Virus record (IMG/VR): IMGVR_UViG_3300040815_002027
From: a virus
DNA: 64,000 nt
Strand: one strand, 5' to 3'
In this document: one piece after another, positions 1 through 64,000 of the stretch
How the letters are laid out: every line of letters begins with the position of its first letter
How positions within the stretch are numbered: position 1 is the first letter of the stretch
Made by a program: the position numbers and the translations under genes
The notes under the pieces: generated by a model
Database searches by the model: none
Seen by the model: the letters and a program-made list of their open reading frames with translations, nothing else
What the model was told of the DNA's origin: nothing

Positions 1-974
1 GTACTACGGATACAGATACAAATAACTACGTCTGCAATGCTTCTTTTAATACAAGTAATGGAGAGTTAACTTTAAACAGGATATTAGGAGGAAGTGTTAC
101 AGTAGACTTAGATGGTAGGTACTGTACAACAGTTCCTACTGTGAACGATCCTACAATAAGCGTAACAGGTTTAGATGGTGTGTGTGTCTATGGGGACAAT
201 TCCTTTACTTTAAACCAATCAACACCTGGATGTGTAACTATATGTTCTGTAGACAGTCTTTGTTCTGTTACTGTGAGAGGGTCAACTACAGCTCAAACGG
301 TTGCTTTCCAAAACTGTGCGTATATTTTTTGCTCTACAGCATTAAACTCTAATATACTACCTCCATCTTCTTTAGGTGTAGGTTTAGTAGGTCCTTTTTA
401 TGCGTGCAATCTAACCGCAGAGCAGTCTCCTACTCATATATTAGCTATAAATAACCCTACAGGAACTTATCAAGGAGGTAGTGCAGAAGTTGTATATACA
501 TCTTTAGATCAATTAAATGCTCAAATATCTGGGAGTATACAGACAAGTCTTGGTACTGATCCTGGAACTTTAGATACTACTACTACAAATATTATATCGG
601 ATGGGGTTCATTGTCATGCTATAACTACAACTCAAACAGATACTGCTTCGACTATAGTTCAAACTAATGCTTGTGGAGAAATAACTGCTGCTAACTTTAT
701 AACAACCTCTGATAAGAGATTAAAGAAAGATATAGAGCCTATAAAAAGTGGGCTAGATGTACTACAAAAATTTAACTCATATACTTATCTAAAAAAAGGT
801 ATATGTGACGCTGGTTTTATAGCACAAGAGGTGTGTTCGGTATTACCTTATTCTGTACAGGAAGATAGTGAAGGTTTTTTAACTATAAAAGAAAATCATA
901 TATTAGCTCACATGCATAAGGCTATACTTGAACTAAATAATAAATTAAATTGTTTGGAAACTAAATTAGGTTAA
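1..974 (+). CDS. Tail fibre/spike protein, 5'-truncated by the window, with C-terminal peptidase S74 intramolecular chaperone; Cys-speckled
   Basis: Frame is open from base 3 (TTDTDTNNYVCNASFNTSNGELTLNR...), so the true start lies upstream of the window; C-terminal TSDKRLKKDIEPI...GFIAQEV is the S74 signature. Confidence 0.8.
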   Translation, partial: TTDTDTNNYVCNASFNTSNGELTLNRILGGSVTVDLDGRYCTTVPTVNDPTISVTGLDGVCVYGDNSFTLNQSTPGCVTICSVDSLCSVTVRGSTTAQTVAFQNCAYIFCSTALNSNILPPSSLGVGLVGPFYACNLTAEQSPTHILAINNPTGTYQGGSAEVVYTSLDQLNAQISGSIQTSLGTDPGTLDTTTTNIISDGVHCHAITTTQTDTASTIVQTNACGEITAANFITTSDKRLKKDIEPIKSGLDVLQKFNSYTYLKKGICDAGFIAQEVCSVLPYSVQEDSEGFLTIKENHILAHMHKAILELNNKLNCLETKLG

Positions 975-976
975 CA

Positions 977-2365
977 ATGCCCGTCCCTACTTCTGGTGAT
1001 TTTAAAATGTTTGATCCTAATGCTAATGATCCAGAGAGCATTGAAGGTGCTATTAATTCGCATGGTGGAGATACAAGTACATCAGATAGTTTTACAGACC
1101 TAATTTCTGTTTCTGTTGCTTCTTATTATGATCCTGTATATGCAGGTACTATAAATACTCCTTCTACTGATGTATCTGCTTCTGAACAGTTTAGAAATTA
1201 TCCTAATATATGCAAATGGGTAAGCTTATACAAGCTAAACAGTACTGACTGTACTTTGGATACCTCTATTCTTTATGTTGATTTTTCTGTTTGTTCTGGT
1301 AGTTTGAATCCCTATACTGTTGGAGATGTGTGGGGAGATGGTGCTTTTTGCTATGAGATACAGTCATTTGGCAGTCCTCCTGCCCCTAGATTCTTTTCTA
1401 CACCTACTAATATAGAGTTAGAGCCTATGACTCCATACGGTAGCTGTGAGGAGTGCTATGGTATAACTACAACTACTACGACAACATCTGCACCTACTAC
1501 AACTACTACGACTACCACCACAACTTGTACACCAGCAGGAACTCCTCTAGGCACGAGGAGCGAGTGTGTAGGTTTTGATGAGTATGTTTATAACGTATAT
1601 GCTGACGGGAACTGTGGAACTTATGAAGTTTACTCATATACTATACCAAATAGTACTAATTGTGGGTATACTACCACTACTACTACTACAACTACTACGA
1701 CAACAATAGCGCCTTTCAAAATATACTACAGACTATTAAGATACTTCTCAGATTGTTCAAATGATATAATACTAAGACAAGGGTACAGATGGAATTACGA
1801 GACACAGCCATCTATAAATGATTATGTGACTTTAGGAGATGGGTATTGCTACAGAATAACATCAGGAACTCCTGTAGGTACAGATCTAGGACAAATACAA
1901 TCTACTTTCTATAGTGATTGCTTTACTTGTTACGGAATAACTACTACTACGACAACAGACGCACCTACAACTACTACAACTACTACGACTACTACGACAA
2001 CAGACGCACCTACAACTACTACAACTACTACGACAACAGACGCACCTACAACTACTACAACTACTACGACTACTACGACTACAGCTGCACCTACAACTAC
2101 GACTACTACGACTACAGCTGCACCTACAACTTATAAGTACCTTATAGGAAGATGTACCTTGTTAGATCAGCAAAGAGTAGTAGAATCTACAGTGCTTCTA
2201 ACTCCTAGCCCGACAGGAGACGGATCTTCTGTTACAATCGTTGGAGGAGGTTCTCAATGCTGGGCAGTATTAAGCACAAGTACAGGCACTGCTACAGAAA
2301 TAGTAGATCAGGTATTCAGTTCATGTGCTATTTGCGAAGGTGGAGGCGAAGGTGGAGGCACTTAA
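977..2365 (+). CDS. Mucin-like Thr-rich/Cys-module protein, probably a virion appendage
   Basis: Long poly-Thr tracts (TTTTTTDAP/TTTAAP) separate Cys modules ending in CxxC; directly follows a fibre gene. Confidence 0.65.
   Translation: MPVPTSGDFKMFDPNANDPESIEGAINSHGGDTSTSDSFTDLISVSVASYYDPVYAGTINTPSTDVSASEQFRNYPNICKWVSLYKLNSTDCTLDTSILYVDFSVCSGSLNPYTVGDVWGDGAFCYEIQSFGSPPAPRFFSTPTNIELEPMTPYGSCEECYGITTTTTTTSAPTTTTTTTTTTCTPAGTPLGTRSECVGFDEYVYNVYADGNCGTYEVYSYTIPNSTNCGYTTTTTTTTTTTTIAPFKIYYRLLRYFSDCSNDIILRQGYRWNYETQPSINDYVTLGDGYCYRITSGTPVGTDLGQIQSTFYSDCFTCYGITTTTTTDAPTTTTTTTTTTTTDAPTTTTTTTTTDAPTTTTTTTTTTTTAAPTTTTTTTTAAPTTYKYLIGRCTLLDQQRVVESTVLLTPSPTGDGSSVTIVGGGSQCWAVLSTSTGTATEIVDQVFSSCAICEGGGEGGGT
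1940..2131 (+). repeat. Coding tandem repeat (Thr codon runs with DAP/AAP units)
   Basis: Three ACAGACGCACCTACAACTACT units and two ACAGCTGCACCTACAACT units separated by variable ACN runs. Confidence 0.9.
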
Positions 2366-2380
2366 TTTAAAATAAAGATT

Positions 2381-3301
2381 ATGATCAGGTTTATAATGGC
2401 GCAGCCCGCAATAAAATACTACTCATGGCAAGTAGAAGTTTTATTGAATAATATGATAGAGATAGGGATAAACCTAAATTACGTTGATGTTGTATGTTAT
2501 GTAGAAGATACTATACCTAAAGAATGGGATAAATTAAGACATGGTTATGCTGCAAGATTCTTCTTTTATAAAGATACTAGAGAGACCAAAAACTATATAA
2601 GCAGTATCAGGCCTAATATCTTAAAACAGCATTGGGAAAATCACCCGTATCTGGAAAACGAAGTGATTTTTTACCACGATTGCGACATAATCTTTACAAG
2701 ACCTCTTGATTTAGACAAGTACAAAAAGGACGATACCTGGTACGGTAGTGATACTAAATGGTACATAAGTTATGACTACATTATAGGAAAAGGAAATGAT
2801 ATCTTTAACAAAATGATAGATATTATAGACATTGATCCAGACATTATTATAAAAAATAATGATAACAGTATAGGCGCACAATATATTATGAAGAATGTAG
2901 ACAGGGAGTATTGGGAAGATGTAGAAAAAGACTCCGAAAATCTGTTTGTAGAGGTAACAAGTTTAAACAGTGAAAAGAAAAAAAAGGATCCAGATTATCA
3001 CGAGATACAAATATGGTGTGCAGATATGTGGGCAGTTTTATGGAACGCTTGGAAAAGAGGCTATATTACTAGATGTGATCCAGATTTAGATTTTAGTTGG
3101 GGGACATCAACAGAAGAAGACTATTATAAATACAATATAATGCATAATGCGGGGGTTACTGATGATAAAGGGGGTCTATTTTTTAAAGCAAAGTTTACAA
3201 ATAAATTTCCATACAATTTAAACTTGTCTATACGAAATAACACTGCGTCAAAAAAGTATTATGAGTGGGTGCAGAAAATAGAGAAAAAAACAGTTTTATA
3301 A
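2381..3301 (+). CDS. GT-A glycosyltransferase resembling plant HPAT/SERGT1 (GT95/GT96) protein O-glycosyltransferases
   Basis: Motifs YYSWQVEV, YISSIRP, IFYHDCDIIFTRPL (DxD) and WCADMWA occur in the same order as HPAT/SERGT blocks. Confidence 0.65.
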   Translation: MIRFIMAQPAIKYYSWQVEVLLNNMIEIGINLNYVDVVCYVEDTIPKEWDKLRHGYAARFFFYKDTRETKNYISSIRPNILKQHWENHPYLENEVIFYHDCDIIFTRPLDLDKYKKDDTWYGSDTKWYISYDYIIGKGNDIFNKMIDIIDIDPDIIIKNNDNSIGAQYIMKNVDREYWEDVEKDSENLFVEVTSLNSEKKKKDPDYHEIQIWCADMWAVLWNAWKRGYITRCDPDLDFSWGTSTEEDYYKYNIMHNAGVTDDKGGLFFKAKFTNKFPYNLNLSIRNNTASKKYYEWVQKIEKKTVL

Positions 3302-3327
3302 AATATTAAGTAATATTATAGATATCT

Positions 3328-3969
3328 TTGTGGATGTTAAAAAATATACATCAAATATGGTTAGGTAATAAAAGAATACCTAAACACATAAAAGAATATA
3401 TGCAAGAAATAGAAAAAGAGCATAAAGAATACAATTACTTTTTTTGGAATGATAGTAATATACCTGATATGCCTAAAATTTTAAGATCAGTATTTGATTC
3501 TTTAGACCATCCTGCGATGAAAAGTGATTTACTAAGAGTGTACGTTCTTTATCTGCATGGCGGTATTTATTTAGATGTTGATTACAAATTATTAGCAAAT
3601 ATAGATAATCTTAAGTTAGATAGTAAAGATGACTATATAGTATATCAGAAAAAATCCAAAGTAGAAGACTTTAATTCATGTCTCTATATTTCAAACAAGA
3701 AAGGTAAGTTTGTATCATATATGTTAAAAACAATTAATGAAAAAAAAATGTGGTTAGGACCTCATTGGTATGCAAAATGTATATATGATTATTTAGGGCT
3801 AGAGAAACATTGTGATTATAAAGATATTTTAAAAAAATGTGATGAAAATAATATAGGGTACATTGATTGGGACTATTTTGATAGTAACATTGCTAAACAT
3901 ACTTTTATGGCATCATGGTATCCAGATTCATTTTGGAAGAAAAAGTTTGATGAAGATAGTTATGAGTAA
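3328..3969 (+). CDS. GT32 (DXD, Och1-like) glycosyltransferase; real start may be ATG 3334
   Basis: KNIHQIWLG, SDLLRVYVLYLHGGIYLDVD, WLGP. Confidence 0.85.
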   Translation: MWMLKNIHQIWLGNKRIPKHIKEYMQEIEKEHKEYNYFFWNDSNIPDMPKILRSVFDSLDHPAMKSDLLRVYVLYLHGGIYLDVDYKLLANIDNLKLDSKDDYIVYQKKSKVEDFNSCLYISNKKGKFVSYMLKTINEKKMWLGPHWYAKCIYDYLGLEKHCDYKDILKKCDENNIGYIDWDYFDSNIAKHTFMASWYPDSFWKKKFDEDSYE

Positions 3970-3974
3970 TTTTG
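3967..3974 (+). promoter_or_regulatory. Bacteroidota-type -7 promoter element (TAnnTTTG)
   Basis: TAATTTTG(C) about 35 nt upstream of ATG 4009. Confidence 0.45.
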
Positions 3975-4008
3975 CGAATAGTGTACTTTAATAAAATAAA
4001 AACTATTT

Positions 4009-4599
4009 ATGGTAACATCTTATTTTTTTAAATCTAGACAAAGTAATTTTGGTAATTACTATTTTCTTAATGATGCCTTAACTAAGGACGAGATAGATAG
4101 CATACTAACTTCTGTAGAGTATATACCCTCTCAAGACGCTATTATAGATGATAGCAGTAGAGAAACTAATATAAGAACCTCTATTATTAAATGGATACCA
4201 AAAAACCAGGATTGGGAATGGTTGTATTATAGATTATTTGATATAATGAATATTGCAAATAATTCTATGTGGAATTTAGATATAACCACTATGTTTGATA
4301 TGATACAGTATACTGAGTACTACGCTACAGAAAACGGGCATTATGATTGGCATATGGATGTAGGATCTGGGGAGGCTTCTTATAGGAAAATTTCTATTTC
4401 TGTACAAATATGCGAGGCAGATGATTTTGAGGGAGGTGACTTACAGATGTGGTTAGGCGGTACAAGTTTTTTAACTATGCCTAAAGGTATAGGAAATGCT
4501 GCTGTTTTCCCTAGTTTTTTTATGCATAGAGTATCTCCTATCACCAGAGGAGTTAGAAAAAGTTTGGTAATGTGGGCGGGAGGAACTCCTTATAGATAA
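4009..4599 (+). CDS. 2OG-Fe(II) oxygenase (prolyl hydroxylase/PKHD-like)
   Basis: HYDWHMD (HxD), RKISISV, FEGGDL, FPSFFMHRVSPITRGVRKSLVMW. Confidence 0.9.
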   Translation: MVTSYFFKSRQSNFGNYYFLNDALTKDEIDSILTSVEYIPSQDAIIDDSSRETNIRTSIIKWIPKNQDWEWLYYRLFDIMNIANNSMWNLDITTMFDMIQYTEYYATENGHYDWHMDVGSGEASYRKISISVQICEADDFEGGDLQMWLGGTSFLTMPKGIGNAAVFPSFFMHRVSPITRGVRKSLVMWAGGTPYR

Positions 4600-4617
4600 T
4601 AAAACTTTTTTATGGTA

Positions 4618-4625
4618 TATTTATA
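4618..4625 (+). promoter_or_regulatory. Putative late promoter TATTTATA
   Basis: Recurrent intergenic 8-mer upstream of structural genes. Confidence 0.65.
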
Positions 4626-4654
4626 GTAAATATTTATTATAAAACAAAACTATA

Positions 4655-5272
4655 ATGAAAAGGAGACAACTTTCAGAAGCAGACTTAAAAAAATTAGGAC
4701 AAAAGATAAACAGAGGTTTTGATTTTTTAAAGCAAGGGTTAGAAACTAAAGAATTAACTAAAGATAAAGTATTAGCATTATTGCAAGACTTACTCCATTC
4801 TTTATATAATACAGGTAAAATAACAAAGCAGCAGGTATTAAATATTACACGTGATTTACCTAGTCAAAAGCCGAGACCTAATCAGCAGCAGTCTATGGCT
4901 GAAAGAAAGTTTACGAATGAAGACGTTAGAGAATTATATGAATTGTTGACTATTTTAAAAGAGATAAGAGAAGAAGAAGAAAAAACTCCTGCTGAGGATC
5001 CAAAAGATGTTGAAGCTAAGGAAGAAGAGCCTAAAGAGGAAGAACCAAAAGAAGAGCCGAAAGATGAGGAACCAAAAGAAGAAGAGCCTGAGTCTAGCGA
5101 ATTAGTGTCTGCTTTGTTTAAAACTACTGCTGGTAAAAATTTTAAAAGATTAGTAGGTAATATTTCAAATCAAGAAGAAAAGGCTGAGGTTATTATTGAC
5201 TTGATTAAGGAATTACCGAAGGCTGATAGTCAAACGTTAAGTAATAAGCTGAGAAGATATTTTTCTAATTAA
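4655..5272 (+). CDS. Hypothetical acidic protein with EEPKE repeats, possibly an internal head protein
   Basis: ORF preceded by the late motif; low-complexity acidic linker. Confidence 0.5.
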   Translation: MKRRQLSEADLKKLGQKINRGFDFLKQGLETKELTKDKVLALLQDLLHSLYNTGKITKQQVLNITRDLPSQKPRPNQQQSMAERKFTNEDVRELYELLTILKEIREEEEKTPAEDPKDVEAKEEEPKEEEPKEEPKDEEPKEEEPESSELVSALFKTTAGKNFKRLVGNISNQEEKAEVIIDLIKELPKADSQTLSNKLRRYFSN

Positions 5273-5285
5273 TTAAACATAACAT

Positions 5286-5912
5286 ATGTCTAAGTTACAG
5301 AACATAAAAGCTGTCAAGGAGATGTTGGCAGGCACTCACCGTTTTCAAAGAAAAACAACGGTAGGATACGAAAAAAAACAAGATACTAAAACTAGAAAGG
5401 TAGGGGAGATATGGGAAGAGACTATGCCTAATGGAGATGTGGTAGAATGGGAGCAGAAACAGGGGTATAGAGTTAAGAGGAGAAAGATTACTAAAATACT
5501 GGATAAAGTTCGGGAGGAGTTAAACACTTATCCTAACTGTTACGATAACTGTGAAAAAAAGAAAACAGCTAAATATACTATACATGATAAAAAGATAAGA
5601 GACGTTCATGGTATGTGTTTAGATTGTTTAGCTAGGTATGAAACTTATCTTAAAGCTAATGGAGAGTTTAAGGAGTATGAGAGAAAGAGGCATTTAGAAT
5701 CGGCTACATCTTTTTTTAAGGATGCAGAAGTAGAAAAAGAGATTATAAAAAAAGCACTAGAGTCTATAGAATACGTAGAGGAAGACGGAAGTAAAGAGGT
5801 CTGGAAATCAGAAAATAAACAAGCTCTATTAGAAAAGATAGATAGAGACTTTGAGAAGTTAAAAAATGACATATTAGGTCCTTTACAAAAAGAAGAAGAT
5901 GCAAATAATTAA
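5286..5912 (+). CDS. Hypothetical protein with possible Zn site
   Basis: CYDNC and CLDC motifs; upstream of terminase. Confidence 0.5.
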   Translation: MSKLQNIKAVKEMLAGTHRFQRKTTVGYEKKQDTKTRKVGEIWEETMPNGDVVEWEQKQGYRVKRRKITKILDKVREELNTYPNCYDNCEKKKTAKYTIHDKKIRDVHGMCLDCLARYETYLKANGEFKEYERKRHLESATSFFKDAEVEKEIIKKALESIEYVEEDGSKEVWKSENKQALLEKIDRDFEKLKNDILGPLQKEEDANN

Positions 5913-6345
5913 CCAAGCACTGGAATTTATTAAACAGCCACAGTTCTATTATTATGCTGGCGGAGGTTTACTTATATTAATATTATTGTATTTATTATTT
6001 AAGAAAAAAAATACATCCAGTTCTGGAGGCATTGATAATCTTATAAAAAACTTTCTGTCTATAGTAATTGTGAGTGTTCTTACTTTGCAGATTTTTTTAG
6101 GTACTAGGAAAAATGTTGCGGACAAGAAAGTAAAAAAAGATATAGACGATAATGATGATAAGAAAAAAGAACTAGATGATCTAAAAAATAATATAGAGAA
6201 TGAGATACAAGATAAGAAAAAAAGTATAAAAGACATAGAAGAAGAGATAGAGAAAATACAGCAAGAAAAAAATAATATAAAAAAAGAAAGCGATAAGAAT
6301 ACTAAATCTTTAAAAGATATCTCTAATAAACTAAAAAACTTATAA
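5899..6345 (+). CDS. Membrane protein (2 TM) with C-terminal coiled coil; possible spanin or holin
   Basis: Two hydrophobic segments followed by a K/E/D-rich heptad region. Confidence 0.45.
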   Translation: MQIINQALEFIKQPQFYYYAGGGLLILILLYLLFKKKNTSSSGGIDNLIKNFLSIVIVSVLTLQIFLGTRKNVADKKVKKDIDDNDDKKKELDDLKNNIENEIQDKKKSIKDIEEEIEKIQQEKNNIKKESDKNTKSLKDISNKLKNL

Positions 6346-6749
6346 TGAAAAAGTTATATATTTTAATTACGTTTTTGCTTACAGTTTTTGTATCTTACGG
6401 CCAACAAGCAGACACTGTTTTTACTTCAGATCAACTTGTTAGAATTTATGAGTATATAGACTCTTTAGAAACTGAGGTAGAAATATTAAGTAGAAAAAAT
6501 GAACTTAATTTAAGATTGGCTGAGCAGTATAAGTATAATAATTCACAACTAAATGATTTAGTTGATTACAATGAGAGGTATATAGCAGTAAGAAATGCTC
6601 AATACTCATTACTGGAGAAGAATATAGAATCGTATCAAGAATATATAAAAACAACTAAAAGACCTTTTTGGGATAAACCTATAGTATGGTTTGTAGTAGG
6701 AGCAGGTACTATATACTTTTCTTCTACTATTGTGGCAAATGTGAAATAG
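6345..6749 (+). CDS. Exported coiled-coil protein with C-terminal TM; possible spanin component
   Basis: Signal peptide MKKLYILITFLLTVFVSYG/Q, coiled coil, C-terminal WFVVGAGTIYF; TAATG overlap with the previous gene. Confidence 0.45.
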   Translation: MKKLYILITFLLTVFVSYGQQADTVFTSDQLVRIYEYIDSLETEVEILSRKNELNLRLAEQYKYNNSQLNDLVDYNERYIAVRNAQYSLLEKNIESYQEYIKTTKRPFWDKPIVWFVVGAGTIYFSSTIVANVK

Positions 6750-6753
6750 TTAT

Positions 6754-8322
6754 ATGGCTAAAAAGACCTTAAAACAGATAATAGCGGAAGAGTATAAAAG
6801 GTGTAGTATAGACCCTATACACTTCATGAAGAAGTATTGTAAGGTACAGCACCCTAAAAAAGGTAAAGTAAACTTTAATTTATACTCTTTCCAGGAACAG
6901 TGTTTATTCGACTTTGAGGAGAATAGATATGTTATAATAAATAAAGGAAGGCAGCTAGGATTATCCACTTTAACCGCTGGTTATGTTCTATATAAAATGC
7001 TCTTTAATTCTGATTTTAATGTTTTAGTAGTAGCTACAAAACAAGAGGTTGCAAAGAACTTAGTTACAAAAGTTCGGGTGATGCACGAAAATTTACCTAT
7101 GTGGCTAAAGGGAGAAGCTATAGAAGATAATAAACTTTCTTTAAGGTTTAAGAATGGTTCTCAGGTAAAAGCTGTAGCAGCCTCTGTGGATGCAGGTCGT
7201 TCTGAAGCTTTGTCCTTATTAGTTATAGACGAAGCAGCGCATATTGACATTATAGATGACATTTGGGCAGCAGCACAATCTACACTGTCTACTGGTGGTA
7301 GTGCTATACTAATATCTTCTCCTAACGGTACTGGTAACTTATTCCATAAAAAATGGGTAGAAGCAGAGCAAGGTAAAGAATTTTTACCTATAAGACTTCC
7401 TTGGTATGTACATCCTGAGAGGGATAAAAGTTGGCGAGATGCTCAAGATGATCTATTAGGTCCTAAAATGGCAGCCCAAGAAAATGACTGCTCCTTTTTA
7501 ACTTCTGGACATTCAGTATTAGAAGGTACTTTAATTCAATGGTATAGGGATACTTATGAACAAGAACCTGTAGAGACAAGAGGTTTTGATGGCAACTATT
7601 GGATATGGGAATATCCTTCATACAGTAAAACTTATATAGTGTCTGCTGATGTTGCTAGAGGTGATGGAGAAGATGAAAGTGCTTTTGTAGTTATTGATGT
7701 AGAAAATGTAACACAAGTAGCAGAGTATAAAGGTGCTATATCTACTAGGGATTATGGTAATATGTTAGTTGCAGTGGCTTCTGAATGGAATAATGCTTTA
7801 CTTGTTATAGATAATAACGGTATTGGCTGGGATACCGTGCAAGTTGCTATAGACAGGAATTATGAAAACTTATTTTATCATTATAAGAATGACCCTTATG
7901 TCGATGCGGCTAAGCATCTTATAGGAGGTTATGATGTTCAGGATAAGTCTAAGATGACTCCTGGAGTTTCTATAAATATGAAAACTAGACCTGTTATGGT
8001 ATCTAAACTAGAAACTTATTTTAGAGAAAAACTGCCTATATGTAGGAGTAAGCGTTCTTTGGATGAGTTTGAAACTTTTATATGGAAGAATGGAAGAGCA
8101 GAGGCACAAAAAGGTTATAATGATGATTTGACAATGTCTTGGGCTATGGCCTTTTGGATAAGAGATACTGCTTTGAGATTAAGACAGCAGGGTATAGAGT
8201 TACATAAGAAAACTTTGGATACTTTTACAAGAACCGTTTATACGCCAAACAATACAGGAAGACAGGAATATACTCAGAAACTTCCTAATAATGAAACAGA
8301 AGATCTTAGGTGGCTTTTATAA
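6754..8322 (+). CDS. terL: Terminase large subunit (T4 gp17-like)
   Basis: KGRQLGLST Walker A, LLVIDEAA Walker B, SSPNG motif III, SADVARG and NDDL nuclease motifs. Confidence 0.95.
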   Translation: MAKKTLKQIIAEEYKRCSIDPIHFMKKYCKVQHPKKGKVNFNLYSFQEQCLFDFEENRYVIINKGRQLGLSTLTAGYVLYKMLFNSDFNVLVVATKQEVAKNLVTKVRVMHENLPMWLKGEAIEDNKLSLRFKNGSQVKAVAASVDAGRSEALSLLVIDEAAHIDIIDDIWAAAQSTLSTGGSAILISSPNGTGNLFHKKWVEAEQGKEFLPIRLPWYVHPERDKSWRDAQDDLLGPKMAAQENDCSFLTSGHSVLEGTLIQWYRDTYEQEPVETRGFDGNYWIWEYPSYSKTYIVSADVARGDGEDESAFVVIDVENVTQVAEYKGAISTRDYGNMLVAVASEWNNALLVIDNNGIGWDTVQVAIDRNYENLFYHYKNDPYVDAAKHLIGGYDVQDKSKMTPGVSINMKTRPVMVSKLETYFREKLPICRSKRSLDEFETFIWKNGRAEAQKGYNDDLTMSWAMAFWIRDTALRLRQQGIELHKKTLDTFTRTVYTPNNTGRQEYTQKLPNNETEDLRWLL

Positions 8323-8333
8323 TTAATATTACA

Positions 8334-8341
8334 TATTTATA
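8334..8341 (+). promoter_or_regulatory. Putative late promoter TATTTATA
   Basis: Intergenic, 17 nt before the portal ATG. Confidence 0.65.
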
Positions 8342-8358
8342 GTTATACAATAAAATTT

Positions 8359-10185
8359 ATGGAAAATAATTCTTTTAGAAGTAGGTTAGCAAGTCTTTTC
8401 TCAACTCAAGTTATAGTTAGGAGAACAGGAAAAAGAAAAGTTAAGGTATTCGATACTTCAAAAATGCAGTCTGTTGGTACTAGAGATAGTGCCTATAGAG
8501 GTAGATATACAGGAGTTCATACCTATAAGTCTCACGGATACTATACTCCCAATGCTTCTACTAACTTTTTTGCTACAAAATTAGAACTTTACCGAGACTA
8601 CGAGGCTATGGATGAAGATCCTATATTAGCTTCTGCTTTAGATATATACGCAGATGAGACTACAGTTAAATCTGGAGATGGGACTATCTTACATATAAGT
8701 TCGGAAGATGATAAAATAAAACAAATACTACATAACTTATTTTATGATATTCTAAACATAGAGTTTAATCTATGGCCTTGGGTTAGAAATGCTTGTAAAT
8801 ATGGTGACTTTTACTTAGCTCTTGATTTAGATGAAGAGTTAGGGGTTGTTAATGTTATTCCTATGTCTTCGTATGATGTACAAAGACTTGAGGGGATGGA
8901 AGTAGTTCAAAATAATATGAATACTTCTGACCAGACTTTTCCAAACTATAATCCCTATGATGTAAGGTTTAGGTACGATCCTCTTACTAATAGAAATCCT
9001 TTACTTAGAGATGAATACGCATATTATGAAATTGCTCATTTTAGACTTCTCTCTGATACTAATTTTCTTCCTTATGGTAGGTCTATGTTGGAGCCTGCGA
9101 GAAAAGAGTTTAAAAGATTAGCCCTTATGGAAGATGCTATGATGATTCATAGAATTATGCGTGCGCCTCAAAGACGAGTCTATAAAGTGTCTGTTGGGAA
9201 CTTATCTCCTAATGATATAGACCAGTATATGCAGAAGATTATAGACAGTACAAAAAAGATTCCTTATATTGACGAGAAGACAGGGCAGTATAATTTGAAG
9301 TTTAATCTTCAAAATATGGTTGAGGATATTTACATTCCTGTTAGGGGTGGAGATGCTGGTACAGAGATAGAGACTTTAGAAGGTCTTGGAAATGAAGGGT
9401 TTATCGAGGATGTTGACTATATTAAGCAGAAGATGATGGCTGCTCTAAAAATACCAAGAGCTTTCTTAGGATTCGATGAGAACCTGGATGGCAAAGCTTT
9501 ATTAGCTGCTGAAGATGTTAGATTTGCTAGAACTATAGAAAGGATACAAAGTATATTTGAGTCTGAATTAAATAAGATTGCAGTTATACATTTATTCTTA
9601 CAAGGATATACTGATGCTTCTTTAATTGACTTTGAACTTAAACTAAATAATCCTTCTATTGTATATGAAAGACAGAGGGTTGAGATAATGACCGAGAAGA
9701 TGAATCTTGTTAATGCTATGAAGGATTCTAAGATGGTTTCTAGGAAAGCTATATTTGAGAATGTTCTTAATTTATCTACTGACGAATGGAAGGATGAAGA
9801 AGATTTGATACTTCAAGATCAAGCTACTAACTGGAGACTTACTCAAATGGAGAGTGAAGGTAATGACCCTAAAAAGTCGGGAGAAGTAAAAGGAACTCCG
9901 CATTCTATAGCACAGATGCAGATAGGAAAAGAGGATGATAAGATAACTGCATTTGATTTAGAAAAGGATGATAAGTATGTGGATAAGGGAGGTAGACCTA
10001 AATCTTTAAGAAAGTTTGGTACAGATAGGGATAAAGCCAATGGCAGAGACCCTTTAGGTTTCCAAAGAACAATGTCTGATACTGGATTTTCTACAAGAGG
10101 TTTTAATGAAACAAAAGATTTAATAGACTCTTTGAATAAGAAATTTAAAAAAGAGCCTTTAAATGAAATGTTAGGAGAAGATTGA
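8359..10185 (+). CDS. Portal protein (T4 gp20-like)
   Basis: LMEDAMMIHRIMRAPQRRVYKV, EDIYIPVRGG..GTEIETL, ALKIP. Confidence 0.95.
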   Translation: MENNSFRSRLASLFSTQVIVRRTGKRKVKVFDTSKMQSVGTRDSAYRGRYTGVHTYKSHGYYTPNASTNFFATKLELYRDYEAMDEDPILASALDIYADETTVKSGDGTILHISSEDDKIKQILHNLFYDILNIEFNLWPWVRNACKYGDFYLALDLDEELGVVNVIPMSSYDVQRLEGMEVVQNNMNTSDQTFPNYNPYDVRFRYDPLTNRNPLLRDEYAYYEIAHFRLLSDTNFLPYGRSMLEPARKEFKRLALMEDAMMIHRIMRAPQRRVYKVSVGNLSPNDIDQYMQKIIDSTKKIPYIDEKTGQYNLKFNLQNMVEDIYIPVRGGDAGTEIETLEGLGNEGFIEDVDYIKQKMMAALKIPRAFLGFDENLDGKALLAAEDVRFARTIERIQSIFESELNKIAVIHLFLQGYTDASLIDFELKLNNPSIVYERQRVEIMTEKMNLVNAMKDSKMVSRKAIFENVLNLSTDEWKDEEDLILQDQATNWRLTQMESEGNDPKKSGEVKGTPHSIAQMQIGKEDDKITAFDLEKDDKYVDKGGRPKSLRKFGTDRDKANGRDPLGFQRTMSDTGFSTRGFNETKDLIDSLNKKFKKEPLNEMLGED

Positions 10186-10187
10186 TA

Positions 10188-10195
10188 TACTTATA
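10188..10195 (+). promoter_or_regulatory. Putative late promoter TACTTATA
   Basis: Single-base variant of the motif, intergenic. Confidence 0.55.
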
Positions 10196-10215
10196 TATAA
10201 ACAAATGTCATAAAT

Positions 10216-11052
10216 ATGACTAAAAAATTTAAGCATAAGAAGTTAAAGAATACTGGTCTGTTGTATGAGTTGCTCATAAGACAAATGACCAGTGATGTAC
10301 TTCAAGGAAAAAAACCTACTAGTGTTTCTATTATAAAGAAATATTTTAGAAAAGATTCTCCTTTAATGGAGGAGTTAAAACTATATAATTCTATATTAGA
10401 AGCTAAGGAAAAAGATTCTAACTTTGCTTTACAAATAGTAGAATCAGCTATAAGCAGTAGAAAGTTTATAGATGACGATAAGCTACAAAAAGATAAATAT
10501 AATCTAATAAAAGAAATAAACGAGAATTTTGATAGAGATTTATTCTTAAAAACTCAAGTAGATAATTATAAAGTATATGCATCTTTATTTAATTTGTTTG
10601 AGTATAAAGATTCTGAAAATCCTAACTTATATCTTAAGAATAAACTATATGTAGCTAACTTTATTATAAGTGAGAGAAAAGAGCATAGCCAAGAGAAGAG
10701 TGAGTTATTGGAAGGTCTAGATCCTGAGATGAAGGCTCTGACCTTTAAACTTTTGGTGGAGAAGTTTAATAACAAGTTTAGTAGTTTAAACGAAAACCAA
10801 AAAGCTATACTAAGACACTTTATATTCAACTCAGTTGATAGTTTAGACACAAAGAAGTTTATAGCAGAACAAGTAGATTATATTAGCGAATCTATTAAAA
10901 AGTCTATAGCTAATACAAAAGATACAGTTCTTATTATAAAACTAAAAGAAATACTGAACCTACTTCCTGAGATAAAGAATGTAAACTTTGTAACAGAATC
11001 TCAGTACCTTTCTTTAATAAGATATCATCAATTAGTAGAGGAGCTTAAGTAA
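10216..11052 (+). CDS. Head-module hypothetical protein
   Basis: 278-aa ORF between portal and protease, preceded by the late motif. Confidence 0.55.
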   Translation: MTKKFKHKKLKNTGLLYELLIRQMTSDVLQGKKPTSVSIIKKYFRKDSPLMEELKLYNSILEAKEKDSNFALQIVESAISSRKFIDDDKLQKDKYNLIKEINENFDRDLFLKTQVDNYKVYASLFNLFEYKDSENPNLYLKNKLYVANFIISERKEHSQEKSELLEGLDPEMKALTFKLLVEKFNNKFSSLNENQKAILRHFIFNSVDSLDTKKFIAEQVDYISESIKKSIANTKDTVLIIKLKEILNLLPEIKNVNFVTESQYLSLIRYHQLVEELK

Positions 11053-11057
11053 TTTTT

Positions 11058-11684
11058 ATGAATAGAAACTCTTTAGTGTATCAACTTAATGTTCTACTAG
11101 AGAATACCTCTATAGATAGAGAGTTAGGCGAATTACAGAGAGTGGCTCAGGACTTAAAAAGAAATGAGGGCATAGAGATAAGTGTTGATAGTTTAAAGAA
11201 GTTGTTTTATGATGCTGATGAGGTTACTTTAGATAAAAAAGTGTGGGAGAAGCTAGAAAATACAGAATCAAACGATATTAAGAAGGGTGATATGGATGCA
11301 GCATATAAAGTTGCTAATACATATAATAAGACCAATCCTGATAAACTAAAACGTAAATTTGAGAATGATACATACGAAAGACCTCTTATTTTAAAGTTTG
11401 GAGATAGGTATCATTTAGTTGCTGGTAATACTAGATTATCTACAGCAGCTGCTATGGGTTTTACTCCTAAAGTTATTATAGCAGAATTGCCTACAGAATT
11501 AGTTGAAGAGAATGTTTCTGCAAATGTAGCTGGATATCAATCTCCTAATATATTTATGTCTAAGCCTGCAAGAAAATCAGATAAGAAGAAACAAGATGAT
11601 ATAATTTATCAACTCCCTTTTAAGAAAGCTAAAAAATCTTATAAAAATACAATCAAAGCTTATAGCAGTAAAAAAAATAAATAA
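11058..11684 (+). CDS. ParB/Srx-like domain protein
   Basis: RPLILKFGDRYHLVAGNTRLSTA resembles the ParB N-terminal G-x-x-R motif. Confidence 0.55.
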   Translation: MNRNSLVYQLNVLLENTSIDRELGELQRVAQDLKRNEGIEISVDSLKKLFYDADEVTLDKKVWEKLENTESNDIKKGDMDAAYKVANTYNKTNPDKLKRKFENDTYERPLILKFGDRYHLVAGNTRLSTAAAMGFTPKVIIAELPTELVEENVSANVAGYQSPNIFMSKPARKSDKKKQDDIIYQLPFKKAKKSYKNTIKAYSSKKNK

Positions 11685-11686
11685 AG

Positions 11687-13405
11687 ATGAAAGATTTATT
11701 AGTAGAATATATACCATTTAATATTTCTCCTAGTATAATACAGGAGAGTATTTCTATTAATGGCAAGATACTAGTCTCTGGAGTATTACAAAGAGCTGGA
11801 GCAAAGAATCAGAATGGTAGAGTTTACCCTAAAGATGTTTTACAAAGAGAAGCTGAAAAGTACAATCAGGAGTTTGTAGCTCAAAATAGAGCATTGGGTG
11901 AATTGGACCACCCAGAGTGCCTAACATCTTCAGCTGAATTAATGACAACAGATGGATGGAAGTATCTTAAAGATTTGTCTGGTTCTGAAAAAGTTTTTAC
12001 TTTAAATAGATTTACTAATGAAATAGAAGTAAAGTCTATAAATAAAGTAATAAATGAGCCGTATAAAGGTAAGATGGTGGTAATAAAAGGTAAAAACATT
12101 AATACGACTGTAACTCCTAATCATAAATTTATAGTCACAGATAGAAATGGTGTGAACACTTTTATTACTGCACAAGAAATATTAGATTTATCTAAAAAAA
12201 TAAAGGTATCTCATTTAGCTATACCTAAAACAGGTATTTGGAGAAAAGATGCTTATGAAGATTCTTTTACTATAGATCCTGTAGAAACTAATAAAAGGTC
12301 TTCTAAGAAAAGATCTGAAGAGCAATCTAAACCTTTAGTTCTGAACACTAAAGCTTTTTTCGCCTTTTTGGGATTCTATTTTGCTGAAGGAGGTGTGGAT
12401 AAATCAGGGAGATCTAATTCTATAACTTTTACTCAAAACAAAGGAGAAGTTTTAGATGAGTTTAAGTCTATACTAAAAGAATTAAGTGATGAACTACATT
12501 GGAAAGAGTATCCCAAGTCTTTGAAAAGCGTTATGTTAAAAGTATCTGATCAGAGATTGCATACTTTTTTAAAAGATTTTGGGAATGTGTATACTAAAAG
12601 AATACCTGAATTTATAAAAGATAGCCATCCAGAATTATTAGATATTTTCTTAGAGTGGTATATAAAAGGAGATGGTACTATAGTTAGGAGTAATGGGTAT
12701 GATAGGTGTTCTGTTTTTACTGTTTCAAAAGGTATGATAGAAGACTTAAATGAGATATTAATTAAAGTAGGATCTTCTGGGGTTATAAAAGAGCAAGTGT
12801 CTAAAAAAGATTATAATTTTGCTGGAAGAGTGATACAACATAAAAATAAAAAGACGCTATATAGGCTTTGGTTTGAGAAGTCTAAATACATTCATTTAGA
12901 TTTTAGATTTATAGATGTTGAAGAAGTAGATTACGAGGGTAATGTTTATTGCATAAATACAGATAATGAAACTTTTTACTGTAGAGATAATAAAAAAAGT
13001 TTTTGGAGTGGTAATTCATCTGTAGTTAATTTAGCAAATGCTTCCCATAATGTTATAAAAATGTGGTGGGAAGGAGATGATCTTATGGGTAAGGTAGAGG
13101 TACTCCCTACACCTTCTGGTAATATTCTAAAATCATTACTAGAGTCTGGAGTTACTTTGGGTATTAGTTCTAGAGGAGTAGGTTCTGTAAAAGAAGTATT
13201 TACAGAAGATAGGCAGAAGTATTTGCAAGTACAAGAAGATTTCGAATTAGTATGTTTTGACTTTGTTTCTAACCCTTCGACTCATGGAGCATTTATGAAT
13301 CCTGTTAGAGAAAGTGTGGGAGATGCAAACAACAAGACAGCAAAAATAAATAAACTAATCACTGATATAATATGTGATATAGGGGAATATTGTCCCTGTA
13401 ACTAA
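11687..13405 (+). CDS. Prohead core protease (T4 gp21-like) containing an intein
   Basis: NQNGRVYP, ALGELDHP, LGISSRGVGS, FDFVSNPST. Confidence 0.93.
   Translation: MKDLLVEYIPFNISPSIIQESISINGKILVSGVLQRAGAKNQNGRVYPKDVLQREAEKYNQEFVAQNRALGELDHPECLTSSAELMTTDGWKYLKDLSGSEKVFTLNRFTNEIEVKSINKVINEPYKGKMVVIKGKNINTTVTPNHKFIVTDRNGVNTFITAQEILDLSKKIKVSHLAIPKTGIWRKDAYEDSFTIDPVETNKRSSKKRSEEQSKPLVLNTKAFFAFLGFYFAEGGVDKSGRSNSITFTQNKGEVLDEFKSILKELSDELHWKEYPKSLKSVMLKVSDQRLHTFLKDFGNVYTKRIPEFIKDSHPELLDIFLEWYIKGDGTIVRSNGYDRCSVFTVSKGMIEDLNEILIKVGSSGVIKEQVSKKDYNFAGRVIQHKNKKTLYRLWFEKSKYIHLDFRFIDVEEVDYEGNVYCINTDNETFYCRDNKKSFWSGNSSVVNLANASHNVIKMWWEGDDLMGKVEVLPTPSGNILKSLLESGVTLGISSRGVGSVKEVFTEDRQKYLQVQEDFELVCFDFVSNPSTHGAFMNPVRESVGDANNKTAKINKLITDIICDIGEYCPCN
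11918..13015 (+). mobile_element. Intein (366 aa) with LAGLIDADG homing endonuclease in the prohead protease
   Basis: HPE|CLTSSAE ... VTPNHKF (block B) ... FLGFYFAEG, WYIKGDG ... VYCI ... WSGN|SS. Confidence 0.92.
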
Positions 13406-13446
13406 AAAAAAATCTTATTTTTTGTAATTTTTTTGTAATTACTATA

Positions 13447-13454
13447 TACTTATA
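13447..13454 (+). promoter_or_regulatory. Putative late promoter TACTTATA within an inverted repeat
   Basis: ACTATATA-CT-TATATAGT at 13441-13458, upstream of the scaffold/capsid genes. Confidence 0.6.
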
Positions 13455-13462
13455 TAGTAGAT

Positions 13463-13527
13463 GGTATATCTATAATATATACCTAAATAAGAATTAGAAT
13501 ATTTTTTTAAGATTTATAATATCTTAA
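13463..13527 (+). promoter_or_regulatory. Twin leader hairpins with YTATAAT loops
   Basis: GGTATAT-CTATAAT-ATATACC (13463-13483) and TTAAGAT-TTATAAT-ATCTTAA (13507-13527). Confidence 0.45.
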
Positions 13528-13548
13528 TTTACAAAAAAATTATAACAA

Positions 13549-14469
13549 ATGGCCGATTTAATTAAAGAATCAATCGCAGAAGCTAAAGCTCTCAGAGATA
13601 TCGCTATTGAGAATGCTAAGGCTAGTCTAGCAGAAACATTTGCTCCTCAAATTAAAAATATGATCTCCAACAGACTTGCTGAGGGAGATGACTTATTTGA
13701 AGAAGAGGAGTTAGAAGATGCGGAAGAGACAATGGATGAAACTATCTTTGAAGTTGATGAAGAAGACTTAGAAGGTAAAGAAGAGACTATGGATGAAGCA
13801 GAGGGAGAAGATATGGAAGGCGAGGCAATAGACGAAGAGGAAGATCCAGACAGTATGTATGGAGATGACTTAGATGAAATTATTGCTGAGTTAGAAAAAG
13901 AAGTAGAAGGCGAAGATGAGATGATGGAAGGCGAGGATATGGAAGAAGAAGAGCCTGAGATGAAAGGTGAGGGCTACGGCAAGAAAGACAAAGACATCGA
14001 AGAGTATATCAATGAATTGATTGCTGAGATGGAAGGTGGAGAAGAGGAAATGGAAGATGGAGAGCCTGCACCTACAAAAGAACAGGTGGAAGAACTAGAA
14101 GACGAGTTAAAAGAAGCTTACAAAACAATTTCTTTCCTTAAAGGAAAAATGAATGAGGCAATGTTAATCAACTCCAAGCTCCTTTATTCAGGAAAGATTT
14201 TTAGATCTTATAATCTTAATGAGAGCCAGAAGGTTTCTATTTTAGAAACTTTTGACAGAGCGACTACTATTAGAGAGACAAAATTACTCTACGCTTCTTT
14301 AAGTACTACTCTCAAAGAAATTAAGTCTAATCCTAACAAGAAAGTTGCTAGACTTAAGGAGTCTAGAGCTTCTAAAGCTACATTAAGCAACACGAAGCCT
14401 GCTAAAGAAAAGGTTTTAGAGGAGAATAAGGTAGTTAGCAGATTACAACAACTTGCAGGAATTATTTAA
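13549..14469 (+). CDS. Prohead core scaffolding protein
   Basis: Very acidic helical protein between protease and capsid genes; ends RLQQLAGII. Confidence 0.8.
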   Translation: MADLIKESIAEAKALRDIAIENAKASLAETFAPQIKNMISNRLAEGDDLFEEEELEDAEETMDETIFEVDEEDLEGKEETMDEAEGEDMEGEAIDEEEDPDSMYGDDLDEIIAELEKEVEGEDEMMEGEDMEEEEPEMKGEGYGKKDKDIEEYINELIAEMEGGEEEMEDGEPAPTKEQVEELEDELKEAYKTISFLKGKMNEAMLINSKLLYSGKIFRSYNLNESQKVSILETFDRATTIRETKLLYASLSTTLKEIKSNPNKKVARLKESRASKATLSNTKPAKEKVLEENKVVSRLQQLAGII

Positions 14470-14493
14470 TTTAAAAAATTTAATTAAGAAAAA

Positions 14494-16116
14494 ATGAACA
14501 TTCAATCCTTTTTGCCAACCGATTTTAATAAGACTAGAAAGGCTGAGGTCGCTGGTCTTACTAAGAAGTGGGAAAAGCTAGGTTTGTTGGAAGGTCTTGA
14601 TGATAGAAAACAGGAAAGGTCTAATATGGCTATCTTGTTAGAGAATCAAGCTAGACAATTAGTTGTTGAAGCCAACAGAACTGGTACTGAAGCCAACTCT
14701 GAGGAGTGGGCAGGTGTAGCACTTCCACTTGTTAGACGTGTATTTACAGAGATCTCTGCTAAAGATATGGTTTCTGTACAACCTATGAACATGCCTACAG
14801 GTCTTGTATTCTTCCTTGATTTCAAATATGGAACAAACCAAGGTGGGTTCCAGACTGGATCTGGAAGAACTTCTCAAGAAGATTCTGTATTCGGTGTAAC
14901 TGATTCTAGAAGAGGAACTCCAGGTACTGGAGGTTTCTACGGAGCAGGTAGATTCTCTTATACATCTAATGATGTGTCTGCATCTGTATCTTATACAAGT
15001 GCATCTATTTCTACAACTGCTGCTTGGGATGCTGCTTTGAACTATGATGCTGTAGTATCTTCTTCTCTTGCAAGTGCAGGAACTAATATTGCTAAAGTAA
15101 CTGTTGCTACATCATCTCTTAGTGCGCCTGATATGGAGGCTGTTAGAGCATTTGCAATTAGTGGTAGCGGTATTTTATCTTACTACCCTGCATTTACAAA
15201 AGTTGATGCATCAAACAATATCGAATTTATTGTAGCAGTGACTACTGATGCTGGAGATATTGCTAACGCTGTAGTAACTTATACTAAGCAGCCTACGTTT
15301 ATTGAAAGAGGTGATTTTGAAGCAGGACAAGCTTCTGCAACATTTGACTCTCAGTTAGATATTCCAGAAATTAATTTAGAACTTAGATCTGAAGAGATTA
15401 CGGCTAAGACTCGTAAGTTAAAGACTAAGTGGACTGATGAATTTGCTCAGGATTTGAACGCATATCATTCTTTGGATGCTGAGGCAGAATTAACTGCTAT
15501 GATTTCTGAGTATATTTCTCACGAAATTGATTTGGAAATTCTTGATATGCTTATTAAGAATGCTCAAACTGTTGAGTACTGGTCTGCTAGAAACAATGAA
15601 GTATGGAATGGAAACGGATTTACTCAGCAGTCAGCAGGAACTGGTGGATACTACAACTCTCAAGGAGAATGGTTCCAGACTTTAGGAACTAAACTACAGA
15701 AAGTATCTAACGAGATTCACAGATTAGTATTGAAGGGTGGTGGAGCTAACTTTATGGTAGTTTCTCCAACTGTATCTACTGTTCTTGAGTCAATCCCTGG
15801 ATACGCTGCTAATACTGATGGAACTAAAGATCAGTATGCAATGGGTGTTCAGAAAGTAGGTACTCTTAATAGCAGATATACAGTTTATAAGAATCCTTAT
15901 ATGACTGAGAATACTATTTTGATGGGATATAGAGGATCTCAATTCTTGGAAACTGGTGCTGTTTATGCTCCTTATATTCCAATTATGATGACACCTACAG
16001 TATTAGACCCTGAAAACTTCACTCCAAGAAAAGGAATCCAGACTCGCTATGCTAAGAAGATTGTGAGACCTGAATTTTATGGAAAGATTTATGTAGGAGG
16101 TCTAGAGACTATTTAA
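14494..16116 (+). CDS. Major capsid protein (T4 gp23-like)
   Basis: VSVQPMNMPTGLVF, AKTRKLK, AQDLNAYHSLDAEAEL, YAPYIP, FTPRKGIQTRY. Confidence 0.97.
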   Translation: MNIQSFLPTDFNKTRKAEVAGLTKKWEKLGLLEGLDDRKQERSNMAILLENQARQLVVEANRTGTEANSEEWAGVALPLVRRVFTEISAKDMVSVQPMNMPTGLVFFLDFKYGTNQGGFQTGSGRTSQEDSVFGVTDSRRGTPGTGGFYGAGRFSYTSNDVSASVSYTSASISTTAAWDAALNYDAVVSSSLASAGTNIAKVTVATSSLSAPDMEAVRAFAISGSGILSYYPAFTKVDASNNIEFIVAVTTDAGDIANAVVTYTKQPTFIERGDFEAGQASATFDSQLDIPEINLELRSEEITAKTRKLKTKWTDEFAQDLNAYHSLDAEAELTAMISEYISHEIDLEILDMLIKNAQTVEYWSARNNEVWNGNGFTQQSAGTGGYYNSQGEWFQTLGTKLQKVSNEIHRLVLKGGGANFMVVSPTVSTVLESIPGYAANTDGTKDQYAMGVQKVGTLNSRYTVYKNPYMTENTILMGYRGSQFLETGAVYAPYIPIMMTPTVLDPENFTPRKGIQTRYAKKIVRPEFYGKIYVGGLETI

Positions 16117-16144
16117 GGTTTTCTGTCGCTTATAGATATTTTTT

Positions 16145-16173
16145 AAACCCTGGCTTTTTGCCAGGGTTTTTTT
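16145..16173 (+). terminator. Rho-independent terminator after the capsid gene
   Basis: AAACCCTGGC-TTTTT-GCCAGGGTTT perfect stem followed by a T tract. Confidence 0.9.
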
Positions 16174-16185
16174 GTTTTAGGTGTA

Positions 16186-16193
16186 TATTTATA
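16186..16193 (+). promoter_or_regulatory. Putative late promoter TATTTATA
   Basis: Immediately after the terminator and before phoH. Confidence 0.65.
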
Positions 16194-16217
16194 TATGACA
16201 CAAAACCTATAAAATAG

Positions 16218-16874
16218 ATGGCAGAAAACATCGAGAAGAAAGCACCTAAGAGTAGTGTAAAGTTTTCAATATCTTTATCTGAAGAGCAGAAGTTAGCGAA
16301 GGAACAGATACTAAAACACCCTTATAATTTTATCTTTGGAGAAGCAGGAACTGGTAAGACTCTACTGAGTATACAGATTGCTTTGGATAAGTACTTTAAA
16401 AGGGAGATAAATAGGATAGTCATTACTAGACCTACAGTATCTTCTGAGAATATTGGGTTTTTACCTGGAAGTATTCAGGAGAAAATGGAGCCTTGGTTAA
16501 TACCTATAATGGACAACATAAGAAAGGTTTATTCAAAAGATAACATAATAGAGAAAATGTTTGAAGATGGTGCTATAGAGATAGTATCTTTGTCTCACTT
16601 TAGAGGTCTTACTTTTGACAATGCTGTTTGTATTGTTGATGAGTGTCAAAACCTTACTGTAGAGCAAACTGCTATGTGTATAGGTAGATTAGGTAAAGAC
16701 AGTCAAATGATGTTTTGCGGAGATTATAGACAGGTGGATTTAAAGTATAATGAAGATAGTGGACTATCAAAAATAAAGAACTTAGAGAATAGTTCTTATG
16801 TTTATATTGTAGAATTATTAGAAAACCATAGACACCCAGCTTTAAAAGAAGTTTTAAGATTATATTATTCATAA
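16218..16874 (+). CDS. phoH: PhoH-family ATPase
   Basis: GEAGTGKT, ITRP, GFLPG, FRGLTF, IVDECQN, GDYRQVD, NHRH. Confidence 0.95.
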   Translation: MAENIEKKAPKSSVKFSISLSEEQKLAKEQILKHPYNFIFGEAGTGKTLLSIQIALDKYFKREINRIVITRPTVSSENIGFLPGSIQEKMEPWLIPIMDNIRKVYSKDNIIEKMFEDGAIEIVSLSHFRGLTFDNAVCIVDECQNLTVEQTAMCIGRLGKDSQMMFCGDYRQVDLKYNEDSGLSKIKNLENSSYVYIVELLENHRHPALKEVLRLYYS

Positions 16875-16889
16875 ATTAAATTCGTTATT

Positions 16890-17864
16890 ATGGAGTTACC
16901 AGGAGATCCATTATTTTTAGAGGAGCATGAAGAAGTGGATACAGTTTTTACTGATTTTGCATATACCGAAAAATATGTAATTGTACATATAGAGGGAGGT
17001 TTAGGGAAACACATAGCAGCTACGGCAGTTTTAAAGGCTGTAAAAAAGAAGTATAGCGATAGAAAAATTATTGTAGTATGTGGTTATCCAGAGGTGTTCC
17101 TATGGAACCCTGATTGTTGGAGGGTGTATGGCTTAGGAAATACCCCCTATTTTTATGATGATTATGTAAGAGGTAAGGATACTATTATCTTAAAAAATGA
17201 TCCTTATGCTACTACTGACCATATTCATCAAAGGAGACATCTTATAGAAAGTTGGTGCGAGGCCTTTGGATTAGAGTATGATAATGAACTTCCTAACTTA
17301 TATACTCCTTATAGAATGGCAGAGTTAGTTATACAAAAATACTCTAATAGAAATAAGCCTATTCTTCTTTTACATACAAATGGAGGTCCTTACAACGCTG
17401 ATAATAACTATGACGTTAATCAACTAGTAAGTTGGTCTAGAGATATGCCTTTGCCTATAGCTGAAGGTATAGTTAAACATTTCTCTAAAACACATCACAT
17501 TATTCAAATTTGTAAGAGTAAAGAGAATAGGATTCCTGGAGTAGAGCATATAGTAGGTCCTCAATACAATTTAGAGCTAATATCTTTACTTAGGATAGCT
17601 GATAAGAGGATTTTAATAGACTCATGTCTACAGCATGCAGCAGCTGCCTTTAGACTTCCTTCTACAGTATTGTGGAATGGAACATCTCCTACGGTTTTTG
17701 GATATAGCCTACACAATAATATCACTCCTAAAAGGGAGTATATGGAAGGATTTAAGAATATAAAAGCTTACTTATATGACTATGAGCTTTGGGGAGACCC
17801 AATTCAGTGTCCTTATGATACTAATGACATTTATGATTTAGAAACAATAGTAAAAACAACTTAA
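16890..17864 (+). CDS. GT9-like (heptosyltransferase-fold) glycosyltransferase, paralogue 1
   Basis: HIEGGLGKHIAATA at the N-terminus; LIDSCLQHAAAAFRLPSTVLW matches the GT9 D-S/T-x-x-x-H-x-A-A motif. Confidence 0.75.
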   Translation: MELPGDPLFLEEHEEVDTVFTDFAYTEKYVIVHIEGGLGKHIAATAVLKAVKKKYSDRKIIVVCGYPEVFLWNPDCWRVYGLGNTPYFYDDYVRGKDTIILKNDPYATTDHIHQRRHLIESWCEAFGLEYDNELPNLYTPYRMAELVIQKYSNRNKPILLLHTNGGPYNADNNYDVNQLVSWSRDMPLPIAEGIVKHFSKTHHIIQICKSKENRIPGVEHIVGPQYNLELISLLRIADKRILIDSCLQHAAAAFRLPSTVLWNGTSPTVFGYSLHNNITPKREYMEGFKNIKAYLYDYELWGDPIQCPYDTNDIYDLETIVKTT

Positions 17865-17865
17865 A

Positions 17866-18219
17866 ATGCTAGTTTTTAAAATGCCTTGGAAGCAAGAGAC
17901 AGTAAATTTGGAGTCTGTTATTCTTGTTCTAAAAACTTACTCTATTACTAGGGAGGATTTTGAGCATATTATTAACGGAGAAGATGGGGAAGAACGTATA
18001 TCTTGGAAACACAAAATAAGATTAGTTTCTATATTTGAGGTGTATCCAGATGAAGATTCTTTTAGAAGAAGGGTTTTACCAATAACCTTGGTAAAAGATA
18101 CTCATTTACTTGGTAAAGTGGATCAAGAATATGAGAAAATTGTGTGGGAGAAGTTAAAAACTAAAAAAGACGATCTACAAGAGTTCTGGAAAGGTGAAGT
18201 TATTAGTATAGAGGTATAA
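17866..18219 (+). CDS. Hypothetical protein
   Basis: ORF tightly packed in the operon. Confidence 0.5.
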   Translation: MLVFKMPWKQETVNLESVILVLKTYSITREDFEHIINGEDGEERISWKHKIRLVSIFEVYPDEDSFRRRVLPITLVKDTHLLGKVDQEYEKIVWEKLKTKKDDLQEFWKGEVISIEV

Positions 18220-18237
18220 TAATAAAAGTTTTCATAC

Positions 18238-18245
18238 TATTTATA
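18238..18245 (+). promoter_or_regulatory. Putative late promoter TATTTATA
   Basis: Intergenic. Confidence 0.65.
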
Positions 18246-18258
18246 TATAAAGAATAGT

Positions 18259-18657
18259 ATGGCTGCTGGCATATATAACTTTATTATTGAACAAGGCACT
18301 ACTGTTGACTTTAGAATAGACTATAAAGATTCTGACGGAACTCCTTTTGACTTAACTGAATATACAGCAAGGATGCAGATAAGAGACTCTCCTAAAGGAA
18401 GTGTTTTGTATGCATCTTTAACATCTACATTAACACCTTGCGGAACAGGATTAGACTTAACTCCAGAAGTTAACGGAGAAATACAGCCTGCTAGTTCTGG
18501 TAGTATAGGCATTAGTATTAGTGCCTTATCTTCTTCTGCGTTTACATTTGATCAGGCTTACTATGATTTAGAGATTGTGAGCGGGAGTGGTACTTGTGAA
18601 GTAGTTAATAGAGTACTACAAGGAAAAATTAAACTTAGTAAAGAAGTAACTTACTGA
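18259..18657 (+). CDS. Virion structural protein (BppU-like/Ig-fold adaptor)
   Basis: YNFIIEQGTT..DLTEYTARMQIR..YYDLEI..RVLQGKIKLSKEVT pattern. Confidence 0.6.
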   Translation: MAAGIYNFIIEQGTTVDFRIDYKDSDGTPFDLTEYTARMQIRDSPKGSVLYASLTSTLTPCGTGLDLTPEVNGEIQPASSGSIGISISALSSSAFTFDQAYYDLEIVSGSGTCEVVNRVLQGKIKLSKEVTY

Positions 18658-19193
18658 TGTCTAAGAGAATTATAGTATCAAAAGATGATGAGCAGGTAAA
18701 CATAAAGTCTGGTAAGACTCCTAACAATGTAGTAATAGTAAAACCAGATACTAAGGTTGTAACTGTAGCTTCTCAAGGTAAGAGAGGACCTAGAGGATAT
18801 GATGGTGGTACTTTATTTAGACCTACAGGTAGTTTTATATCTACTACTAACAATGTACAAATAACTGGATCATTATCTGCAACAACTCTAATAGGAGACG
18901 GTAACGCTATATATAATATACCTACATCTTCTATTGTTAACTTTAATCAAGCAGTATCCCAGTCTTTGTTTCCTTTTTACGGTAAGGCTGAGATAACAGG
19001 TTCTATAGAGCTACAAAGACCTAGTGTAATTGCAGGTCTAGATTTTTTTATAATAAGGTCAGGGTCTTTTAATGCAGTAACTGTAACATCTGATGGTGTT
19101 TTAAAATTAGGAGAGTTTGATGAATTACCTCCCCCAGTAGCAGGAGGTTTGGCGTATAGTCAAGCAAATTTTTGGGTAGGTACAGAAGATTAG
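18657..19193 (+). CDS. Virion structural/fibre-associated protein
   Basis: Short collagen-like QGKRGPRG and repeated ITGS motifs. Confidence 0.5.
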   Translation: MSKRIIVSKDDEQVNIKSGKTPNNVVIVKPDTKVVTVASQGKRGPRGYDGGTLFRPTGSFISTTNNVQITGSLSATTLIGDGNAIYNIPTSSIVNFNQAVSQSLFPFYGKAEITGSIELQRPSVIAGLDFFIIRSGSFNAVTVTSDGVLKLGEFDELPPPVAGGLAYSQANFWVGTED

Positions 19194-19213
19194 ATTTTTA
19201 TTTAATTCTTATA

Positions 19214-19221
19214 TATTTATA
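19214..19221 (+). promoter_or_regulatory. Putative late promoter TATTTATA
   Basis: Intergenic. Confidence 0.65.
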
Positions 19222-19243
19222 GTAAAGATAAAACTATAGCATA

Positions 19244-20197
19244 ATGGCTCAATGGAAAAAAGTACTCGTTAGTGGTTCTAATATACATGTAAACGAGATA
19301 ACAGCGTCAAGTCTTACTAATGACAACTTAGTTCTTATTGGAACTGGCGGGTCTTTAGAAAGTAGTGGATTAACTTATGATGGTAGTATTTTAGATATAA
19401 CTGCTGCGTCTGTTGTTTCTGGATCACTGTTTTCTGGATCATTTGTAGGTGATGGGTCTGGTTTGACAGGACTTGTTACTACTTTAAATATAACAGGTTC
19501 GGATGGCGGTGAAACTTACGGATCTGTGGATCTTCTTACTCAAGACTTAACTGTTACTGCTGGGGAAGGTATTGATATTACTGTATCAAATCAGAATATA
19601 ACTTTTTCTGGTGAATACGCTACTACTGATAATAATAAAGGTATCGCATCTTTTGATAGTGGAGATTTTGTAGCTACTTCTGGAAATATTACTTTAGCAA
19701 ACTCTCTTGATGGTGCTGTTTTAGCGATTAACGGAACTACAAATGAAACTACTGTTTCTAGAACTTTAGGTACAGTAACTGTTGGATTGCCTGATGATGT
19801 AACTATTACAAACAGTCTTACTGTTCCTACTGCATCTATTACAGGAAATCTATTTGTTGATGGAGATTTAGCAGTTAATGGTGATTTAACTTATATCAAT
19901 ACTGCTAACTTATTTGTAGAAGATAAGTTTATTTTATTAAATAGTGGTTCTGCTAACCCTGATGAAGGTGGTATTATCATTGATGAAGGGTTAGGGTTAG
20001 GACACGCATTCTTTTATGAGGCTGACAGAGTTAGATGGGGATTCAACCAATCAGTAAGCAGTACAGCAACTACTGCTGACACTACTGCGTATGCTGCTGC
20101 TGTAGTAGATGTTGATGGACCTCACACCGACATTTCAGAGTATCAAAAGAATGGTAACATAAAAGTCGAAGGAGGAGAAATATACATCTTTGCATAA
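19244..20197 (+). CDS. Fibre-like virion protein
   Basis: G/S/T-rich beta repeats, SGSFVGDGSGLTG, GDLAVNG..NLFVEDKFI. Confidence 0.65.
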   Translation: MAQWKKVLVSGSNIHVNEITASSLTNDNLVLIGTGGSLESSGLTYDGSILDITAASVVSGSLFSGSFVGDGSGLTGLVTTLNITGSDGGETYGSVDLLTQDLTVTAGEGIDITVSNQNITFSGEYATTDNNKGIASFDSGDFVATSGNITLANSLDGAVLAINGTTNETTVSRTLGTVTVGLPDDVTITNSLTVPTASITGNLFVDGDLAVNGDLTYINTANLFVEDKFILLNSGSANPDEGGIIIDEGLGLGHAFFYEADRVRWGFNQSVSSTATTADTTAYAAAVVDVDGPHTDISEYQKNGNIKVEGGEIYIFA

Positions 20198-20206
20198 ATT
20201 ATAAAA

Positions 20207-20458
20207 TTGTTCATTTCAAAAATTATAAGAGTTTTGCCAACAGTAATTAAGAAAGGTTCTACAAAAGTAGTTACACCAGTTACTACAAAAAGTGTGGAAG
20301 AAGAACCAAAAAGAGAAATATTTTATACTCCTGAAGAATTAGAATTTGTAATTAAGGTATTAGGAGAACAAACATTTAAGATAAAAGAGATAGAGTTTAT
20401 CTATAATTTAATAGTTAAATTACAAGAAGACTATCTCCAACAATCTAAAAAGAAATAA
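20207..20458 (+). CDS. Small hypothetical protein (start uncertain), possible fibre chaperone
   Basis: TTG-start ORF filling the gap, with a helical C-terminus. Confidence 0.45.
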   Translation: MFISKIIRVLPTVIKKGSTKVVTPVTTKSVEEEPKREIFYTPEELEFVIKVLGEQTFKIKEIEFIYNLIVKLQEDYLQQSKKK

Positions 20459-20492
20459 TGTTTAGCATATAGATTATGTTAAACATTTTTTT
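20458..20492 (+). terminator. Possible intrinsic terminator
   Basis: ATGTTTAGCATA-TAGAT-TATGTTAAACAT 12-bp AT-rich stem followed by a T run. Confidence 0.45.
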
Positions 20493-20500
20493 ATATAATT

Positions 20501-20556
20501 TTATTATTGGCCCTTATGGGAAGTGGGCGGTAAATTACCGTAACCAACCATAGTAA
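20501..20556 (+). ncRNA. Candidate structured leader RNA (three-way junction)
   Basis: GC-rich island in an AT-rich spacer: P1 TTATTA-T-TGG/CCA-TAGTAA, P2 CCC-TTAT-GGG, P3 TGG-G-CGGTA-AAT-TACCG-TAA-CCA; ends 11 nt before ATG 20568. Confidence 0.45.
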
Positions 20557-20567
20557 AAAACAGTTAA

Positions 20568-21992
20568 ATGCCTAATTGGAAAAAGGTAATCGTCAGTGGT
20601 TCTGACGCTGTACTTAATAGTGTTAATGCAACAACTGCTCTAACAGCGAGTGGTATAATTTATCCTACCGTAGATGGTACTGCAAATCAAGTAATACAAA
20701 CCGATGGTTTAGGTAATCTATCTTTTGGTTCTGTAGATACGACTTATGAAGTTGTAAAAAATGTATCAGGAACTACTTTATACAAAGGGACTCCTGTTCA
20801 CGCCACAGGGTCAGGAACTTCAGGTAATCTTGTCGGTATTATAGCAGCTTCCGCATCTAATCCTGCCACAATGCCTGCCACCTTAGTTTTAAATGAGGAT
20901 TTAGCAGATGGCGATGAAGGGTATGCTATTATAAGTGGTTTAATACAAGGTGTTGATACCTCTACTTTTGAGAGTGGGCAGGTTATATATGTTGGGGAGA
21001 ATAGTGGATATACAAACGTAAAGCCTACAGGGTCTAATCTTATACAGAATTTAGGTATTGTGACTAAGATACATCCTTCCAATGGAGCGGGTATTGTCTT
21101 AGGAGCAGGTAGAAGTAATGATGTTCCTAATTTACTTAACGGAGAGGTCTTTTGGGGGGAAGGTAATAGAGCTATTAAGAAGCCTCTCGCCCACATTTTG
21201 TCGGGGAGCAGTTACATCTATAGTGGAAGTTTTAGTGGAAGTTTTCAAGGTGATGGAAGTGGTCTAACAGGAATAGCAGTATTAAGGTCACAAGCAATAA
21301 CAGGCTCTTTTACATCTGTTACATCTACTACAATAACACACAACTTAGAAACAGAAAATATATTAGTATCTGTATATGACAATACTAAAAACTATATTAT
21401 ACCTGATTCTATACAGATATTAGACTCTAATAATGTTCAGGTAGGATTCTCTGCTCCAACAACAGGATACGCTGTTGTAACAAATGGGGGTCATATTGTA
21501 AGTGGTTCTATAGATTGGACTAATGTTTTAAATAAACCGAGTGGACTTGTTAGTTCCTCTGCCCAACTTTCTAATCAAACAGTACCAGGAAACTTCACAG
21601 TCGGAGGAATCTTAACTGCTCAAGAGTTTCATACAGAGGTCGTATCAGCATCTATAATTTATCAGAGTGGTTCTACACAGTTTGGAAACTCTTTAGATGA
21701 TACGCATAATTTTATAGGTACAGTATCAGCTTCAAATTTTGTGGGAGATGGCTCACAAATAACCTCGGTTCTTTCGATGCATCAGGAGAACTTTACGTTA
21801 GGTTCTTCTACTAATAGTATTACGGTAACTTCGGGAAGTTTGCCGAGCAGTAATGATAAAATACTTATCTACTATAACGGACAGTTTATAAATAAAACAT
21901 ATATATCTTCTAAGACAACAGATACAATTAACTTAACCTTCTCCGCATCTTTAGGAGACCAAATTGATGTCGTATGGTACAATTTCAATTAA
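20568..21992 (+). CDS. Fibre-like virion protein
   Basis: N-terminus MPNWKKVIVSGS, similar to the 19244 gene; SGSFQGDGSGLTG, ITHNL, LTAQEFHTE..SGSTQFG modules. Confidence 0.65.
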   Translation: MPNWKKVIVSGSDAVLNSVNATTALTASGIIYPTVDGTANQVIQTDGLGNLSFGSVDTTYEVVKNVSGTTLYKGTPVHATGSGTSGNLVGIIAASASNPATMPATLVLNEDLADGDEGYAIISGLIQGVDTSTFESGQVIYVGENSGYTNVKPTGSNLIQNLGIVTKIHPSNGAGIVLGAGRSNDVPNLLNGEVFWGEGNRAIKKPLAHILSGSSYIYSGSFSGSFQGDGSGLTGIAVLRSQAITGSFTSVTSTTITHNLETENILVSVYDNTKNYIIPDSIQILDSNNVQVGFSAPTTGYAVVTNGGHIVSGSIDWTNVLNKPSGLVSSSAQLSNQTVPGNFTVGGILTAQEFHTEVVSASIIYQSGSTQFGNSLDDTHNFIGTVSASNFVGDGSQITSVLSMHQENFTLGSSTNSITVTSGSLPSSNDKILIYYNGQFINKTYISSKTTDTINLTFSASLGDQIDVVWYNFN

Positions 21993-24643
21993 AAAAATTA
22001 TATATAGGTTTAATCTTCCTATTCTTATCTATATCGGTGTACTCACAAGGACCTCCACGATTACGCTTTACTCAGCTACCGCAATCGGATTCTATTGGTT
22101 CTTTACTTCTAACTAATAGTCAGAAGAACTTAGAGTTTACCAACAACCTTAGATATCTTAACAATGTCTTTAGTGTGGTGGGAGATGCTAATTTTGATGA
22201 TAATACGTTGTATGTCGATGCGACTAATAATAGGGTTGGAATTGGTACGGTAAGTCCATCTGTAAAATTGCACATCGAGGGTGGAAATATTTTTGCAAAA
22301 AAAGGCAGTTCATCAATTTTGTTTGATGAATATAATAATGGTTCGATTCTTTGGATGGATGGTTCTGATGGTGATGTAACTGGTGGAGATTATTGGGGCG
22401 TATATGCTCAAAGTTCCACTCTTTGGGGAGTAAATTATGCTGGTGGTAATAATATTCTAAATATAACTTCATCTGGCAACGTAGGAATTGGTACGGATGC
22501 AATAACAGGAAAATTACATATTGTAGGCAATACACCTGGACCTGAATATAGAGGATTTATATACACAAATAATAGCAGCGCAACATTAACTAATGAAAGT
22601 TTATTTCAAGCAGTTGCTGCAGGGTACTCCAGTAATTCACCCATATTCTTATTTAGGGATGATAGAAGTGACCAACAAACAACACAAAGAATATTTGAAT
22701 TACAAGGTGCAAGAAGTGGGGTAGGCACAATTCTTACAACATTAGCCAACGGCAACGTAGGAATTGGTACGAGTACGCCAAATGCCAAACTTGCCATTAA
22801 AGATGGCTCTAACACTGATTTAGAGCTTTTTTCAGAATCAAGCGGTACAGCGTTGCAATCTTACAATAGAACTACTTCTACTTGGGGATATTTAAGGTTT
22901 CTTGCAGGAGGTGGTGAGAAAATGCGTATTCATACAGATGGCAACGTAGGAATAGGTACGACTAATCCGTTAGCTAAGTTAGATGTAAGGGGAAGAACTA
23001 ATGTATGGGGTGGAGGAACTACATCAGGAACATTAGGGTTTAGTGTACTGGACTTAGGTTCTAATTACAACTTTTATGTTGAAGATGATGGTGGAGCTTA
23101 CCTAAGAGGAAATGTTAGAATAGGTAATTCTACAAATAATGGGTATAAGTTAGATGTTAACGGAACGGGTAGGTTTAGTAATACATTAACAGCATCAAGC
23201 ACAGCAGGTGGTACTTCCGCTATATTTCAAAACACAGGAGCACAAAATTCTAATGGTATTGAATTAAGAGGAGGTACTGCTGGCACTTCAGTAAATTGGA
23301 AAATTGAGAAAGACAATACAGTTGGTAATGCTTTTCAGATTACACCATCAACTACTAACGGAGGGACTACTTACACAACTCCATCCCTCACCATAGCCTC
23401 CACAGGTGCAGCCACCTTTAGCAACAACGTAGGAATTGGCCAATTAAATCCAAATGCCCCATTACACGTTGTAGGTCGGGCTATCGCAAGTAATTTTGTT
23501 GTCGGTCCATACTCCTCGCTCAATGACGCAACTGGTATTGCAAACACCTTACAGTTTGGGAATTATGCTATTGCTTCATTTATAGACCAAAATAGTGCAG
23601 ACGCATATGTTTACAAAGCTTCCTCATCAGTTAGCGGCATGGCGCCCCAAACCCTTATGTTTCAAACCAGAAGTGATGTGGATGGTGGTGGTTTTGCTTT
23701 TGTAAGTGGTAATACACCGACAGCTAAGATGTACATTGAAGGTTCATCTGGCAACGTAGGAATTGGTACGACTTCGCCAAGTGCCAAACTTGATGTAGAT
23801 GGTGGTATTAGATTATCAGAAAGTGGAAATTTAAGTGGAAGAGGATATCCTTATACTACTACAGTAGGTTCTGGGGCAGATGCAACAACAACATACATAG
23901 AGGCTGGGTCAACATCAGGGTATCAATCAAGAATAACAGTAGCAGGAGGTGGTGCCGCCACAGACCCTAATACCATAAAGTTTAGTGTTGCTTCTAATGA
24001 ATCAATGCGCATTGATGCAAACGGCAACGTAGGAATTGGTACAACAAGCCCAGATTATAAGCTTGATGTTAACGGAGGTATTAAACTAAACGGCAAATCT
24101 GCCCTAACTGATGACGCATATTTCGTTGGCGCTCCTAATTACGGATTTAGATGGAATAGTGTTGATAATTTATACAATAATGTCATTATGTACGATAATG
24201 GTAATATGTATGTTCGAGGCAACGTAGGAATTGGTACTACTTCACCATCCTACAAACTTCATGTTAATGGTTCTGTTGCAGGTGTAGGAGCATATAATAA
24301 CTTATCTGATGTTAATTATAAAAAGAATATAAATGATTTAGAATTAGGATTAGATATAGTTAAACAGTTAAGACCGATAACATATAATTGGATTAATGAA
24401 GAATATGGTACAAGAACTAATATTGGTTTTATTGCCCAAGAAGTAGAATCTGTATTACCTAACATAGTAACAACAGCTGATGATAATGTTAAATCTATGG
24501 CTACAACAGATTTAATACCAATACTAACTAAAGCTATTCAAGAACAACAAACGATTATAGAAACCCAAGAACAAAAGATACAAGAATTAGAAACTCTACT
24601 ACAAACTTTAGTAAGTAGAATAGAAACATTAGAAAATAAATAA
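21974..24643 (+). CDS. Fibre-like protein with GNVGIGT repeats, C-terminal S74 chaperone and N-terminal signal peptide
   Basis: KKLYIGLIFLFLSISVYS/Q; multiple GNVGIGT..P..KL; LSDVNYKKNI...IGFIAQEV followed by a coiled coil. Confidence 0.75.
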   Translation: MVQFQLKKLYIGLIFLFLSISVYSQGPPRLRFTQLPQSDSIGSLLLTNSQKNLEFTNNLRYLNNVFSVVGDANFDDNTLYVDATNNRVGIGTVSPSVKLHIEGGNIFAKKGSSSILFDEYNNGSILWMDGSDGDVTGGDYWGVYAQSSTLWGVNYAGGNNILNITSSGNVGIGTDAITGKLHIVGNTPGPEYRGFIYTNNSSATLTNESLFQAVAAGYSSNSPIFLFRDDRSDQQTTQRIFELQGARSGVGTILTTLANGNVGIGTSTPNAKLAIKDGSNTDLELFSESSGTALQSYNRTTSTWGYLRFLAGGGEKMRIHTDGNVGIGTTNPLAKLDVRGRTNVWGGGTTSGTLGFSVLDLGSNYNFYVEDDGGAYLRGNVRIGNSTNNGYKLDVNGTGRFSNTLTASSTAGGTSAIFQNTGAQNSNGIELRGGTAGTSVNWKIEKDNTVGNAFQITPSTTNGGTTYTTPSLTIASTGAATFSNNVGIGQLNPNAPLHVVGRAIASNFVVGPYSSLNDATGIANTLQFGNYAIASFIDQNSADAYVYKASSSVSGMAPQTLMFQTRSDVDGGGFAFVSGNTPTAKMYIEGSSGNVGIGTTSPSAKLDVDGGIRLSESGNLSGRGYPYTTTVGSGADATTTYIEAGSTSGYQSRITVAGGGAATDPNTIKFSVASNESMRIDANGNVGIGTTSPDYKLDVNGGIKLNGKSALTDDAYFVGAPNYGFRWNSVDNLYNNVIMYDNGNMYVRGNVGIGTTSPSYKLHVNGSVAGVGAYNNLSDVNYKKNINDLELGLDIVKQLRPITYNWINEEYGTRTNIGFIAQEVESVLPNIVTTADDNVKSMATTDLIPILTKAIQEQQTIIETQEQKIQELETLLQTLVSRIETLENK

Positions 24644-24655
24644 ATTAATATACTT

Positions 24656-25351
24656 ATGAAAACAGCATTTCACATCGTTATTTTTACTGTTCTTTTTCTT
24701 ATTACGTCTACTGTAAAAGGACAGATTCCTGACACAATTTATATAGAATCTTATAACTCTGAAAGTTCTGTTGTGTTAGGTTTATTACAGTCATCGGGAA
24801 CATCTGATGCTACTATATCTTCTGATTATTATATTTTGTATGAAGGTACATACTATCCAAATATAGAGCAGACTGTAATATCTCCTATTGATAGAAGGTT
24901 TACAACACAACAGGCTGTAGATTATTTAGTTAAGTTGATAGAAACGGTAGAGAGTAGGATTTGGTATAACCAAGCCACAGTCTTAAAAAATTTAGATGTG
25001 AATGAGATATACCCAACGGTTAATAGATTATTAGATTCTTTGGGTAGTAGTGGTTATTATGCTGTTATGGCTGATAAGTACGGTAGTAATTTTGATGGAA
25101 TTTGGCAGGTAGATGTAGGGGATGTTAGTTATTATTTAGATTTTACTGAAACAGGAGTTGTTACTGAAGTAGATAGTAGTTTTGTTCCGCTCCCCCAAAA
25201 AAGTGCGGGAGCGTACCTCATAAAAACTTTAGGAAGATTTGTACTAACTAATATAGAAGGTTTACCAACCCCTATAACCTTTACAAAAAGTTTAGATAGT
25301 AGTTTTTACTACAATGAAACTAAAACTATTAAAATACAAAAATTACTGTAA
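24656..25351 (+). CDS. Secreted hypothetical protein
   Basis: Signal peptide MKTAFHIVIFTVLFLITSTVKG/Q. Confidence 0.55.
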   Translation: MKTAFHIVIFTVLFLITSTVKGQIPDTIYIESYNSESSVVLGLLQSSGTSDATISSDYYILYEGTYYPNIEQTVISPIDRRFTTQQAVDYLVKLIETVESRIWYNQATVLKNLDVNEIYPTVNRLLDSLGSSGYYAVMADKYGSNFDGIWQVDVGDVSYYLDFTETGVVTEVDSSFVPLPQKSAGAYLIKTLGRFVLTNIEGLPTPITFTKSLDSSFYYNETKTIKIQKLL

Positions 25352-25353
25352 CT

Positions 25354-25563
25354 ATGACAAAATACAGAATTTACAAACAACTAATACCTGCCCCATTTAA
25401 TGCTAATGACCCTCATTGGGCAAAAAGACAGGTATGGGTACAGAAACTAAATAGTACAGATACGATAGATGAGTTTGATACAGAGGCAGAGGCACAAGCC
25501 TATGCCGATGAACTAACACAGGCAGACCCGACCTCTCGTATTTATGAGATACGTCAAGTGTAA
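25354..25563 (+). CDS. Small hypothetical protein
   Basis: 69-aa ORF with typical spacing. Confidence 0.55.
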   Translation: MTKYRIYKQLIPAPFNANDPHWAKRQVWVQKLNSTDTIDEFDTEAEAQAYADELTQADPTSRIYEIRQV

Positions 25564-25581
25564 AATGTGCGGGAGAGGCTC

Positions 25582-25589
25582 TATTTATA
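25582..25589 (+). promoter_or_regulatory. Putative late promoter TATTTATA
   Basis: Intergenic, 20 nt before ATG 25610. Confidence 0.65.
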
Positions 25590-25609
25590 TATAAAACAAA
25601 CTATACCGT

Positions 25610-28600
25610 ATGCGTACCATAGGTAATCTAACAATATCAGGTTCATTAAATACAAGTGGTTCTATAAGAGCAACTACCTTTATAGGAGTTGTGAGTTCTT
25701 CTGCCCAACTTTCTACAGAGATATCAGGAGCATTTACGTCTACCTCTGCCTCACTTGCTTCTGATATACAGAACAATGATACACGATTATCTACCTTGGA
25801 GGGTAAGACCTTGGTGAGTTCTTCTGCACAAATATCTTATACAGGTATTACAGATATACCTAATGGGATTGTGAGTTCTTCTGCCCAACTTTCTATAACA
25901 GAATCCCAAATAAGTGATTTAACTCATTATACTAACTCCGATACTTTATCTTATATTAATAGTATAGGAGTTGTATCAGGTTCTGCTCAAATAACTCTTT
26001 CTTCTGCTACAGGTAATTTAACAGCAGTAAGAATATCAGATTTTGATACAGAGGTTTCTAATAATACTTCTGTAGTTGCAAATACAGCAAAAGTAGGTTA
26101 TACAGATGCTTTAGTTAAAGCAAAACTGAATACAGAGTCTGTTTTAAGTGGTTCTATTACATCTGCTAAAATAACAGATGTAGATGCATTTTCACAATCA
26201 GGAACTTATGCTAATTTAAGAGCGCAAGGAACTACAGCATCTGATGTTGGTTTAGGTAATGTTACAAACGAGTCTAAGGCAACGATGTTTACAAATGCTG
26301 CTTTGACAGGAAATCCAACAGCACCTACCCAAACAGGAACTGACGATTCTACTAAAATTGCAACAACTGCATTTGTACAGGGTAGAATTGATACTATAAT
26401 AGGAACTGCGGGTTCTGCATTAGATACGTTAGGAGAACTGTCAGCTTCGTTATCTAATGACCAAGATGCTTTAGTTTCACTTACCACTACGGTAGGTACT
26501 AAATTAGCAAAATCTTCAAACTTATCAGATTTAACAAATGTTGTAACAGCAAGGACAAACTTAGGATTAGGTACTGCTGCAACAACAAATTCTACCGCTT
26601 ATGCTACGGCAGCTCAAGGTACTAATGCTGATACTGCTTACAGTTGGGGAGACCATTCTTTAGAAGGATACACAACTTGCATAGGTGATATAACAGGAGT
26701 AACAGCAGGAACAGGACTCACAGGAGGAGGTACAAGTGGAACAGTAACCGTATCTCACGCTGATACGTCTACATTAACAGGTGCGCAAGGTAGTGCAGGT
26801 ATAGCATCTATCACAGTAGATGCTTTAGGTCACGTTACGGCTGTAACAACAGCAACATATTGCACTACAGACACTAATACCACTTATACCGCAAATGAAA
26901 TGCTTACTTGCATTAAGACTGTGGATGGAGCAGGTAGTGGACTTGATGCGGATACTTTGGATGGTTTAGATTCTTCTCAATTTTTGAGAAGTGATACTTC
27001 TGATACGTTCAATGGAACTCTATCTGTATCGGGTAATATTGAATCATCAAATCAAATATCTGTTAATAACAGAACAGCTATTTCAGTTGCACATTGGTCA
27101 GCTCCTTCGACAACTACAGGTGCTATAAAAATACAAATACCTGGTTTGCATATTGGCAATTATAGTATGTTAGTATTGAGAATTACTGTATATGAATATA
27201 ACTCAACAGCTGCTACAATTTACTATGTTTCAGGACATGATTGGACATCAGGATGGTATAATAATGGAGTTATAAAAATCGGTAATGGAAACAAAGATAT
27301 AAGTTTAGGTTATGATTCTAATTATGATTATATTATAGTAGGTGATACATCATCTTCTTGGTCTTATGGGCATGTAACCGTAGATGTAATGTCTCATCCA
27401 AGTTTCTATAGTAGCCTGATGGATATTACATCAGGATGGAACATAACCCAAGAGACATCACTATCAGGCATTACAACTCAGAGTGTAATAAATAAAAGAG
27501 TGCTTACAACATCAGATGAAGGGTCAGGAAATGGACTTGATGCAGACTTATTAGATGGACAACAAGGTTCTTATTATTTAGATTATAATAACTTTACTAA
27601 TAAACCTACAATACCCACCAATAACAACCAACTTACGAATGGGGCAGGGTACTGTACAACAGATACTACTTATACCGCAAATGAAATGCTTACTTGCATT
27701 AAGACTGTGGATGGAGCAGGTAGTGGACTTGATGCAGATTTGTTGGATGGTAATCAAGCAAGTGCGTTTTATTTAGCTACAAACCCAAGTGGATACACAA
27801 CTTGTACAGGAACTCTAACAGGCACAGGAACATCAGGATATATATCAAAGTGGAATGGAAGTACATCTCAAACTAATTCTGTTATTTATGATAATGGTAC
27901 AAACGTAGGAATTGGTACGACTAATCCTTTATCTAAATTGCAAGTTGGTACAAGAGGAACTAATAGTGCTTTATCGCTTGGGCTTACTGATGCTATTTTA
28001 TTTGATTTTTACAATGATAATTCTCCTTTTAAAAGACACGGAGTAATAATATCTCAAGCTGCAGACGCAAGTGAGTCTGTTTTGGATTTTAATACAAAAG
28101 CAGCCAACGGAACAAATACCACTAAGATGACTATTTTAGGAAACGGCAACGTAGGGATAGGTACTACTACTCCTGCTGCGAACTTGGATGTAAATGGGAG
28201 TGGTAGATTCAACGGTAGCTTAATAGTAAATACTGGTAATATACTTAGTTTAGACCAAAATTATAATGTGCATGGATATCTAAAATTCTCAGTTACCGAC
28301 TTTGGAAGTGAAAATTCTTTTGGAATGTATGGTTATTATGGCCTTGCTTTTCAGACAAGGCAAGGCATAGGAATTGTACTTAAAGGAAACTCTAACAACG
28401 TAGGTATAGGTACTACGTCTCCATCCACCAAACTTGAAGTGAACGGTACAGCTACAGTTACTACCATTGTAGAAACATCTGCATTAAGATTTAAGGAAAA
28501 TATAAATACTATAGAAGATACATCTATTATAGATAAGTTAAGACCTGTCTCTTTTGATTGGAAAGACTCTAAAGAAACAGAATATGGGTTTATAGCAGAA

Positions 28601-28759
28601 GAAGTTTATGATTTAGATACTACTCTTGTTACAAAAAGTGGGGAAGATGAACTACAAGGTGTAAAGTACACAAAACTAATACCTCTACTTGTTAAAAAAG
28701 TGCAGGAGCAGGACAAACAAATAAATAAACTAAAAGATTTACTAAATGGCAACACTTAA
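25610..28759 (+). CDS. Long tail fibre protein with S74 chaperone
   Basis: VSSSAQ repeats, LTGNPTAPT..STKIATTAFV, GSGLDADLLDG, GNVGIGT; TSALRFKENI...YGFIAEEV. Confidence 0.8.
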   Translation: MRTIGNLTISGSLNTSGSIRATTFIGVVSSSAQLSTEISGAFTSTSASLASDIQNNDTRLSTLEGKTLVSSSAQISYTGITDIPNGIVSSSAQLSITESQISDLTHYTNSDTLSYINSIGVVSGSAQITLSSATGNLTAVRISDFDTEVSNNTSVVANTAKVGYTDALVKAKLNTESVLSGSITSAKITDVDAFSQSGTYANLRAQGTTASDVGLGNVTNESKATMFTNAALTGNPTAPTQTGTDDSTKIATTAFVQGRIDTIIGTAGSALDTLGELSASLSNDQDALVSLTTTVGTKLAKSSNLSDLTNVVTARTNLGLGTAATTNSTAYATAAQGTNADTAYSWGDHSLEGYTTCIGDITGVTAGTGLTGGGTSGTVTVSHADTSTLTGAQGSAGIASITVDALGHVTAVTTATYCTTDTNTTYTANEMLTCIKTVDGAGSGLDADTLDGLDSSQFLRSDTSDTFNGTLSVSGNIESSNQISVNNRTAISVAHWSAPSTTTGAIKIQIPGLHIGNYSMLVLRITVYEYNSTAATIYYVSGHDWTSGWYNNGVIKIGNGNKDISLGYDSNYDYIIVGDTSSSWSYGHVTVDVMSHPSFYSSLMDITSGWNITQETSLSGITTQSVINKRVLTTSDEGSGNGLDADLLDGQQGSYYLDYNNFTNKPTIPTNNNQLTNGAGYCTTDTTYTANEMLTCIKTVDGAGSGLDADLLDGNQASAFYLATNPSGYTTCTGTLTGTGTSGYISKWNGSTSQTNSVIYDNGTNVGIGTTNPLSKLQVGTRGTNSALSLGLTDAILFDFYNDNSPFKRHGVIISQAADASESVLDFNTKAANGTNTTKMTILGNGNVGIGTTTPAANLDVNGSGRFNGSLIVNTGNILSLDQNYNVHGYLKFSVTDFGSENSFGMYGYYGLAFQTRQGIGIVLKGNSNNVGIGTTSPSTKLEVNGTATVTTIVETSALRFKENINTIEDTSIIDKLRPVSFDWKDSKETEYGFIAEEVYDLDTTLVTKSGEDELQGVKYTKLIPLLVKKVQEQDKQINKLKDLLNGNT
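26882..27735 (+). repeat. 68-bp exact direct repeat within the fibre gene (26882-26949 and 27668-27735)
   Basis: Both copies encode TYTANEMLTCIKTVDGAGSGLDA with identical DNA. Confidence 0.9.
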
Positions 28760-29603
28760 AAATACCGTTGTAAATGATACAGGATATTTAAAATTACCCG
28801 CAGGTACAGATGCACAAAGACCTGGTACACCACAAGCAGGTATGATGAGATGGAATACTACATCAAGTGGTGTAGAGGTATATAATGGAACATCTTGGAG
28901 TGGTGTAGGTAGTAGTGATGCAGATACTTTAGATGGCATCGACAGCACAGGGTTTGTTAAAAATAACTGCAGCCAAACTAATCATGTCCTAATGTTTGGT
29001 GCTGGATATAACACAAGTCACGGTGATTGCGCCTACGCCATATTTCAGGAAGGTGGAACTTGGTCATACCCCTACCCTGACCTGAGAATCGCATACCACA
29101 CTGGCATTAAAATAGGAGCGAATACAAGTTACCAAGGCACCAGGTTTTACAATGACTACAATATGGCAACTGAGTTGTTCAGCGTAGGTAACGGAGATAA
29201 CAACGTCAGAGTAGCTTATAACCTATATGCTCCTATCTTCTATGATTCAAACAACACTGGGTATTATGTAGACCCTGCAAGTACATCTAACTTTAATACA
29301 ATATGTGCTGCTAATTATTGTGGATTACCTGCAAGTGGCGGTGGTCAATGTCAATATTGCATTGTTGTAAACGGTTTTTCAAGCTGTACAGTAAGTCCAG
29401 GTAAAAGTTTATTTGTAAGCATTAATAACAGTAATTATGATACGGGGTTTGTTAATGCAGATAATTATATGGCTACATATGTTAGCAACAATGGTTGGTC
29501 TAATTACAATTACTTACGATTACGTTGTATTAGTAGTACATCTACATCAATTACTGTTTGTAGACAATGTGCTGGTGATACTTGGTTTTATGTAAAATAT
29601 TAA
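28746..29603 (+). CDS. Short fibre/tip protein with Cys-rich C-terminus
   Basis: LKLPAGTDAQRP..GMMRWNT, DADTLDG, FYDSNNTGYYVDPAS. Confidence 0.65.
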   Translation: MATLKNTVVNDTGYLKLPAGTDAQRPGTPQAGMMRWNTTSSGVEVYNGTSWSGVGSSDADTLDGIDSTGFVKNNCSQTNHVLMFGAGYNTSHGDCAYAIFQEGGTWSYPYPDLRIAYHTGIKIGANTSYQGTRFYNDYNMATELFSVGNGDNNVRVAYNLYAPIFYDSNNTGYYVDPASTSNFNTICAANYCGLPASGGGQCQYCIVVNGFSSCTVSPGKSLFVSINNSNYDTGFVNADNYMATYVSNNGWSNYNYLRLRCISSTSTSITVCRQCAGDTWFYVKY

Positions 29604-29606
29604 ACT

Positions 29607-30002
29607 ATGTATATAAAAATAGAAAATAATATAATAACTGAAATACATCAAACAGAAGTAGAAAACAGCTACTTTATTGAGGATGGTGTTATGTTAGAAG
29701 TAGGGTGGACAGTAGGGTTATGGGATGAAGGTAAACCTATAGGTTTTGGAAGTTCATCAATACCCTCTACTGCTGAACAAATACAGCAAGCTGAATATGA
29801 TAATACTATAGAAGAAGTAAATAATAAGAGAAATATACTACTTCAAGAAACTGATTGGATAGTAATCAGAGCAGTAGATACCAGTACACCTATGCCTGTA
29901 TATTGGCAAGTATACAGACAGGCTTTAAGAGATATTACTACTCATGCTAATTATCCTTTTTTACAAGATGAAGATTGGCCTATTAAACCACAAAATATAT
30001 AA
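29607..30002 (+). CDS. Tail fibre assembly chaperone
   Basis: RNILLQETDW...WQVYRQALRDIT...WPIKP. Confidence 0.8.
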   Translation: MYIKIENNIITEIHQTEVENSYFIEDGVMLEVGWTVGLWDEGKPIGFGSSSIPSTAEQIQQAEYDNTIEEVNNKRNILLQETDWIVIRAVDTSTPMPVYWQVYRQALRDITTHANYPFLQDEDWPIKPQNI

Positions 30003-30004
30003 AA

Positions 30005-30337
30005 ATGAATATTACATATAGTTGGAAAATAATTAGTTTATTTAAGCAAACAGTAGATAGTTTGCAAGATGTAGTCATTAGAGTAAAATATCATTACGTT
30101 GGAATTGATAGTGTTAGTGGAGAGCAAGGTAAGTTTGAAGGAGTAAGTCCTTTACCAACACCTACACAAGAAGGATTTATACCATTTGACCAATTAACAG
30201 AACAAAACGTTATAGAGTGGTTAATAGCAAATGTAGACCCAACACACATGCAGACAAGAATAATTAGAGAAATAGAAAGAAAATTAAACCCAGAACAAGA
30301 AGTAGATTCTTTGCCTTGGGATATTGGTAATTTATAA
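30005..30337 (+). CDS. Fibre-associated hypothetical protein
   Basis: ITYSWKI...FIPFDQLTEQNVIEW...LPW pattern typical of phage fibre loci. Confidence 0.55.
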   Translation: MNITYSWKIISLFKQTVDSLQDVVIRVKYHYVGIDSVSGEQGKFEGVSPLPTPTQEGFIPFDQLTEQNVIEWLIANVDPTHMQTRIIREIERKLNPEQEVDSLPWDIGNL

Positions 30338-30348
30338 ATTAATATAAT

Positions 30349-31263
30349 ATGAGTTTTGACAGTCAAGAAAAGTTTGTAATTTTCCACATTGCAGGTGGAG
30401 TAGGTAAACATATTGCAGCAACAGCTGTGTTAGAAGGTATTAATGATAAATACCCAGACAGAAAACTAATTGTAGTATGTGCTTGGACAGAAGTATTTGA
30501 ATTTCATCCATTAGTAGATAGAGTTTATCAGTTAGGTAATACCGATTACTTTTATCAAGATTATATTGAAGGTAAAGATGTTGTAATACTTATGCACGAC
30601 CCTTATCATGTTACAGGACATATAAAACAGGAACAGCACTTGATTAAAAGTTGGTATGAATGTTTAAATCTTGACTATAATAACCAACTACCTAAGTTGT
30701 ACAGTTCTTATAGAATAAGAGAAATTGTATTGCAGAAGTTTAGAAGAAACAAGCCTATTATGCTTATTCACAGTAATGGTGGTATGATACCTAATGATAA
30801 TGAAGTTAATCCTTACAACATTAAAAGTTGGGCAAGAGATATGCCTTTAAGTCTTGTACAGAAATTAGTAGATAAATATAAAGATACATATCATATTATG
30901 CAGGTTTGTAAGCATAAGAATAACTTAGTACAGGGTGCAGAGTATGTACAAACACACTCTTTATTAGAGTTGTTTACTTTGTTAAGATTGACTACTAAAA
31001 GAATTTTAATAGACAGCTCTTTGCAACATGCAGCAGCTGCTTATCAGTTACCTTCTGTTGTTTTATGGAATACAACATCACCTAATGTATATAGCTATGA
31101 TATACATAAGAATGTTTTATCTAATAAAGAAAAACTAACAGCAAAAAATAGAACAACCTATTTCGAAGAGTATGCAATAGATGGCAACCCTTTACAATGT
31201 CCTTATGAAGATGAGGATATATTTGATTTTGAAGAAGTTACAGAACTCGTAGATAAATTATAA
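30349..31263 (+). CDS. GT9-like glycosyltransferase, paralogue 2
   Basis: HIAGGVGKHIAATA, LIDSSLQHAAAAYQLPSVVLW; collinear with the 16890 gene. Confidence 0.75.
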   Translation: MSFDSQEKFVIFHIAGGVGKHIAATAVLEGINDKYPDRKLIVVCAWTEVFEFHPLVDRVYQLGNTDYFYQDYIEGKDVVILMHDPYHVTGHIKQEQHLIKSWYECLNLDYNNQLPKLYSSYRIREIVLQKFRRNKPIMLIHSNGGMIPNDNEVNPYNIKSWARDMPLSLVQKLVDKYKDTYHIMQVCKHKNNLVQGAEYVQTHSLLELFTLLRLTTKRILIDSSLQHAAAAYQLPSVVLWNTTSPNVYSYDIHKNVLSNKEKLTAKNRTTYFEEYAIDGNPLQCPYEDEDIFDFEEVTELVDKL

Positions 31264-31367
31264 AACTTGTCAAGATGACAAAATACAGAATTTCTAATTT
31301 ATAGAATGGGATATTAGGATTATTTATAAAAAGTTTGCGAGAAGCCTAAAAAACTAAAACAGTTATA

Positions 31368-31375
31368 TACTTATA
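31368..31375 (+). promoter_or_regulatory. Putative late promoter TACTTATA (a second TATTTATA lies at 31321)
   Basis: Intergenic. Confidence 0.55.
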
Positions 31376-31401
31376 TAGACATAACCAAACTATTAATTAT
31401 T

Positions 31402-31620
31402 ATGAAAACACTACTTAAACTATTAGTAGTTACAGTAGTTTTATCCTCTTGTTCAACTTATCGTTCTGCTTATCACTATGAACCTATGTACTATTACTCA
31501 CGATTACCTATGAGTACAAAACAGCAGTATAGTATAGCACAAGAGTATTTTAACCAATTAACTAACTCTAAAAAACCTACGGTTACTATCGTAGAAAAAG
31601 TTGGGGAGAAGCAACCCTAA
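31402..31620 (+). CDS. Small lipoprotein
   Basis: MKTLLKLLVVTVVLSS/C lipobox. Confidence 0.65.
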   Translation: MKTLLKLLVVTVVLSSCSTYRSAYHYEPMYYYSRLPMSTKQQYSIAQEYFNQLTNSKKPTVTIVEKVGEKQP

Positions 31621-31661
31621 AAATTAATACCCCCTTAACACTCTTTTCTAAAAAACATATC

Positions 31662-31669
31662 TATTTATA
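31662..31669 (+). promoter_or_regulatory. Putative late promoter TATTTATA
   Basis: Intergenic. Confidence 0.65.
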
Positions 31670-31713
31670 ATAAAGGAACTTAATTATTATAACAAAACAA
31701 AACAAATAAAACT

Positions 31714-32079
31714 ATGTCTACTATTGGTATCGAAAAATTAACACCTACTATCAGAACAGTTGCACAACTTATCACAGCATTAACTAAAATTGATGCTAAT
31801 AAGGATGGTAACATCGACACAGCAGAAATCTTTGCAATCGTACAAGTATTTGTAATGAAGGTTGTTGCTGTATACGGCTCACTACCTGCTGCACTTGCTG
31901 AACTAAAGGATGTTGATTCTACCGAAAGAAAAGAACTTGTTAAGGTATTTAACGAAGAGTTTGACTTGAGTAATGATGTGTTGGAAGGTCTTATCGAAGA
32001 ATGGTTGGTCATTGTTGACCAATTAGTAACTTTAGGATTAAAGACAGCTTCTCACTTTAAAACAGAACCTCAAGCGTAA
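31714..32079 (+). CDS. Small helical protein with an EF-hand loop
   Basis: DANKDGNIDTAE canonical 12-residue loop. Confidence 0.6.
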   Translation: MSTIGIEKLTPTIRTVAQLITALTKIDANKDGNIDTAEIFAIVQVFVMKVVAVYGSLPAALAELKDVDSTERKELVKVFNEEFDLSNDVLEGLIEEWLVIVDQLVTLGLKTASHFKTEPQA

Positions 32080-32109
32080 GAACTGAACCCCGACCAACCC
32101 CGCTTTTTG

Positions 32110-32137
32110 AAACCCTGTCTTCGGATGGGGTTTTTTT
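32110..32137 (+). terminator. Rho-independent terminator
   Basis: AAACCCTGTC-TTCG-GATGGGGTTT followed by a T tract (cUUCGg tetraloop). Confidence 0.85.
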
Positions 32138-32151
32138 GTTTACAAAGATTA

Positions 32152-32159
32152 TATTTATA
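32152..32159 (+). promoter_or_regulatory. Putative late promoter TATTTATA
   Basis: After the terminator and before the neck gene. Confidence 0.65.
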
Positions 32160-32169
32160 ATAAAAGATT

Positions 32170-33327
32170 ATGGCAGACATACCAATATGGCCAGGATCAG
32201 CATCTTTCTTCCCAGGAGACACTCCTTTTGGGTATTATGATGATGACTATTCTTTTCAGCAAGATGCTGACACAGTAGCGGTATGGTGCGCTAGAAGATT
32301 GGGATATCCTATTGTAGATGTAGAATTACAGCAGACTAATTTCTTTGCTGCTTTTGAGGAGGCTATATCTGAGTACGGTAATCAGGTAAATACTTATGTA
32401 AGTAGAGATAACTTACTGTATTTATTAGGTGCTAATACTGGATCTGAAAGTTTATCTCAGGAGTTTGTAGATCCTACAAATGCTTCTGTTTTTGATTTAT
32501 CTGAGCATTATGGTACTTCTGTAGGTGTTGGAGGTAATGTAACTTATTATACAGGAAGTATAGAGGTAAAGAAGGACGTACAAGTTTATGACTTTACAAA
32601 AAACAATACAGTACAACTAGAGTCTGGATCTTTTCAGACTGATAAATTTACTATAAGAAAAGTACATCATTATCCTATGCCAGCCTTGATAAGGTATCAA
32701 GATCCTTATGCTGGGACTGGTTTAGGTATGCAAGGTTTGTTAGAAGGTTTCGAGTGGGGAGGTTATACACCTGCTGTTAGTTTTGTATTGTATCCTTTAA
32801 ATCACGATCTTCTCAGAATACAGGGTATAGAGTTTAATGATTTAATTAGAAAGAGTGCTTATAGTTTTGAGTTGATAAATAATAGACTAAAACTATTCCC
32901 TATACCTACTAGAGACTACACACTACACTTCGAGTATACTCTAGATAATTTAGAGAGAAATCCTTTAAAGAGAGGTAAGGGTAGAGTCAGTGACTACTCC
33001 AATGTACCTTACGGTAATATGGTTTACTCTAGAATTAACTCTATGGGTAAGCAGTGGATTAAAAGATATACTTTGGCTATAGCTAAAGAGATGTTAGGGT
33101 ATGTAAGAAGCAAGTACTCTTCTATACCTATACCTGAGTCTGATATAACTTTAAATGGAGATGCTCTTTTGAGTGCTGCTGAATCTGAGAAGACTGCTTT
33201 AATAGAAGAGTTAAGAGAAATTCTCAATGAGTTCTCTAGGCAGAGTTTATTGGAGAGAAAGCAGGCTGAGTCTGATGCTTTACAAAATGAGATTAACAAA
33301 GTACCTTTAAGATTTTATATAGGATAA
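32170..33327 (+). CDS. Neck/head-tail adaptor (T4 gp13-like)
   Basis: RRLGYPIVDVEL; WIKRYTLAIAKEMLGYVRSKY..ITLNG. Confidence 0.8.
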   Translation: MADIPIWPGSASFFPGDTPFGYYDDDYSFQQDADTVAVWCARRLGYPIVDVELQQTNFFAAFEEAISEYGNQVNTYVSRDNLLYLLGANTGSESLSQEFVDPTNASVFDLSEHYGTSVGVGGNVTYYTGSIEVKKDVQVYDFTKNNTVQLESGSFQTDKFTIRKVHHYPMPALIRYQDPYAGTGLGMQGLLEGFEWGGYTPAVSFVLYPLNHDLLRIQGIEFNDLIRKSAYSFELINNRLKLFPIPTRDYTLHFEYTLDNLERNPLKRGKGRVSDYSNVPYGNMVYSRINSMGKQWIKRYTLAIAKEMLGYVRSKYSSIPIPESDITLNGDALLSAAESEKTALIEELREILNEFSRQSLLERKQAESDALQNEINKVPLRFYIG

Positions 33328-33328
33328 T

Positions 33329-33862
33329 ATGGCACTATTTGGCGGCTCTAGAGATGTTAGCTTAGTTAGAAGAATAAATAAGGAGTTAATAAATGATATT
33401 ATTAACACTCAAGTTGTCGTGTATAAGATTGCTACACAGTATACAAAAATAAATATTTACGGAGAATCTTCTAAAAAAGTATTCTTTAATCCTTTAAAGT
33501 TTAACTGTCTAATAACTAGGGATGCTAAAGATTTTGCGGGAGATGACTATACAACATTTGCTAAAACTATTAGATTTGCTTTCTTAAGAGATGAGCTAAA
33601 AGAAAAAAACTTTGTACTAAAAGAAGGAGATATTGTAAAGTGGGATGCTGAGTACTATGAGTTAAACTTAATAACAATTAATCAATTGTGGACAGGAAGA
33701 AATCCAGAAACTTTACCTATAACAGTAGATGATGGATCAGATGAATTTGGGTATAATGTATCTATAGTAGCCACAGGATTTAAAACAACACCTGATAGAC
33801 TAAATATAGAAAACGTTTCTACACCAAGAACAAGTATTTATGACTTACCAAATTCTATGTAA
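33329..33862 (+). CDS. Neck/head-closure protein (gp14-like)
   Basis: Position; NIYGES, EGDIV motifs. Confidence 0.6.
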   Translation: MALFGGSRDVSLVRRINKELINDIINTQVVVYKIATQYTKINIYGESSKKVFFNPLKFNCLITRDAKDFAGDDYTTFAKTIRFAFLRDELKEKNFVLKEGDIVKWDAEYYELNLITINQLWTGRNPETLPITVDDGSDEFGYNVSIVATGFKTTPDRLNIENVSTPRTSIYDLPNSM

Positions 33863-34686
33863 TGCCAGAAAATCCTAACATACCATTTTCTTCTAATAAT
33901 GCAACTATCAATAGAGCTTATGAAACTAGAAGGGATAATGATACCTTCAAAACACCTTCTATTACAATATATGATATAGACTACGCAATAATGTACTTTC
34001 TTAGAAATGAGATAGACTTACAAGTAGATCAGAATGAGGTTATGATAGATGTTCCGATAGTATATGCTTCTGGAGAGATATGGTCACAAATTCAGGGCAG
34101 AGGATATATGAGAGATAGGCAAGGTAAAGCATTAGCTCCTTATGGAGTTATAAGAAGACTTTCTATGTCTGAGGATGAGAGGTTTAAGAAGTTAGACGTA
34201 AATATGGCTCCTTATGAGTCTAATATTATTATAAGACCTATAAATGAAAGAAATTTTGAGAATATAAGAGATAGACATAATGAGCTACAGAATAGTAATT
34301 TTTCTAATGAGTTTTATATTTCTGTAGTTCCTGAATTTTATGTAGTAGAGTATGAGTTAATTTTGTACACACATTTAGTAGAGCAGATGAACAATTTAGT
34401 TCAAACTATAATACCTACTAGTAATTTTGTGTGGGGAGATTCTTGGAAGTTTAGGACTAGAGTAGGGGATATTTCTTTTGATACTATAAACCCTACTGAC
34501 TCTGAAAGACTTGTTCAAGCTACTATACCTTTATCTGTGGATGGAAGATTACAGCAAGAGTTTGAGTTAAGAAAATCTACTATACAAAAAGCACACTCTA
34601 TAAAGAGATTGGTATTTAGAACAGACCAGTCATCTTTTGATATAAATGCGGTCACTAATTTTCCTGGCGAGAAGCCTAACACTTAA
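33862..34686 (+). CDS. Tail terminator/sheath stabiliser (gp15-like)
   Basis: Position before sheath; VPIVYA, PEFYVVEYEL..EQMNNLV. Confidence 0.6.
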   Translation: MPENPNIPFSSNNATINRAYETRRDNDTFKTPSITIYDIDYAIMYFLRNEIDLQVDQNEVMIDVPIVYASGEIWSQIQGRGYMRDRQGKALAPYGVIRRLSMSEDERFKKLDVNMAPYESNIIIRPINERNFENIRDRHNELQNSNFSNEFYISVVPEFYVVEYELILYTHLVEQMNNLVQTIIPTSNFVWGDSWKFRTRVGDISFDTINPTDSERLVQATIPLSVDGRLQQEFELRKSTIQKAHSIKRLVFRTDQSSFDINAVTNFPGEKPNT

Positions 34687-34705
34687 TTTTGGAAAATTTA
34701 TACTA

Positions 34706-34713
34706 TATTTATA
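34706..34713 (+). promoter_or_regulatory. Putative late promoter TATTTATA
   Basis: Intergenic before sheath. Confidence 0.65.
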
Positions 34714-34752
34714 GATAGATGTTTGAATTATAAACTATAAACAAAAAATAAA

Positions 34753-36720
34753 ATGGCTGATAGATTTGTATCTCCAGGTGTTTTTACAAGAGAAAAAGAC
34801 TTAAGTTTTCTCCCACAGGAGATTGCCGCTATAGGTGGTGCTGTAATAGGACCAACTCTCTATGGACCTGCATTTAGACCTACCACAGTATCTAATTATG
34901 CTGAATTTATTAGAGCTTTTGGTAACTCTTTTATATCAGGATCTGGAGCAGTAGCAAAAGAGTATAAATTTCTTACTAACTATACTGCACAAGAGTATTT
35001 AAGGTATGGTGAGAATTTAACTGTACTTAGAATTGTAAATAGTGATGCTACTATTGGATATTCTAATATTGTAAAATCTGGATCTTACCAAACGCATCTT
35101 AATGAGTATCTTTCTGGTGGAGATGAGTGGGCATTAATTTCTGCTTCTTTGGCAAGTCCTACCTCTACAGTAGAAGGTATTAATTCTAGTGCGTCCTTAG
35201 CTTTTAGAAACACACTTACAGGATCTGTATTCTCTGGATCATCTGACCCTTCCTTTAGAGTTCATTTGATGTTTGAAGGTGAGTATGGAAATAGTGGTGC
35301 TGGGTTAGCTGCTACTAACGGTATAGCCTCTCCAGCAGACGAAGATAGTTTAGGATTATTAAATACTTCTGGAAGTAGACATAACTTTAGATGGGAAATT
35401 AATAATGTAAATCATAGAAGAGGTACATTTAATTTAATACTTAGAAGAGGTGATGATAGAACAGGAAGGAAAGTAATTATTGAACAGTATAATAACTTGT
35501 CGTTAGACCCTAATGATCCTGGGTATGTACCAAGAGTAATTGGGGATCAATTCTATACTCTAAGAGGAAGTGGGACAGGAAGACCTTATTTACAATTATC
35601 AGGCTCTTATCCTAACCGATCTAGATTTATTAGAGTAGAGATGTTAGGAAATGATACTTTGAATTATATTGATGAGGCAGGTAGAGTTAGAGATGGAGCA
35701 TTGTCTGGTTCATTACCAGCTGCTGTGTCTGGTACATTTGCTTTTGGTAGTGACGGGTATGTACACCACCCAAGAGCCTTTTATGGGGATATTGTAAAAG
35801 AGAATACTCAAGGATTTAACTTACACGAAAGTGCTGCTGGTATCTCTGGATCTACAGCCTATTATGATGCTATTGACATTTTATCTCATGCAGATGAATA
35901 TGATATCAACATGTTGTTTATGCCAGGTATTGTAGACAATGCAGCAGGACAGCATAGTGATATTGTAACGTATGCTATTGCAACTTGTGAGGAAAGAGGG
36001 GATGTATTTATAGTAGTTGACCCTACTCGATATGGGGATTCTGTAGGTTCTGCAAGATCTACTGCTGAAGGAAGAACTTCTAACTACGCAGCTATGTACT
36101 ATCCTTGGATACAAGTATCCGACCCAGACTTAAACAGAAACGTTTGGATTCCGCCTTCTTGTGTAGTTGCTGGAGTGTTAACTTTTAACGACTATGTTAA
36201 ATTTCCTTGGTTTGCGCCAGCAGGTTTGAATAGAGGTGGAATTGAGATAGCTGTTCAAGCTGAGAAGAAATTAACTACCGCAGACAGAGATGACCTATAT
36301 GCAAGTAATATTAACCCAATCGCAACCTATCCAAGAGATGGTGTTGTTGTATGGGGACAAAAAACACTACAGAAGAAGCGTTCTGCTTTAGATAGAATTA
36401 ACGTAAGAAGATTACTTATTGCAGCTAAGAAATTTGTTGCATCTTCTTCTAGATACTTAGTATTTGAACAGAATACGGTAGCGACTAGAGACAGATTCAT
36501 AGACATAGTAACACCGTACTTTAACGATGTTAGACAAAAAGAAGGTTTGTACGACTTTAGGGTAGTAATGGATGAAAGTAATAATACACCAGAAGTAATT
36601 GATAGAAATGAATTAAGAGGTGCTATTTACTTGAAGCCTACTAGAACTGCTGAATTTGTAATTATTGATTTCTTTGTATTACCTACGGGAGCAGTTTTCC
36701 CTACTGATACAAATGAGTAA
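34753..36720 (+). CDS. Contractile tail sheath (gp18-like)
   Basis: VSPGVFTREKDLS, PWFAPAGLNRG, WGQKTL, DRINVRRL, NNTPEVIDRN. Confidence 0.97.
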   Translation: MADRFVSPGVFTREKDLSFLPQEIAAIGGAVIGPTLYGPAFRPTTVSNYAEFIRAFGNSFISGSGAVAKEYKFLTNYTAQEYLRYGENLTVLRIVNSDATIGYSNIVKSGSYQTHLNEYLSGGDEWALISASLASPTSTVEGINSSASLAFRNTLTGSVFSGSSDPSFRVHLMFEGEYGNSGAGLAATNGIASPADEDSLGLLNTSGSRHNFRWEINNVNHRRGTFNLILRRGDDRTGRKVIIEQYNNLSLDPNDPGYVPRVIGDQFYTLRGSGTGRPYLQLSGSYPNRSRFIRVEMLGNDTLNYIDEAGRVRDGALSGSLPAAVSGTFAFGSDGYVHHPRAFYGDIVKENTQGFNLHESAAGISGSTAYYDAIDILSHADEYDINMLFMPGIVDNAAGQHSDIVTYAIATCEERGDVFIVVDPTRYGDSVGSARSTAEGRTSNYAAMYYPWIQVSDPDLNRNVWIPPSCVVAGVLTFNDYVKFPWFAPAGLNRGGIEIAVQAEKKLTTADRDDLYASNINPIATYPRDGVVVWGQKTLQKKRSALDRINVRRLLIAAKKFVASSSRYLVFEQNTVATRDRFIDIVTPYFNDVRQKEGLYDFRVVMDESNNTPEVIDRNELRGAIYLKPTRTAEFVIIDFFVLPTGAVFPTDTNE

Positions 36721-36737
36721 AAAAATAAATTAAACTA

Positions 36738-36745
36738 TATTTATA
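36738..36745 (+). promoter_or_regulatory. Putative late promoter TATTTATA
   Basis: Intergenic before tube. Confidence 0.65.
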
Positions 36746-36765
36746 GTAAATAAAATTAATTAAAA

Positions 36766-37308
36766 ATGGCATACTCAGATCCAGCTTTATACCGAAACGG
36801 GTTCCAGTTTGTTGACATGAAGCAACAAAACAGGTTTATAATGACTATCCCAGATTGGTTCCAGGATGGTTCGGCTGGTTCTTACTTAATAAGAACTGCG
36901 GATTTACCTAGTTTAGAGAATAATCCTGTAACAGTAGATACCATTAACTCTGAATATAAAATAAAGGGTAAATCAAGATGGCAGGATATTTCTGTAACTT
37001 TTTACGATCCTATAAATACATCTCCTGGTTTGGCTGGGCCTACTGGGGCTACTAAAGCTCACGGATGGATAAATAGAGAACATCACAATGCTTTATCAAA
37101 GAGAGATCAATTTATGACTATCTACAAAAAACAAATAAAGCTTAAGTATGTTGATCCACAAGGAAACGATACTGGTGAGTTTTGGCAATTAAATGGAGCT
37201 TTTTTTGCTAGTGTTAATTGGGGTAGTGTTGACGTTTCTTCTGATGATTTAGTGTTGTTAGAGGCTACTATATCTTATGATTGGGCTTATCATTATCCTC
37301 TATCTTAA
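36766..37308 (+). CDS. Tail tube protein (gp19-like)
   Basis: QNRF..GKSRWQDISVTFYDP..W.LNGAF..TISYDWA; follows sheath. Confidence 0.85.
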   Translation: MAYSDPALYRNGFQFVDMKQQNRFIMTIPDWFQDGSAGSYLIRTADLPSLENNPVTVDTINSEYKIKGKSRWQDISVTFYDPINTSPGLAGPTGATKAHGWINREHHNALSKRDQFMTIYKKQIKLKYVDPQGNDTGEFWQLNGAFFASVNWGSVDVSSDDLVLLEATISYDWAYHYPLS

Positions 37309-37347
37309 AATATTATTCAAAGTTTTATAATAGTTTTAAATTAATTT

Positions 37348-38196
37348 ATGAAAATAGAAAATGAATTACCGAAAAGGGATGGCAGTGCTATCCCTTCTTC
37401 TGCTAATGCAGAAAATCAGCCACAAGAAGTTACTACCTACAAAGTACCTACAGAAATTATTGATTTGCCTTCTAGAGGACTGCTTTATTCAAAAGATAGC
37501 CCATTAAGTAGTGGGACTATAGAGGTAAAGTACATGACTGCTAAAGAGGAAGATATCTTAACTACTGAGTCTTTTATAAGAAAAGGAGTTGTAATAGATA
37601 AATTTCTACAGTCTCTTATAGTAACTCCTAATGTTAATTTATCTGATATGCTGATTGGAGATATAGATGCGTTAACAGTAGCAGCCAGAATTTACGGTTA
37701 TGGTAATGATTACGATGCTTTTATAGAGACTCCTAGCGGTAAACAGCAAAGAACTGAGATAGATTTAACTCAATTAAAGCTAAACTATTTAGAGGATAGG
37801 TTTCTAAAAGAAGCAAATGTGAATGAGTTTGATTTTGAACTTCCTAAATCTGGAGTAAAAGTTTCTTTTAAAATGCTAACTAAAGCAGATCAAGAGAGGT
37901 ACTCTGCTGAGGTTGAAAAAAATAAAAAAGCTTTTAGCGGTCAAACAAAGAGTGCTTCTACTCAATTCGTTTATCAAATCGTTTCTGTTGATGGTAATAG
38001 AGATGAGAGGGCTATTAGACAGTTTGTTGAAGAAGGGCTTATGGCTTATGATGCTAGAGCCTTAAGAAGGTATATTGATGAAGTACAGCCTGGGATAGAC
38101 CTGTCAGTGGAGGTGACAGATAGAGAGACTGGTGAAACATTTCCCGCTGAAGTTCCCATCGGGGTACAGTTTTTTTGGCCTGACGCAAAAGTATAA
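37348..38196 (+). CDS. Baseplate hub/tail assembly chaperone (gp26-like)
   Basis: IDLPSRGLLY, MTAKEEDIL, ARIYGYG, FELPKS, FFWP. Confidence 0.75.
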   Translation: MKIENELPKRDGSAIPSSANAENQPQEVTTYKVPTEIIDLPSRGLLYSKDSPLSSGTIEVKYMTAKEEDILTTESFIRKGVVIDKFLQSLIVTPNVNLSDMLIGDIDALTVAARIYGYGNDYDAFIETPSGKQQRTEIDLTQLKLNYLEDRFLKEANVNEFDFELPKSGVKVSFKMLTKADQERYSAEVEKNKKAFSGQTKSASTQFVYQIVSVDGNRDERAIRQFVEEGLMAYDARALRRYIDEVQPGIDLSVEVTDRETGETFPAEVPIGVQFFWPDAKV

Positions 38197-38356
38197 ACTT
38201 AGCTTCTATAAAGAGATTTTAGATTTAGCTTATCACAGTAAAGGTTCTTTATCTTTTACTGAAGTATATAATATGCCTATATCTTTAAGGAGGTTGTATA
38301 TAGAGCAGATAAAGAAGTATATAAAAGAAAGCCAACCTAAGAAGAGTAGCTATTAA
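38171..38356 (+). CDS. gp51-like C-terminal extension, probably reached by a +1 frameshift at T7 (38170-38176)
   Basis: No ATG start for the N-terminal part; FFGLT..YKEILDLAYH..FTEVYNMPISLRRLYI; overlaps the end of the upstream ORF at a T run. Confidence 0.65.
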   Translation, partial: FFGLTQKYKLSFYKEILDLAYHSKGSLSFTEVYNMPISLRRLYIEQIKKYIKESQPKKSSY

Positions 38357-38373
38357 AAAATACTAATAAATAC

Positions 38374-38381
38374 TATTTATA
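38374..38381 (+). promoter_or_regulatory. Putative late promoter TATTTATA
   Basis: Intergenic. Confidence 0.65.
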
Positions 38382-38395
38382 GTAAATGTACTATT

Positions 38396-38611
38396 ATGAA
38401 GCAAGATAAATCTGAGGTTTTAAAAGAAGGTTTATTAGCGTCTCTATTATCTTTGTTGTCTTTTGGTAAGCAGGTGAAAATGTTGCGGAGATTGTACAAT
38501 GCAACAAAAGATCCTGAATTAGAAGCCATGATACACGATTATAAATATAATCAAGATAGATATAAGGATCAAATAAAAAGAATAAGAAAGAAGTATCCTA
38601 ATCTAAAATAA
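38396..38611 (+). CDS. Small hypothetical protein
   Basis: ORF preceded by the late motif, just before the tape measure gene. Confidence 0.5.
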   Translation: MKQDKSEVLKEGLLASLLSLLSFGKQVKMLRRLYNATKDPELEAMIHDYKYNQDRYKDQIKRIRKKYPNLK

Positions 38612-38617
38612 GTGTAG

Positions 38618-41600
38618 ATGGCAAATTCTAATTTACCTCCTATAGACGAACTTAAACAACTGCTAGAAGATCTTCGTAACTATTCTAGACAAGGTCCTAC
38701 TTCTTTTAATAGAGTTAAAAGAGAAGTAGAAGGTATTGTTACAAAGATGTCTCAGATGGCAGGCATACCTAAAGAGCAGTTAAAAGACTTAGGAGAGCTG
38801 ATAAGTAGGTATGAGCAGATAGAAGATGCAATTAATGATATTAACACCGCTAATAGAGGATCTAATAGAGCTTTAGCCGATCTAATTAGAAAATTAAATA
38901 GTTATGCACAACAATCTGCTGCTATTGTAGAGGGGTTAGAACAGTCAGAAGGTGTTTATGCGAAAATATTAAAGTTATTAGAAGAGCAGACAGACGAAGT
39001 GAAAGAACAACAGACTATAGAAGAAAAGGTAGAAAAAACAAAAAAAGGTAATTTTGAAAAACTAATAAAAACAAAAGGAATACTAGAACAGACCAACAGA
39101 ATATTAAATATTCAGATAAGCGAACAAGATAGAATATTAGATGCTATTGCAATATCTGAAGGGAGTTACTCTGAGCTATTAGGTTATCTTGAAGGTATGG
39201 GGGAATCTGCTAGTAAACTTTTAGATACTATAACAAGTCAAAGTGATGTATATGATGATAATGTAGATGCAGTAAAACAGTTAGTGGACAACACTAAACT
39301 CTCTTTAATGCTTCAAAAACAGCAATACTATATACATTTAAAATATAATGATATATTAGAGGATTCTAAGAGAGACGTTAGAGACATGTATACTAAGTAT
39401 GCTATGATATCTAACTTAATTCCTGTAATAGGACAGAGGCTATCTAAAGCTTTTATGAGAGCTAATGCTATTGCCGAAGAAGCATTAGATACAGCCTATA
39501 ACACTTTTTTAGAAACAGGAAATATTTTTGAGTCTGCTAACCAAGGGTTAAATGTTTTAACCAGAGGTCTTGGAGGTATAGGAACAGCTTTTACAGCTTT
39601 TGCTTTAATTATGGCAGGAGTGTATAAGCTATTTAAAGGTATTGACCAAAAAGTTGGCGAGATTGCAGAAAGAACAGGTTTATCAGCAGATCAGTCTTAC
39701 ATCCTATACAAAAACTCATTACAAACACAAACAGCTTATGCTAATCAGTACTCTTCTTTAGAAGATATATTATCTATACAATCACAACTAGTTTCAGAAA
39801 CTGGTAAACAGTTAAACTATACTGAATCTTTAATAGGCAAAGTATCAGACATGTCTGTAGTATTTGGCTATAGTGCTGATACAGCAGGTAAACTTCATAA
39901 TACTTTTTTACAGTTAGCTGGAGCTATGCCTATGAAAGACGCTGAAGAGTTGTCTACTAAGATGCAGTATATGTTAGGTTCTATGGCTGAGGCTAACGGT
40001 ATTGCTCCAGGAATAGTTGCTAAAGACTTAGTAGATAACTCAGAGTTTGTTGCAAGGAACTTTGCTGGTATGCCTGAAAGGGCTATGAGAGCTGCTGTTG
40101 AGGTAAGAAAGTTAGGATATTCACTTGCTCAAGCAGCTAAAGTATCCGAGCATTTGTTTGATATACAAGGAAGTTTAACTTCTCAGATGGAAGCTTCTGT
40201 TGCTTTAGGTAGGTTAGTGGATATGAATGCTGCTAGGCGTTATGCTTTAGAGGGCAAGACTGGTAAGATGATGGAGGAGGTCTCTAAGCAAGTAGGAAGT
40301 TATGCTGAATTTACTGAGATGACTGTACCTCAGAGAATCCTTCTTGCTAAAGCAGCAGGTATGGAGGTCTCAGAACTACAAAGAAGTTTATATATACAAA
40401 AAGAACTAGGACACTTATCTACAGAAGAGCGAGAGAAGATAGCAAATAACTTAAAAGATGTAGAGGGGATAACTGATATGAGTGCAGATCAGTTAAAGAT
40501 AGCTAGTAAACAGGTAAATAAAACTAAAGAGTTTGATAATGCTATTCAGAAAATAAAGATGGCATTAGTAGAAAGTATACTACCTATAGCTGAAACTTTA
40601 GTTCCTTTATTTGGCACGTTAGCTAAAATTATAGGTGTTTTACTCTTTCCTTTAAAGGTTATGAAATTTGTATTTGAGTCTATGAGTTTTGTAGTCAGAT
40701 TTTTAGCTGATAGTTTAAACGAAATAACTGGAGGTGCGATAGGATCTTTTTTCAGTAGTATACACCAAACTCTTATAGGTTGGGATAATACTATATCAAA
40801 CTTATCTTCTAATACAAATAATTGGATCAAAGGACTTGTGGGAGGGATTGGTCTTGTTATGGTAGCTTTTAAACCTCTTAGAAGTATGCTATTTAGTATC
40901 TTAAATCCTAAAACATATGTTAAGGGTTTTAGTAAACTAGGAGGTCTTTTAGGGACGCTTGGTAAAAAAGGAAAAGATGGAAAGACTGGTGGGTCAAGTT
41001 CTTATTTATCTAGTATTTTGTCGAATACTAAGTTAGGTAAATTATTTTCTGGTACTAAAATAGGGAAGTTAGTTGGGGATACTATAGATTCTGGAGGTTT
41101 AGCAGACAGTGCTAAGTCTCAATTAGATGTTCTAATAGAGATAAGAGATTTAATTAAGGATTGTTGTCCAGGTAGTATTGGATCTGGTATAGAGGAAACT
41201 ATGACCCAATTACTGGATGATAAAGGTAGGCCTATATCTAAAGACTCAAAAGGGGTTACTGAAAGGACACGACCAACAAGACCGAGTGGTAGGGACATAG
41301 CAGATTCTCCCACAACAGGAAGAAGAAGAACGGCTCCTAGAGCAAGAGTAAGAGCTAGAAGTGCTTATAGGGGAGCTATGAGAGGTGCTAGACGTTTAGG
41401 AGGAAGAGGTTTAGGCCTAATAGGAGCTGCTTCTACAGCATCTTCTATTATACCTAAAGGATCTTTGTCTAGGATAGCTGGTGCTAGTAAGGGTTTATTT
41501 TCTAAAGTAGCCGATGCAGGAAAAGGTTTATTTTCTAAAATAGGTAAAGGAAGTATGGGTCTTATGGGTGGTACAGGAGGTCTTACTGGTATTTTAGGTA

Positions 41601-42100
41601 GAGGGGCTGGTAAAGGTTTAGCTAAGGGGTTGGGTAAGACTGCACTTAAAAAGATTCCTGGAGTAGGTTTGGTGATGGGTGCTATATCTTCAATAGAAAG
41701 GTTTACTGAAGGGGATATTTTAGGTGGAGTAGGAGAAGCACTATCAGGTATAGCAAGTACTTTACCAGGCATAGGTACAGCAGCTTCTTTAGCTATAGAT
41801 GGAGCATTAATGGCTAAGGATGCAGGTATGTTTGATAAAAAAGAAATTCCAACAACACCTTCTCAGATAACAGCTAATGTACCTACTTCTGATCCTGTTG
41901 TTCAATCTAGTATAGCATCTGTAAAGAAAGAAGCAGCGCAGAAAGAAACTTCTAACGATATGGCTATGTTAAATAATAATATGAGAGAACTAATTAATTT
42001 AAATAGAATGTCAGTAGCTCAAGATAAGAAAATGTACATACAGTTTGATAACGGCACTGTTAGAGAAGTTTCTAAGATCCAAAGACAAACATCAGCATAA
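38618..42100 (+). CDS. Tape measure protein
   Basis: 1160-aa helical protein with hydrophobic segments and G-rich GKG..KKIPGVG C-terminus; follows tube and chaperone genes. Confidence 0.85.
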   Translation: MANSNLPPIDELKQLLEDLRNYSRQGPTSFNRVKREVEGIVTKMSQMAGIPKEQLKDLGELISRYEQIEDAINDINTANRGSNRALADLIRKLNSYAQQSAAIVEGLEQSEGVYAKILKLLEEQTDEVKEQQTIEEKVEKTKKGNFEKLIKTKGILEQTNRILNIQISEQDRILDAIAISEGSYSELLGYLEGMGESASKLLDTITSQSDVYDDNVDAVKQLVDNTKLSLMLQKQQYYIHLKYNDILEDSKRDVRDMYTKYAMISNLIPVIGQRLSKAFMRANAIAEEALDTAYNTFLETGNIFESANQGLNVLTRGLGGIGTAFTAFALIMAGVYKLFKGIDQKVGEIAERTGLSADQSYILYKNSLQTQTAYANQYSSLEDILSIQSQLVSETGKQLNYTESLIGKVSDMSVVFGYSADTAGKLHNTFLQLAGAMPMKDAEELSTKMQYMLGSMAEANGIAPGIVAKDLVDNSEFVARNFAGMPERAMRAAVEVRKLGYSLAQAAKVSEHLFDIQGSLTSQMEASVALGRLVDMNAARRYALEGKTGKMMEEVSKQVGSYAEFTEMTVPQRILLAKAAGMEVSELQRSLYIQKELGHLSTEEREKIANNLKDVEGITDMSADQLKIASKQVNKTKEFDNAIQKIKMALVESILPIAETLVPLFGTLAKIIGVLLFPLKVMKFVFESMSFVVRFLADSLNEITGGAIGSFFSSIHQTLIGWDNTISNLSSNTNNWIKGLVGGIGLVMVAFKPLRSMLFSILNPKTYVKGFSKLGGLLGTLGKKGKDGKTGGSSSYLSSILSNTKLGKLFSGTKIGKLVGDTIDSGGLADSAKSQLDVLIEIRDLIKDCCPGSIGSGIEETMTQLLDDKGRPISKDSKGVTERTRPTRPSGRDIADSPTTGRRRTAPRARVRARSAYRGAMRGARRLGGRGLGLIGAASTASSIIPKGSLSRIAGASKGLFSKVADAGKGLFSKIGKGSMGLMGGTGGLTGILGRGAGKGLAKGLGKTALKKIPGVGLVMGAISSIERFTEGDILGGVGEALSGIASTLPGIGTAASLAIDGALMAKDAGMFDKKEIPTTPSQITANVPTSDPVVQSSIASVKKEAAQKETSNDMAMLNNNMRELINLNRMSVAQDKKMYIQFDNGTVREVSKIQRQTSA

Positions 42101-42105
42101 TTATT

Positions 42106-42618
42106 ATGGCATATACTATAGCTAGATATCAGGGATTTAATTTTGAGTTTGAACTTTTACCAGACCCTGGAGTAGGTGTTATAGAGTTTGAGGCAGATAT
42201 AAACAGTATAGGGTCTAGATTTAGCCCTTCTTGGCAACAGTTTATGGAAGTGGGTAGAGCGGATCCTAAAATACTTTATAGCCAGTATGTAAAAGAAGTT
42301 GACTTAGATTTTAATGTTGTTGCTACTGGAGGAACAAATGATACTAAAGCTATTTTTAGAAAATTAGATAATTTAGCTAAATCTACTGCTCCGCAATATT
42401 TTAGCTCTACTAACTCATATCAAGGACATTTCTTAAAGTTTAGTATAGGTAACTTATTTTTGAATGAGATTGGGTATGTGACCTCTTTACAATACCAATG
42501 GGAAAATGATAAAACTAGTTGGATAGATGATTTACCTTTATTAACTAGAGCAAACATGACTATCGTGTGGGTAGGTAAGCGGATGCCTCAATCTTCTAAC
42601 AAACTTTATAACTACTAA
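42106..42618 (+). CDS. Baseplate/tube-initiator-like protein
   Basis: Follows tape measure; SW...GRADP..Y..LDFNV..IG.LF..G...SL.Y. Confidence 0.55.
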   Translation: MAYTIARYQGFNFEFELLPDPGVGVIEFEADINSIGSRFSPSWQQFMEVGRADPKILYSQYVKEVDLDFNVVATGGTNDTKAIFRKLDNLAKSTAPQYFSSTNSYQGHFLKFSIGNLFLNEIGYVTSLQYQWENDKTSWIDDLPLLTRANMTIVWVGKRMPQSSNKLYNY

Positions 42619-42630
42619 AAAGTTGCCGAG

Positions 42631-42927
42631 ATGAAAAGATACCAACTATACTCAGATATTATACGAGATAACTTATCTAACAAACAAAGAATATCTTCTA
42701 CTTACTATCCTACTATACCTTATAGAGAGTCTGATATTTACATATATAGTAAATCAAACCATAGACTAGATATACTAGCTTATGAATATTATGATAATCA
42801 GACCTTTTGGTGGGTAATAGCTAGAGCAAACAATTTAGGGAAAGGAACATTTAATGTACCTCCAGGTATAAGATTAAGAATACCTTTTCCTGTAGACGAG
42901 TTATTTTTAACTGAAATATCGCAATAG
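42631..42927 (+). CDS. LysM-like baseplate wedge protein (gp53-like)
   Basis: RLDILAYEYY....WWVIARAN....G.RLRIP. Confidence 0.8.
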   Translation: MKRYQLYSDIIRDNLSNKQRISSTYYPTIPYRESDIYIYSKSNHRLDILAYEYYDNQTFWWVIARANNLGKGTFNVPPGIRLRIPFPVDELFLTEISQ

Positions 42928-42928
42928 T

Positions 42929-44992
42929 ATGAGTTTATTAAGGCAGCCTTTTGATAGTCAGGTTAAGTCTATATTAGATACTAGAAAAGCAGAACATCAG
43001 AGGATGCTTAATGGAGGTATTGATACAACAGGAAATTACTCTAGAAGACTTCCTGCTTGGGCTAAGATAACTATCCCAGGAACTAATGCTCCTGAGATTG
43101 TTATGAACAGAGAAGGCTTTCAGGGAAAATACGATCAAAGTCACGGTAGACCTAAAGAAGCTTCTTTAAAATCTATAACTATTAGAAGAGTTACTGGATA
43201 TGCTCCTAGAGTAAACTTAACTTTAGAAGTTGAGGTAGAGTTTGAAGTGTATACTTTTGAGGATTTCGAAAGATATGCTAGAGCTTATTTAAGAAGACAT
43301 CCTGAAAGAAAACCTTTGAAGATAGAGTGGGGTAATGGTGCTACTTATGGGGGAAGAGGTGCTACTAATCATGAACTTAACGGTGCTATGGTATTAGCTG
43401 GAGGTTTTACTAATTCTGAATTAAATACTTACCAATGTAAGTTTACAGCAATAGGCCCTGCTAATGCTATATGTGAGTTAGATATTTTTGGAATGAGGGA
43501 TTTAAAAGGCATCTTCAAAGGGCAAAAGTTCAAGTTTCAAAGAGTAGGTCAAGACGGATATACAGAAGTCTCTAATATTATAGAGAAGATAATGCACGAC
43601 CTTCAGTATACTAAAAATAATGAACTGTTAGTAACACAAGATAAAAAGAACGGAGAAGAACCAGAACTATTTACAGACGGTTCTAGAGAAGGTATAGAGA
43701 CTCCTGATAAAGTTGGGAAGATCTTTTCTCCTTTTAAAGGTTCTAAAGCACCAAATCTATTAGGTAGAGTGTTTAATCAGACAGGAGAGCAGTCAGGTAT
43801 AGAGAGTGATGCTCATGAGTATCTTTCTTTAGAGTATGTTGTCTGGTTGATTAATAGTACAGTACTTAGAACTGTCGTAGATAAATGTGGTCAACAGTTA
43901 GATTATAGGATAGTGTTCGAGGATAATGATAGGCATTACTCAAAAATAACTAAAGACTTAGGACATTTTAGATCAGCTAATCCTATAGAGGTTCTATTCT
44001 TAGACTTTACAGGAGCTTGTGGTAAGTATTGTGTAGATGGCGATTGTGAAGCAGGAAAGGACTTTAATATTACTCCTGGAGGTGTATCTGACTTTGCTGA
44101 GTGTGTAGACTTAGGACAAGCTAAATTAAATCACAAGAAGATACTCATAGACAGGCGTTCTGTTATAAGCCCTTTATTAGATGTTATAGAAAAAAGACAA
44201 AAAGAATCTGATGATAAGAAGAAGAATAGTCTTAGAATGGATAGGGAGTCAGACAATATATTAAAAGTTAATACTTTTTTTAGTGTGTTATTTGATAAGA
44301 TCAATAGAGCGTCAGGAGGCTACGTTAATTTATCTTTGAAGAACTATGAGCCTAGTAAAGTAAAAGACCCCAGAGAGGCTCAGAAACTTATAATAACGGA
44401 CACTAATACTATATGGGACGATGCTCCTTTAAATATGTTAGACCCTGTAAAGGGGGATGGCAGTACTTTTAGAGTTTCTTTGGACGGTAAACTACCAGAC
44501 AACTTATTGGCACTATCTTTAATTCCTGGTTTAGAGGAAGGTTCTGGAACTAGCGGTAAATATTCTCAAGACGATACTGCCTTAAATGAGTTGTTTATAA
44601 GACTTATAGAGCTAAAAGCTAAACTAACAAGCGATCAAGTTAATGATGGTTGCTATGCTAAGATGGCTAGTAAAAACTTTGATCCTACTACAGTACAAGA
44701 TACCGTATCAACTTTAGCAGAGTACAGAAAAGTTTCTATGGCTTTAAAGTTACTACAAGGTTCTCCTTTCGAGAAATTTGATTTTGTTGAGTATTTTGAT
44801 ATTTCTATGAATATAGAGATGGAAGGTGTATTTCCTATAATAGCTGGAAACATATTTTCATCTAAAAACTTACCTTCTTTTGCACGACCTGATAATAAAG
44901 TAGGTTTTGTTGCTTTAGACATAGAAGATAGGATAGAAGCTCCAGGATTTTGGACCACAACAGTACAAGCAAGATTAACACCTTATGTTTAA
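42929..44992 (+). CDS. Probable baseplate hub protein
   Basis: Position after the LysM gene; IEWG and C-terminal WTTTV. Confidence 0.5.
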   Translation: MSLLRQPFDSQVKSILDTRKAEHQRMLNGGIDTTGNYSRRLPAWAKITIPGTNAPEIVMNREGFQGKYDQSHGRPKEASLKSITIRRVTGYAPRVNLTLEVEVEFEVYTFEDFERYARAYLRRHPERKPLKIEWGNGATYGGRGATNHELNGAMVLAGGFTNSELNTYQCKFTAIGPANAICELDIFGMRDLKGIFKGQKFKFQRVGQDGYTEVSNIIEKIMHDLQYTKNNELLVTQDKKNGEEPELFTDGSREGIETPDKVGKIFSPFKGSKAPNLLGRVFNQTGEQSGIESDAHEYLSLEYVVWLINSTVLRTVVDKCGQQLDYRIVFEDNDRHYSKITKDLGHFRSANPIEVLFLDFTGACGKYCVDGDCEAGKDFNITPGGVSDFAECVDLGQAKLNHKKILIDRRSVISPLLDVIEKRQKESDDKKKNSLRMDRESDNILKVNTFFSVLFDKINRASGGYVNLSLKNYEPSKVKDPREAQKLIITDTNTIWDDAPLNMLDPVKGDGSTFRVSLDGKLPDNLLALSLIPGLEEGSGTSGKYSQDDTALNELFIRLIELKAKLTSDQVNDGCYAKMASKNFDPTTVQDTVSTLAEYRKVSMALKLLQGSPFEKFDFVEYFDISMNIEMEGVFPIIAGNIFSSKNLPSFARPDNKVGFVALDIEDRIEAPGFWTTTVQARLTPYV

Positions 44993-44995
44993 TTT

Positions 44996-45514
44996 ATGGA
45001 TATATTACAATCTAAATTAGGCGATTTTTATACATTAGACGGACAGCCGTACAAAGGATCTTATTATATAGAGAAAGGTACTAATATTGCGTACACTTAC
45101 TCTCCTAACACTAAAAAAAGAAAAGTACTTGTACCTTATTATGTACATAATACAGAAACAGTTAGGATGAGAACTAACATAAAAGGAGGCTATAAGTCTC
45201 CTTCTTCCTATAAACCTTCTCCTACTGATTATGATTATAGGTATGGGTATGTAATAAGATACTTTTTACAGAAGAGAACTTCTCCCGAAAATTCTATAAT
45301 AGAAGTTAATGAGGATGATTATAACGCAGTATCTCCTAATCCTTCTTCTACAAAAATTGACGAGAAGTCTTATAACAGCTTAGAACTTTTTTGGACTATA
45401 ACAGGAAATAAGAGTTATGTGGCAAATGCTAATATGATAGTTTTAGATAAGTCTGAGAAAATATTTCCTGGTATTAAAAAATTTCTATCAAATTTATTAG
45501 AATTTTATAAATAA
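44996..45514 (+). CDS. Hypothetical (baseplate-associated) protein
   Basis: Y.G.Y, PT..DY..G...RYF, L.W.ITG pattern. Confidence 0.45.
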   Translation: MDILQSKLGDFYTLDGQPYKGSYYIEKGTNIAYTYSPNTKKRKVLVPYYVHNTETVRMRTNIKGGYKSPSSYKPSPTDYDYRYGYVIRYFLQKRTSPENSIIEVNEDDYNAVSPNPSSTKIDEKSYNSLELFWTITGNKSYVANANMIVLDKSEKIFPGIKKFLSNLLEFYK

Positions 45515-45519
45515 AGAAG

Positions 45520-45527
45520 TATATTTG
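45520..45527 (+). promoter_or_regulatory. Bacteroidota-type -7 element TATATTTG
   Basis: At the start of the replication module, 21 nt before ATG 45549. Confidence 0.5.
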
Positions 45528-45548
45528 TTTGTTATAAAGTTATGTTTA

Positions 45549-46784
45549 ATGAAATTAGTTATCTGTTTGCCTACAAGCAATTCTCATTATTTAGAATCGA
45601 ACATATCTCATATTGCGATATGCGATACAGGTAGCAGTGTTACAAATCACTATCCTATATCTTTAACAGATATTAAAAACGTAGATCTTCCTAAGATAGA
45701 AGGCACTTGTGTGGTACTTAATAAAAGACTTTTCGATAGATTTTATGATGCCGATTCCTATGATTTAGAGACCTTTTACTGGTTAAGGTATAATAAACCC
45801 TTGGACTCTTTTGTAGACTTTAGTATTTTTAATACTTTTAAAAAGTTCTATTCTCATATAGATGATTTTTATAGGTACATTCCTTTTATGAGAGTAAAAG
45901 AGTTTTGCGAAACTTTAATTAAAAAGTTTTTAGTTTTTGATTTTACTATAAGTAAAGCTGATAAGTTTTACTCCAATGTAGTCTATAAGTGCGTGACTTA
46001 CATAGAAAGTAATGGTTTAAAAGTAGATTTAGATTTATTTAATACTGTTTTTAATAAGTCTTATTCTGAGAGTTTAGTAAAATCTTTTTACAGCTTACAC
46101 AATATTACTGGGAGACCTTCTAATACTTTCGATAATGTGAATTTTAGTGCTTTAAATAAAACAGATGACAGTAGACGGTGTTTTATAAGTAGATTTGATG
46201 GAGGTTACTTATTGGAGTTTGATTTCGATGCCTATCATATTAGGCTTATATCGCATTTGATGGGTTACGAATTGCCGAAAGAAGGTAGTGTGCATAATTA
46301 TTTAGGCAGGTATTACTTTAACAAAGACAGTTTAACGGAGCAAGAGTATATTAAGAGTAAGTCTATTACGTTTAAGTATCTCTACTCTGATGATGTACAG
46401 GCTATGGACATTCCTTTTTTTGCTAAAGCTTCTGAGTATAAAGATAGTATATGGAAAGAGTATAGTGAACTAGGTTATTTAGTCAGTCCTTTGTCTGGTA
46501 GGGTACTTAGCAAAGAAAATTTGGGCGAGATGAAAAAATCAAAACTATTTAATTATTTCATACAAATGATAGAAACGGAATTTTCTATGCTATTTATATA
46601 TAAAGTCTATAACATATTAAAAGACAGAAGATCTAAGATAATAATGTATACGTATGATTCTATACTAATAGACTTTAATGTTAACGATAAGAAAGAAGTA
46701 ATATCCGAAATAAAAGATAAAATTATTAAATCAAAAGTAAAGATAGGTAAAAACTACAAGGATATGGAGACGTATTCTTTTTGA
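45549..46784 (+). CDS. Short family-A DNA polymerase-like protein lacking the thumb (ORF track start 45525 TTG)
   Basis: TGRPSN, LEFDFDAYHIRL (motif A), KSITFKYLY (B), YTYDSILID (C). Confidence 0.75.
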   Translation: MKLVICLPTSNSHYLESNISHIAICDTGSSVTNHYPISLTDIKNVDLPKIEGTCVVLNKRLFDRFYDADSYDLETFYWLRYNKPLDSFVDFSIFNTFKKFYSHIDDFYRYIPFMRVKEFCETLIKKFLVFDFTISKADKFYSNVVYKCVTYIESNGLKVDLDLFNTVFNKSYSESLVKSFYSLHNITGRPSNTFDNVNFSALNKTDDSRRCFISRFDGGYLLEFDFDAYHIRLISHLMGYELPKEGSVHNYLGRYYFNKDSLTEQEYIKSKSITFKYLYSDDVQAMDIPFFAKASEYKDSIWKEYSELGYLVSPLSGRVLSKENLGEMKKSKLFNYFIQMIETEFSMLFIYKVYNILKDRRSKIIMYTYDSILIDFNVNDKKEVISEIKDKIIKSKVKIGKNYKDMETYSF

Positions 46785-46803
46785 GGAGAAACACTTAAAA
46801 ACT

Positions 46804-47193
46804 ATGAAAAAACAACTATTATGCACATTTAGCCCAAAAGCTTCTTTGAGTTTAACTATGGACTATGTGTCTACTTTTTACAAAATAAGTAACAACAGAA
46901 TATATCTGTACTCTGAGGAGGATGCTTACGACAACTACATACTATTCTATAACATTGAGGATAATATTAGAGGCGGTCTAGCAAAGCACACTATACTAGT
47001 ACATAGAAAAGTACAGAGTAATAGTTTCTATACTATTAACGCTTTGAATGCTTTAATAAAAAGAGTTAATAATGGAGTGTTAGATAAGTCCTACCAAGTA
47101 GATTGGAATAGTTACGCAAACACTTTATTGATAATAAAAGAAGGAAATTTAGAAATGGTTAACATAGTTTTCGAAAAATCTTTATATTTGTAG
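46804..47193 (+). CDS. Hypothetical protein in the replication module
   Basis: QLLCTF..TILVHRK..YTINALN. Confidence 0.55.
   Translation: MKKQLLCTFSPKASLSLTMDYVSTFYKISNNRIYLYSEEDAYDNYILFYNIEDNIRGGLAKHTILVHRKVQSNSFYTINALNALIKRVNNGVLDKSYQVDWNSYANTLLIIKEGNLEMVNIVFEKSLYL
47183..47190 (+). promoter_or_regulatory. Bacteroidota-type -7 element TATATTTG
   Basis: 31 nt before the SSB ATG. Confidence 0.45.
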
Positions 47194-47221
47194 ATATTTT
47201 TTAATTATTAAATTTTAAGTT

Positions 47222-47995
47222 ATGTCAGAAATTAATTTGACCGCATTGCACAAATTGAGAAATTCTTCTATTGGTTTTAAAAAAAGAACTAACTCTATTG
47301 GAGATTATCTATGGACACCTCCAGAAGGTACGTCTACTGTTAGGATTCTTCCTTATGTACACCAAAAGGACATGCCTTTTGTTAGGATGTTTTTTCATTT
47401 TAACTTTCTAAAAGATGTTAGGGTACTTCTATCTCCTAGAACTTTTGGGGATAATGACCCTATTGATAGGTTTGGAGACTCTTTACGAGAGTCTGGAGAC
47501 CCTAGTAAGATCGAACTTGCAGATAGAGAGTACACTTCAGTAGAGAAGTTTTACTGTCCTATATTGATTAGAGGTCAGGAGGATAAAGGGATTAAGCTGT
47601 GGGCTTTGCACAGTAGTATTTTTAATGATCTTGTTGACCAGATTAGTTTAGTTGGCAGTAATTTCTTAGACTTGAAAGAGGGTAGAGATATTAATATTCG
47701 CTACTCAAAAAGTCCTAATTATGCTTATAAGGTACAGTTTGCTTCGCAACCAAGCCAGGCTTTTTCAGATCCTTCTTTTATAGAGAAACTTAAAGCTTTT
47801 CCTAATATTCAAGATTTGTATAAGAAGTATTCTATTGAAGAGATTCAGACTTTATTAGATAGAAAATTAGGATACACAGATCCTAGTAAAGTTTTTGTTA
47901 CCGATACCGCTCCACAATTTGATAGTTCTGCTATTTCTACTAATAGTGATAACTCCTCTAGCTTTGATGATTTGGTTAAAAATTTTGATTTTTAA
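47222..47995 (+). CDS. Single-stranded DNA-binding protein (gp32-like)
   Basis: W.P.EG...VRILP, DPI, EGRDI, acidic-aromatic tail FDDLVKNFDF. Confidence 0.75.
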   Translation: MSEINLTALHKLRNSSIGFKKRTNSIGDYLWTPPEGTSTVRILPYVHQKDMPFVRMFFHFNFLKDVRVLLSPRTFGDNDPIDRFGDSLRESGDPSKIELADREYTSVEKFYCPILIRGQEDKGIKLWALHSSIFNDLVDQISLVGSNFLDLKEGRDINIRYSKSPNYAYKVQFASQPSQAFSDPSFIEKLKAFPNIQDLYKKYSIEEIQTLLDRKLGYTDPSKVFVTDTAPQFDSSAISTNSDNSSSFDDLVKNFDF

Positions 47996-48013
47996 ATAAT
48001 TTAAATAGTAAAA

Positions 48014-49192
48014 ATGTCTAAAAAAAATAAAGTTGAGGGGGATGCCCTTCTGAATATAGGTAGGATGTTGACTGATGAGCTGAATAAGCACTACAAGAAC
48101 TCAGACAACAAGGCTTACTTTTTAGGAGAAGAGGAGGAAGCCGTTTCTAGTGTTACAGATTTTGTGTCCACTGGATGTACTCCTTTAGATTATGCTATTG
48201 CAAATAGGAGGAATGGTGGTATACCTGTAGGTAGGATTACTGAGATATACGGATTAGAAGGTAGCGGTAAATCTTTATTAGCCGCTCACCTTACTAAGTC
48301 TACACAACAAAAAGGCGGTCAAGTAGTCTACATAGATACTGAAAGTGCTGTAAGTAAGGAGTTTTTCTCTGCTATAGGTGTAGATTTAGATCGACTTATT
48401 CTAATACCTTTATCGGCTATAGAGGATATTTTTGAAACAATAGAAAAAGTTATTCATTCTTTTAGAGAGAAGAGTAAGGATATTCCTTTAACTATTATCG
48501 TAGACTCTATTATGGGGGCTACTACAAAAAAGGAGTTTGAGTCTGATTATCAAAAAGACGGATATGCTACTGACAAGTCTATTATAATCAGTAAGGCTAT
48601 GAGAAAGATGACTAACTTTGTAGGTATTAAGAAGGTAACTTTAGTATTTACTAATCAGTTAAGAATTAATCTTAATGCAGGTCCTTTTAGCCCTGATAAA
48701 TATATTACAAGTGGGGGTAAGGCTATTCCATTTGCCGCTTCTGTTCGTATACGTTTGAAGAGGGTAGGTAAGATACCTACACAAGGCACTGAGCTTTTAG
48801 GTTATAAGACAGAAGCTACTATTGATAAAAATAGATTAGGACCTCCCAAAAGAAAAGTTAATTACAGTATCTACTTTTCTAGAGGTATGGATGATATTGA
48901 TAGTATTTTAGAAGCTTTAGTTGACTATAACATTATAAGTAAGACTGGTGCTTGGAACTCTTTTACGTATAAAGACAAAGTTACTGGGGAGAAACATGAT
49001 ACTATTAAATTTCAAAATAAAGATTTTGTAGATTTAGTATTTAGCGATCCTTTATATAACGAGTATCTTTTAGATGAACTTGAGAAAGCTATGGTCATCC
49101 CTTATGATCCAGATAGTACTTTTGAAAAGATCTCTTACCAGGAAGATTCTAGTAAGCCTTTAGATGCTGATAGTATATTAGACTTTGACTAA
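48014..49192 (+). CDS. recA: RecA/UvsX recombinase
   Basis: GRITEIYGLEGSGKS, YIDTE, IIVDS, FTNQLR, SGGKAIPF. Confidence 0.95.
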   Translation: MSKKNKVEGDALLNIGRMLTDELNKHYKNSDNKAYFLGEEEEAVSSVTDFVSTGCTPLDYAIANRRNGGIPVGRITEIYGLEGSGKSLLAAHLTKSTQQKGGQVVYIDTESAVSKEFFSAIGVDLDRLILIPLSAIEDIFETIEKVIHSFREKSKDIPLTIIVDSIMGATTKKEFESDYQKDGYATDKSIIISKAMRKMTNFVGIKKVTLVFTNQLRINLNAGPFSPDKYITSGGKAIPFAASVRIRLKRVGKIPTQGTELLGYKTEATIDKNRLGPPKRKVNYSIYFSRGMDDIDSILEALVDYNIISKTGAWNSFTYKDKVTGEKHDTIKFQNKDFVDLVFSDPLYNEYLLDELEKAMVIPYDPDSTFEKISYQEDSSKPLDADSILDFD

Positions 49193-50219
49193 TAGTATGG
49201 ACGATAGCATTTTAGAACACTATAAAAAGTTTAGAGAAAACCAATACACCTCTAATAAGAGTAACGTAGTAATTATAGACGGTTTTAACTTGTTTATAAG
49301 ACACTATGAGGTTAATCCTAGAATAGATTCTACGGGATATCTTATAGGAGGTGTTTATGGTTTTTTTCAGAATCTTAAGAAAGTGTGTAAAGATTACATA
49401 CCTAAAGAGATATTTATTGTCTTTGATGGCAAAGGAGGAAGTCTTAGGAGAAAGAAGTTGCTAAAAGAATATAAGTCCTATAGAACTCCTTCTTCAAAAT
49501 ATAATAGATTTCCAGATACAAAAGGTGCTGTAGATGAAAATAATGAGAGAGCTTATCAGTTCTCTCAATTATTTGAAACTTTATCTTATTTGCCTATTAA
49601 GGTATTATCTGTAGATTATATAGAGGCTGATGACTGTATATCTTATTTATGTAGAGAGGTGTTTAGTTCTGAGGAGTATCTTAAAATAATTGTTAGTACA
49701 GATAAAGATTTTTTACATTTAATAGATGATAATACTTTTATCTATAGCCATGTAAAAAAACAACTTATAGATAAAGATAGAATGGTCTCTGAGTATGGGT
49801 ATTTACCTTTGAACTACTTAACTTTAAGATGCTTTACTGGCGACAGATCTGATAATATTAAAGGTGTAAAATATGTTGGCGAGAAGGGCTTAAACAAACA
49901 TTTTGACCTAGACTCTAAAGATACTGTCCTAGATGTAGAAACTGTTATAGAGAAAGCAGAAGAAGCTCTTAGCTCAGGTAAGAAAGATAAAATATTTGAG
50001 AATATAGTAAATAATAAACTTACTATAGACAGAAACTATAATCTTATGCAGTTACTAGAACCTTCTATATCTTCTATGAACAAAACTTTAATTAGCAACA
50101 TAATAGAAAAAGATCCTTTTGATTTTGATGCTAAATCTTTTTTTAGTAAATTGAGCGACTTCGGTTTTAATGTCGATAGAGATGAAATGAATTTTTGGTT
50201 ACGTATATTTAAAAAGTAG
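49185..50219 (+). CDS. 5'-3' exonuclease/RNase H (FEN-like)
   Basis: IIDGFN, VFDG, EYKSYR, EADD, STDKDF, GDRSDNIKGV. Confidence 0.9.
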   Translation: MTNSMDDSILEHYKKFRENQYTSNKSNVVIIDGFNLFIRHYEVNPRIDSTGYLIGGVYGFFQNLKKVCKDYIPKEIFIVFDGKGGSLRRKKLLKEYKSYRTPSSKYNRFPDTKGAVDENNERAYQFSQLFETLSYLPIKVLSVDYIEADDCISYLCREVFSSEEYLKIIVSTDKDFLHLIDDNTFIYSHVKKQLIDKDRMVSEYGYLPLNYLTLRCFTGDRSDNIKGVKYVGEKGLNKHFDLDSKDTVLDVETVIEKAEEALSSGKKDKIFENIVNNKLTIDRNYNLMQLLEPSISSMNKTLISNIIEKDPFDFDAKSFFSKLSDFGFNVDRDEMNFWLRIFKK

Positions 50220-50221
50220 AT

Positions 50222-51541
50222 ATGACAGATAGTTTTAATGTTTATGGAAGGGACTTTGAGACAAAAGTAGTCGCTTCCATATTAGAAGATAGTTCTTTTT
50301 TGGCACAGGCATCAGACATACTCAAGCCAGAGTACTTTGTTAATCCTTCATATTCTTGGGTAGTATCTTCTATATTGAGCTACTATGAGGAATACAAAAA
50401 GTCACCATCTTCTACAGTTATAAAGACTGAGATAGTAAATTCTGGGCGAGATGATAACTTCAAAACTGAAGCTTTCTTGTTTCTTAAAGATGCTAATGAA
50501 CAGTTAAAGTCCTCAGATCTATCTTATGTAAAAGATAAAGTATTACAGTTCTGTAAGAACAATGCTTTGAGAATAGCTATAAAAGATTCTATTCCTTTAC
50601 TAGAAAAGAACGATTTTGATTCAGTTAAGGTACTGATAGATAAGGCACATAAAATAGGCATGTCTAAAGATATCGGACATGTTTATAAAGATTCCTTTGA
50701 TCTTAGGTATTCGGAAGAGAGTAGGTATGCAGTAAAAACTCCCTGGAGTCCTATTAATAGGATAAGTCAAGGAGGCTTAGGTCCAGGAGAGTTAGGTATA
50801 GTAGTGGCTCCTTCTGGAGCAGGTAAGTCTTGGGTACTTAGTTCTTTAGGAGCATCCGCCGCAAAAGAAGGAAAGACAGTAGTACACTATACTTTAGAGT
50901 TAAATAAGATCTACACTTCTAAAAGATATGATAGTATTTTTAGTAAGTTTCAAAACTCAGAACTAGAAGTAAATAAAGAAGAGGTTAGGAAGATAGTAGA
51001 ATCTCTTAAAGGTAATATTGTTGTACAAGATTATCCTTCTAAAGGAGCTTCTATTAATACTATAAGAGGACATTTAGATAGGTGTATTGCTAATGAAATA
51101 GTTCCTGATCTTATTATAGTTGATTATGCTGATTTGTTGAAAGGAGGACATAAGGAGTTAAGAACAGAGTTAAACCAAATTTATATGAGTCTTAGGGAGC
51201 TGTCTAGTGAGTACAACTGTCCTGTATGGACTGCTTCTCAAAGTAATAGGTCTTCTATTGATGAGGAAGTAATACAAGCCAATAGGATAGCAGAAGATTA
51301 TTCTAAGATAGCTACTGGTGATTTTATAATATCTTTGGCTAGAAGGACAGAGGATAAGACTTCTGGTATCGCTAACATGCATATAATAAAAAATAGGTTT
51401 GGTCCTGATGGTATGACCTTTCCTTGTAGGTTCAACGCTTCTATAGGAGATATAGAAGTTCTGGAGAATCCTATAGATAATGCTGTATCACGTCCTGCTG
51501 TGAGTGGTAGTTTTGATGTTTCTAATTTTAGTTTTGATTAA
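50222..51541 (+). CDS. dnaB: Replicative DnaB-like helicase
   Basis: APSGAGKS, YTLE, IVDYADL, TASQ, KNRFG. Confidence 0.92.
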   Translation: MTDSFNVYGRDFETKVVASILEDSSFLAQASDILKPEYFVNPSYSWVVSSILSYYEEYKKSPSSTVIKTEIVNSGRDDNFKTEAFLFLKDANEQLKSSDLSYVKDKVLQFCKNNALRIAIKDSIPLLEKNDFDSVKVLIDKAHKIGMSKDIGHVYKDSFDLRYSEESRYAVKTPWSPINRISQGGLGPGELGIVVAPSGAGKSWVLSSLGASAAKEGKTVVHYTLELNKIYTSKRYDSIFSKFQNSELEVNKEEVRKIVESLKGNIVVQDYPSKGASINTIRGHLDRCIANEIVPDLIIVDYADLLKGGHKELRTELNQIYMSLRELSSEYNCPVWTASQSNRSSIDEEVIQANRIAEDYSKIATGDFIISLARRTEDKTSGIANMHIIKNRFGPDGMTFPCRFNASIGDIEVLENPIDNAVSRPAVSGSFDVSNFSFD

Positions 51542-51581
51542 TTTTTTATTATTTTAGTCTTGTTTTTAGGTTATAGTTTTA

Positions 51582-51589
51582 TATTTATA
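51582..51589 (+). promoter_or_regulatory. Putative late promoter TATTTATA upstream of the RNR genes
   Basis: Intergenic. Confidence 0.55.
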
Positions 51590-51615
51590 GTTGCATTCAT
51601 TTTAAAATAACTGCT

Positions 51616-52599
51616 ATGGAAAAGAGAAGAATTTTCGATGGTAGAACTAACATTCTACCATACGACTACCCGTCTTTACTTGAATATAAAGACGCTATTA
51701 GACACTCCTATTGGATTGATACAGAGTATAACTTTACTACAGACATTAACGATTTTAAAGTGAATGTATCTGAGTTAGAGCGGAGTATCATAAAAAAGAC
51801 TATGCTGGCAATATCTCAGATAGAGGTTAATGTAAAAACCTTTTGGGCAGATATGTACAAACGCATGCCTATTACTGAGATAGGTGATGTGGGTATGACT
51901 TTTGCCGAGAGTGAGGTAAGGCATAAAGATGCCTATGCACGTTTACTTAGAATTTTAGGATTAGAAGATGAGTTTAGGACTGTTGTGGATATTCCTGCTA
52001 TTAAAGATCGTATTGCCTATTTGTCTAAATATTTAGATGGTACTAGAAGTAGAGACGATAAAATGTATACTAAATCTGTATTATTATTTTCTCTATTCAT
52101 TGAGCATGTTTCTTTGTTTAGCCAGTTCCTTATTATGATGTCTTTTAATAAAGAAAAGAACATATTCAAAGGCATATCTAATGTTGTAGAAGCTACTTCT
52201 AAAGAAGAAGATATACATGGTAATTTTGGTGCGGAGATAATTAATATAATAAGAAAAGAGTATCCAGAGTGGTTTGATGATGACTTTACTTCTTTAATTT
52301 ATTCTGCATGTAATAAAGCCTATAAAGCAGAGTGTAAGATTTTAGATTGGATATTCGAAAATGGAGAATTAGAATTTTTATCAAAGAAGACTATTCAACA
52401 TTTTATTATGAATAGATTTAATAATTCTTTGGAGAAGATTGGAATAAAACCTTTATTTGCTGTAGATGCGACTGAATTAGAAAAAACTAAGTGGTTTGAT
52501 GTAGAGGTAACTTCTACTAAGGAAGGAGACTTTTTCTATAAGAGACAAATAGACTATTCTAAAAAACAGAAGTCTATTACTGAAGATGATTTATTTTAA
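51616..52599 (+). CDS. nrdB: Ribonucleotide reductase class I beta subunit (class Id-like)
   Basis: ISQIEVNVKTFW, ESEVRHKDAY, IEHVSLFSQF, EEDIH. Confidence 0.92.
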   Translation: MEKRRIFDGRTNILPYDYPSLLEYKDAIRHSYWIDTEYNFTTDINDFKVNVSELERSIIKKTMLAISQIEVNVKTFWADMYKRMPITEIGDVGMTFAESEVRHKDAYARLLRILGLEDEFRTVVDIPAIKDRIAYLSKYLDGTRSRDDKMYTKSVLLFSLFIEHVSLFSQFLIMMSFNKEKNIFKGISNVVEATSKEEDIHGNFGAEIINIIRKEYPEWFDDDFTSLIYSACNKAYKAECKILDWIFENGELEFLSKKTIQHFIMNRFNNSLEKIGIKPLFAVDATELEKTKWFDVEVTSTKEGDFFYKRQIDYSKKQKSITEDDLF

Positions 52600-52616
52600 A
52601 TTAAAAGATTAAAGAA

Positions 52617-55370
52617 ATGTCGTACGATAAATATTATTGGCTTAATGATGATGCAAGAACTTTCTTATCAAGAGGGTATATACAAGAATCTGCCGAAGAA
52701 AGAATTAAGGAAATAGCAGATGCTGCTGAAAGATTATTAGGTATCCAAGGGTTCTCTGAAAAGTTTGAAGACTATATGTCAAGAGGTTTTTATAGTCTTT
52801 CTACTCCTGTGTGGGTTAATTTCGCTAAAGATAAAGGACTGCCTATAAGTTGTTATGGCTCCTATGTTGATGATAGTATGGATTCTATGTTAGATGTTAC
52901 AAAAGAGATTGGAATGATGTCAAAATATGGAGGAGGAACTTCTGCTTATTTAGGTGATATACGGCCAAGAGGTGCTTCTATAAGAACTGGCGGTAAGGCT
53001 GATGGACCAGTACATTATGCTAAACTTTATGATACTGTTATAGATGTGTGTAAACAAGCTGAAGCAAGACGAGGTGCTTGTGCTGTATACTTACCCGTAG
53101 AACACGATGATATTTTGGAATTTTTAGATATTGCCACAGAAGGTAATCCTATTCAAAATTTACAGTATGGAGTTACTGTTGGAGATGAGTGGTTACAACA
53201 TATGAAAGATGGGGATTCCTATAAGAGAAAAGTTTGGGCGAAGATTATACAAAGAAGAGGAGAGATTGGACTTCCTTATATTATGTTCAGAACTACAGCT
53301 AACCTTAATACTCCTTACAAGTATTTACCTTATACTATAAAAGCGTCTAATCTATGTTTAACTTCTGATCAAAGGGTTGTTACCTCAAAAGGGTATTTAA
53401 CAGTACAAGAACTCTATGAAAGTGAGGAGGAGCTAATTTTGTTTGATGGAGAGAAAGAAGTTAAAGCATCAAAAATGTTATTAAGGGATGATAATTCAGA
53501 AGTTCTTAAAATAACTTATTCAAATGGAATGTCTCAAAAAGTAAGTCCTAATCACGGAATAGCTGTGTTAAATGATACTAAAAAAGATATAGTAAGAGTA
53601 GAGGCTAAAGATTTAAGAATAGGAGATTATGTTGCTACTCAAACTAATAAAGGTATCTTCGGAACAGTAGATATGAAAGATGAAGCATTTTTATTAGGAT
53701 TATATCAAGCAGATGGAACACAGCATAAAGATTCGATTATGATTGATATATGGGAAAATGATTTTGATTTAGTAGATGAAATCCAAGAAAAATTTAATAA
53801 AATACATTATGAATATGGTTGTGATACTTATCAAGTAGTTAATCAAACGGGCAAAACTAATTCTGTAAGAAAAAGAAAACCAGCTGAGTTCGTTGAGTGC
53901 TGTACTAACCAATCTACAGTTAGAAAGAAACGATTAACTTCAAGAACTTTAAAAAAAGCATTAAACTTTGAAAAAGGGTATGTTCCATCTTGGGTATGGG
54001 AGGCTAATGAAGAGACTGTATGGTCATATTTAAGAGGTCTTTTATATGCAGATGGTACAGCAAATTTAGGAACTTCTAACGGTAATCCATTACAAATAAG
54101 TTATGCTTGTATCAACAGAGGCTTTTTGGAAGAATTACAAGTATTATTTACAAATTTAGGACTCTCTTCTTCTATAAAAATATTAAGACATGCAGGAGAA
54201 ACTTTATTGCCTGATGGTAAAGGTGGTCATAAATATTATAATACTCAAGATTGTTGGCGATTAATATTTTCAAATAAAAATGATGCTTTAAAAATAGAAG
54301 AAAAAACATCTTTCCTAACAAGAAAAGGTGTGGTTATAGAGTCAAGAGATTACAGAGATAATTCTAAAAAAAGAGCAAAGGTAATATCCATAGAAAAATT
54401 AGAAAATGAACCAGTATACTGTCCGACTGTTTATACTGATGAGCATATTTTTGTTTCAAATGGGTTGAAAACTTTTAATTGTTCGGAGATAATGCTCCCT
54501 TCAGATGATGATGTATCTTTTGTTTGTTGCATAGGATCTATAAACTTACTACATTGGGATGAGATAGAGAAAACAGATGCTGTAGAAACCTATGTTTATT
54601 TTTTAAATGCAGTAATGGATGAGTTCATACAAAAGGCTTGGGATTTACCAGGAATGAAGAAAGCTCATAGATTCGCAAGAGAACATAGGGCAATAGGTGT
54701 AGGAGTTTTAGGGTATCACTCTTTACTTCAGTCTAAAAATATAGCTTTTGAGTCCTTACAAGCAAAGCAATACAATCATAAGATTTTTAGTACATTAAAA
54801 GAGCGTACAGATAAGGCTTCTCAAGATTTATATATGTCTATGCCTACAAAGTATCAATGTGTTAGAGATGGATATGCTAACTCTACTTTAATGGCTATTG
54901 CTCCTACAAAATCAAGTTCTTTTATTTTAGGTCAAGTATCTATGGGTATTGAGCCTATTAAGTCTAATTACTTCGTAAAAGATTTAGCAAAGATAAAGAC
55001 TGTATATAAGAATCCTTTCTTAAAAGCAGAGTTAGAAAAGTATAGTTTAGATACCGAAGAAGTTTGGGATAGCATTCTTAAAAAAGATGGATCCGTACAG
55101 CACTTAGATTTTCCTACAAAAGAAGTGTTCAAAACTTTTGTAGAGATTTCTCCAAAGGAAATAATTTTACAAGCAGCACAGAGGCAGAAGTATATAGACC
55201 AGTCTCAGAGTTTAAATTTACAAATACACCCTTCAATACCTGCTAAAGATATTAATCAACTATATTTATATGCTTGGGAGGAAGGTATCAAAACTCTGTA
55301 CTACCAGTTTAGTCAAAACTCTGCACAAATGTTTTCAAGAAATATTTTAGAATGTGTAAGTTGTGAGTAA
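52617..55370 (+). CDS. nrdA: Ribonucleotide reductase class I alpha subunit with intein, no ATP cone
   Basis: STPVW, LPISC, GGGTS, RRGA, SNL|..|CSE, VCCIGS, APTKSSS, DQSQS, KTLYY, C-terminal CxxC. Confidence 0.95.
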   Translation: MSYDKYYWLNDDARTFLSRGYIQESAEERIKEIADAAERLLGIQGFSEKFEDYMSRGFYSLSTPVWVNFAKDKGLPISCYGSYVDDSMDSMLDVTKEIGMMSKYGGGTSAYLGDIRPRGASIRTGGKADGPVHYAKLYDTVIDVCKQAEARRGACAVYLPVEHDDILEFLDIATEGNPIQNLQYGVTVGDEWLQHMKDGDSYKRKVWAKIIQRRGEIGLPYIMFRTTANLNTPYKYLPYTIKASNLCLTSDQRVVTSKGYLTVQELYESEEELILFDGEKEVKASKMLLRDDNSEVLKITYSNGMSQKVSPNHGIAVLNDTKKDIVRVEAKDLRIGDYVATQTNKGIFGTVDMKDEAFLLGLYQADGTQHKDSIMIDIWENDFDLVDEIQEKFNKIHYEYGCDTYQVVNQTGKTNSVRKRKPAEFVECCTNQSTVRKKRLTSRTLKKALNFEKGYVPSWVWEANEETVWSYLRGLLYADGTANLGTSNGNPLQISYACINRGFLEELQVLFTNLGLSSSIKILRHAGETLLPDGKGGHKYYNTQDCWRLIFSNKNDALKIEEKTSFLTRKGVVIESRDYRDNSKKRAKVISIEKLENEPVYCPTVYTDEHIFVSNGLKTFNCSEIMLPSDDDVSFVCCIGSINLLHWDEIEKTDAVETYVYFLNAVMDEFIQKAWDLPGMKKAHRFAREHRAIGVGVLGYHSLLQSKNIAFESLQAKQYNHKIFSTLKERTDKASQDLYMSMPTKYQCVRDGYANSTLMAIAPTKSSSFILGQVSMGIEPIKSNYFVKDLAKIKTVYKNPFLKAELEKYSLDTEEVWDSILKKDGSVQHLDFPTKEVFKTFVEISPKEIILQAAQRQKYIDQSQSLNLQIHPSIPAKDINQLYLYAWEEGIKTLYYQFSQNSAQMFSRNILECVSCE
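53355..54479 (+). mobile_element. Intein (375 aa) with LAGLIDADG endonuclease at the RNR catalytic Cys
   Basis: SNL|CLTSDQ ... VSPNH ... LLGLYQADG, LRGLLYADG ... VYCPTV..H.F..KTFN|CSE. Confidence 0.93.
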
Positions 55371-55582
55371 TGTTTTTAGTTGTTGTTTATAAGGAGTCAA
55401 AAAAAAGTAAAGAAAAAATTAGTATATTTACAGAAAATACTTTAGACGATTTGTTAAGTATATCCAAAAAAAAGCCTCTTCTTCCCTATGAGTACGAGAT
55501 AGTATACATAGGTGTGGGAGAGGCTTTTAAGGATAGATTTATACAGGAGTACGGTATTAGTTATAAAGAAAAAGATAAATAA
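55370..55582 (+). CDS. Hypothetical protein
   Basis: TAATG-coupled on both sides. Confidence 0.55.
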   Translation: MFLVVVYKESKKSKEKISIFTENTLDDLLSISKKKPLLPYEYEIVYIGVGEAFKDRFIQEYGISYKEKDK

Positions 55583-56919
55583 TGAAGTTACGATCAAATC
55601 AAATAGAACCTGTAAATAAAGGTGTAGAGTTTTTTAATAGTAAGGACGCAAAGCCTTCTATTATAGTGGCTCCTACTGCTTTTGGGAAGTCTGTGGTAAT
55701 AGCGAGTATAGCTGACAGGATACAAGACAAGGTTATCGTTCTGCAACCATCAAAAGAATTACTAGAACAGAACTACAACAAGTATATAAATTTGGGCGGA
55801 GAGGCTAATATATTTTCTGCATCAATGAATACTAAAGAGATAGGGAACGTCACTTACGCAACTATAGGCTCTATAGTAAAAGCATCTAAAAAAGTAAAAG
55901 AACTAGGGATAAAAAAAATAATAATAGATGAGTGTGATAGATTCCCAAGAGAGCCTTCAGGTATGTTGAGGAAATTCTTAAACGCTATAAACGCATCTCA
56001 TATCTTAGGCCTTACTGCTACTCCTTTAAAGTTACAGACTAATAGAGATTTAGATGGTAATAACTTTTCTAAACTAGTAATGCTTACTAACAGATCAAGT
56101 AAGGGTAATTTTTTTAAAGATATAATCTATGTAGCTCAGATAAAAGAAATACTAGAACTTAAATACTGGACTCCTATAGTTTATGAGTCTGTTAAGTTCG
56201 ATACTGATTTCTTACTATTTAATACTTCAAAGTCTGATTATACTGAAGACTCTATAAACTATGCCTATAGAGTATCTAATGTAGAGCAAACTATAATAGA
56301 TAAAGTTAGCTCTTTGACTGACAGAAAATCTATACTTATAGCTGTACCTAGTATACAAGAAGCCGAGTCTTTGTCAAAAAAGATACCAGGTTCTGCTGTA
56401 CTGCACAGCAAACTTAATAAAGTAGATAGAGATTATATAGTAGATAACTTTAAATCTGGGAACATAAAAGTTGTTGTTCAAGTTAATATACTTACAGTAG
56501 GGTTTGATTATCCAGAATTAGATTGTCTTATATGTGCAAGACCTACGTCTTCTCTTTCTTGGTGGTATCAATTTGTGGGGAGAGGAACAAGAATACACCC
56601 TGACAAAAAAGATGTACTGGTTATAGATTTGGTGGGTTCTTTAGAAAGATTTGGTAAGGTTGAGGATCTGGTATATAAACAAGATGATAAAGGAAGATGG
56701 GAGCTGTACGGAAAGAAAGAACAAAAACTTACTTCAGTACCTATACACGAGTTTAGTATGGAATCTACATCTGATGAAGTTATTATGACTTTTGGAAAAT
56801 ATAAAGGTATACCTATTAGTAGGATGCCTAAGAGATATATTAATTGGTTATTAGAGAATGTTAGTTGGTCAGAAGAACAGATGGAGCTTAGAAATAACCT
56901 AATTAATATAATAGAATGA
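55582..56919 (+). CDS. SF2 DExD helicase with C-terminal FGKYKG module
   Basis: APTAFGKS, IIDECD, GLTATP, LTVGFDYP, QFVGRGTR. Confidence 0.9.
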   Translation: MKLRSNQIEPVNKGVEFFNSKDAKPSIIVAPTAFGKSVVIASIADRIQDKVIVLQPSKELLEQNYNKYINLGGEANIFSASMNTKEIGNVTYATIGSIVKASKKVKELGIKKIIIDECDRFPREPSGMLRKFLNAINASHILGLTATPLKLQTNRDLDGNNFSKLVMLTNRSSKGNFFKDIIYVAQIKEILELKYWTPIVYESVKFDTDFLLFNTSKSDYTEDSINYAYRVSNVEQTIIDKVSSLTDRKSILIAVPSIQEAESLSKKIPGSAVLHSKLNKVDRDYIVDNFKSGNIKVVVQVNILTVGFDYPELDCLICARPTSSLSWWYQFVGRGTRIHPDKKDVLVIDLVGSLERFGKVEDLVYKQDDKGRWELYGKKEQKLTSVPIHEFSMESTSDEVIMTFGKYKGIPISRMPKRYINWLLENVSWSEEQMELRNNLINIIE

Positions 56920-57134
56920 GAAGACATTACAACAGTAAATCTTTAGAAGACTTATTGTTTAAAGCTGAAAAGAAAGGAATAAGGAAACAAGTAATAGATC
57001 TAGCTTATGAACTTAATAGAGAACATAATGTAGATTTTTTTGATTCTTTTTTTGATGCTTACTTAATTGTAAAAACTCAAAACATTTATAATAATGGAGC
57101 AAATACAGGAAACAAATATACTCATAGCAAATAG
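56916..57134 (+). CDS. Hypothetical protein
   Basis: ATGA overlap with the helicase gene. Confidence 0.45.
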   Translation: MRRHYNSKSLEDLLFKAEKKGIRKQVIDLAYELNREHNVDFFDSFFDAYLIVKTQNIYNNGANTGNKYTHSK

Positions 57135-57363
57135 AGTGCCTCCAGGAGATAGATGGATGTTAGTGGATGAGAATAATAAACCTGTAAATGGAGAAGTTAT
57201 AGAAGGCATTATAGAGGTTATGAGTGAGTATATGAGGAACAATGATTACAAAGGGGACTACAGACTGTCTCCTTTAAATGGAGAACTCTTCGTTATTAAG
57301 CACGATGTAATACAGGTAGAGAAGCCGAAGCCTAAAAAGTATGATTTATATGGTGAATTTTAA
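57094..57363 (+). CDS. Hypothetical protein
   Basis: 89-aa ORF, RVPPGDRW. Confidence 0.55.
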   Translation: MEQIQETNILIANRVPPGDRWMLVDENNKPVNGEVIEGIIEVMSEYMRNNDYKGDYRLSPLNGELFVIKHDVIQVEKPKPKKYDLYGEF

Positions 57364-57376
57364 ATAAAATAATGTT

Positions 57377-57628
57377 ATGAAAGAACAAGATTTAATTGAT
57401 TTAAACTTCGATAAAATAGAAGTATCCCAAGAAGAGTCGGGATGTAATGATGCATTCTATTACTACACATATGACTTCAAGAATTTTTCTCTTATTACAG
57501 CATCCAACGATGAAATATTAGATGATAATTCTTGGTATGTAGAAATATTTGAGTATGAAGATTTTAGATTTACTGATAGAGAAGATTTAGAAAAACTCAT
57601 AGAATTGTTGGAAGCTAATAGAGCGTAG
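57377..57628 (+). CDS. Hypothetical protein
   Basis: 83-aa acidic ORF. Confidence 0.55.
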   Translation: MKEQDLIDLNFDKIEVSQEESGCNDAFYYYTYDFKNFSLITASNDEILDDNSWYVEIFEYEDFRFTDREDLEKLIELLEANRA

Positions 57629-57632
57629 GTAT

Positions 57633-57905
57633 ATGGATTATATAATAGTGGCTGTATTGCAGATAATACAGTCTATTTTAAAAGTTTTTGATATAAAATA
57701 TAGTTATGAAAATAAAGTAGTATATTTAACTATTATCACTATCTTTATGTCTACTTTGTGGCTAATAGCTACGACAATAGGTGTGAATGCTGTTTTATCT
57801 GGAGATACTATTATGATGGCTGTTTATGTAGTGTCTTCTGGTATAGGAAAAATAATAGCTATAAAAGTATTCGGAAATCCTAGATATAGAAGAAAACATG
57901 TCTGA
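57633..57905 (+). CDS. Small membrane protein (3 TM)
   Basis: Three hydrophobic segments and a basic C-terminus. Confidence 0.6.
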   Translation: MDYIIVAVLQIIQSILKVFDIKYSYENKVVYLTIITIFMSTLWLIATTIGVNAVLSGDTIMMAVYVVSSGIGKIIAIKVFGNPRYRRKHV

Positions 57906-60231
57906 ACAAAGAAGAGTACATAAAGATTATTTTACTGTAAAGAATAAGGAAGATGTTATTAGATGTATATCTTTATTAAAAGAGGCCAATGCAGTAGCAG
58001 TGGATACAGAAACCACTGGCTTGAATGTTAGAAAAGATAGAATAATTGGAGCATCTTTTTGTACTAAAGCGGGTATATCTTTTTATATCCCTACTTTAAT
58101 ATACAATTTAGAAACTGATTCTTTCGATGATTTTTATATAGGGAGAGTAAAAGGTTCTGACTTTTTAAAAAAAGTTTTCTTATGTCTGGTAGAGAATAAT
58201 AAAAAGATAATCACACATAACGGTTCTTTTGATACTTCTATAATATTTTACCAATATGGAGTAGACTTACTTCCTTATCTTTATTGTGAGACTACTTTAG
58301 CTGCGCATACTATTATGGAGGAAGGTGCGATAGGTTTTGGTAAACCTTTTGCTTTGAAGTCTTTGGCACAAATGCTTAAGAAGGATTTGCAATTAGATGA
58401 GGATGATGAAGCTAATCAAGAACAGATAGACTTAAAAGAAAGTATAGTAAAGAATGGAGGTAAAGTGTCTTCTACTGACTTTGAATTATACAAGGCTGAT
58501 TTTGATTTACTTTCAAAATATGCTTGTGCTGATACCGACTTAACTCTTAGATTAGCCGCCTACTTTGTGTTTAGGATAGACAAGGAGGGTATGAGGGATT
58601 TCTTTTTTAATGAAGAAGTTATGCCTGTATATAAGGAAGTAACTGTCCCTATGGAAAGAAGAGGGGTTTTACTGGATATAGACTTCATAAAAAGTACGGG
58701 AGATGAAATATCTTTACACATAGAGTCTTATAGAGAGCAGGTAGTTAATGATTTACTAAAGTTCAATAAAGTAAAACATTGGGTAATACAACAAGCTAAA
58801 ACTAAGTTCCCTTATAAAAATAAAGGATCTTTTGCTAAAAAACTAGTAGAGTATAAGAACATACCTTTAGATAAGAATAAATCAGGTAACTACTCTTTTT
58901 CTAAAAAGAACATAGAAGCCTTAGAAGATTCTCCTTATAAAAACTTTCTATTAGATGTTAATGATGTGGACTCTTCTATAGATTCTGATTTAACTAATAT
59001 AAGTTTACAGTTGTGGAAAGAGTTTAATAAAGGAGAGTATATAAACATAAGTTCTAAAAAACATTTATCTGATATATTTTTTGACTGCTTAGAATACGAG
59101 GCTATATCAGTCACTGATAAAGGAGCTAAACAAGTTAATGATGCTGTTATAGAAAAGATTGCAGAAGATGCTGAGTGGGCTAATAAGTTAAGAATATATA
59201 ATAGGCTTCTAAAGATAAAGTCTACTTATGTTGATAGACTCTTAGAGAAGAGTGATGATGGAGTTTTTTATCCGTACTTCAAACAACACGGTACAGTGAC
59301 TGGAAGATACGGAAGTGATTTACAACAGTTGCCTAAGCCTAAAGAAGACGGGGAAGATGATCCAATAGTTATTAAGTATAATAATAGGATTAGAGCATTC
59401 TTTATTTCTAGGCCTGGGTATAAGTTTATAGACTCTGATTACGAGTCATTAGAGCCTCATATCTTTGCTAGTATATCTAATGATATTAATCTACAAGAGA
59501 TATTTAATAAAGGTCATGATTTTTATAGTACGGTAGCTATACGAACAGAAAAGTTAGAGGGAGTGTCTCCTGATAAAAAAGCAGATAACTATCTTAAAAA
59601 AGTAAATCCTTCAAAGAGACAGAAAGCAAAGGCGTATGCTTTAGGTATTGCTTACGGTATGTCTGGGTTTGCTCTGGCCAAGTCTCTAGGCATACCTACT
59701 AAAGAAGGAGAAGAGTTAAGAGAAGCTTACTTAGAAGGATTTCCAGGAGTTGCTGAGTGGATAGAGGACTCAAAGGAGGAGTTTGAAAGAACTGGGGTAA
59801 TAAAGAATAAAGTAGGTAGAGCAAGACATTTAGTTAGAGGTAAGGAGGTTTTTGATAAGTATGGAAGTCAGATTTTAGATTTTGGTTTTAGAAAAGAACT
59901 AGCAAAAAATTTGGGAGAAGAAGCAGTACTAAACTTATATAGAGATTTAAAAAACTCCTATAACGCATCTCTTAATTTTCAGATACAATCTTTAGCAGCT
60001 TCTATAGTTAATAGGGCTGCTTTAAAAATAAATTTAGAGTTAAAACGTTTAGGCATAGATGGGCAAGTAGTAGCTCAGATTCATGACCAATTAATAATAG
60101 AAGTAAGAGAAGATGTAGTAGAGCAAGTTATGCCTACTGTTCAACATATAATGGAAAATACCGTTAAGTTAGAGGGTGTTACCTTAAAGTCTCCTCCAGA
60201 AATATCTTCAAACTTTTTAGAAGGACACTAG
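57898..60231 (+). CDS. polA: Family A DNA polymerase with 3'-5' exonuclease
   Basis: VDTETTGL, HNGSFD, YACAD; TVTGR, DSDYESLE, RQKAKAYALGIAYG, NFQIQ, QIHD. Confidence 0.95.
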   Translation: MSEQRRVHKDYFTVKNKEDVIRCISLLKEANAVAVDTETTGLNVRKDRIIGASFCTKAGISFYIPTLIYNLETDSFDDFYIGRVKGSDFLKKVFLCLVENNKKIITHNGSFDTSIIFYQYGVDLLPYLYCETTLAAHTIMEEGAIGFGKPFALKSLAQMLKKDLQLDEDDEANQEQIDLKESIVKNGGKVSSTDFELYKADFDLLSKYACADTDLTLRLAAYFVFRIDKEGMRDFFFNEEVMPVYKEVTVPMERRGVLLDIDFIKSTGDEISLHIESYREQVVNDLLKFNKVKHWVIQQAKTKFPYKNKGSFAKKLVEYKNIPLDKNKSGNYSFSKKNIEALEDSPYKNFLLDVNDVDSSIDSDLTNISLQLWKEFNKGEYINISSKKHLSDIFFDCLEYEAISVTDKGAKQVNDAVIEKIAEDAEWANKLRIYNRLLKIKSTYVDRLLEKSDDGVFYPYFKQHGTVTGRYGSDLQQLPKPKEDGEDDPIVIKYNNRIRAFFISRPGYKFIDSDYESLEPHIFASISNDINLQEIFNKGHDFYSTVAIRTEKLEGVSPDKKADNYLKKVNPSKRQKAKAYALGIAYGMSGFALAKSLGIPTKEGEELREAYLEGFPGVAEWIEDSKEEFERTGVIKNKVGRARHLVRGKEVFDKYGSQILDFGFRKELAKNLGEEAVLNLYRDLKNSYNASLNFQIQSLAASIVNRAALKINLELKRLGIDGQVVAQIHDQLIIEVREDVVEQVMPTVQHIMENTVKLEGVTLKSPPEISSNFLEGH

Positions 60232-60302
60232 ATGATTTATATTTTTTTTATAATATGTTTAATTATATACATTGTAGATTATGAAATAGACAAATAATTT
60301 AT

Positions 60303-60310
60303 TATATTTG
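60303..60310 (+). promoter_or_regulatory. Bacteroidota-type -7 element TATATTTG(C)
   Basis: In a 100-bp AT-rich spacer, 21 nt before ATG 60332. Confidence 0.55.
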
Positions 60311-60331
60311 CTTAATTAAAATAATTATATT

Positions 60332-60601
60332 ATGAGTAAAATTTTAGGTTTAGACGGAAAACAGTCTAATCAACCTCAACAAGTTCAAATGCAGATCAAC
60401 CCATTAGAACATCCTACCGTAACTTGTTCTTCTTGTGGAGATAAGTGTTTTGATGTTTCTTTCATTATTAAGAAAATAAGTAAGGTAGTCATTGGGGCTA
60501 GCACAGACCAGATGATGCCTATTCAGATATTTAGGTGTGCTAGCTGTGGAGAGATATTGAAGGAGTCTTTACCAGATCCAAAACTTTTAGGAGATGAGTA
60601 A
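60332..60601 (+). CDS. Zn-ribbon protein
   Basis: CSSCG ... CASCG. Confidence 0.65.
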   Translation: MSKILGLDGKQSNQPQQVQMQINPLEHPTVTCSSCGDKCFDVSFIIKKISKVVIGASTDQMMPIQIFRCASCGEILKESLPDPKLLGDE

Positions 60602-60797
60602 GATAGAGGAATCTGTTATTAATAAGATAAGAAGCAGAGCAGAGACAGGAGAAAAGAAGTATGGAGTAACTATGGAAAGAAATGATTTAACTTTACTACA
60701 GTGGATAAATCATCTACAAGAAGAGTTACTAGATGCTTCTGTATATATAGAAAAAGTGTTACAAGAATTAAAAAATAATGAACATAAAAGAACTTAA
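60594..60797 (+). CDS. Small helical phage protein
   Basis: G.KKYG.TM.R.DL...W..HLQEELLDA..Y. Confidence 0.6.
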   Translation: MSKIEESVINKIRSRAETGEKKYGVTMERNDLTLLQWINHLQEELLDASVYIEKVLQELKNNEHKRT

Positions 60798-61752
60798 GGA
60801 AAGTATAGACAAATCATTTCAAGAAGAAACTACTAAAGAAGGTTATGGCAGAATTTCCTTCTCACAATACAGTCTATTTGCTAAGTGTCCTAAGAGTTGG
60901 GAGTTAGCTTACGGAAAAGGATTACGAACTTATTTACCTAGTATACACACCGCCTTCGGTACAGCGTTTCATGAAACGTTACAGAACTTTCTACAACTAT
61001 ATTTAGAAGATAAAAAATCTGAAGCTTTGTCTATAGATTTAAAAGATTATCTTAAAAATAAGATGCTTGAAGTATACACTTCTGAGCTTAATAATGTAGA
61101 CGGAAAGCACTTCTCTACTCCAGAAGAATTAGCTGAATTTTATAAAGATGGTTGTGATATAATAAACTTTCTTAACTATAGAAGGGATTTATACTTTGAT
61201 CCAGAAAGATATAGTATGTTAGGGATCGAGGCTCCTTTATTTCTGCAAGCTATCGAAACTAATGATAAAGTAAATATGTTATCATTTGTAGATATAGTTC
61301 TGTACGATAAGAAGTTAGACAGAGTTAAAATAGTTGACATAAAGACATCTACTAGAGGTTGGGGGAAATGGGCGGTAGAAGATGAGATAAAAGTATCTCA
61401 AGTATACTTATACCGACATTACTTTTCTAAACAATACGGATACCCTATAGATAAGATTGATGTTGAATTTTTTATAGTTATCAGAAAACTGGATAATAGA
61501 GTACAAATATTTACTCCTCCTATTTCTGAAGAAGCTCAACAGAGTGCGTTAGATAACATTCAGAGTTTTATAGACTACTGTTTTAATGATGACGGATCTT
61601 ATAACTTAGATAATGAGTTTATAGCAATTCCTGGGGAGAGGTCTAAAAACTGTAAATTCTGTGAGTTCAAAGATAATTATGACTTGTGTCCTAAAGAGCA
61701 AAGACTGACTCCTGCTAAGTACAGAAAGTATTTAGAGAATAATAAACAATAA
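60778..61752 (+). CDS. PD-(D/E)XK (RecB/Cas4-like) nuclease
   Basis: SFSQ..CP, FGTAFH, VD..IVDIKT, Q...Y, CKFCEF....C. Confidence 0.85.
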   Translation: MNIKELKESIDKSFQEETTKEGYGRISFSQYSLFAKCPKSWELAYGKGLRTYLPSIHTAFGTAFHETLQNFLQLYLEDKKSEALSIDLKDYLKNKMLEVYTSELNNVDGKHFSTPEELAEFYKDGCDIINFLNYRRDLYFDPERYSMLGIEAPLFLQAIETNDKVNMLSFVDIVLYDKKLDRVKIVDIKTSTRGWGKWAVEDEIKVSQVYLYRHYFSKQYGYPIDKIDVEFFIVIRKLDNRVQIFTPPISEEAQQSALDNIQSFIDYCFNDDGSYNLDNEFIAIPGERSKNCKFCEFKDNYDLCPKEQRLTPAKYRKYLENNKQ

Positions 61753-61758
61753 AAAATA

Positions 61759-61766
61759 TATTTATA
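61759..61766 (+). promoter_or_regulatory. Putative late promoter TATTTATA upstream of the GT4 cluster
   Basis: Intergenic. Confidence 0.6.
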
Positions 61767-61789
61767 CATAGAGTTCTAAATATAATATA

Positions 61790-62341
61790 ATGGAGTTACC
61801 TAAGTTAGTAAAACCTAGACCCACTAAAAAGAAGATACTTCTATTATCAGATGACTTAAGACTACATTCTGGTGTAGGTACTATGAGTCGAGAGTTTGTT
61901 TTAGGCACTGCTGAACAATTTGATTGGTTTCAGTTAGGTGCAGCTATAAAACATCCTGACCAAGGTAAGATAATTGATGTATCTGAAGATGTTAATAAAG
62001 AGTTAGGCATCGACCATGCAGACGTTAAAGTAATGCCTTGGTCTGGATATGGAGACCCGCAAATACTAAGATATTTGTTAGAGACTGTAAAACCAGATGC
62101 TATACTTCATTTTACTGATCCAAGATTTTGGCAGTGGTTATATCACATGGAACATGAGATTAGACAGCAATGTCCTATAGTATATTATGCTATATGGGAT
62201 GATACTCCGTTCCCTAATTACAATTGGTTATCTTACGCATCTTGTGACATGATATTGGGGATTAGTAAGCAATCCCACAATATTCATAATAATGTTTTAA
62301 GAAACAATAACCAAAAAGTAATAGACTTAGATGAACAATAG
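61790..62341 (+). CDS. GT4-like glycosyltransferase, N-terminal domain
   Basis: KILLLSDD...SGVG, KPDAILHFTDP, SCDMILGISK. Confidence 0.75.
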   Translation: MELPKLVKPRPTKKKILLLSDDLRLHSGVGTMSREFVLGTAEQFDWFQLGAAIKHPDQGKIIDVSEDVNKELGIDHADVKVMPWSGYGDPQILRYLLETVKPDAILHFTDPRFWQWLYHMEHEIRQQCPIVYYAIWDDTPFPNYNWLSYASCDMILGISKQSHNIHNNVLRNNNQKVIDLDEQ

Positions 62342-63260
62342 AACTATTTACACAGCCTATGTCCCACATGGTATAAACGAAAATGCTTTTAGGCCTATCG
62401 TAGAAGGGGACAAAGATTACGAAGATTTTATTAAGTTTAAGAATGAGTTCCTTTCTAAACATGATTTGAACTTTATTGTATTCTGGAATAATAGGAACAT
62501 AAGAAGAAAGCAGCCTGGAGACGTTATCTTATCTTTCAGGCACTTTACAAACACTCTGAGTGAGGAACAGGCAAAGCATGTCGGTCTGTTTATGCACACT
62601 CAGGTCTCTGATGAGAATGGAACTAATTTAAAAGCAGTTAAAGAAGCAGTCTGCCCTGACTGTAATATTATTTTTTCTGATGCAAAGATTTCCTCTAAAG
62701 AGTTAAACTTTTTTTATAACCTATCAGATGTTACTTTAAATATAGCATCGAATGAAGGGTTCGGTTTAAGTGGGGCTGAGTCTATTATGGCAGGGACTCC
62801 TATCATAAATAATGTTACAGGAGGACTACAAGACCAGTGTAGGTTTGAGGACAGTGAAGGTAACTGGATAAACTTTGATTCTACTATAACTTCTAATCAT
62901 ACAGGACACTATACAAATCACGGGACTTGGGTAAAGCCTGTGTACCCTAGCAACAGATCTTTGCAAGGTTCTGTACCTACTCCTTATATATTTGATGATA
63001 GATGTAAGTTTGAGGATGTGTCAAAAGCTATAGGGTATTGGTATTATATAAAACCTGAAAAAAGAAAACAGCTAGGCCTTGAAGGAAGAAAGTGGGCGGT
63101 AAGTGAAGAATCTGGTATGTCATCTAAAGAGATGTGTAATAGATTTGTAAAACATATTAATTTTTTATTAGAGAACTGGACTCCTACTGAGAACTTTACG
63201 GTTACTAAGGTAGATAAATTTGAGAGTTCTTTTTCAGAAAATATAGGTATAACTTGGTAA
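62331..63260 (+). CDS. GT4-like glycosyltransferase, C-terminal domain
   Basis: YVPHGI, RNIRRK, NEGFGLSGAESIMAGTPII. Confidence 0.85.
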   Translation: MNNRTIYTAYVPHGINENAFRPIVEGDKDYEDFIKFKNEFLSKHDLNFIVFWNNRNIRRKQPGDVILSFRHFTNTLSEEQAKHVGLFMHTQVSDENGTNLKAVKEAVCPDCNIIFSDAKISSKELNFFYNLSDVTLNIASNEGFGLSGAESIMAGTPIINNVTGGLQDQCRFEDSEGNWINFDSTITSNHTGHYTNHGTWVKPVYPSNRSLQGSVPTPYIFDDRCKFEDVSKAIGYWYYIKPEKRKQLGLEGRKWAVSEESGMSSKEMCNRFVKHINFLLENWTPTENFTVTKVDKFESSFSENIGITW

Positions 63261-63262
63261 AT

Positions 63263-64000
63263 ATGAGTAAGAGAGTTTTATTGTACGCACCTGTTAAGAC
63301 AAGGTCTGGTTACGGAGACCACGCTAGAGACATTGCAAGATGTATTATATCCTATTCAGATTATGATTTAGAAATATTTCCTACTAATTGGGGAAATACT
63401 TCTTGGAATGGTTTAGACACTACTACTGAAGTTGGTAGAGCTATTGAGTCTCGTATTACTAAAAGACCTACACCCAATCCTGATATCTTTATACAATTGA
63501 CTATACCTAATGAGTTTTCTAGATTAGGTAAGTATAATATAGGTATGACAGCTGGTATAGAGACTGATCTATGTAAGCCAGAATGGATTGAGGGAGCTAA
63601 TAATATGGATATGCTTATAGGAGTCAGTGAACACTCTGTATCTGTTTTAAAGAACTCGAAATACGATAAACAAGATAAGACTACTAATCAGATAATAGGG
63701 TCAGTAGCCTTAAAAGAAAGTCTTAGAACGGAAGTTCTTTTTGAAGGTATAGACACTGATATATTTAAAAAGACTTCTAAAATAGACCAGGAAGTAAAAG
63801 ATAAGCTATCTTCTATAAAAGAAGATTTTTGTTTTTTATTCGTAGGACATTGGTTAGAAGGGGATTTAGGCCAAGATAGAAAAGATGTCGGGATGCTAGT
63901 AAAAACTTTCTGTGAAGCTTTTAAAAATAAACCTTCTAGAACAAGACCTGCTCTTATATTAAAAACTAGCGGATCTGGATTCTCAGTTAGCGATAGGTAC
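63263..64000 (+). CDS. GT4-like glycosyltransferase, 3'-truncated by the window
   Basis: Not in the ORF track; MSKRVLLYAPVKTRSGYGDHARDI..PNEF..TAGIETD..FLFVGHW..DRKDVG, open to the window end. Confidence 0.75.
   Translation, partial: MSKRVLLYAPVKTRSGYGDHARDIARCIISYSDYDLEIFPTNWGNTSWNGLDTTTEVGRAIESRITKRPTPNPDIFIQLTIPNEFSRLGKYNIGMTAGIETDLCKPEWIEGANNMDMLIGVSEHSVSVLKNSKYDKQDKTTNQIIGSVALKESLRTEVLFEGIDTDIFKKTSKIDQEVKDKLSSIKEDFCFLFVGHWLEGDLGQDRKDVGMLVKTFCEAFKNKPSRTRPALILKTSGSGFSVSDRY

Follow-up and report, generated by a model that had tools for sequence, protein, structure and literature searches.

A Phage Glycosyltransferase Remotely Homologous to Plant HPAT/SGT1 Enzymes Co-Occurs with Poly-Threonine Tracts and Probably Glycosylates Virion Proteins

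The locus considered here occupies positions 977–4599 of the window, that is, of the whole 64,000-nucleotide stretch of DNA that was analyzed, which forms part of a 102-kb viral record (IMGVR_UViG_3300040815_002027) that is about 56% complete. It consists of four consecutive plus-strand ORFs, as first described, and is directly followed by T4-like terminase, portal and capsid genes; the same four-gene order was recovered in independent assemblies. The features of the locus are as follows.

3–974, + strand: 3′ end of the tail-fibre gene (PF13884, E 3.9e-10; PHROG tail-fibre matches)
977–2365, + strand: 462-aa Thr-rich protein, the putative acceptor
1466–1525, + strand: Thr tract 1, residues 164–183, with 17 Thr and 1 Pro
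1670–1705, + strand: Thr tract 2, residues 232–243, with 12 Thr and no Pro
1940–2116, + strand: Thr tract 3, residues 322–380, with 47 Thr punctuated by DAP/AAP
2381–3301, + strand: 306-aa GT-A fold glycosyltransferase (phrog_4417, the "prophage pi2 protein 34" family)
3334–3969, + strand: 211-aa (from ATG) GT32-type DxD glycosyltransferase (PF04488, E 5e-14)
4009–4599, + strand: 196-aa 2OG-Fe(II) oxygenase (PF13640, E 2.5e-10; phrog_61/PKHD type)

All four genes named in the first-pass annotation are real, with the Pfam matches confirming the third and fourth as a GT32 and a 2OG-Fe(II) oxygenase, and the Thr-rich gene indeed lies directly downstream of the fibre gene, starting 2 nt past its stop. 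At full length in the genome, the fibre gene encodes 1376 aa, with its start upstream of the window and a C-terminal S74 intramolecular chaperone. Since an S74 match is present in just 3 of 80 enzyme loci, this adjacency is not conserved, and the fibre gene is context, outside the conserved pair of Thr-rich protein and enzyme. Promoter and terminator scans gave no signal above chance. Judged by capsid and terminase, the cultured phages closest to this one are Mel-JY01 (56–60%), which was deposited as a Microcystis phage, immuto of Flavobacterium (50–52%) and Rhodothermus phage RM378. A Bacteroidota host appears plausible. We note that this genome also has a GT cluster, from window position 62331 onwards.

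The 462-aa protein contains 115 Thr (25%) and 18 Cys, arranged as four small Cys-containing modules split by poly-Thr linkers, and the three tracts together hold 76 Thr and 5 isolated Pro, such that the Thr tracts with AP punctuation and Cys modules described at first pass are present. No other ORF of the whole 102-kb record encodes a run of at least five Thr. DNA slippage was considered as the source of the tracts and rejected, as all four Thr codons are mixed. The suggestion of an extensin-like substrate, on the other hand, fails at the level of sequence: the Ser-Pro4 or contiguous-Pro motif by which an extensin would be recognized is absent, and the single PP, at residue 134, lies outside the tracts. 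No Pfam, PHROG or NCBIfam match was obtained for the protein, PHROG scans of its modules were also empty, and it carries no structural-protein annotation; only weak relatives share its architecture (one module is common to locus L033), and its single-sequence structure model is unusable (pLDDT 35). From the position of its gene, the protein is probably fibre-associated, and a gp38-like role as a tip adhesin would be a guess. That the acceptor may be a virion protein is suggested here by gene position and, in cultured phages, by tracts on annotated capsid and tail-tube proteins (see below).

The 306-aa protein adopts a GT-A fold (structure model pLDDT 97), with D100-C-D102 as its DxD-type metal motif and a catalytic domain that begins at residue 2, leaving no N-terminal anchor. 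D100-x-D102, R77-P78, G165-A-Q167, D215-M216 and H255 are invariant. The enzyme family comprises at least 2683 clusters at 90% identity. A sequence search of the PDB returned no match for the enzyme; its nearest solved folds include glycogenin and LARGE1, and no HPAT/SGT1 structure is among the fold matches, which counts neither for nor against kinship with GT95/GT96. Neither the protein nor 120 close homologues match PF23452 (HPAT), and the best score among about 240 more distant homologues is only E 0.006. Searches with PF23452 of this genome, 47 viral records, and 5 and 401 bacterial genomes were equally empty, but so were their controls, making these searches uninformative. In the Atlas, HPAT-bearing clusters are among the nearest named neighbours of the enzyme family, with HPAT on 10% of members.

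For a comparison of profiles, eukaryotic enzymes were drawn from metagenomes via the short sequence W-x-x-E-M-Y-G-Y, which we take to be a motif of eukaryotic HPAT/SGT1 enzymes; all 10 of the 10 tested pass the PF23452 cut-off, and the resulting profile contains 39 domains, most rows being algal SGT1-type. HHalign of this profile against the phage family gave a probability of 91.5% (E 8.7e-7, an E-value that refers to a single pairwise comparison) over 205 columns, and 87% over 234 columns in a second comparison, while reversed or shuffled profiles reached at most 1.5%, and GT32, GT2 and other neighbours at most 2.8%. Six motifs are in register between the two profiles, and the HMM matches sit in the N-terminal half, at a distance from the motif by which the eukaryotic enzymes were selected. 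That motif was not found in the viral contigs. The HPAT/SERGT-like motifs previously proposed for this transferase are thus real and colinear, and the similarity to GT95/96 that was singled out for checking is present at the level of profiles. By this measure, the 306-aa enzyme is a remote, specific HPAT/SGT1 homologue of ~17% identity, and not a member of GT95 or GT96; as it lacks a PF23452 match and even the best distant member reaches only the E-value given above, the plant sugar and acceptor are not transferable to the phage enzyme.

Locus statistics were drawn from 80 viral loci with the enzyme. A run of at least five Thr is encoded by the gene directly upstream of the enzyme in 44 of 75 scorable loci, compared to 0 of 72 for the gene directly downstream. 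When loci are collapsed at 80% identity, a poly-Thr gene lies within 6 kb of the enzyme in 33 of 37 lineages; of the four remaining lineages, two carry their tracts in another part of the genome and two are represented by short fragments. A string of six consecutive Thr codons occurs in 43 of 47 enzyme-carrying records, including all 17 near-complete ones. As a control, 47 records were picked solely by capsid likeness to this phage (most of them fragments, four near-complete); 46 lack the enzyme, and none of these 46 has a true tract. Three pattern matches among enzyme-less capsid relatives were discarded, as they reflect poly-Gly encoded on the opposite strand. Both enzyme and tract are also missing from the complete genomes of immuto and Mel-JY01. 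There are exceptions: in G458 (56% complete), a relative by capsid, the enzyme is present and the record shows no Thr6 run; no Thr tract lies within 8 kb of two more distant marine homologues (L088 and L089); and one 60–66 kb clade has the enzyme in the DNA-metabolism region, with tracts elsewhere in the genome.

The same linkage is seen in cultured phages. A tblastn search (E 0.01) places the enzyme family in 77 records, and the hosts of cultured carriers include Lactobacillus, Enterococcus, Staphylococcus, Lactococcus, Clostridium and Chryseobacterium, among others. The ORF just upstream of the enzyme carries poly-Thr in all eight cultured phages inspected. In phiFL1A, 1706 and iLp84, Thr tails end both the capsid and the tail-tube protein, and in VPE25, phiCTP1 and SA2 a Thr tail is found on the tail tube. 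A matched control was built from 33 relatives of two tail-tube proteins: all 12 with the enzyme have Thr tails on both tube and capsid, and all 21 without it have no poly-Thr ORF in the locus. On the tube tree the trait changes four times, two of these changes being forced by well-supported branches, such that tag and enzyme move together, on genes that are not adjacent to each other. Taking the lineage counts and this tail-tube control into account, the linkage of enzyme homologues to Thr-rich proteins, which the first-pass annotation had proposed as a check, is borne out.

The remaining neighbours are far more variable. The GT32 scores 53.2 bits against a curated PF04488 cut-off of 23, with the DxD present, and a GT32 follows the enzyme in 8 of 80 loci; a pattern scan for GT32 relatives found none. 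The oxygenase family of the window adjoins the enzyme in 2 of 80 loci. A frequent partner, in 49 loci, is a GT-A-like protein of ~290 aa with an N-terminal part resembling a rhamnose-binding (SUEL) lectin, and other partners include GT2, GT6, GT25, GT4, methyltransferases and radical SAM proteins; many Firmicutes phages encode the enzyme with no second transferase beside it. The GT32 is an optional neighbour, possibly extending what the enzyme begins.

Homologues of the enzyme are also found on bacterial chromosomes. In Pedobacter, Sphingobacterium and Dysgonomonas, homologues at 35–37% form the N-terminal domains of ~500-aa proteins, and the Bacteroidota chromosomal homologues are clustered with a C39-type ABC peptide exporter. 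In the two clusters inspected (L091 and L093), genes for double-Gly Cys-rich precursors and a TlpA-like oxidoreductase flank the homologue. This RiPP-like context independently suggests a peptide acceptor for the enzyme family.

Considering these observations together, we find it likely that the enzyme directly O-glycosylates Thr on virion proteins, with variable extending enzymes, and that phages carrying it probably sugar-coat their own particles. The 306-aa enzyme would be a phage-encoded, metal- and nucleotide-sugar-dependent peptide O-glycosyltransferase, placing the first sugar straight on Thr of the poly-Thr tracts of phage surface proteins in the host cytoplasm, with the 462-aa protein behind the tail fibre as the acceptor at this locus. 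The GT32 would belong to a set of exchangeable downstream enzymes with a possible role in lengthening the glycan, while the oxygenase would be a mere passenger or, at the most, help to tailor the sugar. The predicted product is a mucin-like coat of glycan, stiff and hydrated, that covers the linkers or tails of virion proteins, and for which stiffening and protection of linkers, shielding and adhesion are candidate benefits.

The first-pass annotation had instead envisaged an extensin-like pathway of three steps, in which the oxygenase hydroxylates the AP prolines, the 306-aa enzyme glycosylates the resulting hydroxyproline and the GT32 extends the glycan. The homology of the enzyme to HPAT is in line with this, as are the intact oxygenase residues (H115-x-D117, H173 and R183) within a family, PF13640, that includes prolyl hydroxylases, the presence of Pro beside 495 of 570 Thr runs in aquatic loci, and a different HxD...H protein that follows the enzyme in seven further loci. 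However, PF13640 was not found in any of 27 enzyme-carrying genomes (19 mostly complete metagenomic genomes and 8 complete ones from cultured phages), although two relatives that lack the enzyme, Mel-JY01 and G493, do have it; behind the closest homologue of the enzyme (87%) come a methyltransferase, GT32 and GT2, but not an oxygenase; and the window's oxygenase, whose nearest structure is the PKHD-type PiuC, comes from a family that is common among cyanophages (353 records). Furthermore, the tube tails of 1706, VPE25 and iLp84 have no Pro in the tract, nor does tract 2 here, one carrier infects an anaerobic Clostridium, and the Ser-Hyp4 or Hyp motifs targeted by the plant enzymes (PMC8012813) are absent. 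As nothing conserved at the enzyme loci supplies hydroxyproline, which plant extensin glycosylation needs to have been made beforehand (PMC8012813), we regard this route as highly improbable. The four-gene pathway is not conserved, given the locus and genome counts above, and the oxygenase of the window lies outside what is conserved; here and there, an oxygenase may serve as an accessory that tailors the glycan. What stands of the proposed appendage glycosylated on Thr or Hyp is the GT95/96 kinship and the link to Thr tracts, while the hydroxyproline step finds no support.

Two further explanations are each unlikely in our view. The enzyme might act on the Thr tracts and leave another mark, such as a sugar-phosphate or other group, or prime one terminal site for a polymer in the manner of glycogenin, which would suit both the nearest solved folds and the wide range of downstream partners, from the lectin-fused GT-A-like protein through GT2, GT6, GT25 and GT32 to methyltransferases. 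We consider this rather unlikely, since HPAT and SGT1, the only enzymes to which it shows specific homology, each attach one sugar to a hydroxyl group of a peptide (PMC8012813), and many Firmicutes phage carriers have no second transferase at hand. Alternatively, the enzyme could modify something else, such as host envelope glycans or phage DNA, the tracts being unmodified flexible linkers and the linkage reflecting one inherited cassette. Both DNA and host surfaces are known targets of phage GTs (PMC12619734, PMC12801897), GT clusters are frequent in aquatic phages (including this genome, from 62331), and a few enzyme-positive records show no tract, but the capsid and tube tails, ~2 kb apart, appear and vanish with the enzyme across the four tree changes, the tract carriers are unrelated proteins in Firmicutes and aquatic phages, and the linkage is directional (upstream rather than downstream of the enzyme); this, too, we judge improbable.

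Returning to direct glycosylation of Thr, literature searches (subscription papers being outside their scope) gave no description of the enzyme family or of poly-Thr virion tags, and in the accessible literature virion glycosylation has been demonstrated only for actinobacteriophages. We put forward, tentatively and with slightly more doubt than confidence, that this is a widespread, unpublished prokaryotic and viral sister family of GT95/GT96, which would recognize a portable poly-Thr tag, glycosylate virion proteins in Firmicutes and aquatic phages, hand over to variable extending enzymes that build mucin-like coats, and act, after recruitment into Bacteroidota chromosomes, as a new kind of RiPP glycosyltransferase; if true, the enzymes that start plant cell-wall protein glycosylation would have a prokaryotic origin. 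New here are the aquatic T4-like carrier with internal tracts, the sequence-profile test of plant homology, the evidence against a hydroxyproline step and the RiPP-like context of the bacterial homologues. If the interpretation is correct, many dairy, therapeutic-candidate and aquatic phages bear an unrecognized glycan coat that could affect adsorption, stability and antibody recognition; the family would also offer a relative of HPAT and SGT1, whose structures are unsolved, that is soluble and has a single domain, as well as a short tag with its own enzyme for O-glycosylating proteins in the bacterial cytoplasm. As cultured carriers such as phiFL1A, 1706, iLp84 and MA9V-3 exist, the prediction is testable on existing phage stocks.

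Among known systems, the GT8/GT24 clan (LgtC, glycogenin, Gat1, UGGT and WbbM) shares the fold of the 306-aa enzyme at 8–13% identity, which gives no specificity. Known glycocin transferases are GT2 enzymes. The Bacteroidota homologues resemble glycocin pathways in their setting among a double-Gly Cys-rich precursor, a TlpA-type oxidoreductase and a C39-type exporter, whereas the enzyme of the window is viral and has no such cluster. With GT95 HPAT and GT96 SGT1 (SERGT1), which transfer Araf to Hyp or Gal to Ser, the phage enzyme shares the GT-A fold, the six colinear motifs over 205–234 columns and, presumably, the task of placing the first O-linked sugar on a peptide tract of low complexity that is rich in hydroxyls. 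It differs in its low identity, lack of a PF23452 match and lack of a membrane anchor, the plant enzymes being type II Golgi membrane proteins (PMC8012813), and in being cytoplasmic, linked to poly-Thr rather than Ser-Hyp4, and without a conserved prolyl hydroxylase. In mycobacteriophages (Che8 and relatives; Freeman et al. 2023), glycans are reported at the C-termini of capsid and tail-tube subunits (PMC12619734, PMC11256854). No Mycobacterium phage is among the 77 tblastn records encoding the enzyme family at E 0.01, a search beyond which very remote homology may remain, and the enzyme is thus different from the mycobacteriophage transferases. The hosts of its family belong to other phyla, and the putative acceptor here is a multi-module, fibre-adjacent protein with internal tracts. 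In both systems, the transferases are phage-encoded, and the reported mycobacteriophage glycan sites are the very positions at which Firmicutes carriers of the enzyme family bear their Thr tails.

The gene found most frequently downstream of the enzyme (here, the GT-A fold glycosyltransferase of the window and its homologues) encodes an unannotated protein of ~290 aa, present at locus L002 (6918-7787, coordinates being local to each locus) and at 48 other loci, with a conserved EHDV motif and an N-terminal part that resembles SUEL/rhamnose-binding lectins (PDB 5h4s, E 4e-10). This partner is possibly a lectin-guided extending transferase. At L004 (6930-7553) and six other loci, the enzyme is followed immediately by a 207-aa protein with an HxD...H...R pattern and no Pfam match, a second type of oxygenase that is perhaps involved in sugar tailoring. 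The enzyme also occurs in a variant form, with a Cys-rich (CxxC) N-terminal extension of 80-110 aa, at L047, L052, L082 and L192 (1183-2445). The last of these belongs to G458, a capsid relative of the window phage, where the extended enzyme sits within a glycosyltransferase cluster, and where no poly-Thr tract was seen in a record that is 56% complete.

In the window itself, genes that resemble glycosyltransferases and methyltransferases form a second cluster, ~9 kb long, which spans 62331-64000 and continues past the window end; it could also target the virion glycan, or something else. It includes:
62331-63260, GT4-like gene

Two more GT-B-like genes, with weak GT9/heptosyltransferase matches, lie in the structural module (16890-17864 and 30349-31263). 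An intein with a LAGLIDADG endonuclease splits the prohead protease (11687-13405), and the major capsid gene is followed immediately by a PhoH-like gene (16218-16874).

In the cultured phages VPE25 and SA2, a poly-Thr reading frame lies immediately after the capsid or tube stop codon, in a different frame:
VPE25, L181 about 5750-5900, poly-Thr frame, unannotated
SA2, L184 5670-5933, poly-Thr frame

These look like programmed-frameshift extensions.

The Bacteroidota chromosomal homologues of the enzyme are housed in RiPP-like clusters (L091 4712-10386 and L093 3942-10357, as well as L092 and L094-L096), which contain a VKOR-like gene, one or more double-Gly Cys-rich precursors, a TlpA-like oxidoreductase and the transferase, together with, in most cases, a C39 ABC exporter and its partner. 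The precursors are:
L091 6506-6760, double-Gly Cys-rich precursor
L093 3942-4169 and 6200-6505, two double-Gly Cys-rich precursors

We consider these clusters a candidate new glycosylated-peptide pathway.

Follow-up and report, generated by a model that had tools for sequence, protein, structure and literature searches.

A phage glycosyltransferase family remotely similar to plant HPAT/SERGT1 enzymes is encoded beside poly-threonine proteins

Introduction

Peptide glycosyltransferases of family GT95 (HPAT1-3, RDN, PLENTY and NOD3, the hydroxyproline O-arabinosyltransferases of plants and algae, which transfer L-Araf to Hyp) and of family GT96 (the peptidyl-serine alpha-galactosyltransferase SGT1/SERGT1, which adds alpha-Gal to Ser), like the Pfam family PF23452, are predicted to adopt a GT-A fold, as is the phage enzyme considered here. 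For GT95 this prediction comes together with a described relationship to GT96 (PMC8476585, PMC8012813), HPATs have been described as plant-specific (PMC4738400), and the plant enzymes act on hydroxyls of repetitive, proline-containing peptide tracts (PMC8012813).

On the phage side, the closest described system is the virion glycosylation of mycobacteriophages, as outlined in a passage of PMC11256854 that cites Freeman et al. 2023; according to that passage, phage-encoded glycosyltransferases of Che8 and Rita decorate the phages' own capsid proteins and produce a glycan shield, and a similar role is proposed for the enzyme described below. The hosts of those phages are Actinobacteria, unlike the hosts of the phages that carry the present gene. 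Virion glycosylation has reportedly been shown for a few mycobacteriophages and is said to alter antibody recognition. Tail-tube proteins of the mycobacteriophages that Freeman and colleagues studied in 2023 are said to be decorated too, and the system reportedly relies on glycosyltransferases of other families, whose genes lie near the genome end and not in the structural operon. To our knowledge, no poly-Thr tag takes part in mycobacteriophage virion glycosylation.

Here, we show that a phage gene of the phrog_4417 family encodes a conserved protein of the GT-A fold class, that this protein is remotely similar to HPAT, and that the gene is linked in phage genomes to genes for poly-Thr proteins. 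A literature search covering phage glycosylation, poly-threonine tags and HPAT/GT95/GT96 in phages returned no account of phrog_4417, of a GT95/GT96 kinship or of phage poly-Thr tags. The present analysis adds a GT8 control with shuffle statistics, a contrast between carriers and non-carriers with positive controls, and the placement of a neighbouring oxygenase outside the conserved system.

Genomic context of the gene

The window, by which we mean the whole 64,000-nucleotide stretch analysed, comes from a 102-kb phage record of IMG/VR and is AT-rich (30-39% GC). Since it encodes a T4-type portal, a gp23-type capsid protein, a prohead protease and a large terminase, the phage is read here, on gene content, as a T4-like myovirus fragment. 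A crAss-like identity, suggested by crAss domains in the relative L004, was considered and dropped in view of the T4-type portal, capsid and prohead protease in the window. Inteins with a LAGLIDADG homing endonuclease domain are found in the genes for the prohead protease (Peptidase_S77) and the ribonucleotide reductase large subunit (11687-13405 and 52617-55370). Two ORFs of about 310 aa (16890-17864 and 30349-31263), which the first-pass annotation had called GT9-like, are without a Pfam match at E<=0.001.

The gene under study lies in a run of five plus-strand genes. The run opens with the C-terminal part of a tail fibre carrying an S74 intramolecular chaperone domain (3..974; PF13884, 3.9e-10; many tail-fibre PHROGs), which puts the cassette in the fibre module. 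A mucin-like protein of 462 aa follows (977..2365), presumed to be the acceptor, and 15 bases after the stop of its gene begins the ORF of the enzyme itself (2381..3301), a soluble, HPAT/SERGT1-like GT-A glycosyltransferase. Downstream are a second glycosyltransferase of the Gly_transf_sug (DXD) type (3328..3969; PF04488, 5.2e-14) and a 2OG-Fe(II) oxygenase of the PKHD/PiuC type (4009..4599; PF13640, 2.5e-10; PiuC structures, 1e-4; NCBIfam PRK05467).

A conserved enzyme family with the GT-A fold

The ORF at 2381..3301 runs from ATG to stop and encodes 306 aa; an identical protein is present in a public protein collection (P0001), and the 102-kb record holds one copy of the enzyme. Residues 3-301 match positions 2-292 of the 293-position profile phrog_4417 (E 3.3e-67), a cluster of unknown function whose members are nearly all unnamed and viral. 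The family is large, with 2,683 clusters at 90% identity in one collection and at least 968 at 50% in another; the best 150 of the 968 matches in the large profile search are all close relatives. Searches with the single protein gave no match in Pfam at E<=1, in NCBIfam or among PDB sequences, and the phrog_4417 family profile gave chance matches only against PDB sequences.

The first-pass annotation, made from the letters of the DNA, had quoted four motif blocks as recalling the plant enzymes. All four are indeed present, in the order given, and are conserved across phrog_4417. Block 1, YYSWQ (residues 13-17; 2417..2431, plus strand as for all motifs here), aligns with HPAT Y..WQ. Block 2, YISSIRPNILKQHW (residues 72-85; 2594..2635), aligns with HPAT Y.VLNRPWAFVQW and also with GT8 Y.R.I...L, and block 3, IFYHDCDIIFTRPL (residues 96-109; 2666..2707), aligns with HPAT AEPDHIF..PL and also with GT8 YLDADI, being the DxD motif for metal and nucleotide sugar (D100, D102). 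Block 4, IWCADMWA (residues 211-218; 3011..3034), aligns with HPAT GWVLEMYA, at a place where GT8 reads (D/E)QD.LN. A further C-terminal motif, IMHNAG ... F.K (H255, G258, F267, K269; 3137..3187), aligns with HPAT IIHYTYG ... F.DK, and H255 lines up also with the His of the GT8 motif H..G..KPW. With roles drawn from GT8 structures, H255 would be the third metal ligand and K269 the diphosphate-binding Lys.

Conservation falls on these same blocks. Among 25 relatives at 58-87% identity, W16, Q17, Y72, S74, S75, R77, P78, N79, D100, D102, Q210, W212, D215, M216 and W217 are invariant; among 50 relatives reaching down to 31% identity, Y72, D102, M216, H255 and K269 are invariant and W16, D100, Q210, W212 and W217 are at least 90% conserved. 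D100 and D102 are invariant in the other 103 relatives as well. In members from Firmicutes phages Q17 is replaced by E, so that block 1 reads W-E.

The AF2 model of the product (pLDDT 95.9) has a GT-A fold, and the solved structures nearest to it are retaining GT8 and GT24 enzymes, in a PDB comparison where GT95/GT96 structures were absent among the matches and a kinship with HPAT could therefore not show. The GT-A fold, the DxD motif and the C-terminal His metal ligands by which GT8 enzymes are recognised are all present. The protein starts with MIRFIMAQP, its first beta strand covers residues 2-9 in the model, and neither a signal peptide nor a membrane anchor nor a hydrophobic N-terminal segment was detected; it thus lacks the type II membrane anchor that goes with the Golgi location of HPAT.

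Longer relatives place the HPAT-like domain N-terminal to GT2, Gly_transf_sug, GT6, GT25 or GT7C domains, and other C-terminal partners are a methyltransferase and a radical SAM/SPASM domain. Individual fusion proteins (P0133, P0143, P0129 and P0152) join the HPAT-like domain to radical SAM/SPASM, to a methyltransferase, or to Gly_transf_sug plus GT2. Because the model is GT-A, because DxD, H255 and K269 are conserved and because relatives are fused to known glycosyltransferase domains, it is safe to call the product of 2381-3301 a glycosyltransferase. We read it as a cytoplasmic, metal-dependent GT-A enzyme, probably of the retaining class.

Remote kinship with HPAT and SERGT1

The first-pass annotation had proposed a phage homologue of the eukaryote-type HPAT/SERGT1 enzymes, and had named a best profile match to GT8, or to a family lacking the blocks, as the outcome that would speak against it. 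By hhalign, HPAT scores higher than GT8. The phage family aligned with HPAT at a score of 31.5 (P 0.0023) over 265 collinear columns, and with GT8 at 27.7 (P 0.0075) in a local alignment of 56 columns around DxD, while HPAT against GT8 reached 19.0 (P 0.13) over 12 columns. Further pairs of phage and HPAT alignments gave P values of up to 0.011 over 254-270 collinear columns. The HPAT set consisted of named plant HPATs and algal PF23452 domains, gathered with a 79-residue bait from Arabidopsis HPAT1 that had a 100% database match; as only HPAT-type and algal PF23452 sequences were compared, GT95 and GT96 are not separable in these scores. The GT8 control alignment held 37 WaaO/WaaJ relatives, from the E. 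coli waa cluster and other genomes.

Column shuffles of HPAT gave a null distribution with mean 15.9, sd 2.7 and maximum 23.4 (n = 87); none of the 87 reached the real score, which lies at z 5.8, and the real GT8 score lies at z 4.0 in the shuffle test. The hhalign probability for the phage family against HPAT was 5-13%, computed without secondary-structure scoring. An HPAT HMM scored above 5 bits in 82 of 270 family members, always in the block from RP to DxD; none of the reversed and 1 of the shuffled control sequences exceeded that score.

In the hhalign alignment, the four blocks together with H..G and F.K stand in register with HPAT, and the HPAT order Y..WQ, NRPW, (A)EPD, GW.LEMY, H.TYG, F.DK is kept with the substitutions IRPN, HDCD, ADMW and HNAG. 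The likeness to HPAT/SERGT1 is thus one of full-length, collinear WQ, (N/I)RP, (E/D)xD, (E/D)M(Y/W), H...G and F.K blocks. What does not stand is the specificity of all four quoted blocks. In the extended alignment, GT8 too has counterparts of blocks 2 and 3 and of the His motif, and only blocks 1 and 4 are shared with HPAT alone; blocks 2 and 3, which align with GT8 Y.R...L and LDADI, are therefore superfamily features.

Structure comparison points the same way. When a model of the plant HPAT catalytic domain (pLDDT 90) was compared with viral models, the best match was A0A6J5SW30 (E 5e-10, TM 0.63/0.60), ahead of the next viral match by two orders of magnitude, and this protein is a member of the phage family (43% identity, and TM 0.94 to the model of the window protein).

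Membership in GT95/GT96 proper was considered and rejected. The product of 2381-3301 has no match to PF23452 (gathering cut-off 23.9 bits) at E<=1, only 3 of 153 relatives give a match, all of them below threshold (best E 0.019), and a six-frame PF23452 search of the genome was empty, but carries no weight because it was empty for control genomes as well; in a protein atlas, two related viral clusters carry PF23452 on 10% of their members. PF01501 (GT8) matches 0 of 153 members at E<=1. Since the Pfam match is missing and the relatives' matches are few and sub-threshold, our reading is that the phrog_4417 family is a sister family, a remote one, of GT95/GT96 inside a GT8-like superfamily. By the profile scores, GT8 comes out as a close second to HPAT among candidate relatives. 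The proposed homology is therefore upheld as a remote one, together with its reading as a peptide glycosyltransferase.

Differences from the described families are considerable. Compared with HPAT, the phage enzyme is about 17-19% identical and without a Pfam match, has no N-terminal anchor and is predicted to be cytoplasmic rather than Golgi-located, and its likely acceptor is Thr, not the Hyp or Ser of HPAT/SERGT1. The GT8/GT24 enzymes (glycogenin, LgtC, WaaO/WaaJ, GlyE, the Skp1 alpha-galactosyltransferase and the UGGT catalytic domain) are 9-12% identical to it and are without the WQ and (E/D)M(Y/W) blocks, both of which the phage enzyme has.

Association with poly-threonine proteins

The protein encoded at 977-2365 is 25% Thr and is built of Cys-containing modules joined by T6-T12 runs with SAP, DAP, AAP or IAP as spacers. 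It has no Pfam or PHROG match, and it is the one protein in the 102-kb record with runs of at least six Thr, directly upstream of the enzyme gene. We surveyed the neighbours of the gene in 6 distinct metagenomic contexts (7 loci) and in 9 cultured phages, scanning them for Thr/Ser runs. In L004, L095, L096, L097 and Chryseobacterium phage MA9V-3, the gene adjoins genes for fibre-like proteins that contain many T6-T40 runs and are mostly encoded directly upstream, and in L002 and L094 no poly-Thr protein was found within the available flanking DNA. L004 (JGI contig Ga0611985_0000452), a crAss-like phage with crAss_MUZ domains, encodes a 65%-identical homologue that is flanked by a poly-Thr fibre protein and a second poly-Thr protein. 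As L004 is crAss-like and the window T4-like, the cassette moves between unrelated phage lineages.

A second arrangement is seen in siphophages, whose hosts here are Enterococcus, Lacticaseibacillus, Lactococcus, Staphylococcus and Clostridium. In phiFL1A, iLp84, 1706, VPE25, SauS-SA2 and phiCTP1 the gene is part of the structural module, where it either immediately follows the gene of the major tail protein or lies close to that of the capsid. Seven siphophages of Firmicutes, namely those six and R3.3, have a major tail protein that ends in T6-T21, and the head or capsid protein also has a poly-Thr end in phiFL1A, iLp84, 1706 and phiCTP1; the runs of phiCTP1 are T5-T6 only. In two of these phages the same tag occurs on the capsid and the major tail protein, T9-10-HHD in Lactococcus phage 1706 (L008; 468-2528 and 3238-3975) and T7-SK in iLp84 (L007; 3450-4490 and 7339-7938), a pattern that would fit the copying of a short C-terminal cassette from one gene to another. 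Between the capsid and glycosyltransferase genes of iLp84 lies iLp84_8 (4620-4997), a protein of 125 aa made almost entirely of Thr runs with KP, VAP and EAPP spacers; from this composition, it may be a dedicated glycosylated decoration protein.

Phages without the gene provide the contrast. Homologues of the phiFL1A tail protein, at 50-60% identity, occur in three Streptococcus prophages, in Pediococcus phage cIP1 and in Lactobacillus phage phiJL-1, and these five end at or shortly after a conserved ...PGE.TG(D/E)(Y/F) with no Thr run. The enzyme was absent from all five of these records, and the same search, as a positive control, found it in 5 of 5 carriers. All five siphophage carriers tested had tracts of about seven Thr codons, every one at a structural gene and on the coding strand, and none of the five non-carriers had any genome-wide; a control pattern read backwards gave no tract. 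The carriers are partly related and their counts overstate independence: because structural modules are related among carriers, the contrast of seven against five does not represent seven independent events. In the Herelleviridae LP65 (L001) and SAC12B (L012), which encode enzyme homologues at 20-31% identity, no tract coding for Thr7 was found genome-wide, so that any protein acceptor there must be of another kind.

The neighbouring glycosyltransferase

The Gly_transf_sug enzyme at 3328-3969 is probably an elongating enzyme, as gene order and fusions suggest. A gene of this family also follows the enzyme gene in L002, L003 and L094, and P0129 and P0152 are fusions of Gly_transf_sug with the HPAT-like domain. 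In L002, L003 and L094, a Methyltransf_24 gene lies between the HPAT-like and Gly_transf_sug genes. This placement hints at methylated sugars.

Proposed function and competing explanations

Because the gene stands beside poly-Thr virion proteins here and in many unrelated phages, its product most likely sugar-coats the phage particle. We consider it likely, on genomic grounds, that the enzyme initiates O-glycosylation of the phage's own virion proteins at their poly-Thr tracts. It would add the first sugar to Thr hydroxyls within these tracts, either ahead of virion assembly or while assembly proceeds, and its target in this phage would be the mucin-like protein encoded directly upstream (977-2365); the Gly_transf_sug enzyme would then extend the glycan, so that a fibre-like appendage of the virion would come to carry a glycan coat. 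Presumptive elements of this scheme are the identities of acceptor residue and donor sugar, the anomeric outcome and the virion location of the 977-2365 protein. By analogy with the plant enzymes, the phage enzyme may likewise act on hydroxyls of repetitive, proline-containing peptide tracts, and the peptide-glycosyltransferase reading of the first-pass annotation fits the family-wide link with poly-Thr virion proteins. A more general proposal is that many tailed phages of Bacillota and Bacteroidota possess a hitherto undescribed O-glycosylation system of the mucin type, encoded in their genomes. Its parts would be a short poly-Thr tag, either in fibre linkers or at the C-termini of capsid and tail-tube proteins, and a dedicated cytoplasmic initiating glycosyltransferase, whose phage and bacterial family would share a specific common ancestor with GT95/GT96. 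This proposal could equally well prove right or wrong.

The nature of the acceptor has to be weighed against the plant precedent. An extensin-type pathway, in which the 2OG oxygenase would hydroxylate the prolines of SAP, DAP and AAP and the enzyme would glycosylate the resulting hydroxyproline as plant HPAT does, is suggested by the position of a member of the prolyl-4-hydroxylase-like PKHD group two genes downstream, by Thr runs that are interrupted by x-A/K-P spacers both here and in other phages, and by the Hyp-specific enzyme within the nearest named family. The oxygenase, however, was found beside the enzyme gene in 0 of 6 distinct metagenomic contexts (7 loci) and is absent from 4 of 4 complete carrier phage genomes, by a search that detects the copy in the window; since only this genome has it as a neighbour, its membership of the system is doubtful. 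Tags without proline exist (T10-HHD in 1706, T7-SK in iLp84 and T6-SHA in R3.3), and a substrate of PiuC-type enzymes was not found among the search results. We therefore regard the extensin-type pathway as quite improbable. As a general rule a hydroxyproline acceptor is unlikely, because the oxygenase is not conserved with the family and several tags are without proline; it may still serve an additional step in the present phage, whose Thr runs are spaced by SAP, DAP and AAP. On the evidence, Thr is a better candidate for the acceptor than hydroxyproline.

O-antigen and DNA are well-known substrates of phage glycosyltransferases, and the enzyme might be an ordinary member of the GT8 superfamily acting on host envelope glycans (including in superinfection exclusion or receptor masking) or on phage DNA, its likeness to HPAT reflecting a shared catalytic core. 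The closest solved folds, GT8 and GT24, would agree with this, as would the alignment of blocks 2 and 3 and the His motif with GT8 and a GT8 profile score only 4 units under that of HPAT. Yet in phages infecting several bacterial orders, temperate as well as lytic, the gene lies within late structural operons and immediately follows tail-tube or capsid genes; the enzyme is without a membrane anchor, the gene comes and goes with poly-Thr tags, and the alignment is full-length with HPAT and local with GT8, which together make this explanation unlikely. The Thr runs could also be plain flexible linkers or slippage-prone tails, with the gene linked to them by shared ancestry of structural modules, given that the tail proteins of the carrier siphophages are related and that the runs are encoded by repetitive ACN tracts expandable by slippage. 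That account is very improbable in our estimate, as the link spans Bacillota siphophages, a Chryseobacterium phage, a crAss-like contig and a T4-like phage with unrelated structural proteins, the same tag recurs on the capsid and tail proteins of one phage, and homologous tail proteins in phages without the gene have no Thr tail.

Implications

Members of the family occur in phages of Enterococcus, Staphylococcus, Lactococcus, lactobacilli, Clostridium and Bacteroidota. If O-glycosylation of poly-Thr tracts by this enzyme is true, it would constitute a second and much wider virion glycosylation system than the one of mycobacteriophages, built from a simple, portable acceptor tag (a Thr run) and a single small initiating enzyme. 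For phage therapy, a glycan shield could change immunogenicity, and the finding would bear on dairy phage biology, since several carriers infect lactic acid bacteria. As a tool, tag and enzyme together could give site-directed O-glycosylation in bacteria. Finally, with a sister group of GT95/GT96 in viruses of prokaryotes, one could test where the extensin glycosylation enzymes of plants originated.

Follow-up and report, generated by a model that had tools for sequence, protein, structure and literature searches.

Two GT9-like proteins of an estuarine T4-like phage belong to a viral family with lysine in place of the catalytic aspartate

An estuarine T4-like phage (IMG/VR record IMGVR_UViG_3300040815_002027; the 64,000-nucleotide stretch analysed here is called the window) encodes, within its block of tail-fibre genes, two proteins that resemble GT9 heptosyltransferases but carry lysine where those enzymes have their catalytic aspartate. 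Neither the GT9 resemblance nor the substitution is due to chance, and the lysine is a trait of the whole GK-type family to which the two proteins, GT9L-1 and GT9L-2, belong. We posit, with moderate confidence, that both are soluble, competent members of a phage-restricted GT9 branch that help to assemble a virion glycan; more tentatively, the lysine may act as an anion-binding element.

Two paralogues within a tail-fibre block

A preliminary description of this DNA had reported two GT9-like reading frames in structural modules, both reading GG(L/V)GKHIAATA. Both frames exist, with the motifs as described (Table 1); the products are paralogues (52% identity over 300 residues, E 1e-108), and the genes lie with the tail-fibre genes in a structural region between two terminator-like hairpins. 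Contigs from RNA libraries cover 30483-30753 and 30631-31138 within GT9L-2, and contigs from three runs end at 16123-16146, a weak hint of termination near the upstream hairpin.

The second gene sits in a 5.9-kb cassette bracketed by 26-nt direct repeats, together with a tail fibre, a 285-aa protein whose N terminus matches cyanophage virion structural or tail-fibre proteins, a chaperone-like protein, and a DUF7936-family protein. The last is of a kind that recurs directly before GK-type genes: its cluster, whose representative matches PF25590 at 5e-9, neighbours them in 20 related loci. In the 102-kb record (about 56% complete) we found no gene for nucleotide-sugar synthesis (the ADP-heptose pathway families PF13580 and PF01467 included), no sulfotransferase, and no priming Aah/TibC-like enzyme.

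Table 1. Positions of the two genes, their motifs and neighbouring features in the window
Feature	Position (nt)	Strand	Basis
Terminator-like hairpin after major capsid gene	16145..16169	+	Strong site; upstream limit of the unit with both paralogues
PhoH-like ATPase, directly upstream of GT9L-1	16218..16874	+	phrog_170 (6e-66); PF02562 in relatives L091, L094, L095
GT9L-1 (324 aa), GK-type GT9-fold glycosyltransferase (putative)	16890..17864	+	ORF, motif, paralogue comparison
GGLGKHIAATA of GT9L-1 (Lys40 codon 17007-17009)	16995..17027		
DSCLQH of GT9L-1	17619..17636		
178-aa and 317-aa Ser/Thr/Gly-rich, Cys-free proteins, candidate acceptors	18657..20197	+	Conserved downstream of GT9L-1 orthologues
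889-aa tail fibre, 0 Cys	21974..24643	+	phrog_9942 (4e-41); composition
26-nt direct repeat, left copy	25347..25372	+	Start of 69-aa gene, MTKYRI...
1049-aa tail fibre of GT9L-2 cassette, 6 Cys, S+T 27%	25610..28759	+	Tail-fibre PHROGs; composition
285-aa fibre-associated protein, 10 Cys (3.5%), candidate acceptor	28746..29603	+	Composition
Tail-fibre assembly chaperone-like protein	29607..30002	+	phrog_4912 (4e-14); further tail-fibre assembly PHROGs
DUF7936-family small protein	30005..30337	+	Neighbour-cluster HMM (E 1.9e-9); phrog_7802
GT9L-2 (304 aa), GK-type GT9-fold glycosyltransferase (putative)	30349..31263	+	ORF, motif, model, alignments
GGVGKHIAATA of GT9L-2 (Lys20 codon 30406-30408)	30394..30426		
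DSSLQH of GT9L-2	31012..31029		
26-nt direct repeat, right copy	31268..31293	+	Shortened duplicate gene start, MTKYRISNL then stop
Terminator-like hairpin closing fibre/GT9L block	32109..32134	+	Strong site

A GT9-like fold with an acidic N-terminal domain

Based on an AF2 model (pLDDT 88, pTM 0.87), the fold of the window proteins, which begin at the beta1 strand of the first Rossmann domain, is GT9-like. VIA-align matches the model to Veillonella 3TOV (Z 23.1, rmsd 3.2, 268 aligned), WaaF 1PSW (Z 20.5), WaaC 2H1F (Z 19.9), and TibC 4RAP (Z 19.0), against Z of at most 10.5 for every other GT-B family, and Foldseek returns E values of 1e-10 to 1e-7 for 3TOV, 1PSW, 6DFE, and TibC. Against Pfam and NCBIfam profiles the window proteins stay below the cut-offs. 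They score 12.7 (GT9L-1) and 17.0 bits (GT9L-2) against Pfam PF01075, below its gathering score of 22 bits, which a few fused family members barely pass (22.4-22.9 bits); TIGR02193 gives 16-20 bits where 185 would be needed; and TIGR04414 (BAHT) gives no match even at E up to 10. Both match phrog_8954 (E 1e-10 and 5e-4), the PHROG of a family that is otherwise unnamed.

With the LPS heptosyltransferases (E. coli WaaC/HepI, 2GT1, 2H1F, 2H1H, and 6DFE; WaaF/HepII, 1PSW; Veillonella 3TOV) the window proteins share the two-Rossmann GT-B fold, the beta1-loop-alpha1 register, and a C-domain D-[ST]-x-L-x-H motif; they differ in the loop itself, which reads GG-x-G-K rather than S-x-G-D, with Lys replacing the Asp13 base. 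They differ also in the charge of the N-domain, strongly basic in WaaC and WaaF (pI 9.7-10, net +6 to +8) and acidic here (pI 5.0-5.5, net -6 to -9), and in occurrence, the GK-type family having been seen in viruses only. Given the acidic N-domain, and since a search of 185,579 prokaryote species genomes found no member, these are probably not LPS-core enzymes.

Could they act on phage DNA, in the manner of T4 beta-glucosyltransferase? The window does encode a 2OG oxygenase (4009-4599), and phage GT-B enzymes can modify hydroxymethylated bases, with heptose among the sugars; those enzymes, however, resemble T4 BGT and not GT9 (10.1101/2023.12.21.572611). T4 BGT is not among the top structural matches of our model, the proteins carry a net negative charge, and their genes lie apart from those for DNA metabolism, all of which makes a role in DNA glycosylation extremely improbable.

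A lysine at the position of the catalytic base

That the lysine replaces WaaC Asp13 had been proposed in the preliminary description, and three comparisons agree. An hhalign comparison of a 123-sequence family alignment with WaaC, WaaF, and WaaQ (probability 96%, E 4.6e-9, 248 columns) pairs K20 with D13, D222 with D261, and H227 with H266; MAFFT L-INS-i gives the identical register; and the VIA-align ranges (model 8 to chain 1) are consistent with it. The aligned place reads SSMGD in E. coli WaaC, WVGD in WaaF, and YHGD in WaaQ. Across the GK-type family the lysine is kept in 80 of 80 IMG/VR loci, and 140 full-length representatives of clusters at 50% identity have K in 131 cases and R in 4.

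The donor side is more conventional. The C-domain motif, correctly said in the earlier account to be retained, aligns with DTGLSH of WaaC and DSGLMH of WaaF (D261-x-G-x-x-H266), and its Asp and His are present in 137 and 140, respectively, of 145 aligned members. WaaC Lys192 contacts the donor phosphate and anomeric region; its counterpart, in a loop that aligns unreliably, seems not to be conserved (Y 69, K 14, and V 10 of 150), and near-invariant R163 may substitute for it. Each of G16, G17, K20, T25, Y86, W102, R163, D222, S223, H227, W240, and Y250 recurs in 90% or more of 111 diverse members, a constraint typical of an enzyme, and the family signature (GG-x-G-K, T25, R163-D164, D-S-x-x-Q-H, W240, and Y250) is complete in both window proteins. 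The only conserved cysteine, Cys284, is invariant just among close relatives.

Nevertheless, WaaC D13A shows a 4,688-fold loss of activity, and each of the four heptosyltransferases of E. coli, HepI-IV, is reported to have the Asp13 base (PMC5713226), so that a non-acidic residue here could mean that transfer activity has been lost. The proteins would then be pseudoenzymes serving as fibre chaperones or structural parts, much as 7WFF chain a (Z 18.4 by VIA-align; also 9GRX and 7F9O) puts a GT9-like fold to structural use, outside LPS synthesis, in a membrane assembly, the NDH-PSI supercomplex of chloroplasts. The absence of the universal catalytic Asp and the position of the GT9L genes next to fibre-assembly chaperone genes would suit such a role. 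We see only a slim chance of it: in contrast to the chloroplast chain, the phage family is strongly constrained in its donor-site residues; that motif, with many polar residues, persists throughout some 1,400 clusters, and the fused GT25 and FkbM domains, like the enzyme-rich neighbourhoods, fit an enzyme.

A viral family beside fibre genes

At 50% identity the GK-type family falls into some 1,400 clusters, and it occurs at 565 or more IMG/VR loci; every member found is viral. Cultured representatives are gp49 of the Pelagibacter phages HTVC111P and HTVC112P, 32-kb podophages in which fibre gp48 is followed by the GK-type gene. Annotated as a "putative glycosyl transferase" (QGZ18226.1) and labelled only "GTF," without analysis, in the describing preprint (10.1101/2019.12.14.876532), gp49 belongs to the same family (HMM E 3e-45) and shares its motif types (GGVGK and DSCLNH), although it forms, in a SAR11 podophage, a branch distant from the window proteins. 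Natural fusions join family members to GT25 (3) or to an FkbM methyltransferase (3).

Clade A, that of the window phage with its two copies, is free of sulfotransferases as far as seen; in clade B the gene goes closely with a sulfotransferase and with a PAPS-type kinase/nucleotidyltransferase pair. Overall, a PAPS-type sulfotransferase adjoins the GK-type gene in 72 of 80 loci. The neighbourhoods further include a NodU/Nol-like carbamoyltransferase, GT8, GT4-like enzymes, an FkbM methyltransferase, and 2OG oxygenases. In nine related loci an Aah/TibC-like enzyme of the canonical GD type (TIGR04414, E 1e-31) lies directly upstream, which fits the earlier suggestion that Aah/TibC sets a precedent for protein acceptors. 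GT9L-1 has orthologues in the same position after Gp23 and PhoH in four relatives (L004, L091/L092, L094, and L095); with the window, these make five phages that conserve the order Gp23, PhoH, GT9L, small Ser/Thr/Gly-rich protein. The fibre neighbours, the sulfotransferases, carbamoyltransferases, and glycosyltransferases, the Aah/TibC-like genes, and the fusions together indicate that these are most likely active glycan-building enzymes.

Whose glycan would they build? Gene neighbourhood alone fits virion proteins and host envelope glycans alike. LPS cores are the classical substrates of GT9 enzymes; sulfotransferase, carbamoyltransferase, GT8, GT25, and FkbM partners are typical of polysaccharide tailoring; and one relative (L093) lies in a cluster of glycosyltransferase, methyltransferase, and HtrL_YibB genes between DNA polymerase genes, with no obvious fibre near. 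Remodelling of an LPS, capsule, or glycoprotein of the host, for example to mask a receptor, could account for these observations. We nonetheless regard this as unlikely: the acidic N-domain is unlike that of WaaC and WaaF, which bind lipid A/Kdo; GK-type genes steadily adjoin fibre genes, in myovirus-like contigs and even in 32-kb podophages; GT9L-2 shares a cassette with a fibre; and protein-directed partners (Aah/TibC-like enzymes and 2OG oxygenases) exist.

GK-type enzymes probably act on virion proteins. One precedent involves enzymes whose folds we take to differ from that of the GK-type family: in mycobacteriophages, glycosyltransferases encoded beside structural genes, as here, are reported to decorate capsid and tail proteins (Freeman et al. 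2023, PMC10527164, via PMC12619734). The hosts differ, and glycosylation was established chemically there, whereas here we infer it. TibC/Aah (BAHT; 4RAP and 4RB4) offers another parallel: it has a GT9-related catalytic core in common with the window proteins, and it is a soluble enzyme whose gene adjoins that of its substrate, a repetitive surface fibre, much as the GT9L genes adjoin fibre genes. The window proteins, by contrast, lack its N-terminal beta-barrel and four-Cys iron finger, and they have Lys in place of its base, Asp110, which superposition on WaaC equates with the WaaC base (PMC4358343).

Cysteine, another anion, or Ser/Thr?

The preliminary description had suggested that a lysine could suit a pre-ionised nucleophile, such that Cys thiolates of Cys-speckled fibres would be S-glycosylated. 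The predicted association held in part: of 44 distinct GK-type loci, 23 have a protein with at least 2.5% Cys no more than four genes away, compared with 3 of 28 sheath-anchored control loci without the gene (Fisher p 3.6e-4, in a comparison that is uncorrected for phylogeny and whose control is imperfect and not fibre-matched) and an ORF background of 13%, but about half of the GK-type loci have no such neighbour. A fibre family upstream of many relatives has 99 Cys columns with only 3 conserved, unlike structural disulfides; the window encodes Cys-rich proteins at 3-974, 977-2365, and 28746-29603; and the HTVC112P fibre has 1.85% Cys against 0.16% and 0.86% in homologues without a GK-type gene (n=3, anecdotal).

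Set against this, the conserved downstream neighbours of GT9L-1 are Cys-free in four of five checkable phages (the window, L091, L094, and, for the one readable neighbour, L004), as are the first two in L095, and the 474-aa and 889-aa fibre proteins beside GT9L-1 in the window contain no Cys. The trait common to all neighbours is richness in Ser, Thr, and Gly, and the co-occurrence of an Aah/TibC-like O-heptosyltransferase with poly-Thr or S/T-rich substrates in the same loci points to O-linkage. S-glycosylation of Cys is thus not supported, and we consider it very unlikely. No S-glycosyltransferase, whether of the SunS/ThuS type (GT2) or UGT74B1, is known to have a base-to-Lys change.

Alternatively, the acceptor or its anchor might be an anion other than a thiolate (phosphate, sulfate, or carboxylate), with GG-x-G-K as an acceptor-side anion hole. 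A comparable part has been proposed for the N-terminal G-loop of MurG. A Gly-rich loop with Lys at a helix N terminus is a classic anion-binding arrangement, the lysine stands out in an acidic domain, and clade B is coupled to sulfation genes. However, clade A keeps the lysine with no sulfotransferase in view, and nothing points to a phosphorylated or sulfated acceptor; we find this unlikely. It is quite improbable, too, that the family constitutes a distinct GT-B class that dispenses with a carboxylate base and glycosylates pre-ionised Cys, phosphate, or sulfate. If it did, an S-linked (or phosphate- or sulfate-linked) glycan on phage virions would be a linkage unknown for any virus.

A proposed mechanism

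In the model we favour, GT9L enzymes would bind a host-supplied nucleotide sugar, perhaps ADP-heptose-like, and move the sugar onto a growing glycan. Because the GT9L genes are co-located with those of virion proteins, once travelling with them as a cassette, the glycan would most likely be sited on Ser/Thr/Gly-rich virion proteins, namely tail fibres and the small proteins encoded after the capsid gene. The beta1-alpha1 loop is remade as the Gly-rich GG-x-G-K, with Lys at the position of the Asp13 base. Less confidently, and by analogy, we speculate that the lysine and loop form an anion-binding or electrostatic element in place of a classical carboxylate base: the loop may hold the donor pyrophosphate upon domain closure, replacing the lost role of Lys192, or it may bind the acceptor through an anionic group. 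In that case the proton would have to be taken up by a different conserved residue, with D164, H253, and Y250 as candidates, or by the leaving phosphate.

Implications

The GK-type family is large, abundant in aquatic phages, cultured SAR11 phages among them, and unstudied. In GT9 heptosyltransferases studied to date the one reported rule is that alpha1 begins with an Asp base; the family breaks it yet preserves the donor site, and it thereby offers a natural experiment on GT-B transfer without that base. To our knowledge, chemical proof that virions are glycosylated exists just for mycobacteriophages and giant algal viruses; with HTVC111P and HTVC112P in culture, the question of virion glycans is testable here. 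If the fibres are decorated, marine and estuarine phages would carry tailored glycan coats, which in relatives of the window phage would also be sulfated, carbamoylated, and methylated, with effects on how the phages recognise hosts, stick to marine polymers, and survive as particles.

The GT9 fold of the GK-type proteins

The two GT9-like proteins of the window, GT9L-1 and GT9L-2, are encoded in the same orientation as all of their neighbouring genes, and both translated ORFs carry the GG-x-GKHIAATA and DS-x-LQH motifs that the preliminary description had read in them. The paralogues are 52% identical over 300 residues. Split by domain, identity is 60% in the N-domain, 49% in the C-domain, and 37% in the tail; with the N-domain the better-conserved part, this distribution does not suggest divergence on the acceptor side. 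Sequence libraries scarcely recognize the pair. With Pfam Glyco_transf_9, whose cut-off is 22 bits, GT9L-1 scores 12.7 and GT9L-2 17.0, and the matches span no more than the C-terminal donor region; the NCBIfam heptosyltransferase I model gives the pair 16 to 20 bits against a cut-off of 185. PHROGs assigns both to phrog_8954 (function unknown), and sequence and profile searches of the PDB detect the donor motif alone (E 1.8 and 0.0085). Tubulin matches in the single-sequence PDB search were set aside as chance.

GT9L-2 was folded with AF2 from a 36-sequence homologue alignment (pLDDT 88, pTM 0.87), and the model matches 3TOV (Z 23.1), WaaF (1PSW, Z 20.5), WaaC (2H1F, Z 19.9), TibC (4RAP, Z 19.0), and a chain of the chloroplast NDH complex that also has the GT9 fold (7WFF chain a, Z 18.4). 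Because these scores stand far above those of every other GT-B family (Z of at most 10.5), and because Foldseek agrees with the GT9 matches, the assignment of the modelled protein to the GT9 fold is firm. The GK-type family, with its GG-x-G-K loop, is a phage-specific variant of GT9 that departs from it in two defining features, as it falls short of the curated sequence score and lacks the catalytic Asp.

Features of the window and of related loci (L-numbers denote loci of related phages or contigs)
Feature	Location	Strand	Remarks
Poly-Thr mucin-like protein	within 977-4599		462 aa, 18 Cys; long Thr tracts split by AP/DAP
Major capsid protein	14494-16116	+	upstream of first hairpin
Strong terminator-like hairpin	16145-16169		after major capsid gene
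GT9L-1	16890-17864	+	324 aa; GGLGKHIAATA, DSCLQH
26-nt direct repeat, 88% identical	25347-25372 and 31268-31293		flanks 5.9-kb block
GT9L-2	30349-31263	+	304 aa; GGVGKHIAATA, DSSLQH
Two small ORFs	31402-31620 and 31714-32079		after GT9L-2
Second strong hairpin	32109-32134		followed by neck, sheath, and tube genes
Cys-rich fibres that precede many GK-type genes	L007:617-5624 and related loci (alignment A3)		N-T-A-x-G-x-x-A type repeats, Peptidase_S74 end
Aah/TibC-like heptosyltransferase	L014:9081-9998		also L016, L026, L042, L045, L071, L079, L080
HTVC112P gp49	L099:4439-5317		annotated "putative glycosyl transferase"; also in HTVC111P; cultured SAR11 podophages

Lysine at the position of the catalytic aspartate

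Does the Lys truly occupy the position of WaaC Asp13, as had been proposed? Three lines of evidence agree, and the proposal is therefore correct. In the structural alignment, which begins at model residue 8 and WaaC residue 1, an ungapped strand and loop place K20 (GT9L-2 numbering) on D13 and G19 on G12. MAFFT L-INS-i, applied to family members together with E. coli WaaC, WaaF, and WaaQ and a phage GT9 enzyme of the canonical, Asp-bearing GD type, aligns the GK Lys with the GD Asp throughout. Finally, hhalign, run with 123 aligned family sequences and an alignment of WaaC/WaaF/WaaQ (probability 96%, E 4.6e-9, 248 columns) runs in register from F9-R2 through K20-D13 and sets D222 and H227 on D261 and H266. 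This register needed both the deeper family alignment and the small GT9 alignment: when the 36 sequences were compared with WaaC or WaaF individually, the C-terminal motif alone was aligned (probability 15-52%), and the relatives returned by a WaaC homologue search, all at least 83% identical, were of no use as a profile.

In WaaC, the substitutions D13A, D261A, and K192A cause 4,688-, 2,027-, and 926-fold losses of activity, and D13 is reported for each of the four heptosyltransferases of E. coli, HepI-IV (PMC5713226); the equivalent residue of TibC is Asp110 (PMC4358343). The column of WaaC Lys192, the C-domain residue that touches the donor in WaaC, is not conserved in the GK-type family (Y in 69 and K in 14 of the 150 best representatives, in a loop that aligns poorly). 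What, then, might the Lys do? The whole loop is now a Gly-rich stretch (GG-x-G-K) at a helix N-terminus, by analogy a typical anion-binding arrangement. In the simplest reading, the Lys would help to retain the pyrophosphate of the donor, or else an anionic group, as the domains close, and the proton would be taken by another residue or by the leaving phosphate. Alternatively, the Lys itself could still act as the general base.

A viral family with partner enzymes

A word-indexed search yielded 2,074 relatives, and an exhaustive profile search yielded 1,426 clusters (50% identity) within an E limit of 1e-3, 242 of them below 1e-30. Among the best 150 of these 1,426 representatives, the Lys column holds K in 131, R in 4, and another residue in 5, with 10 missing (fragments); the motif is GG[LFI]GK[NH] in each of the 80 IMG/VR loci examined. 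Judged from these alignments, the Lys is a family trait and not a local mutation. G16, G17, T25, Y86, W102, R163, D222, S223, H227, W240, and Y250 are each at least 90% conserved among the representatives. A motif scan that covered 185,579 prokaryote species, with one genome per species, detected no GK-type member, ESM Atlas neighbours are viral clusters without exception, and the family looks restricted to viruses.

The family tree resolves two fully supported clades, A (15 rows) and B (77 rows), and clade A, sulfotransferase-free in the records covered, holds both window paralogues. GT9L-1 groups with orthologues that share the order Gp23, PhoH, GT9L, and then proteins of ~120, ~132, ~175, and ~310 aa; this order is seen in the window, L004, L091/L092, L094, and L095. 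Other clade A members lie just before the sheath gene and after fibre genes (L089); one, in L093, is clustered with methyltransferase genes, a gene of the GlcNAc-transferase-like type, and one for an HtrL_YibB protein. In clade B, a PAPS-type sulfotransferase (PF13469, E 2e-19) is adjacent in 72 of 80 loci, often accompanied by APS-kinase-like and cytidylyltransferase-like genes, a NodU/Nol-like carbamoyltransferase (23 loci), and GT8, GT4-like, FkbM methyltransferase, and 2OG oxygenase genes. Nine clade B loci carry, directly in front of the GK-type gene, an Aah/TibC-like enzyme with a canonical GD motif and a four-Cys cluster (TIGR04414, E 1e-31); at L014 and the other loci listed with it in the table, it lies between a GT8 gene and the GK-type gene and downstream of Cys-rich fibres of 800-1500 aa. 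The GK-type domain also occurs in natural fusions with GT25 (three) and with FkbM methyltransferase (three, in both orders). For the phage of the window, cluster HMMs run on its 102-kb record (~56% complete) found no sulfotransferase, APS-kinase-like protein, nucleotidyltransferase-like protein, carbamoyltransferase, GT8, or BAHT-like protein, and PF01467, PF13580, and PF00483 had no match in the same record; at this completeness, such genes may lie in the remainder of the genome.

Two of these neighbourhoods deserve separate mention. At L011:5306-6113 and in 22 other loci, two small genes adjoin the sulfotransferase/GK-type unit. One encodes a P-loop kinase that is APS-kinase-like (PF01583, E 9e-11), the other a protein that is cytidylyltransferase-like (PF01467, E 3e-5), and together they could either supply the phage with PAPS or activate a sugar. 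At L009:3460-9302, a tandem array of three genes for 2OG-Fe(II) oxygenases (PF13759, E 8e-25) precedes the GK-type gene and three tandem genes for ~325-aa Cys-rich proteins follow it, equal paralogue counts that suggest one-to-one enzyme-substrate pairs.

Based on the constrained donor motif, the enzyme-rich neighbourhoods, and the fusions, we argue that the GK-type proteins are probably active transferases in multi-step glycan assembly rather than pseudoenzymes.

Genomic context in the window

After the first hairpin come PhoH, GT9L-1, small proteins, fibre-like proteins of 474 and then 889 aa, and a 5.9-kb block that comprises a 69-aa gene, a fibre of 1049 aa, a Cys-rich protein of 285 aa, a chaperone for fibre assembly, a DUF7936 protein, and GT9L-2. 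The right copy of the flanking 26-nt repeat duplicates the start of the 69-aa gene (at 25354) in truncated form, reading MTKYRISNL and then a stop, and the repeat pair is like a recombination scar. Since the block is bracketed in this way, GT9L-2 moved, or was kept, as a cassette with a fibre. Within the 1049-aa fibre, an 89-nt repeat (94% identical, at 26877-26965 and 27663-27751, spacing 786 nt) encodes a module, ...TYTANEMLTCIKTVDGAGSGLDAD..., that contains Cys. One contig of the RNA libraries joins across precisely this 786-nt unit (26881 to 27668), either because the repeat collapsed in assembly or because there is a shorter allele of the fibre.

Estuary metatranscriptome contigs at least 99% identical to parts of GT9L-2 (30483-30753 and 30631-31138) attest to presence in RNA libraries and are not proof of transcription. 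Parts of both GT9L genes are uncovered, and depth over GT9L-1 is ~1 or less, to which we attach no meaning. In four such libraries, contig depth over the capsid gene is far above that of the downstream block, and in three runs the capsid-gene contigs stop at 16123-16146, near the predicted terminator. Upstream, a 572-aa ORF (11687-13405) matches a prohead protease (phrog_207, residues 446-552) and, N-terminally, a thymidylate-synthase PHROG (residues 75-188, E 2e-9), an unusual combination.

The phage also has what looks like a second, independent glycosylation kit. Just after the end of a Cys-rich fibre that bears a Peptidase_S74 chaperone domain comes the poly-Thr protein, and behind it lie a 306-aa ORF without a Pfam match, a glycosyltransferase of the DXD type (PF04488, E 5e-14), and an oxygenase of the 2OG-Fe(II) type (PF13640, E 2.5e-10).

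Candidate acceptors

The GT9L proteins have acidic N-domains (pI 5.0-5.5, net charge -6 to -9), whereas those of WaaC and WaaF have a pI of 9.7-10; an anionic, membrane-bound LPS core is therefore an unlikely acceptor. Our best guess, which we hold with about even confidence, is that virion proteins are the acceptors, because the genes lie persistently beside fibre genes, even in 32-kb podophages, because GT9L-2 is cassette-linked to a fibre, because relatives have protein-directed partner enzymes, and because the neighbours are Ser/Thr/Gly-rich. Remodelling of host glycans in place of virion decoration is a real rival, although we think it improbable.

If virion proteins are modified, could the modified residue be Cys? 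The preliminary description had proposed that the Lys could suit a pre-ionised acceptor such as a Cys thiolate (S-glycosylation), with co-occurrence with Cys-speckled fibres as a check. The association with such fibres is borne out in part. Cys-rich neighbours (non-enzyme proteins of at least 250 aa and at least 2.5% Cys within four genes, a class that makes up 13% of ORFs in the background) occur in 23 of 44 distinct GK-type loci and in 3 of 28 sheath-anchored loci of related phages without a GK-type gene (Fisher p 3.6e-4, with a control that is not fibre-matched and a p value not corrected for phylogeny). In the sheath-anchored control, 1 of 80 loci holds a GK-type gene; a scan of IMG/VR with a fibre family, meant to give a matched control, found no block conserved enough. 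Moreover, the commonest upstream fibre family has Cys in 99 alignment columns, of which 3 are conserved, and such scattered residues would be odd as structural disulfides. The N-T-A-x-G-x-x-A type repeats of these fibres may resemble the head repeats of trimeric autotransporters.

However, about half of all GK-type loci have no Cys-rich neighbour, the conserved neighbours of GT9L-1 orthologues have zero Cys where readable in five phages, and the 474- and 889-aa fibre proteins of the window have none either. The trait common to the neighbours is, on composition, Ser/Thr/Gly richness. We thus regard S-glycosylation of Cys as very improbable and the proposed chemistry as low-probability speculation; taken more generally, a pre-ionised nucleophile of some kind as the acceptor is somewhat more probable.

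Cultured representatives of the family

A literature search found no paper analysing the GK-type family, and tblastn of GT9L-2 against cultured phages gave a sole match, to one uncultured single-virus genome. By way of a fibre homologue and the family HMM, gp49 of Pelagibacter phages HTVC111P and HTVC112P was recognized as a distant GK-type member: it carries GGVGK and DSCLNH, scores E 3e-45 against the family HMM, and directly follows the tail fibre gp48. In the preprint on these phages, it has only the label "GTF" (10.1101/2019.12.14.876532). HTVC111P and HTVC112P are a laboratory system for the whole GK-type family, one in which experiments are possible.
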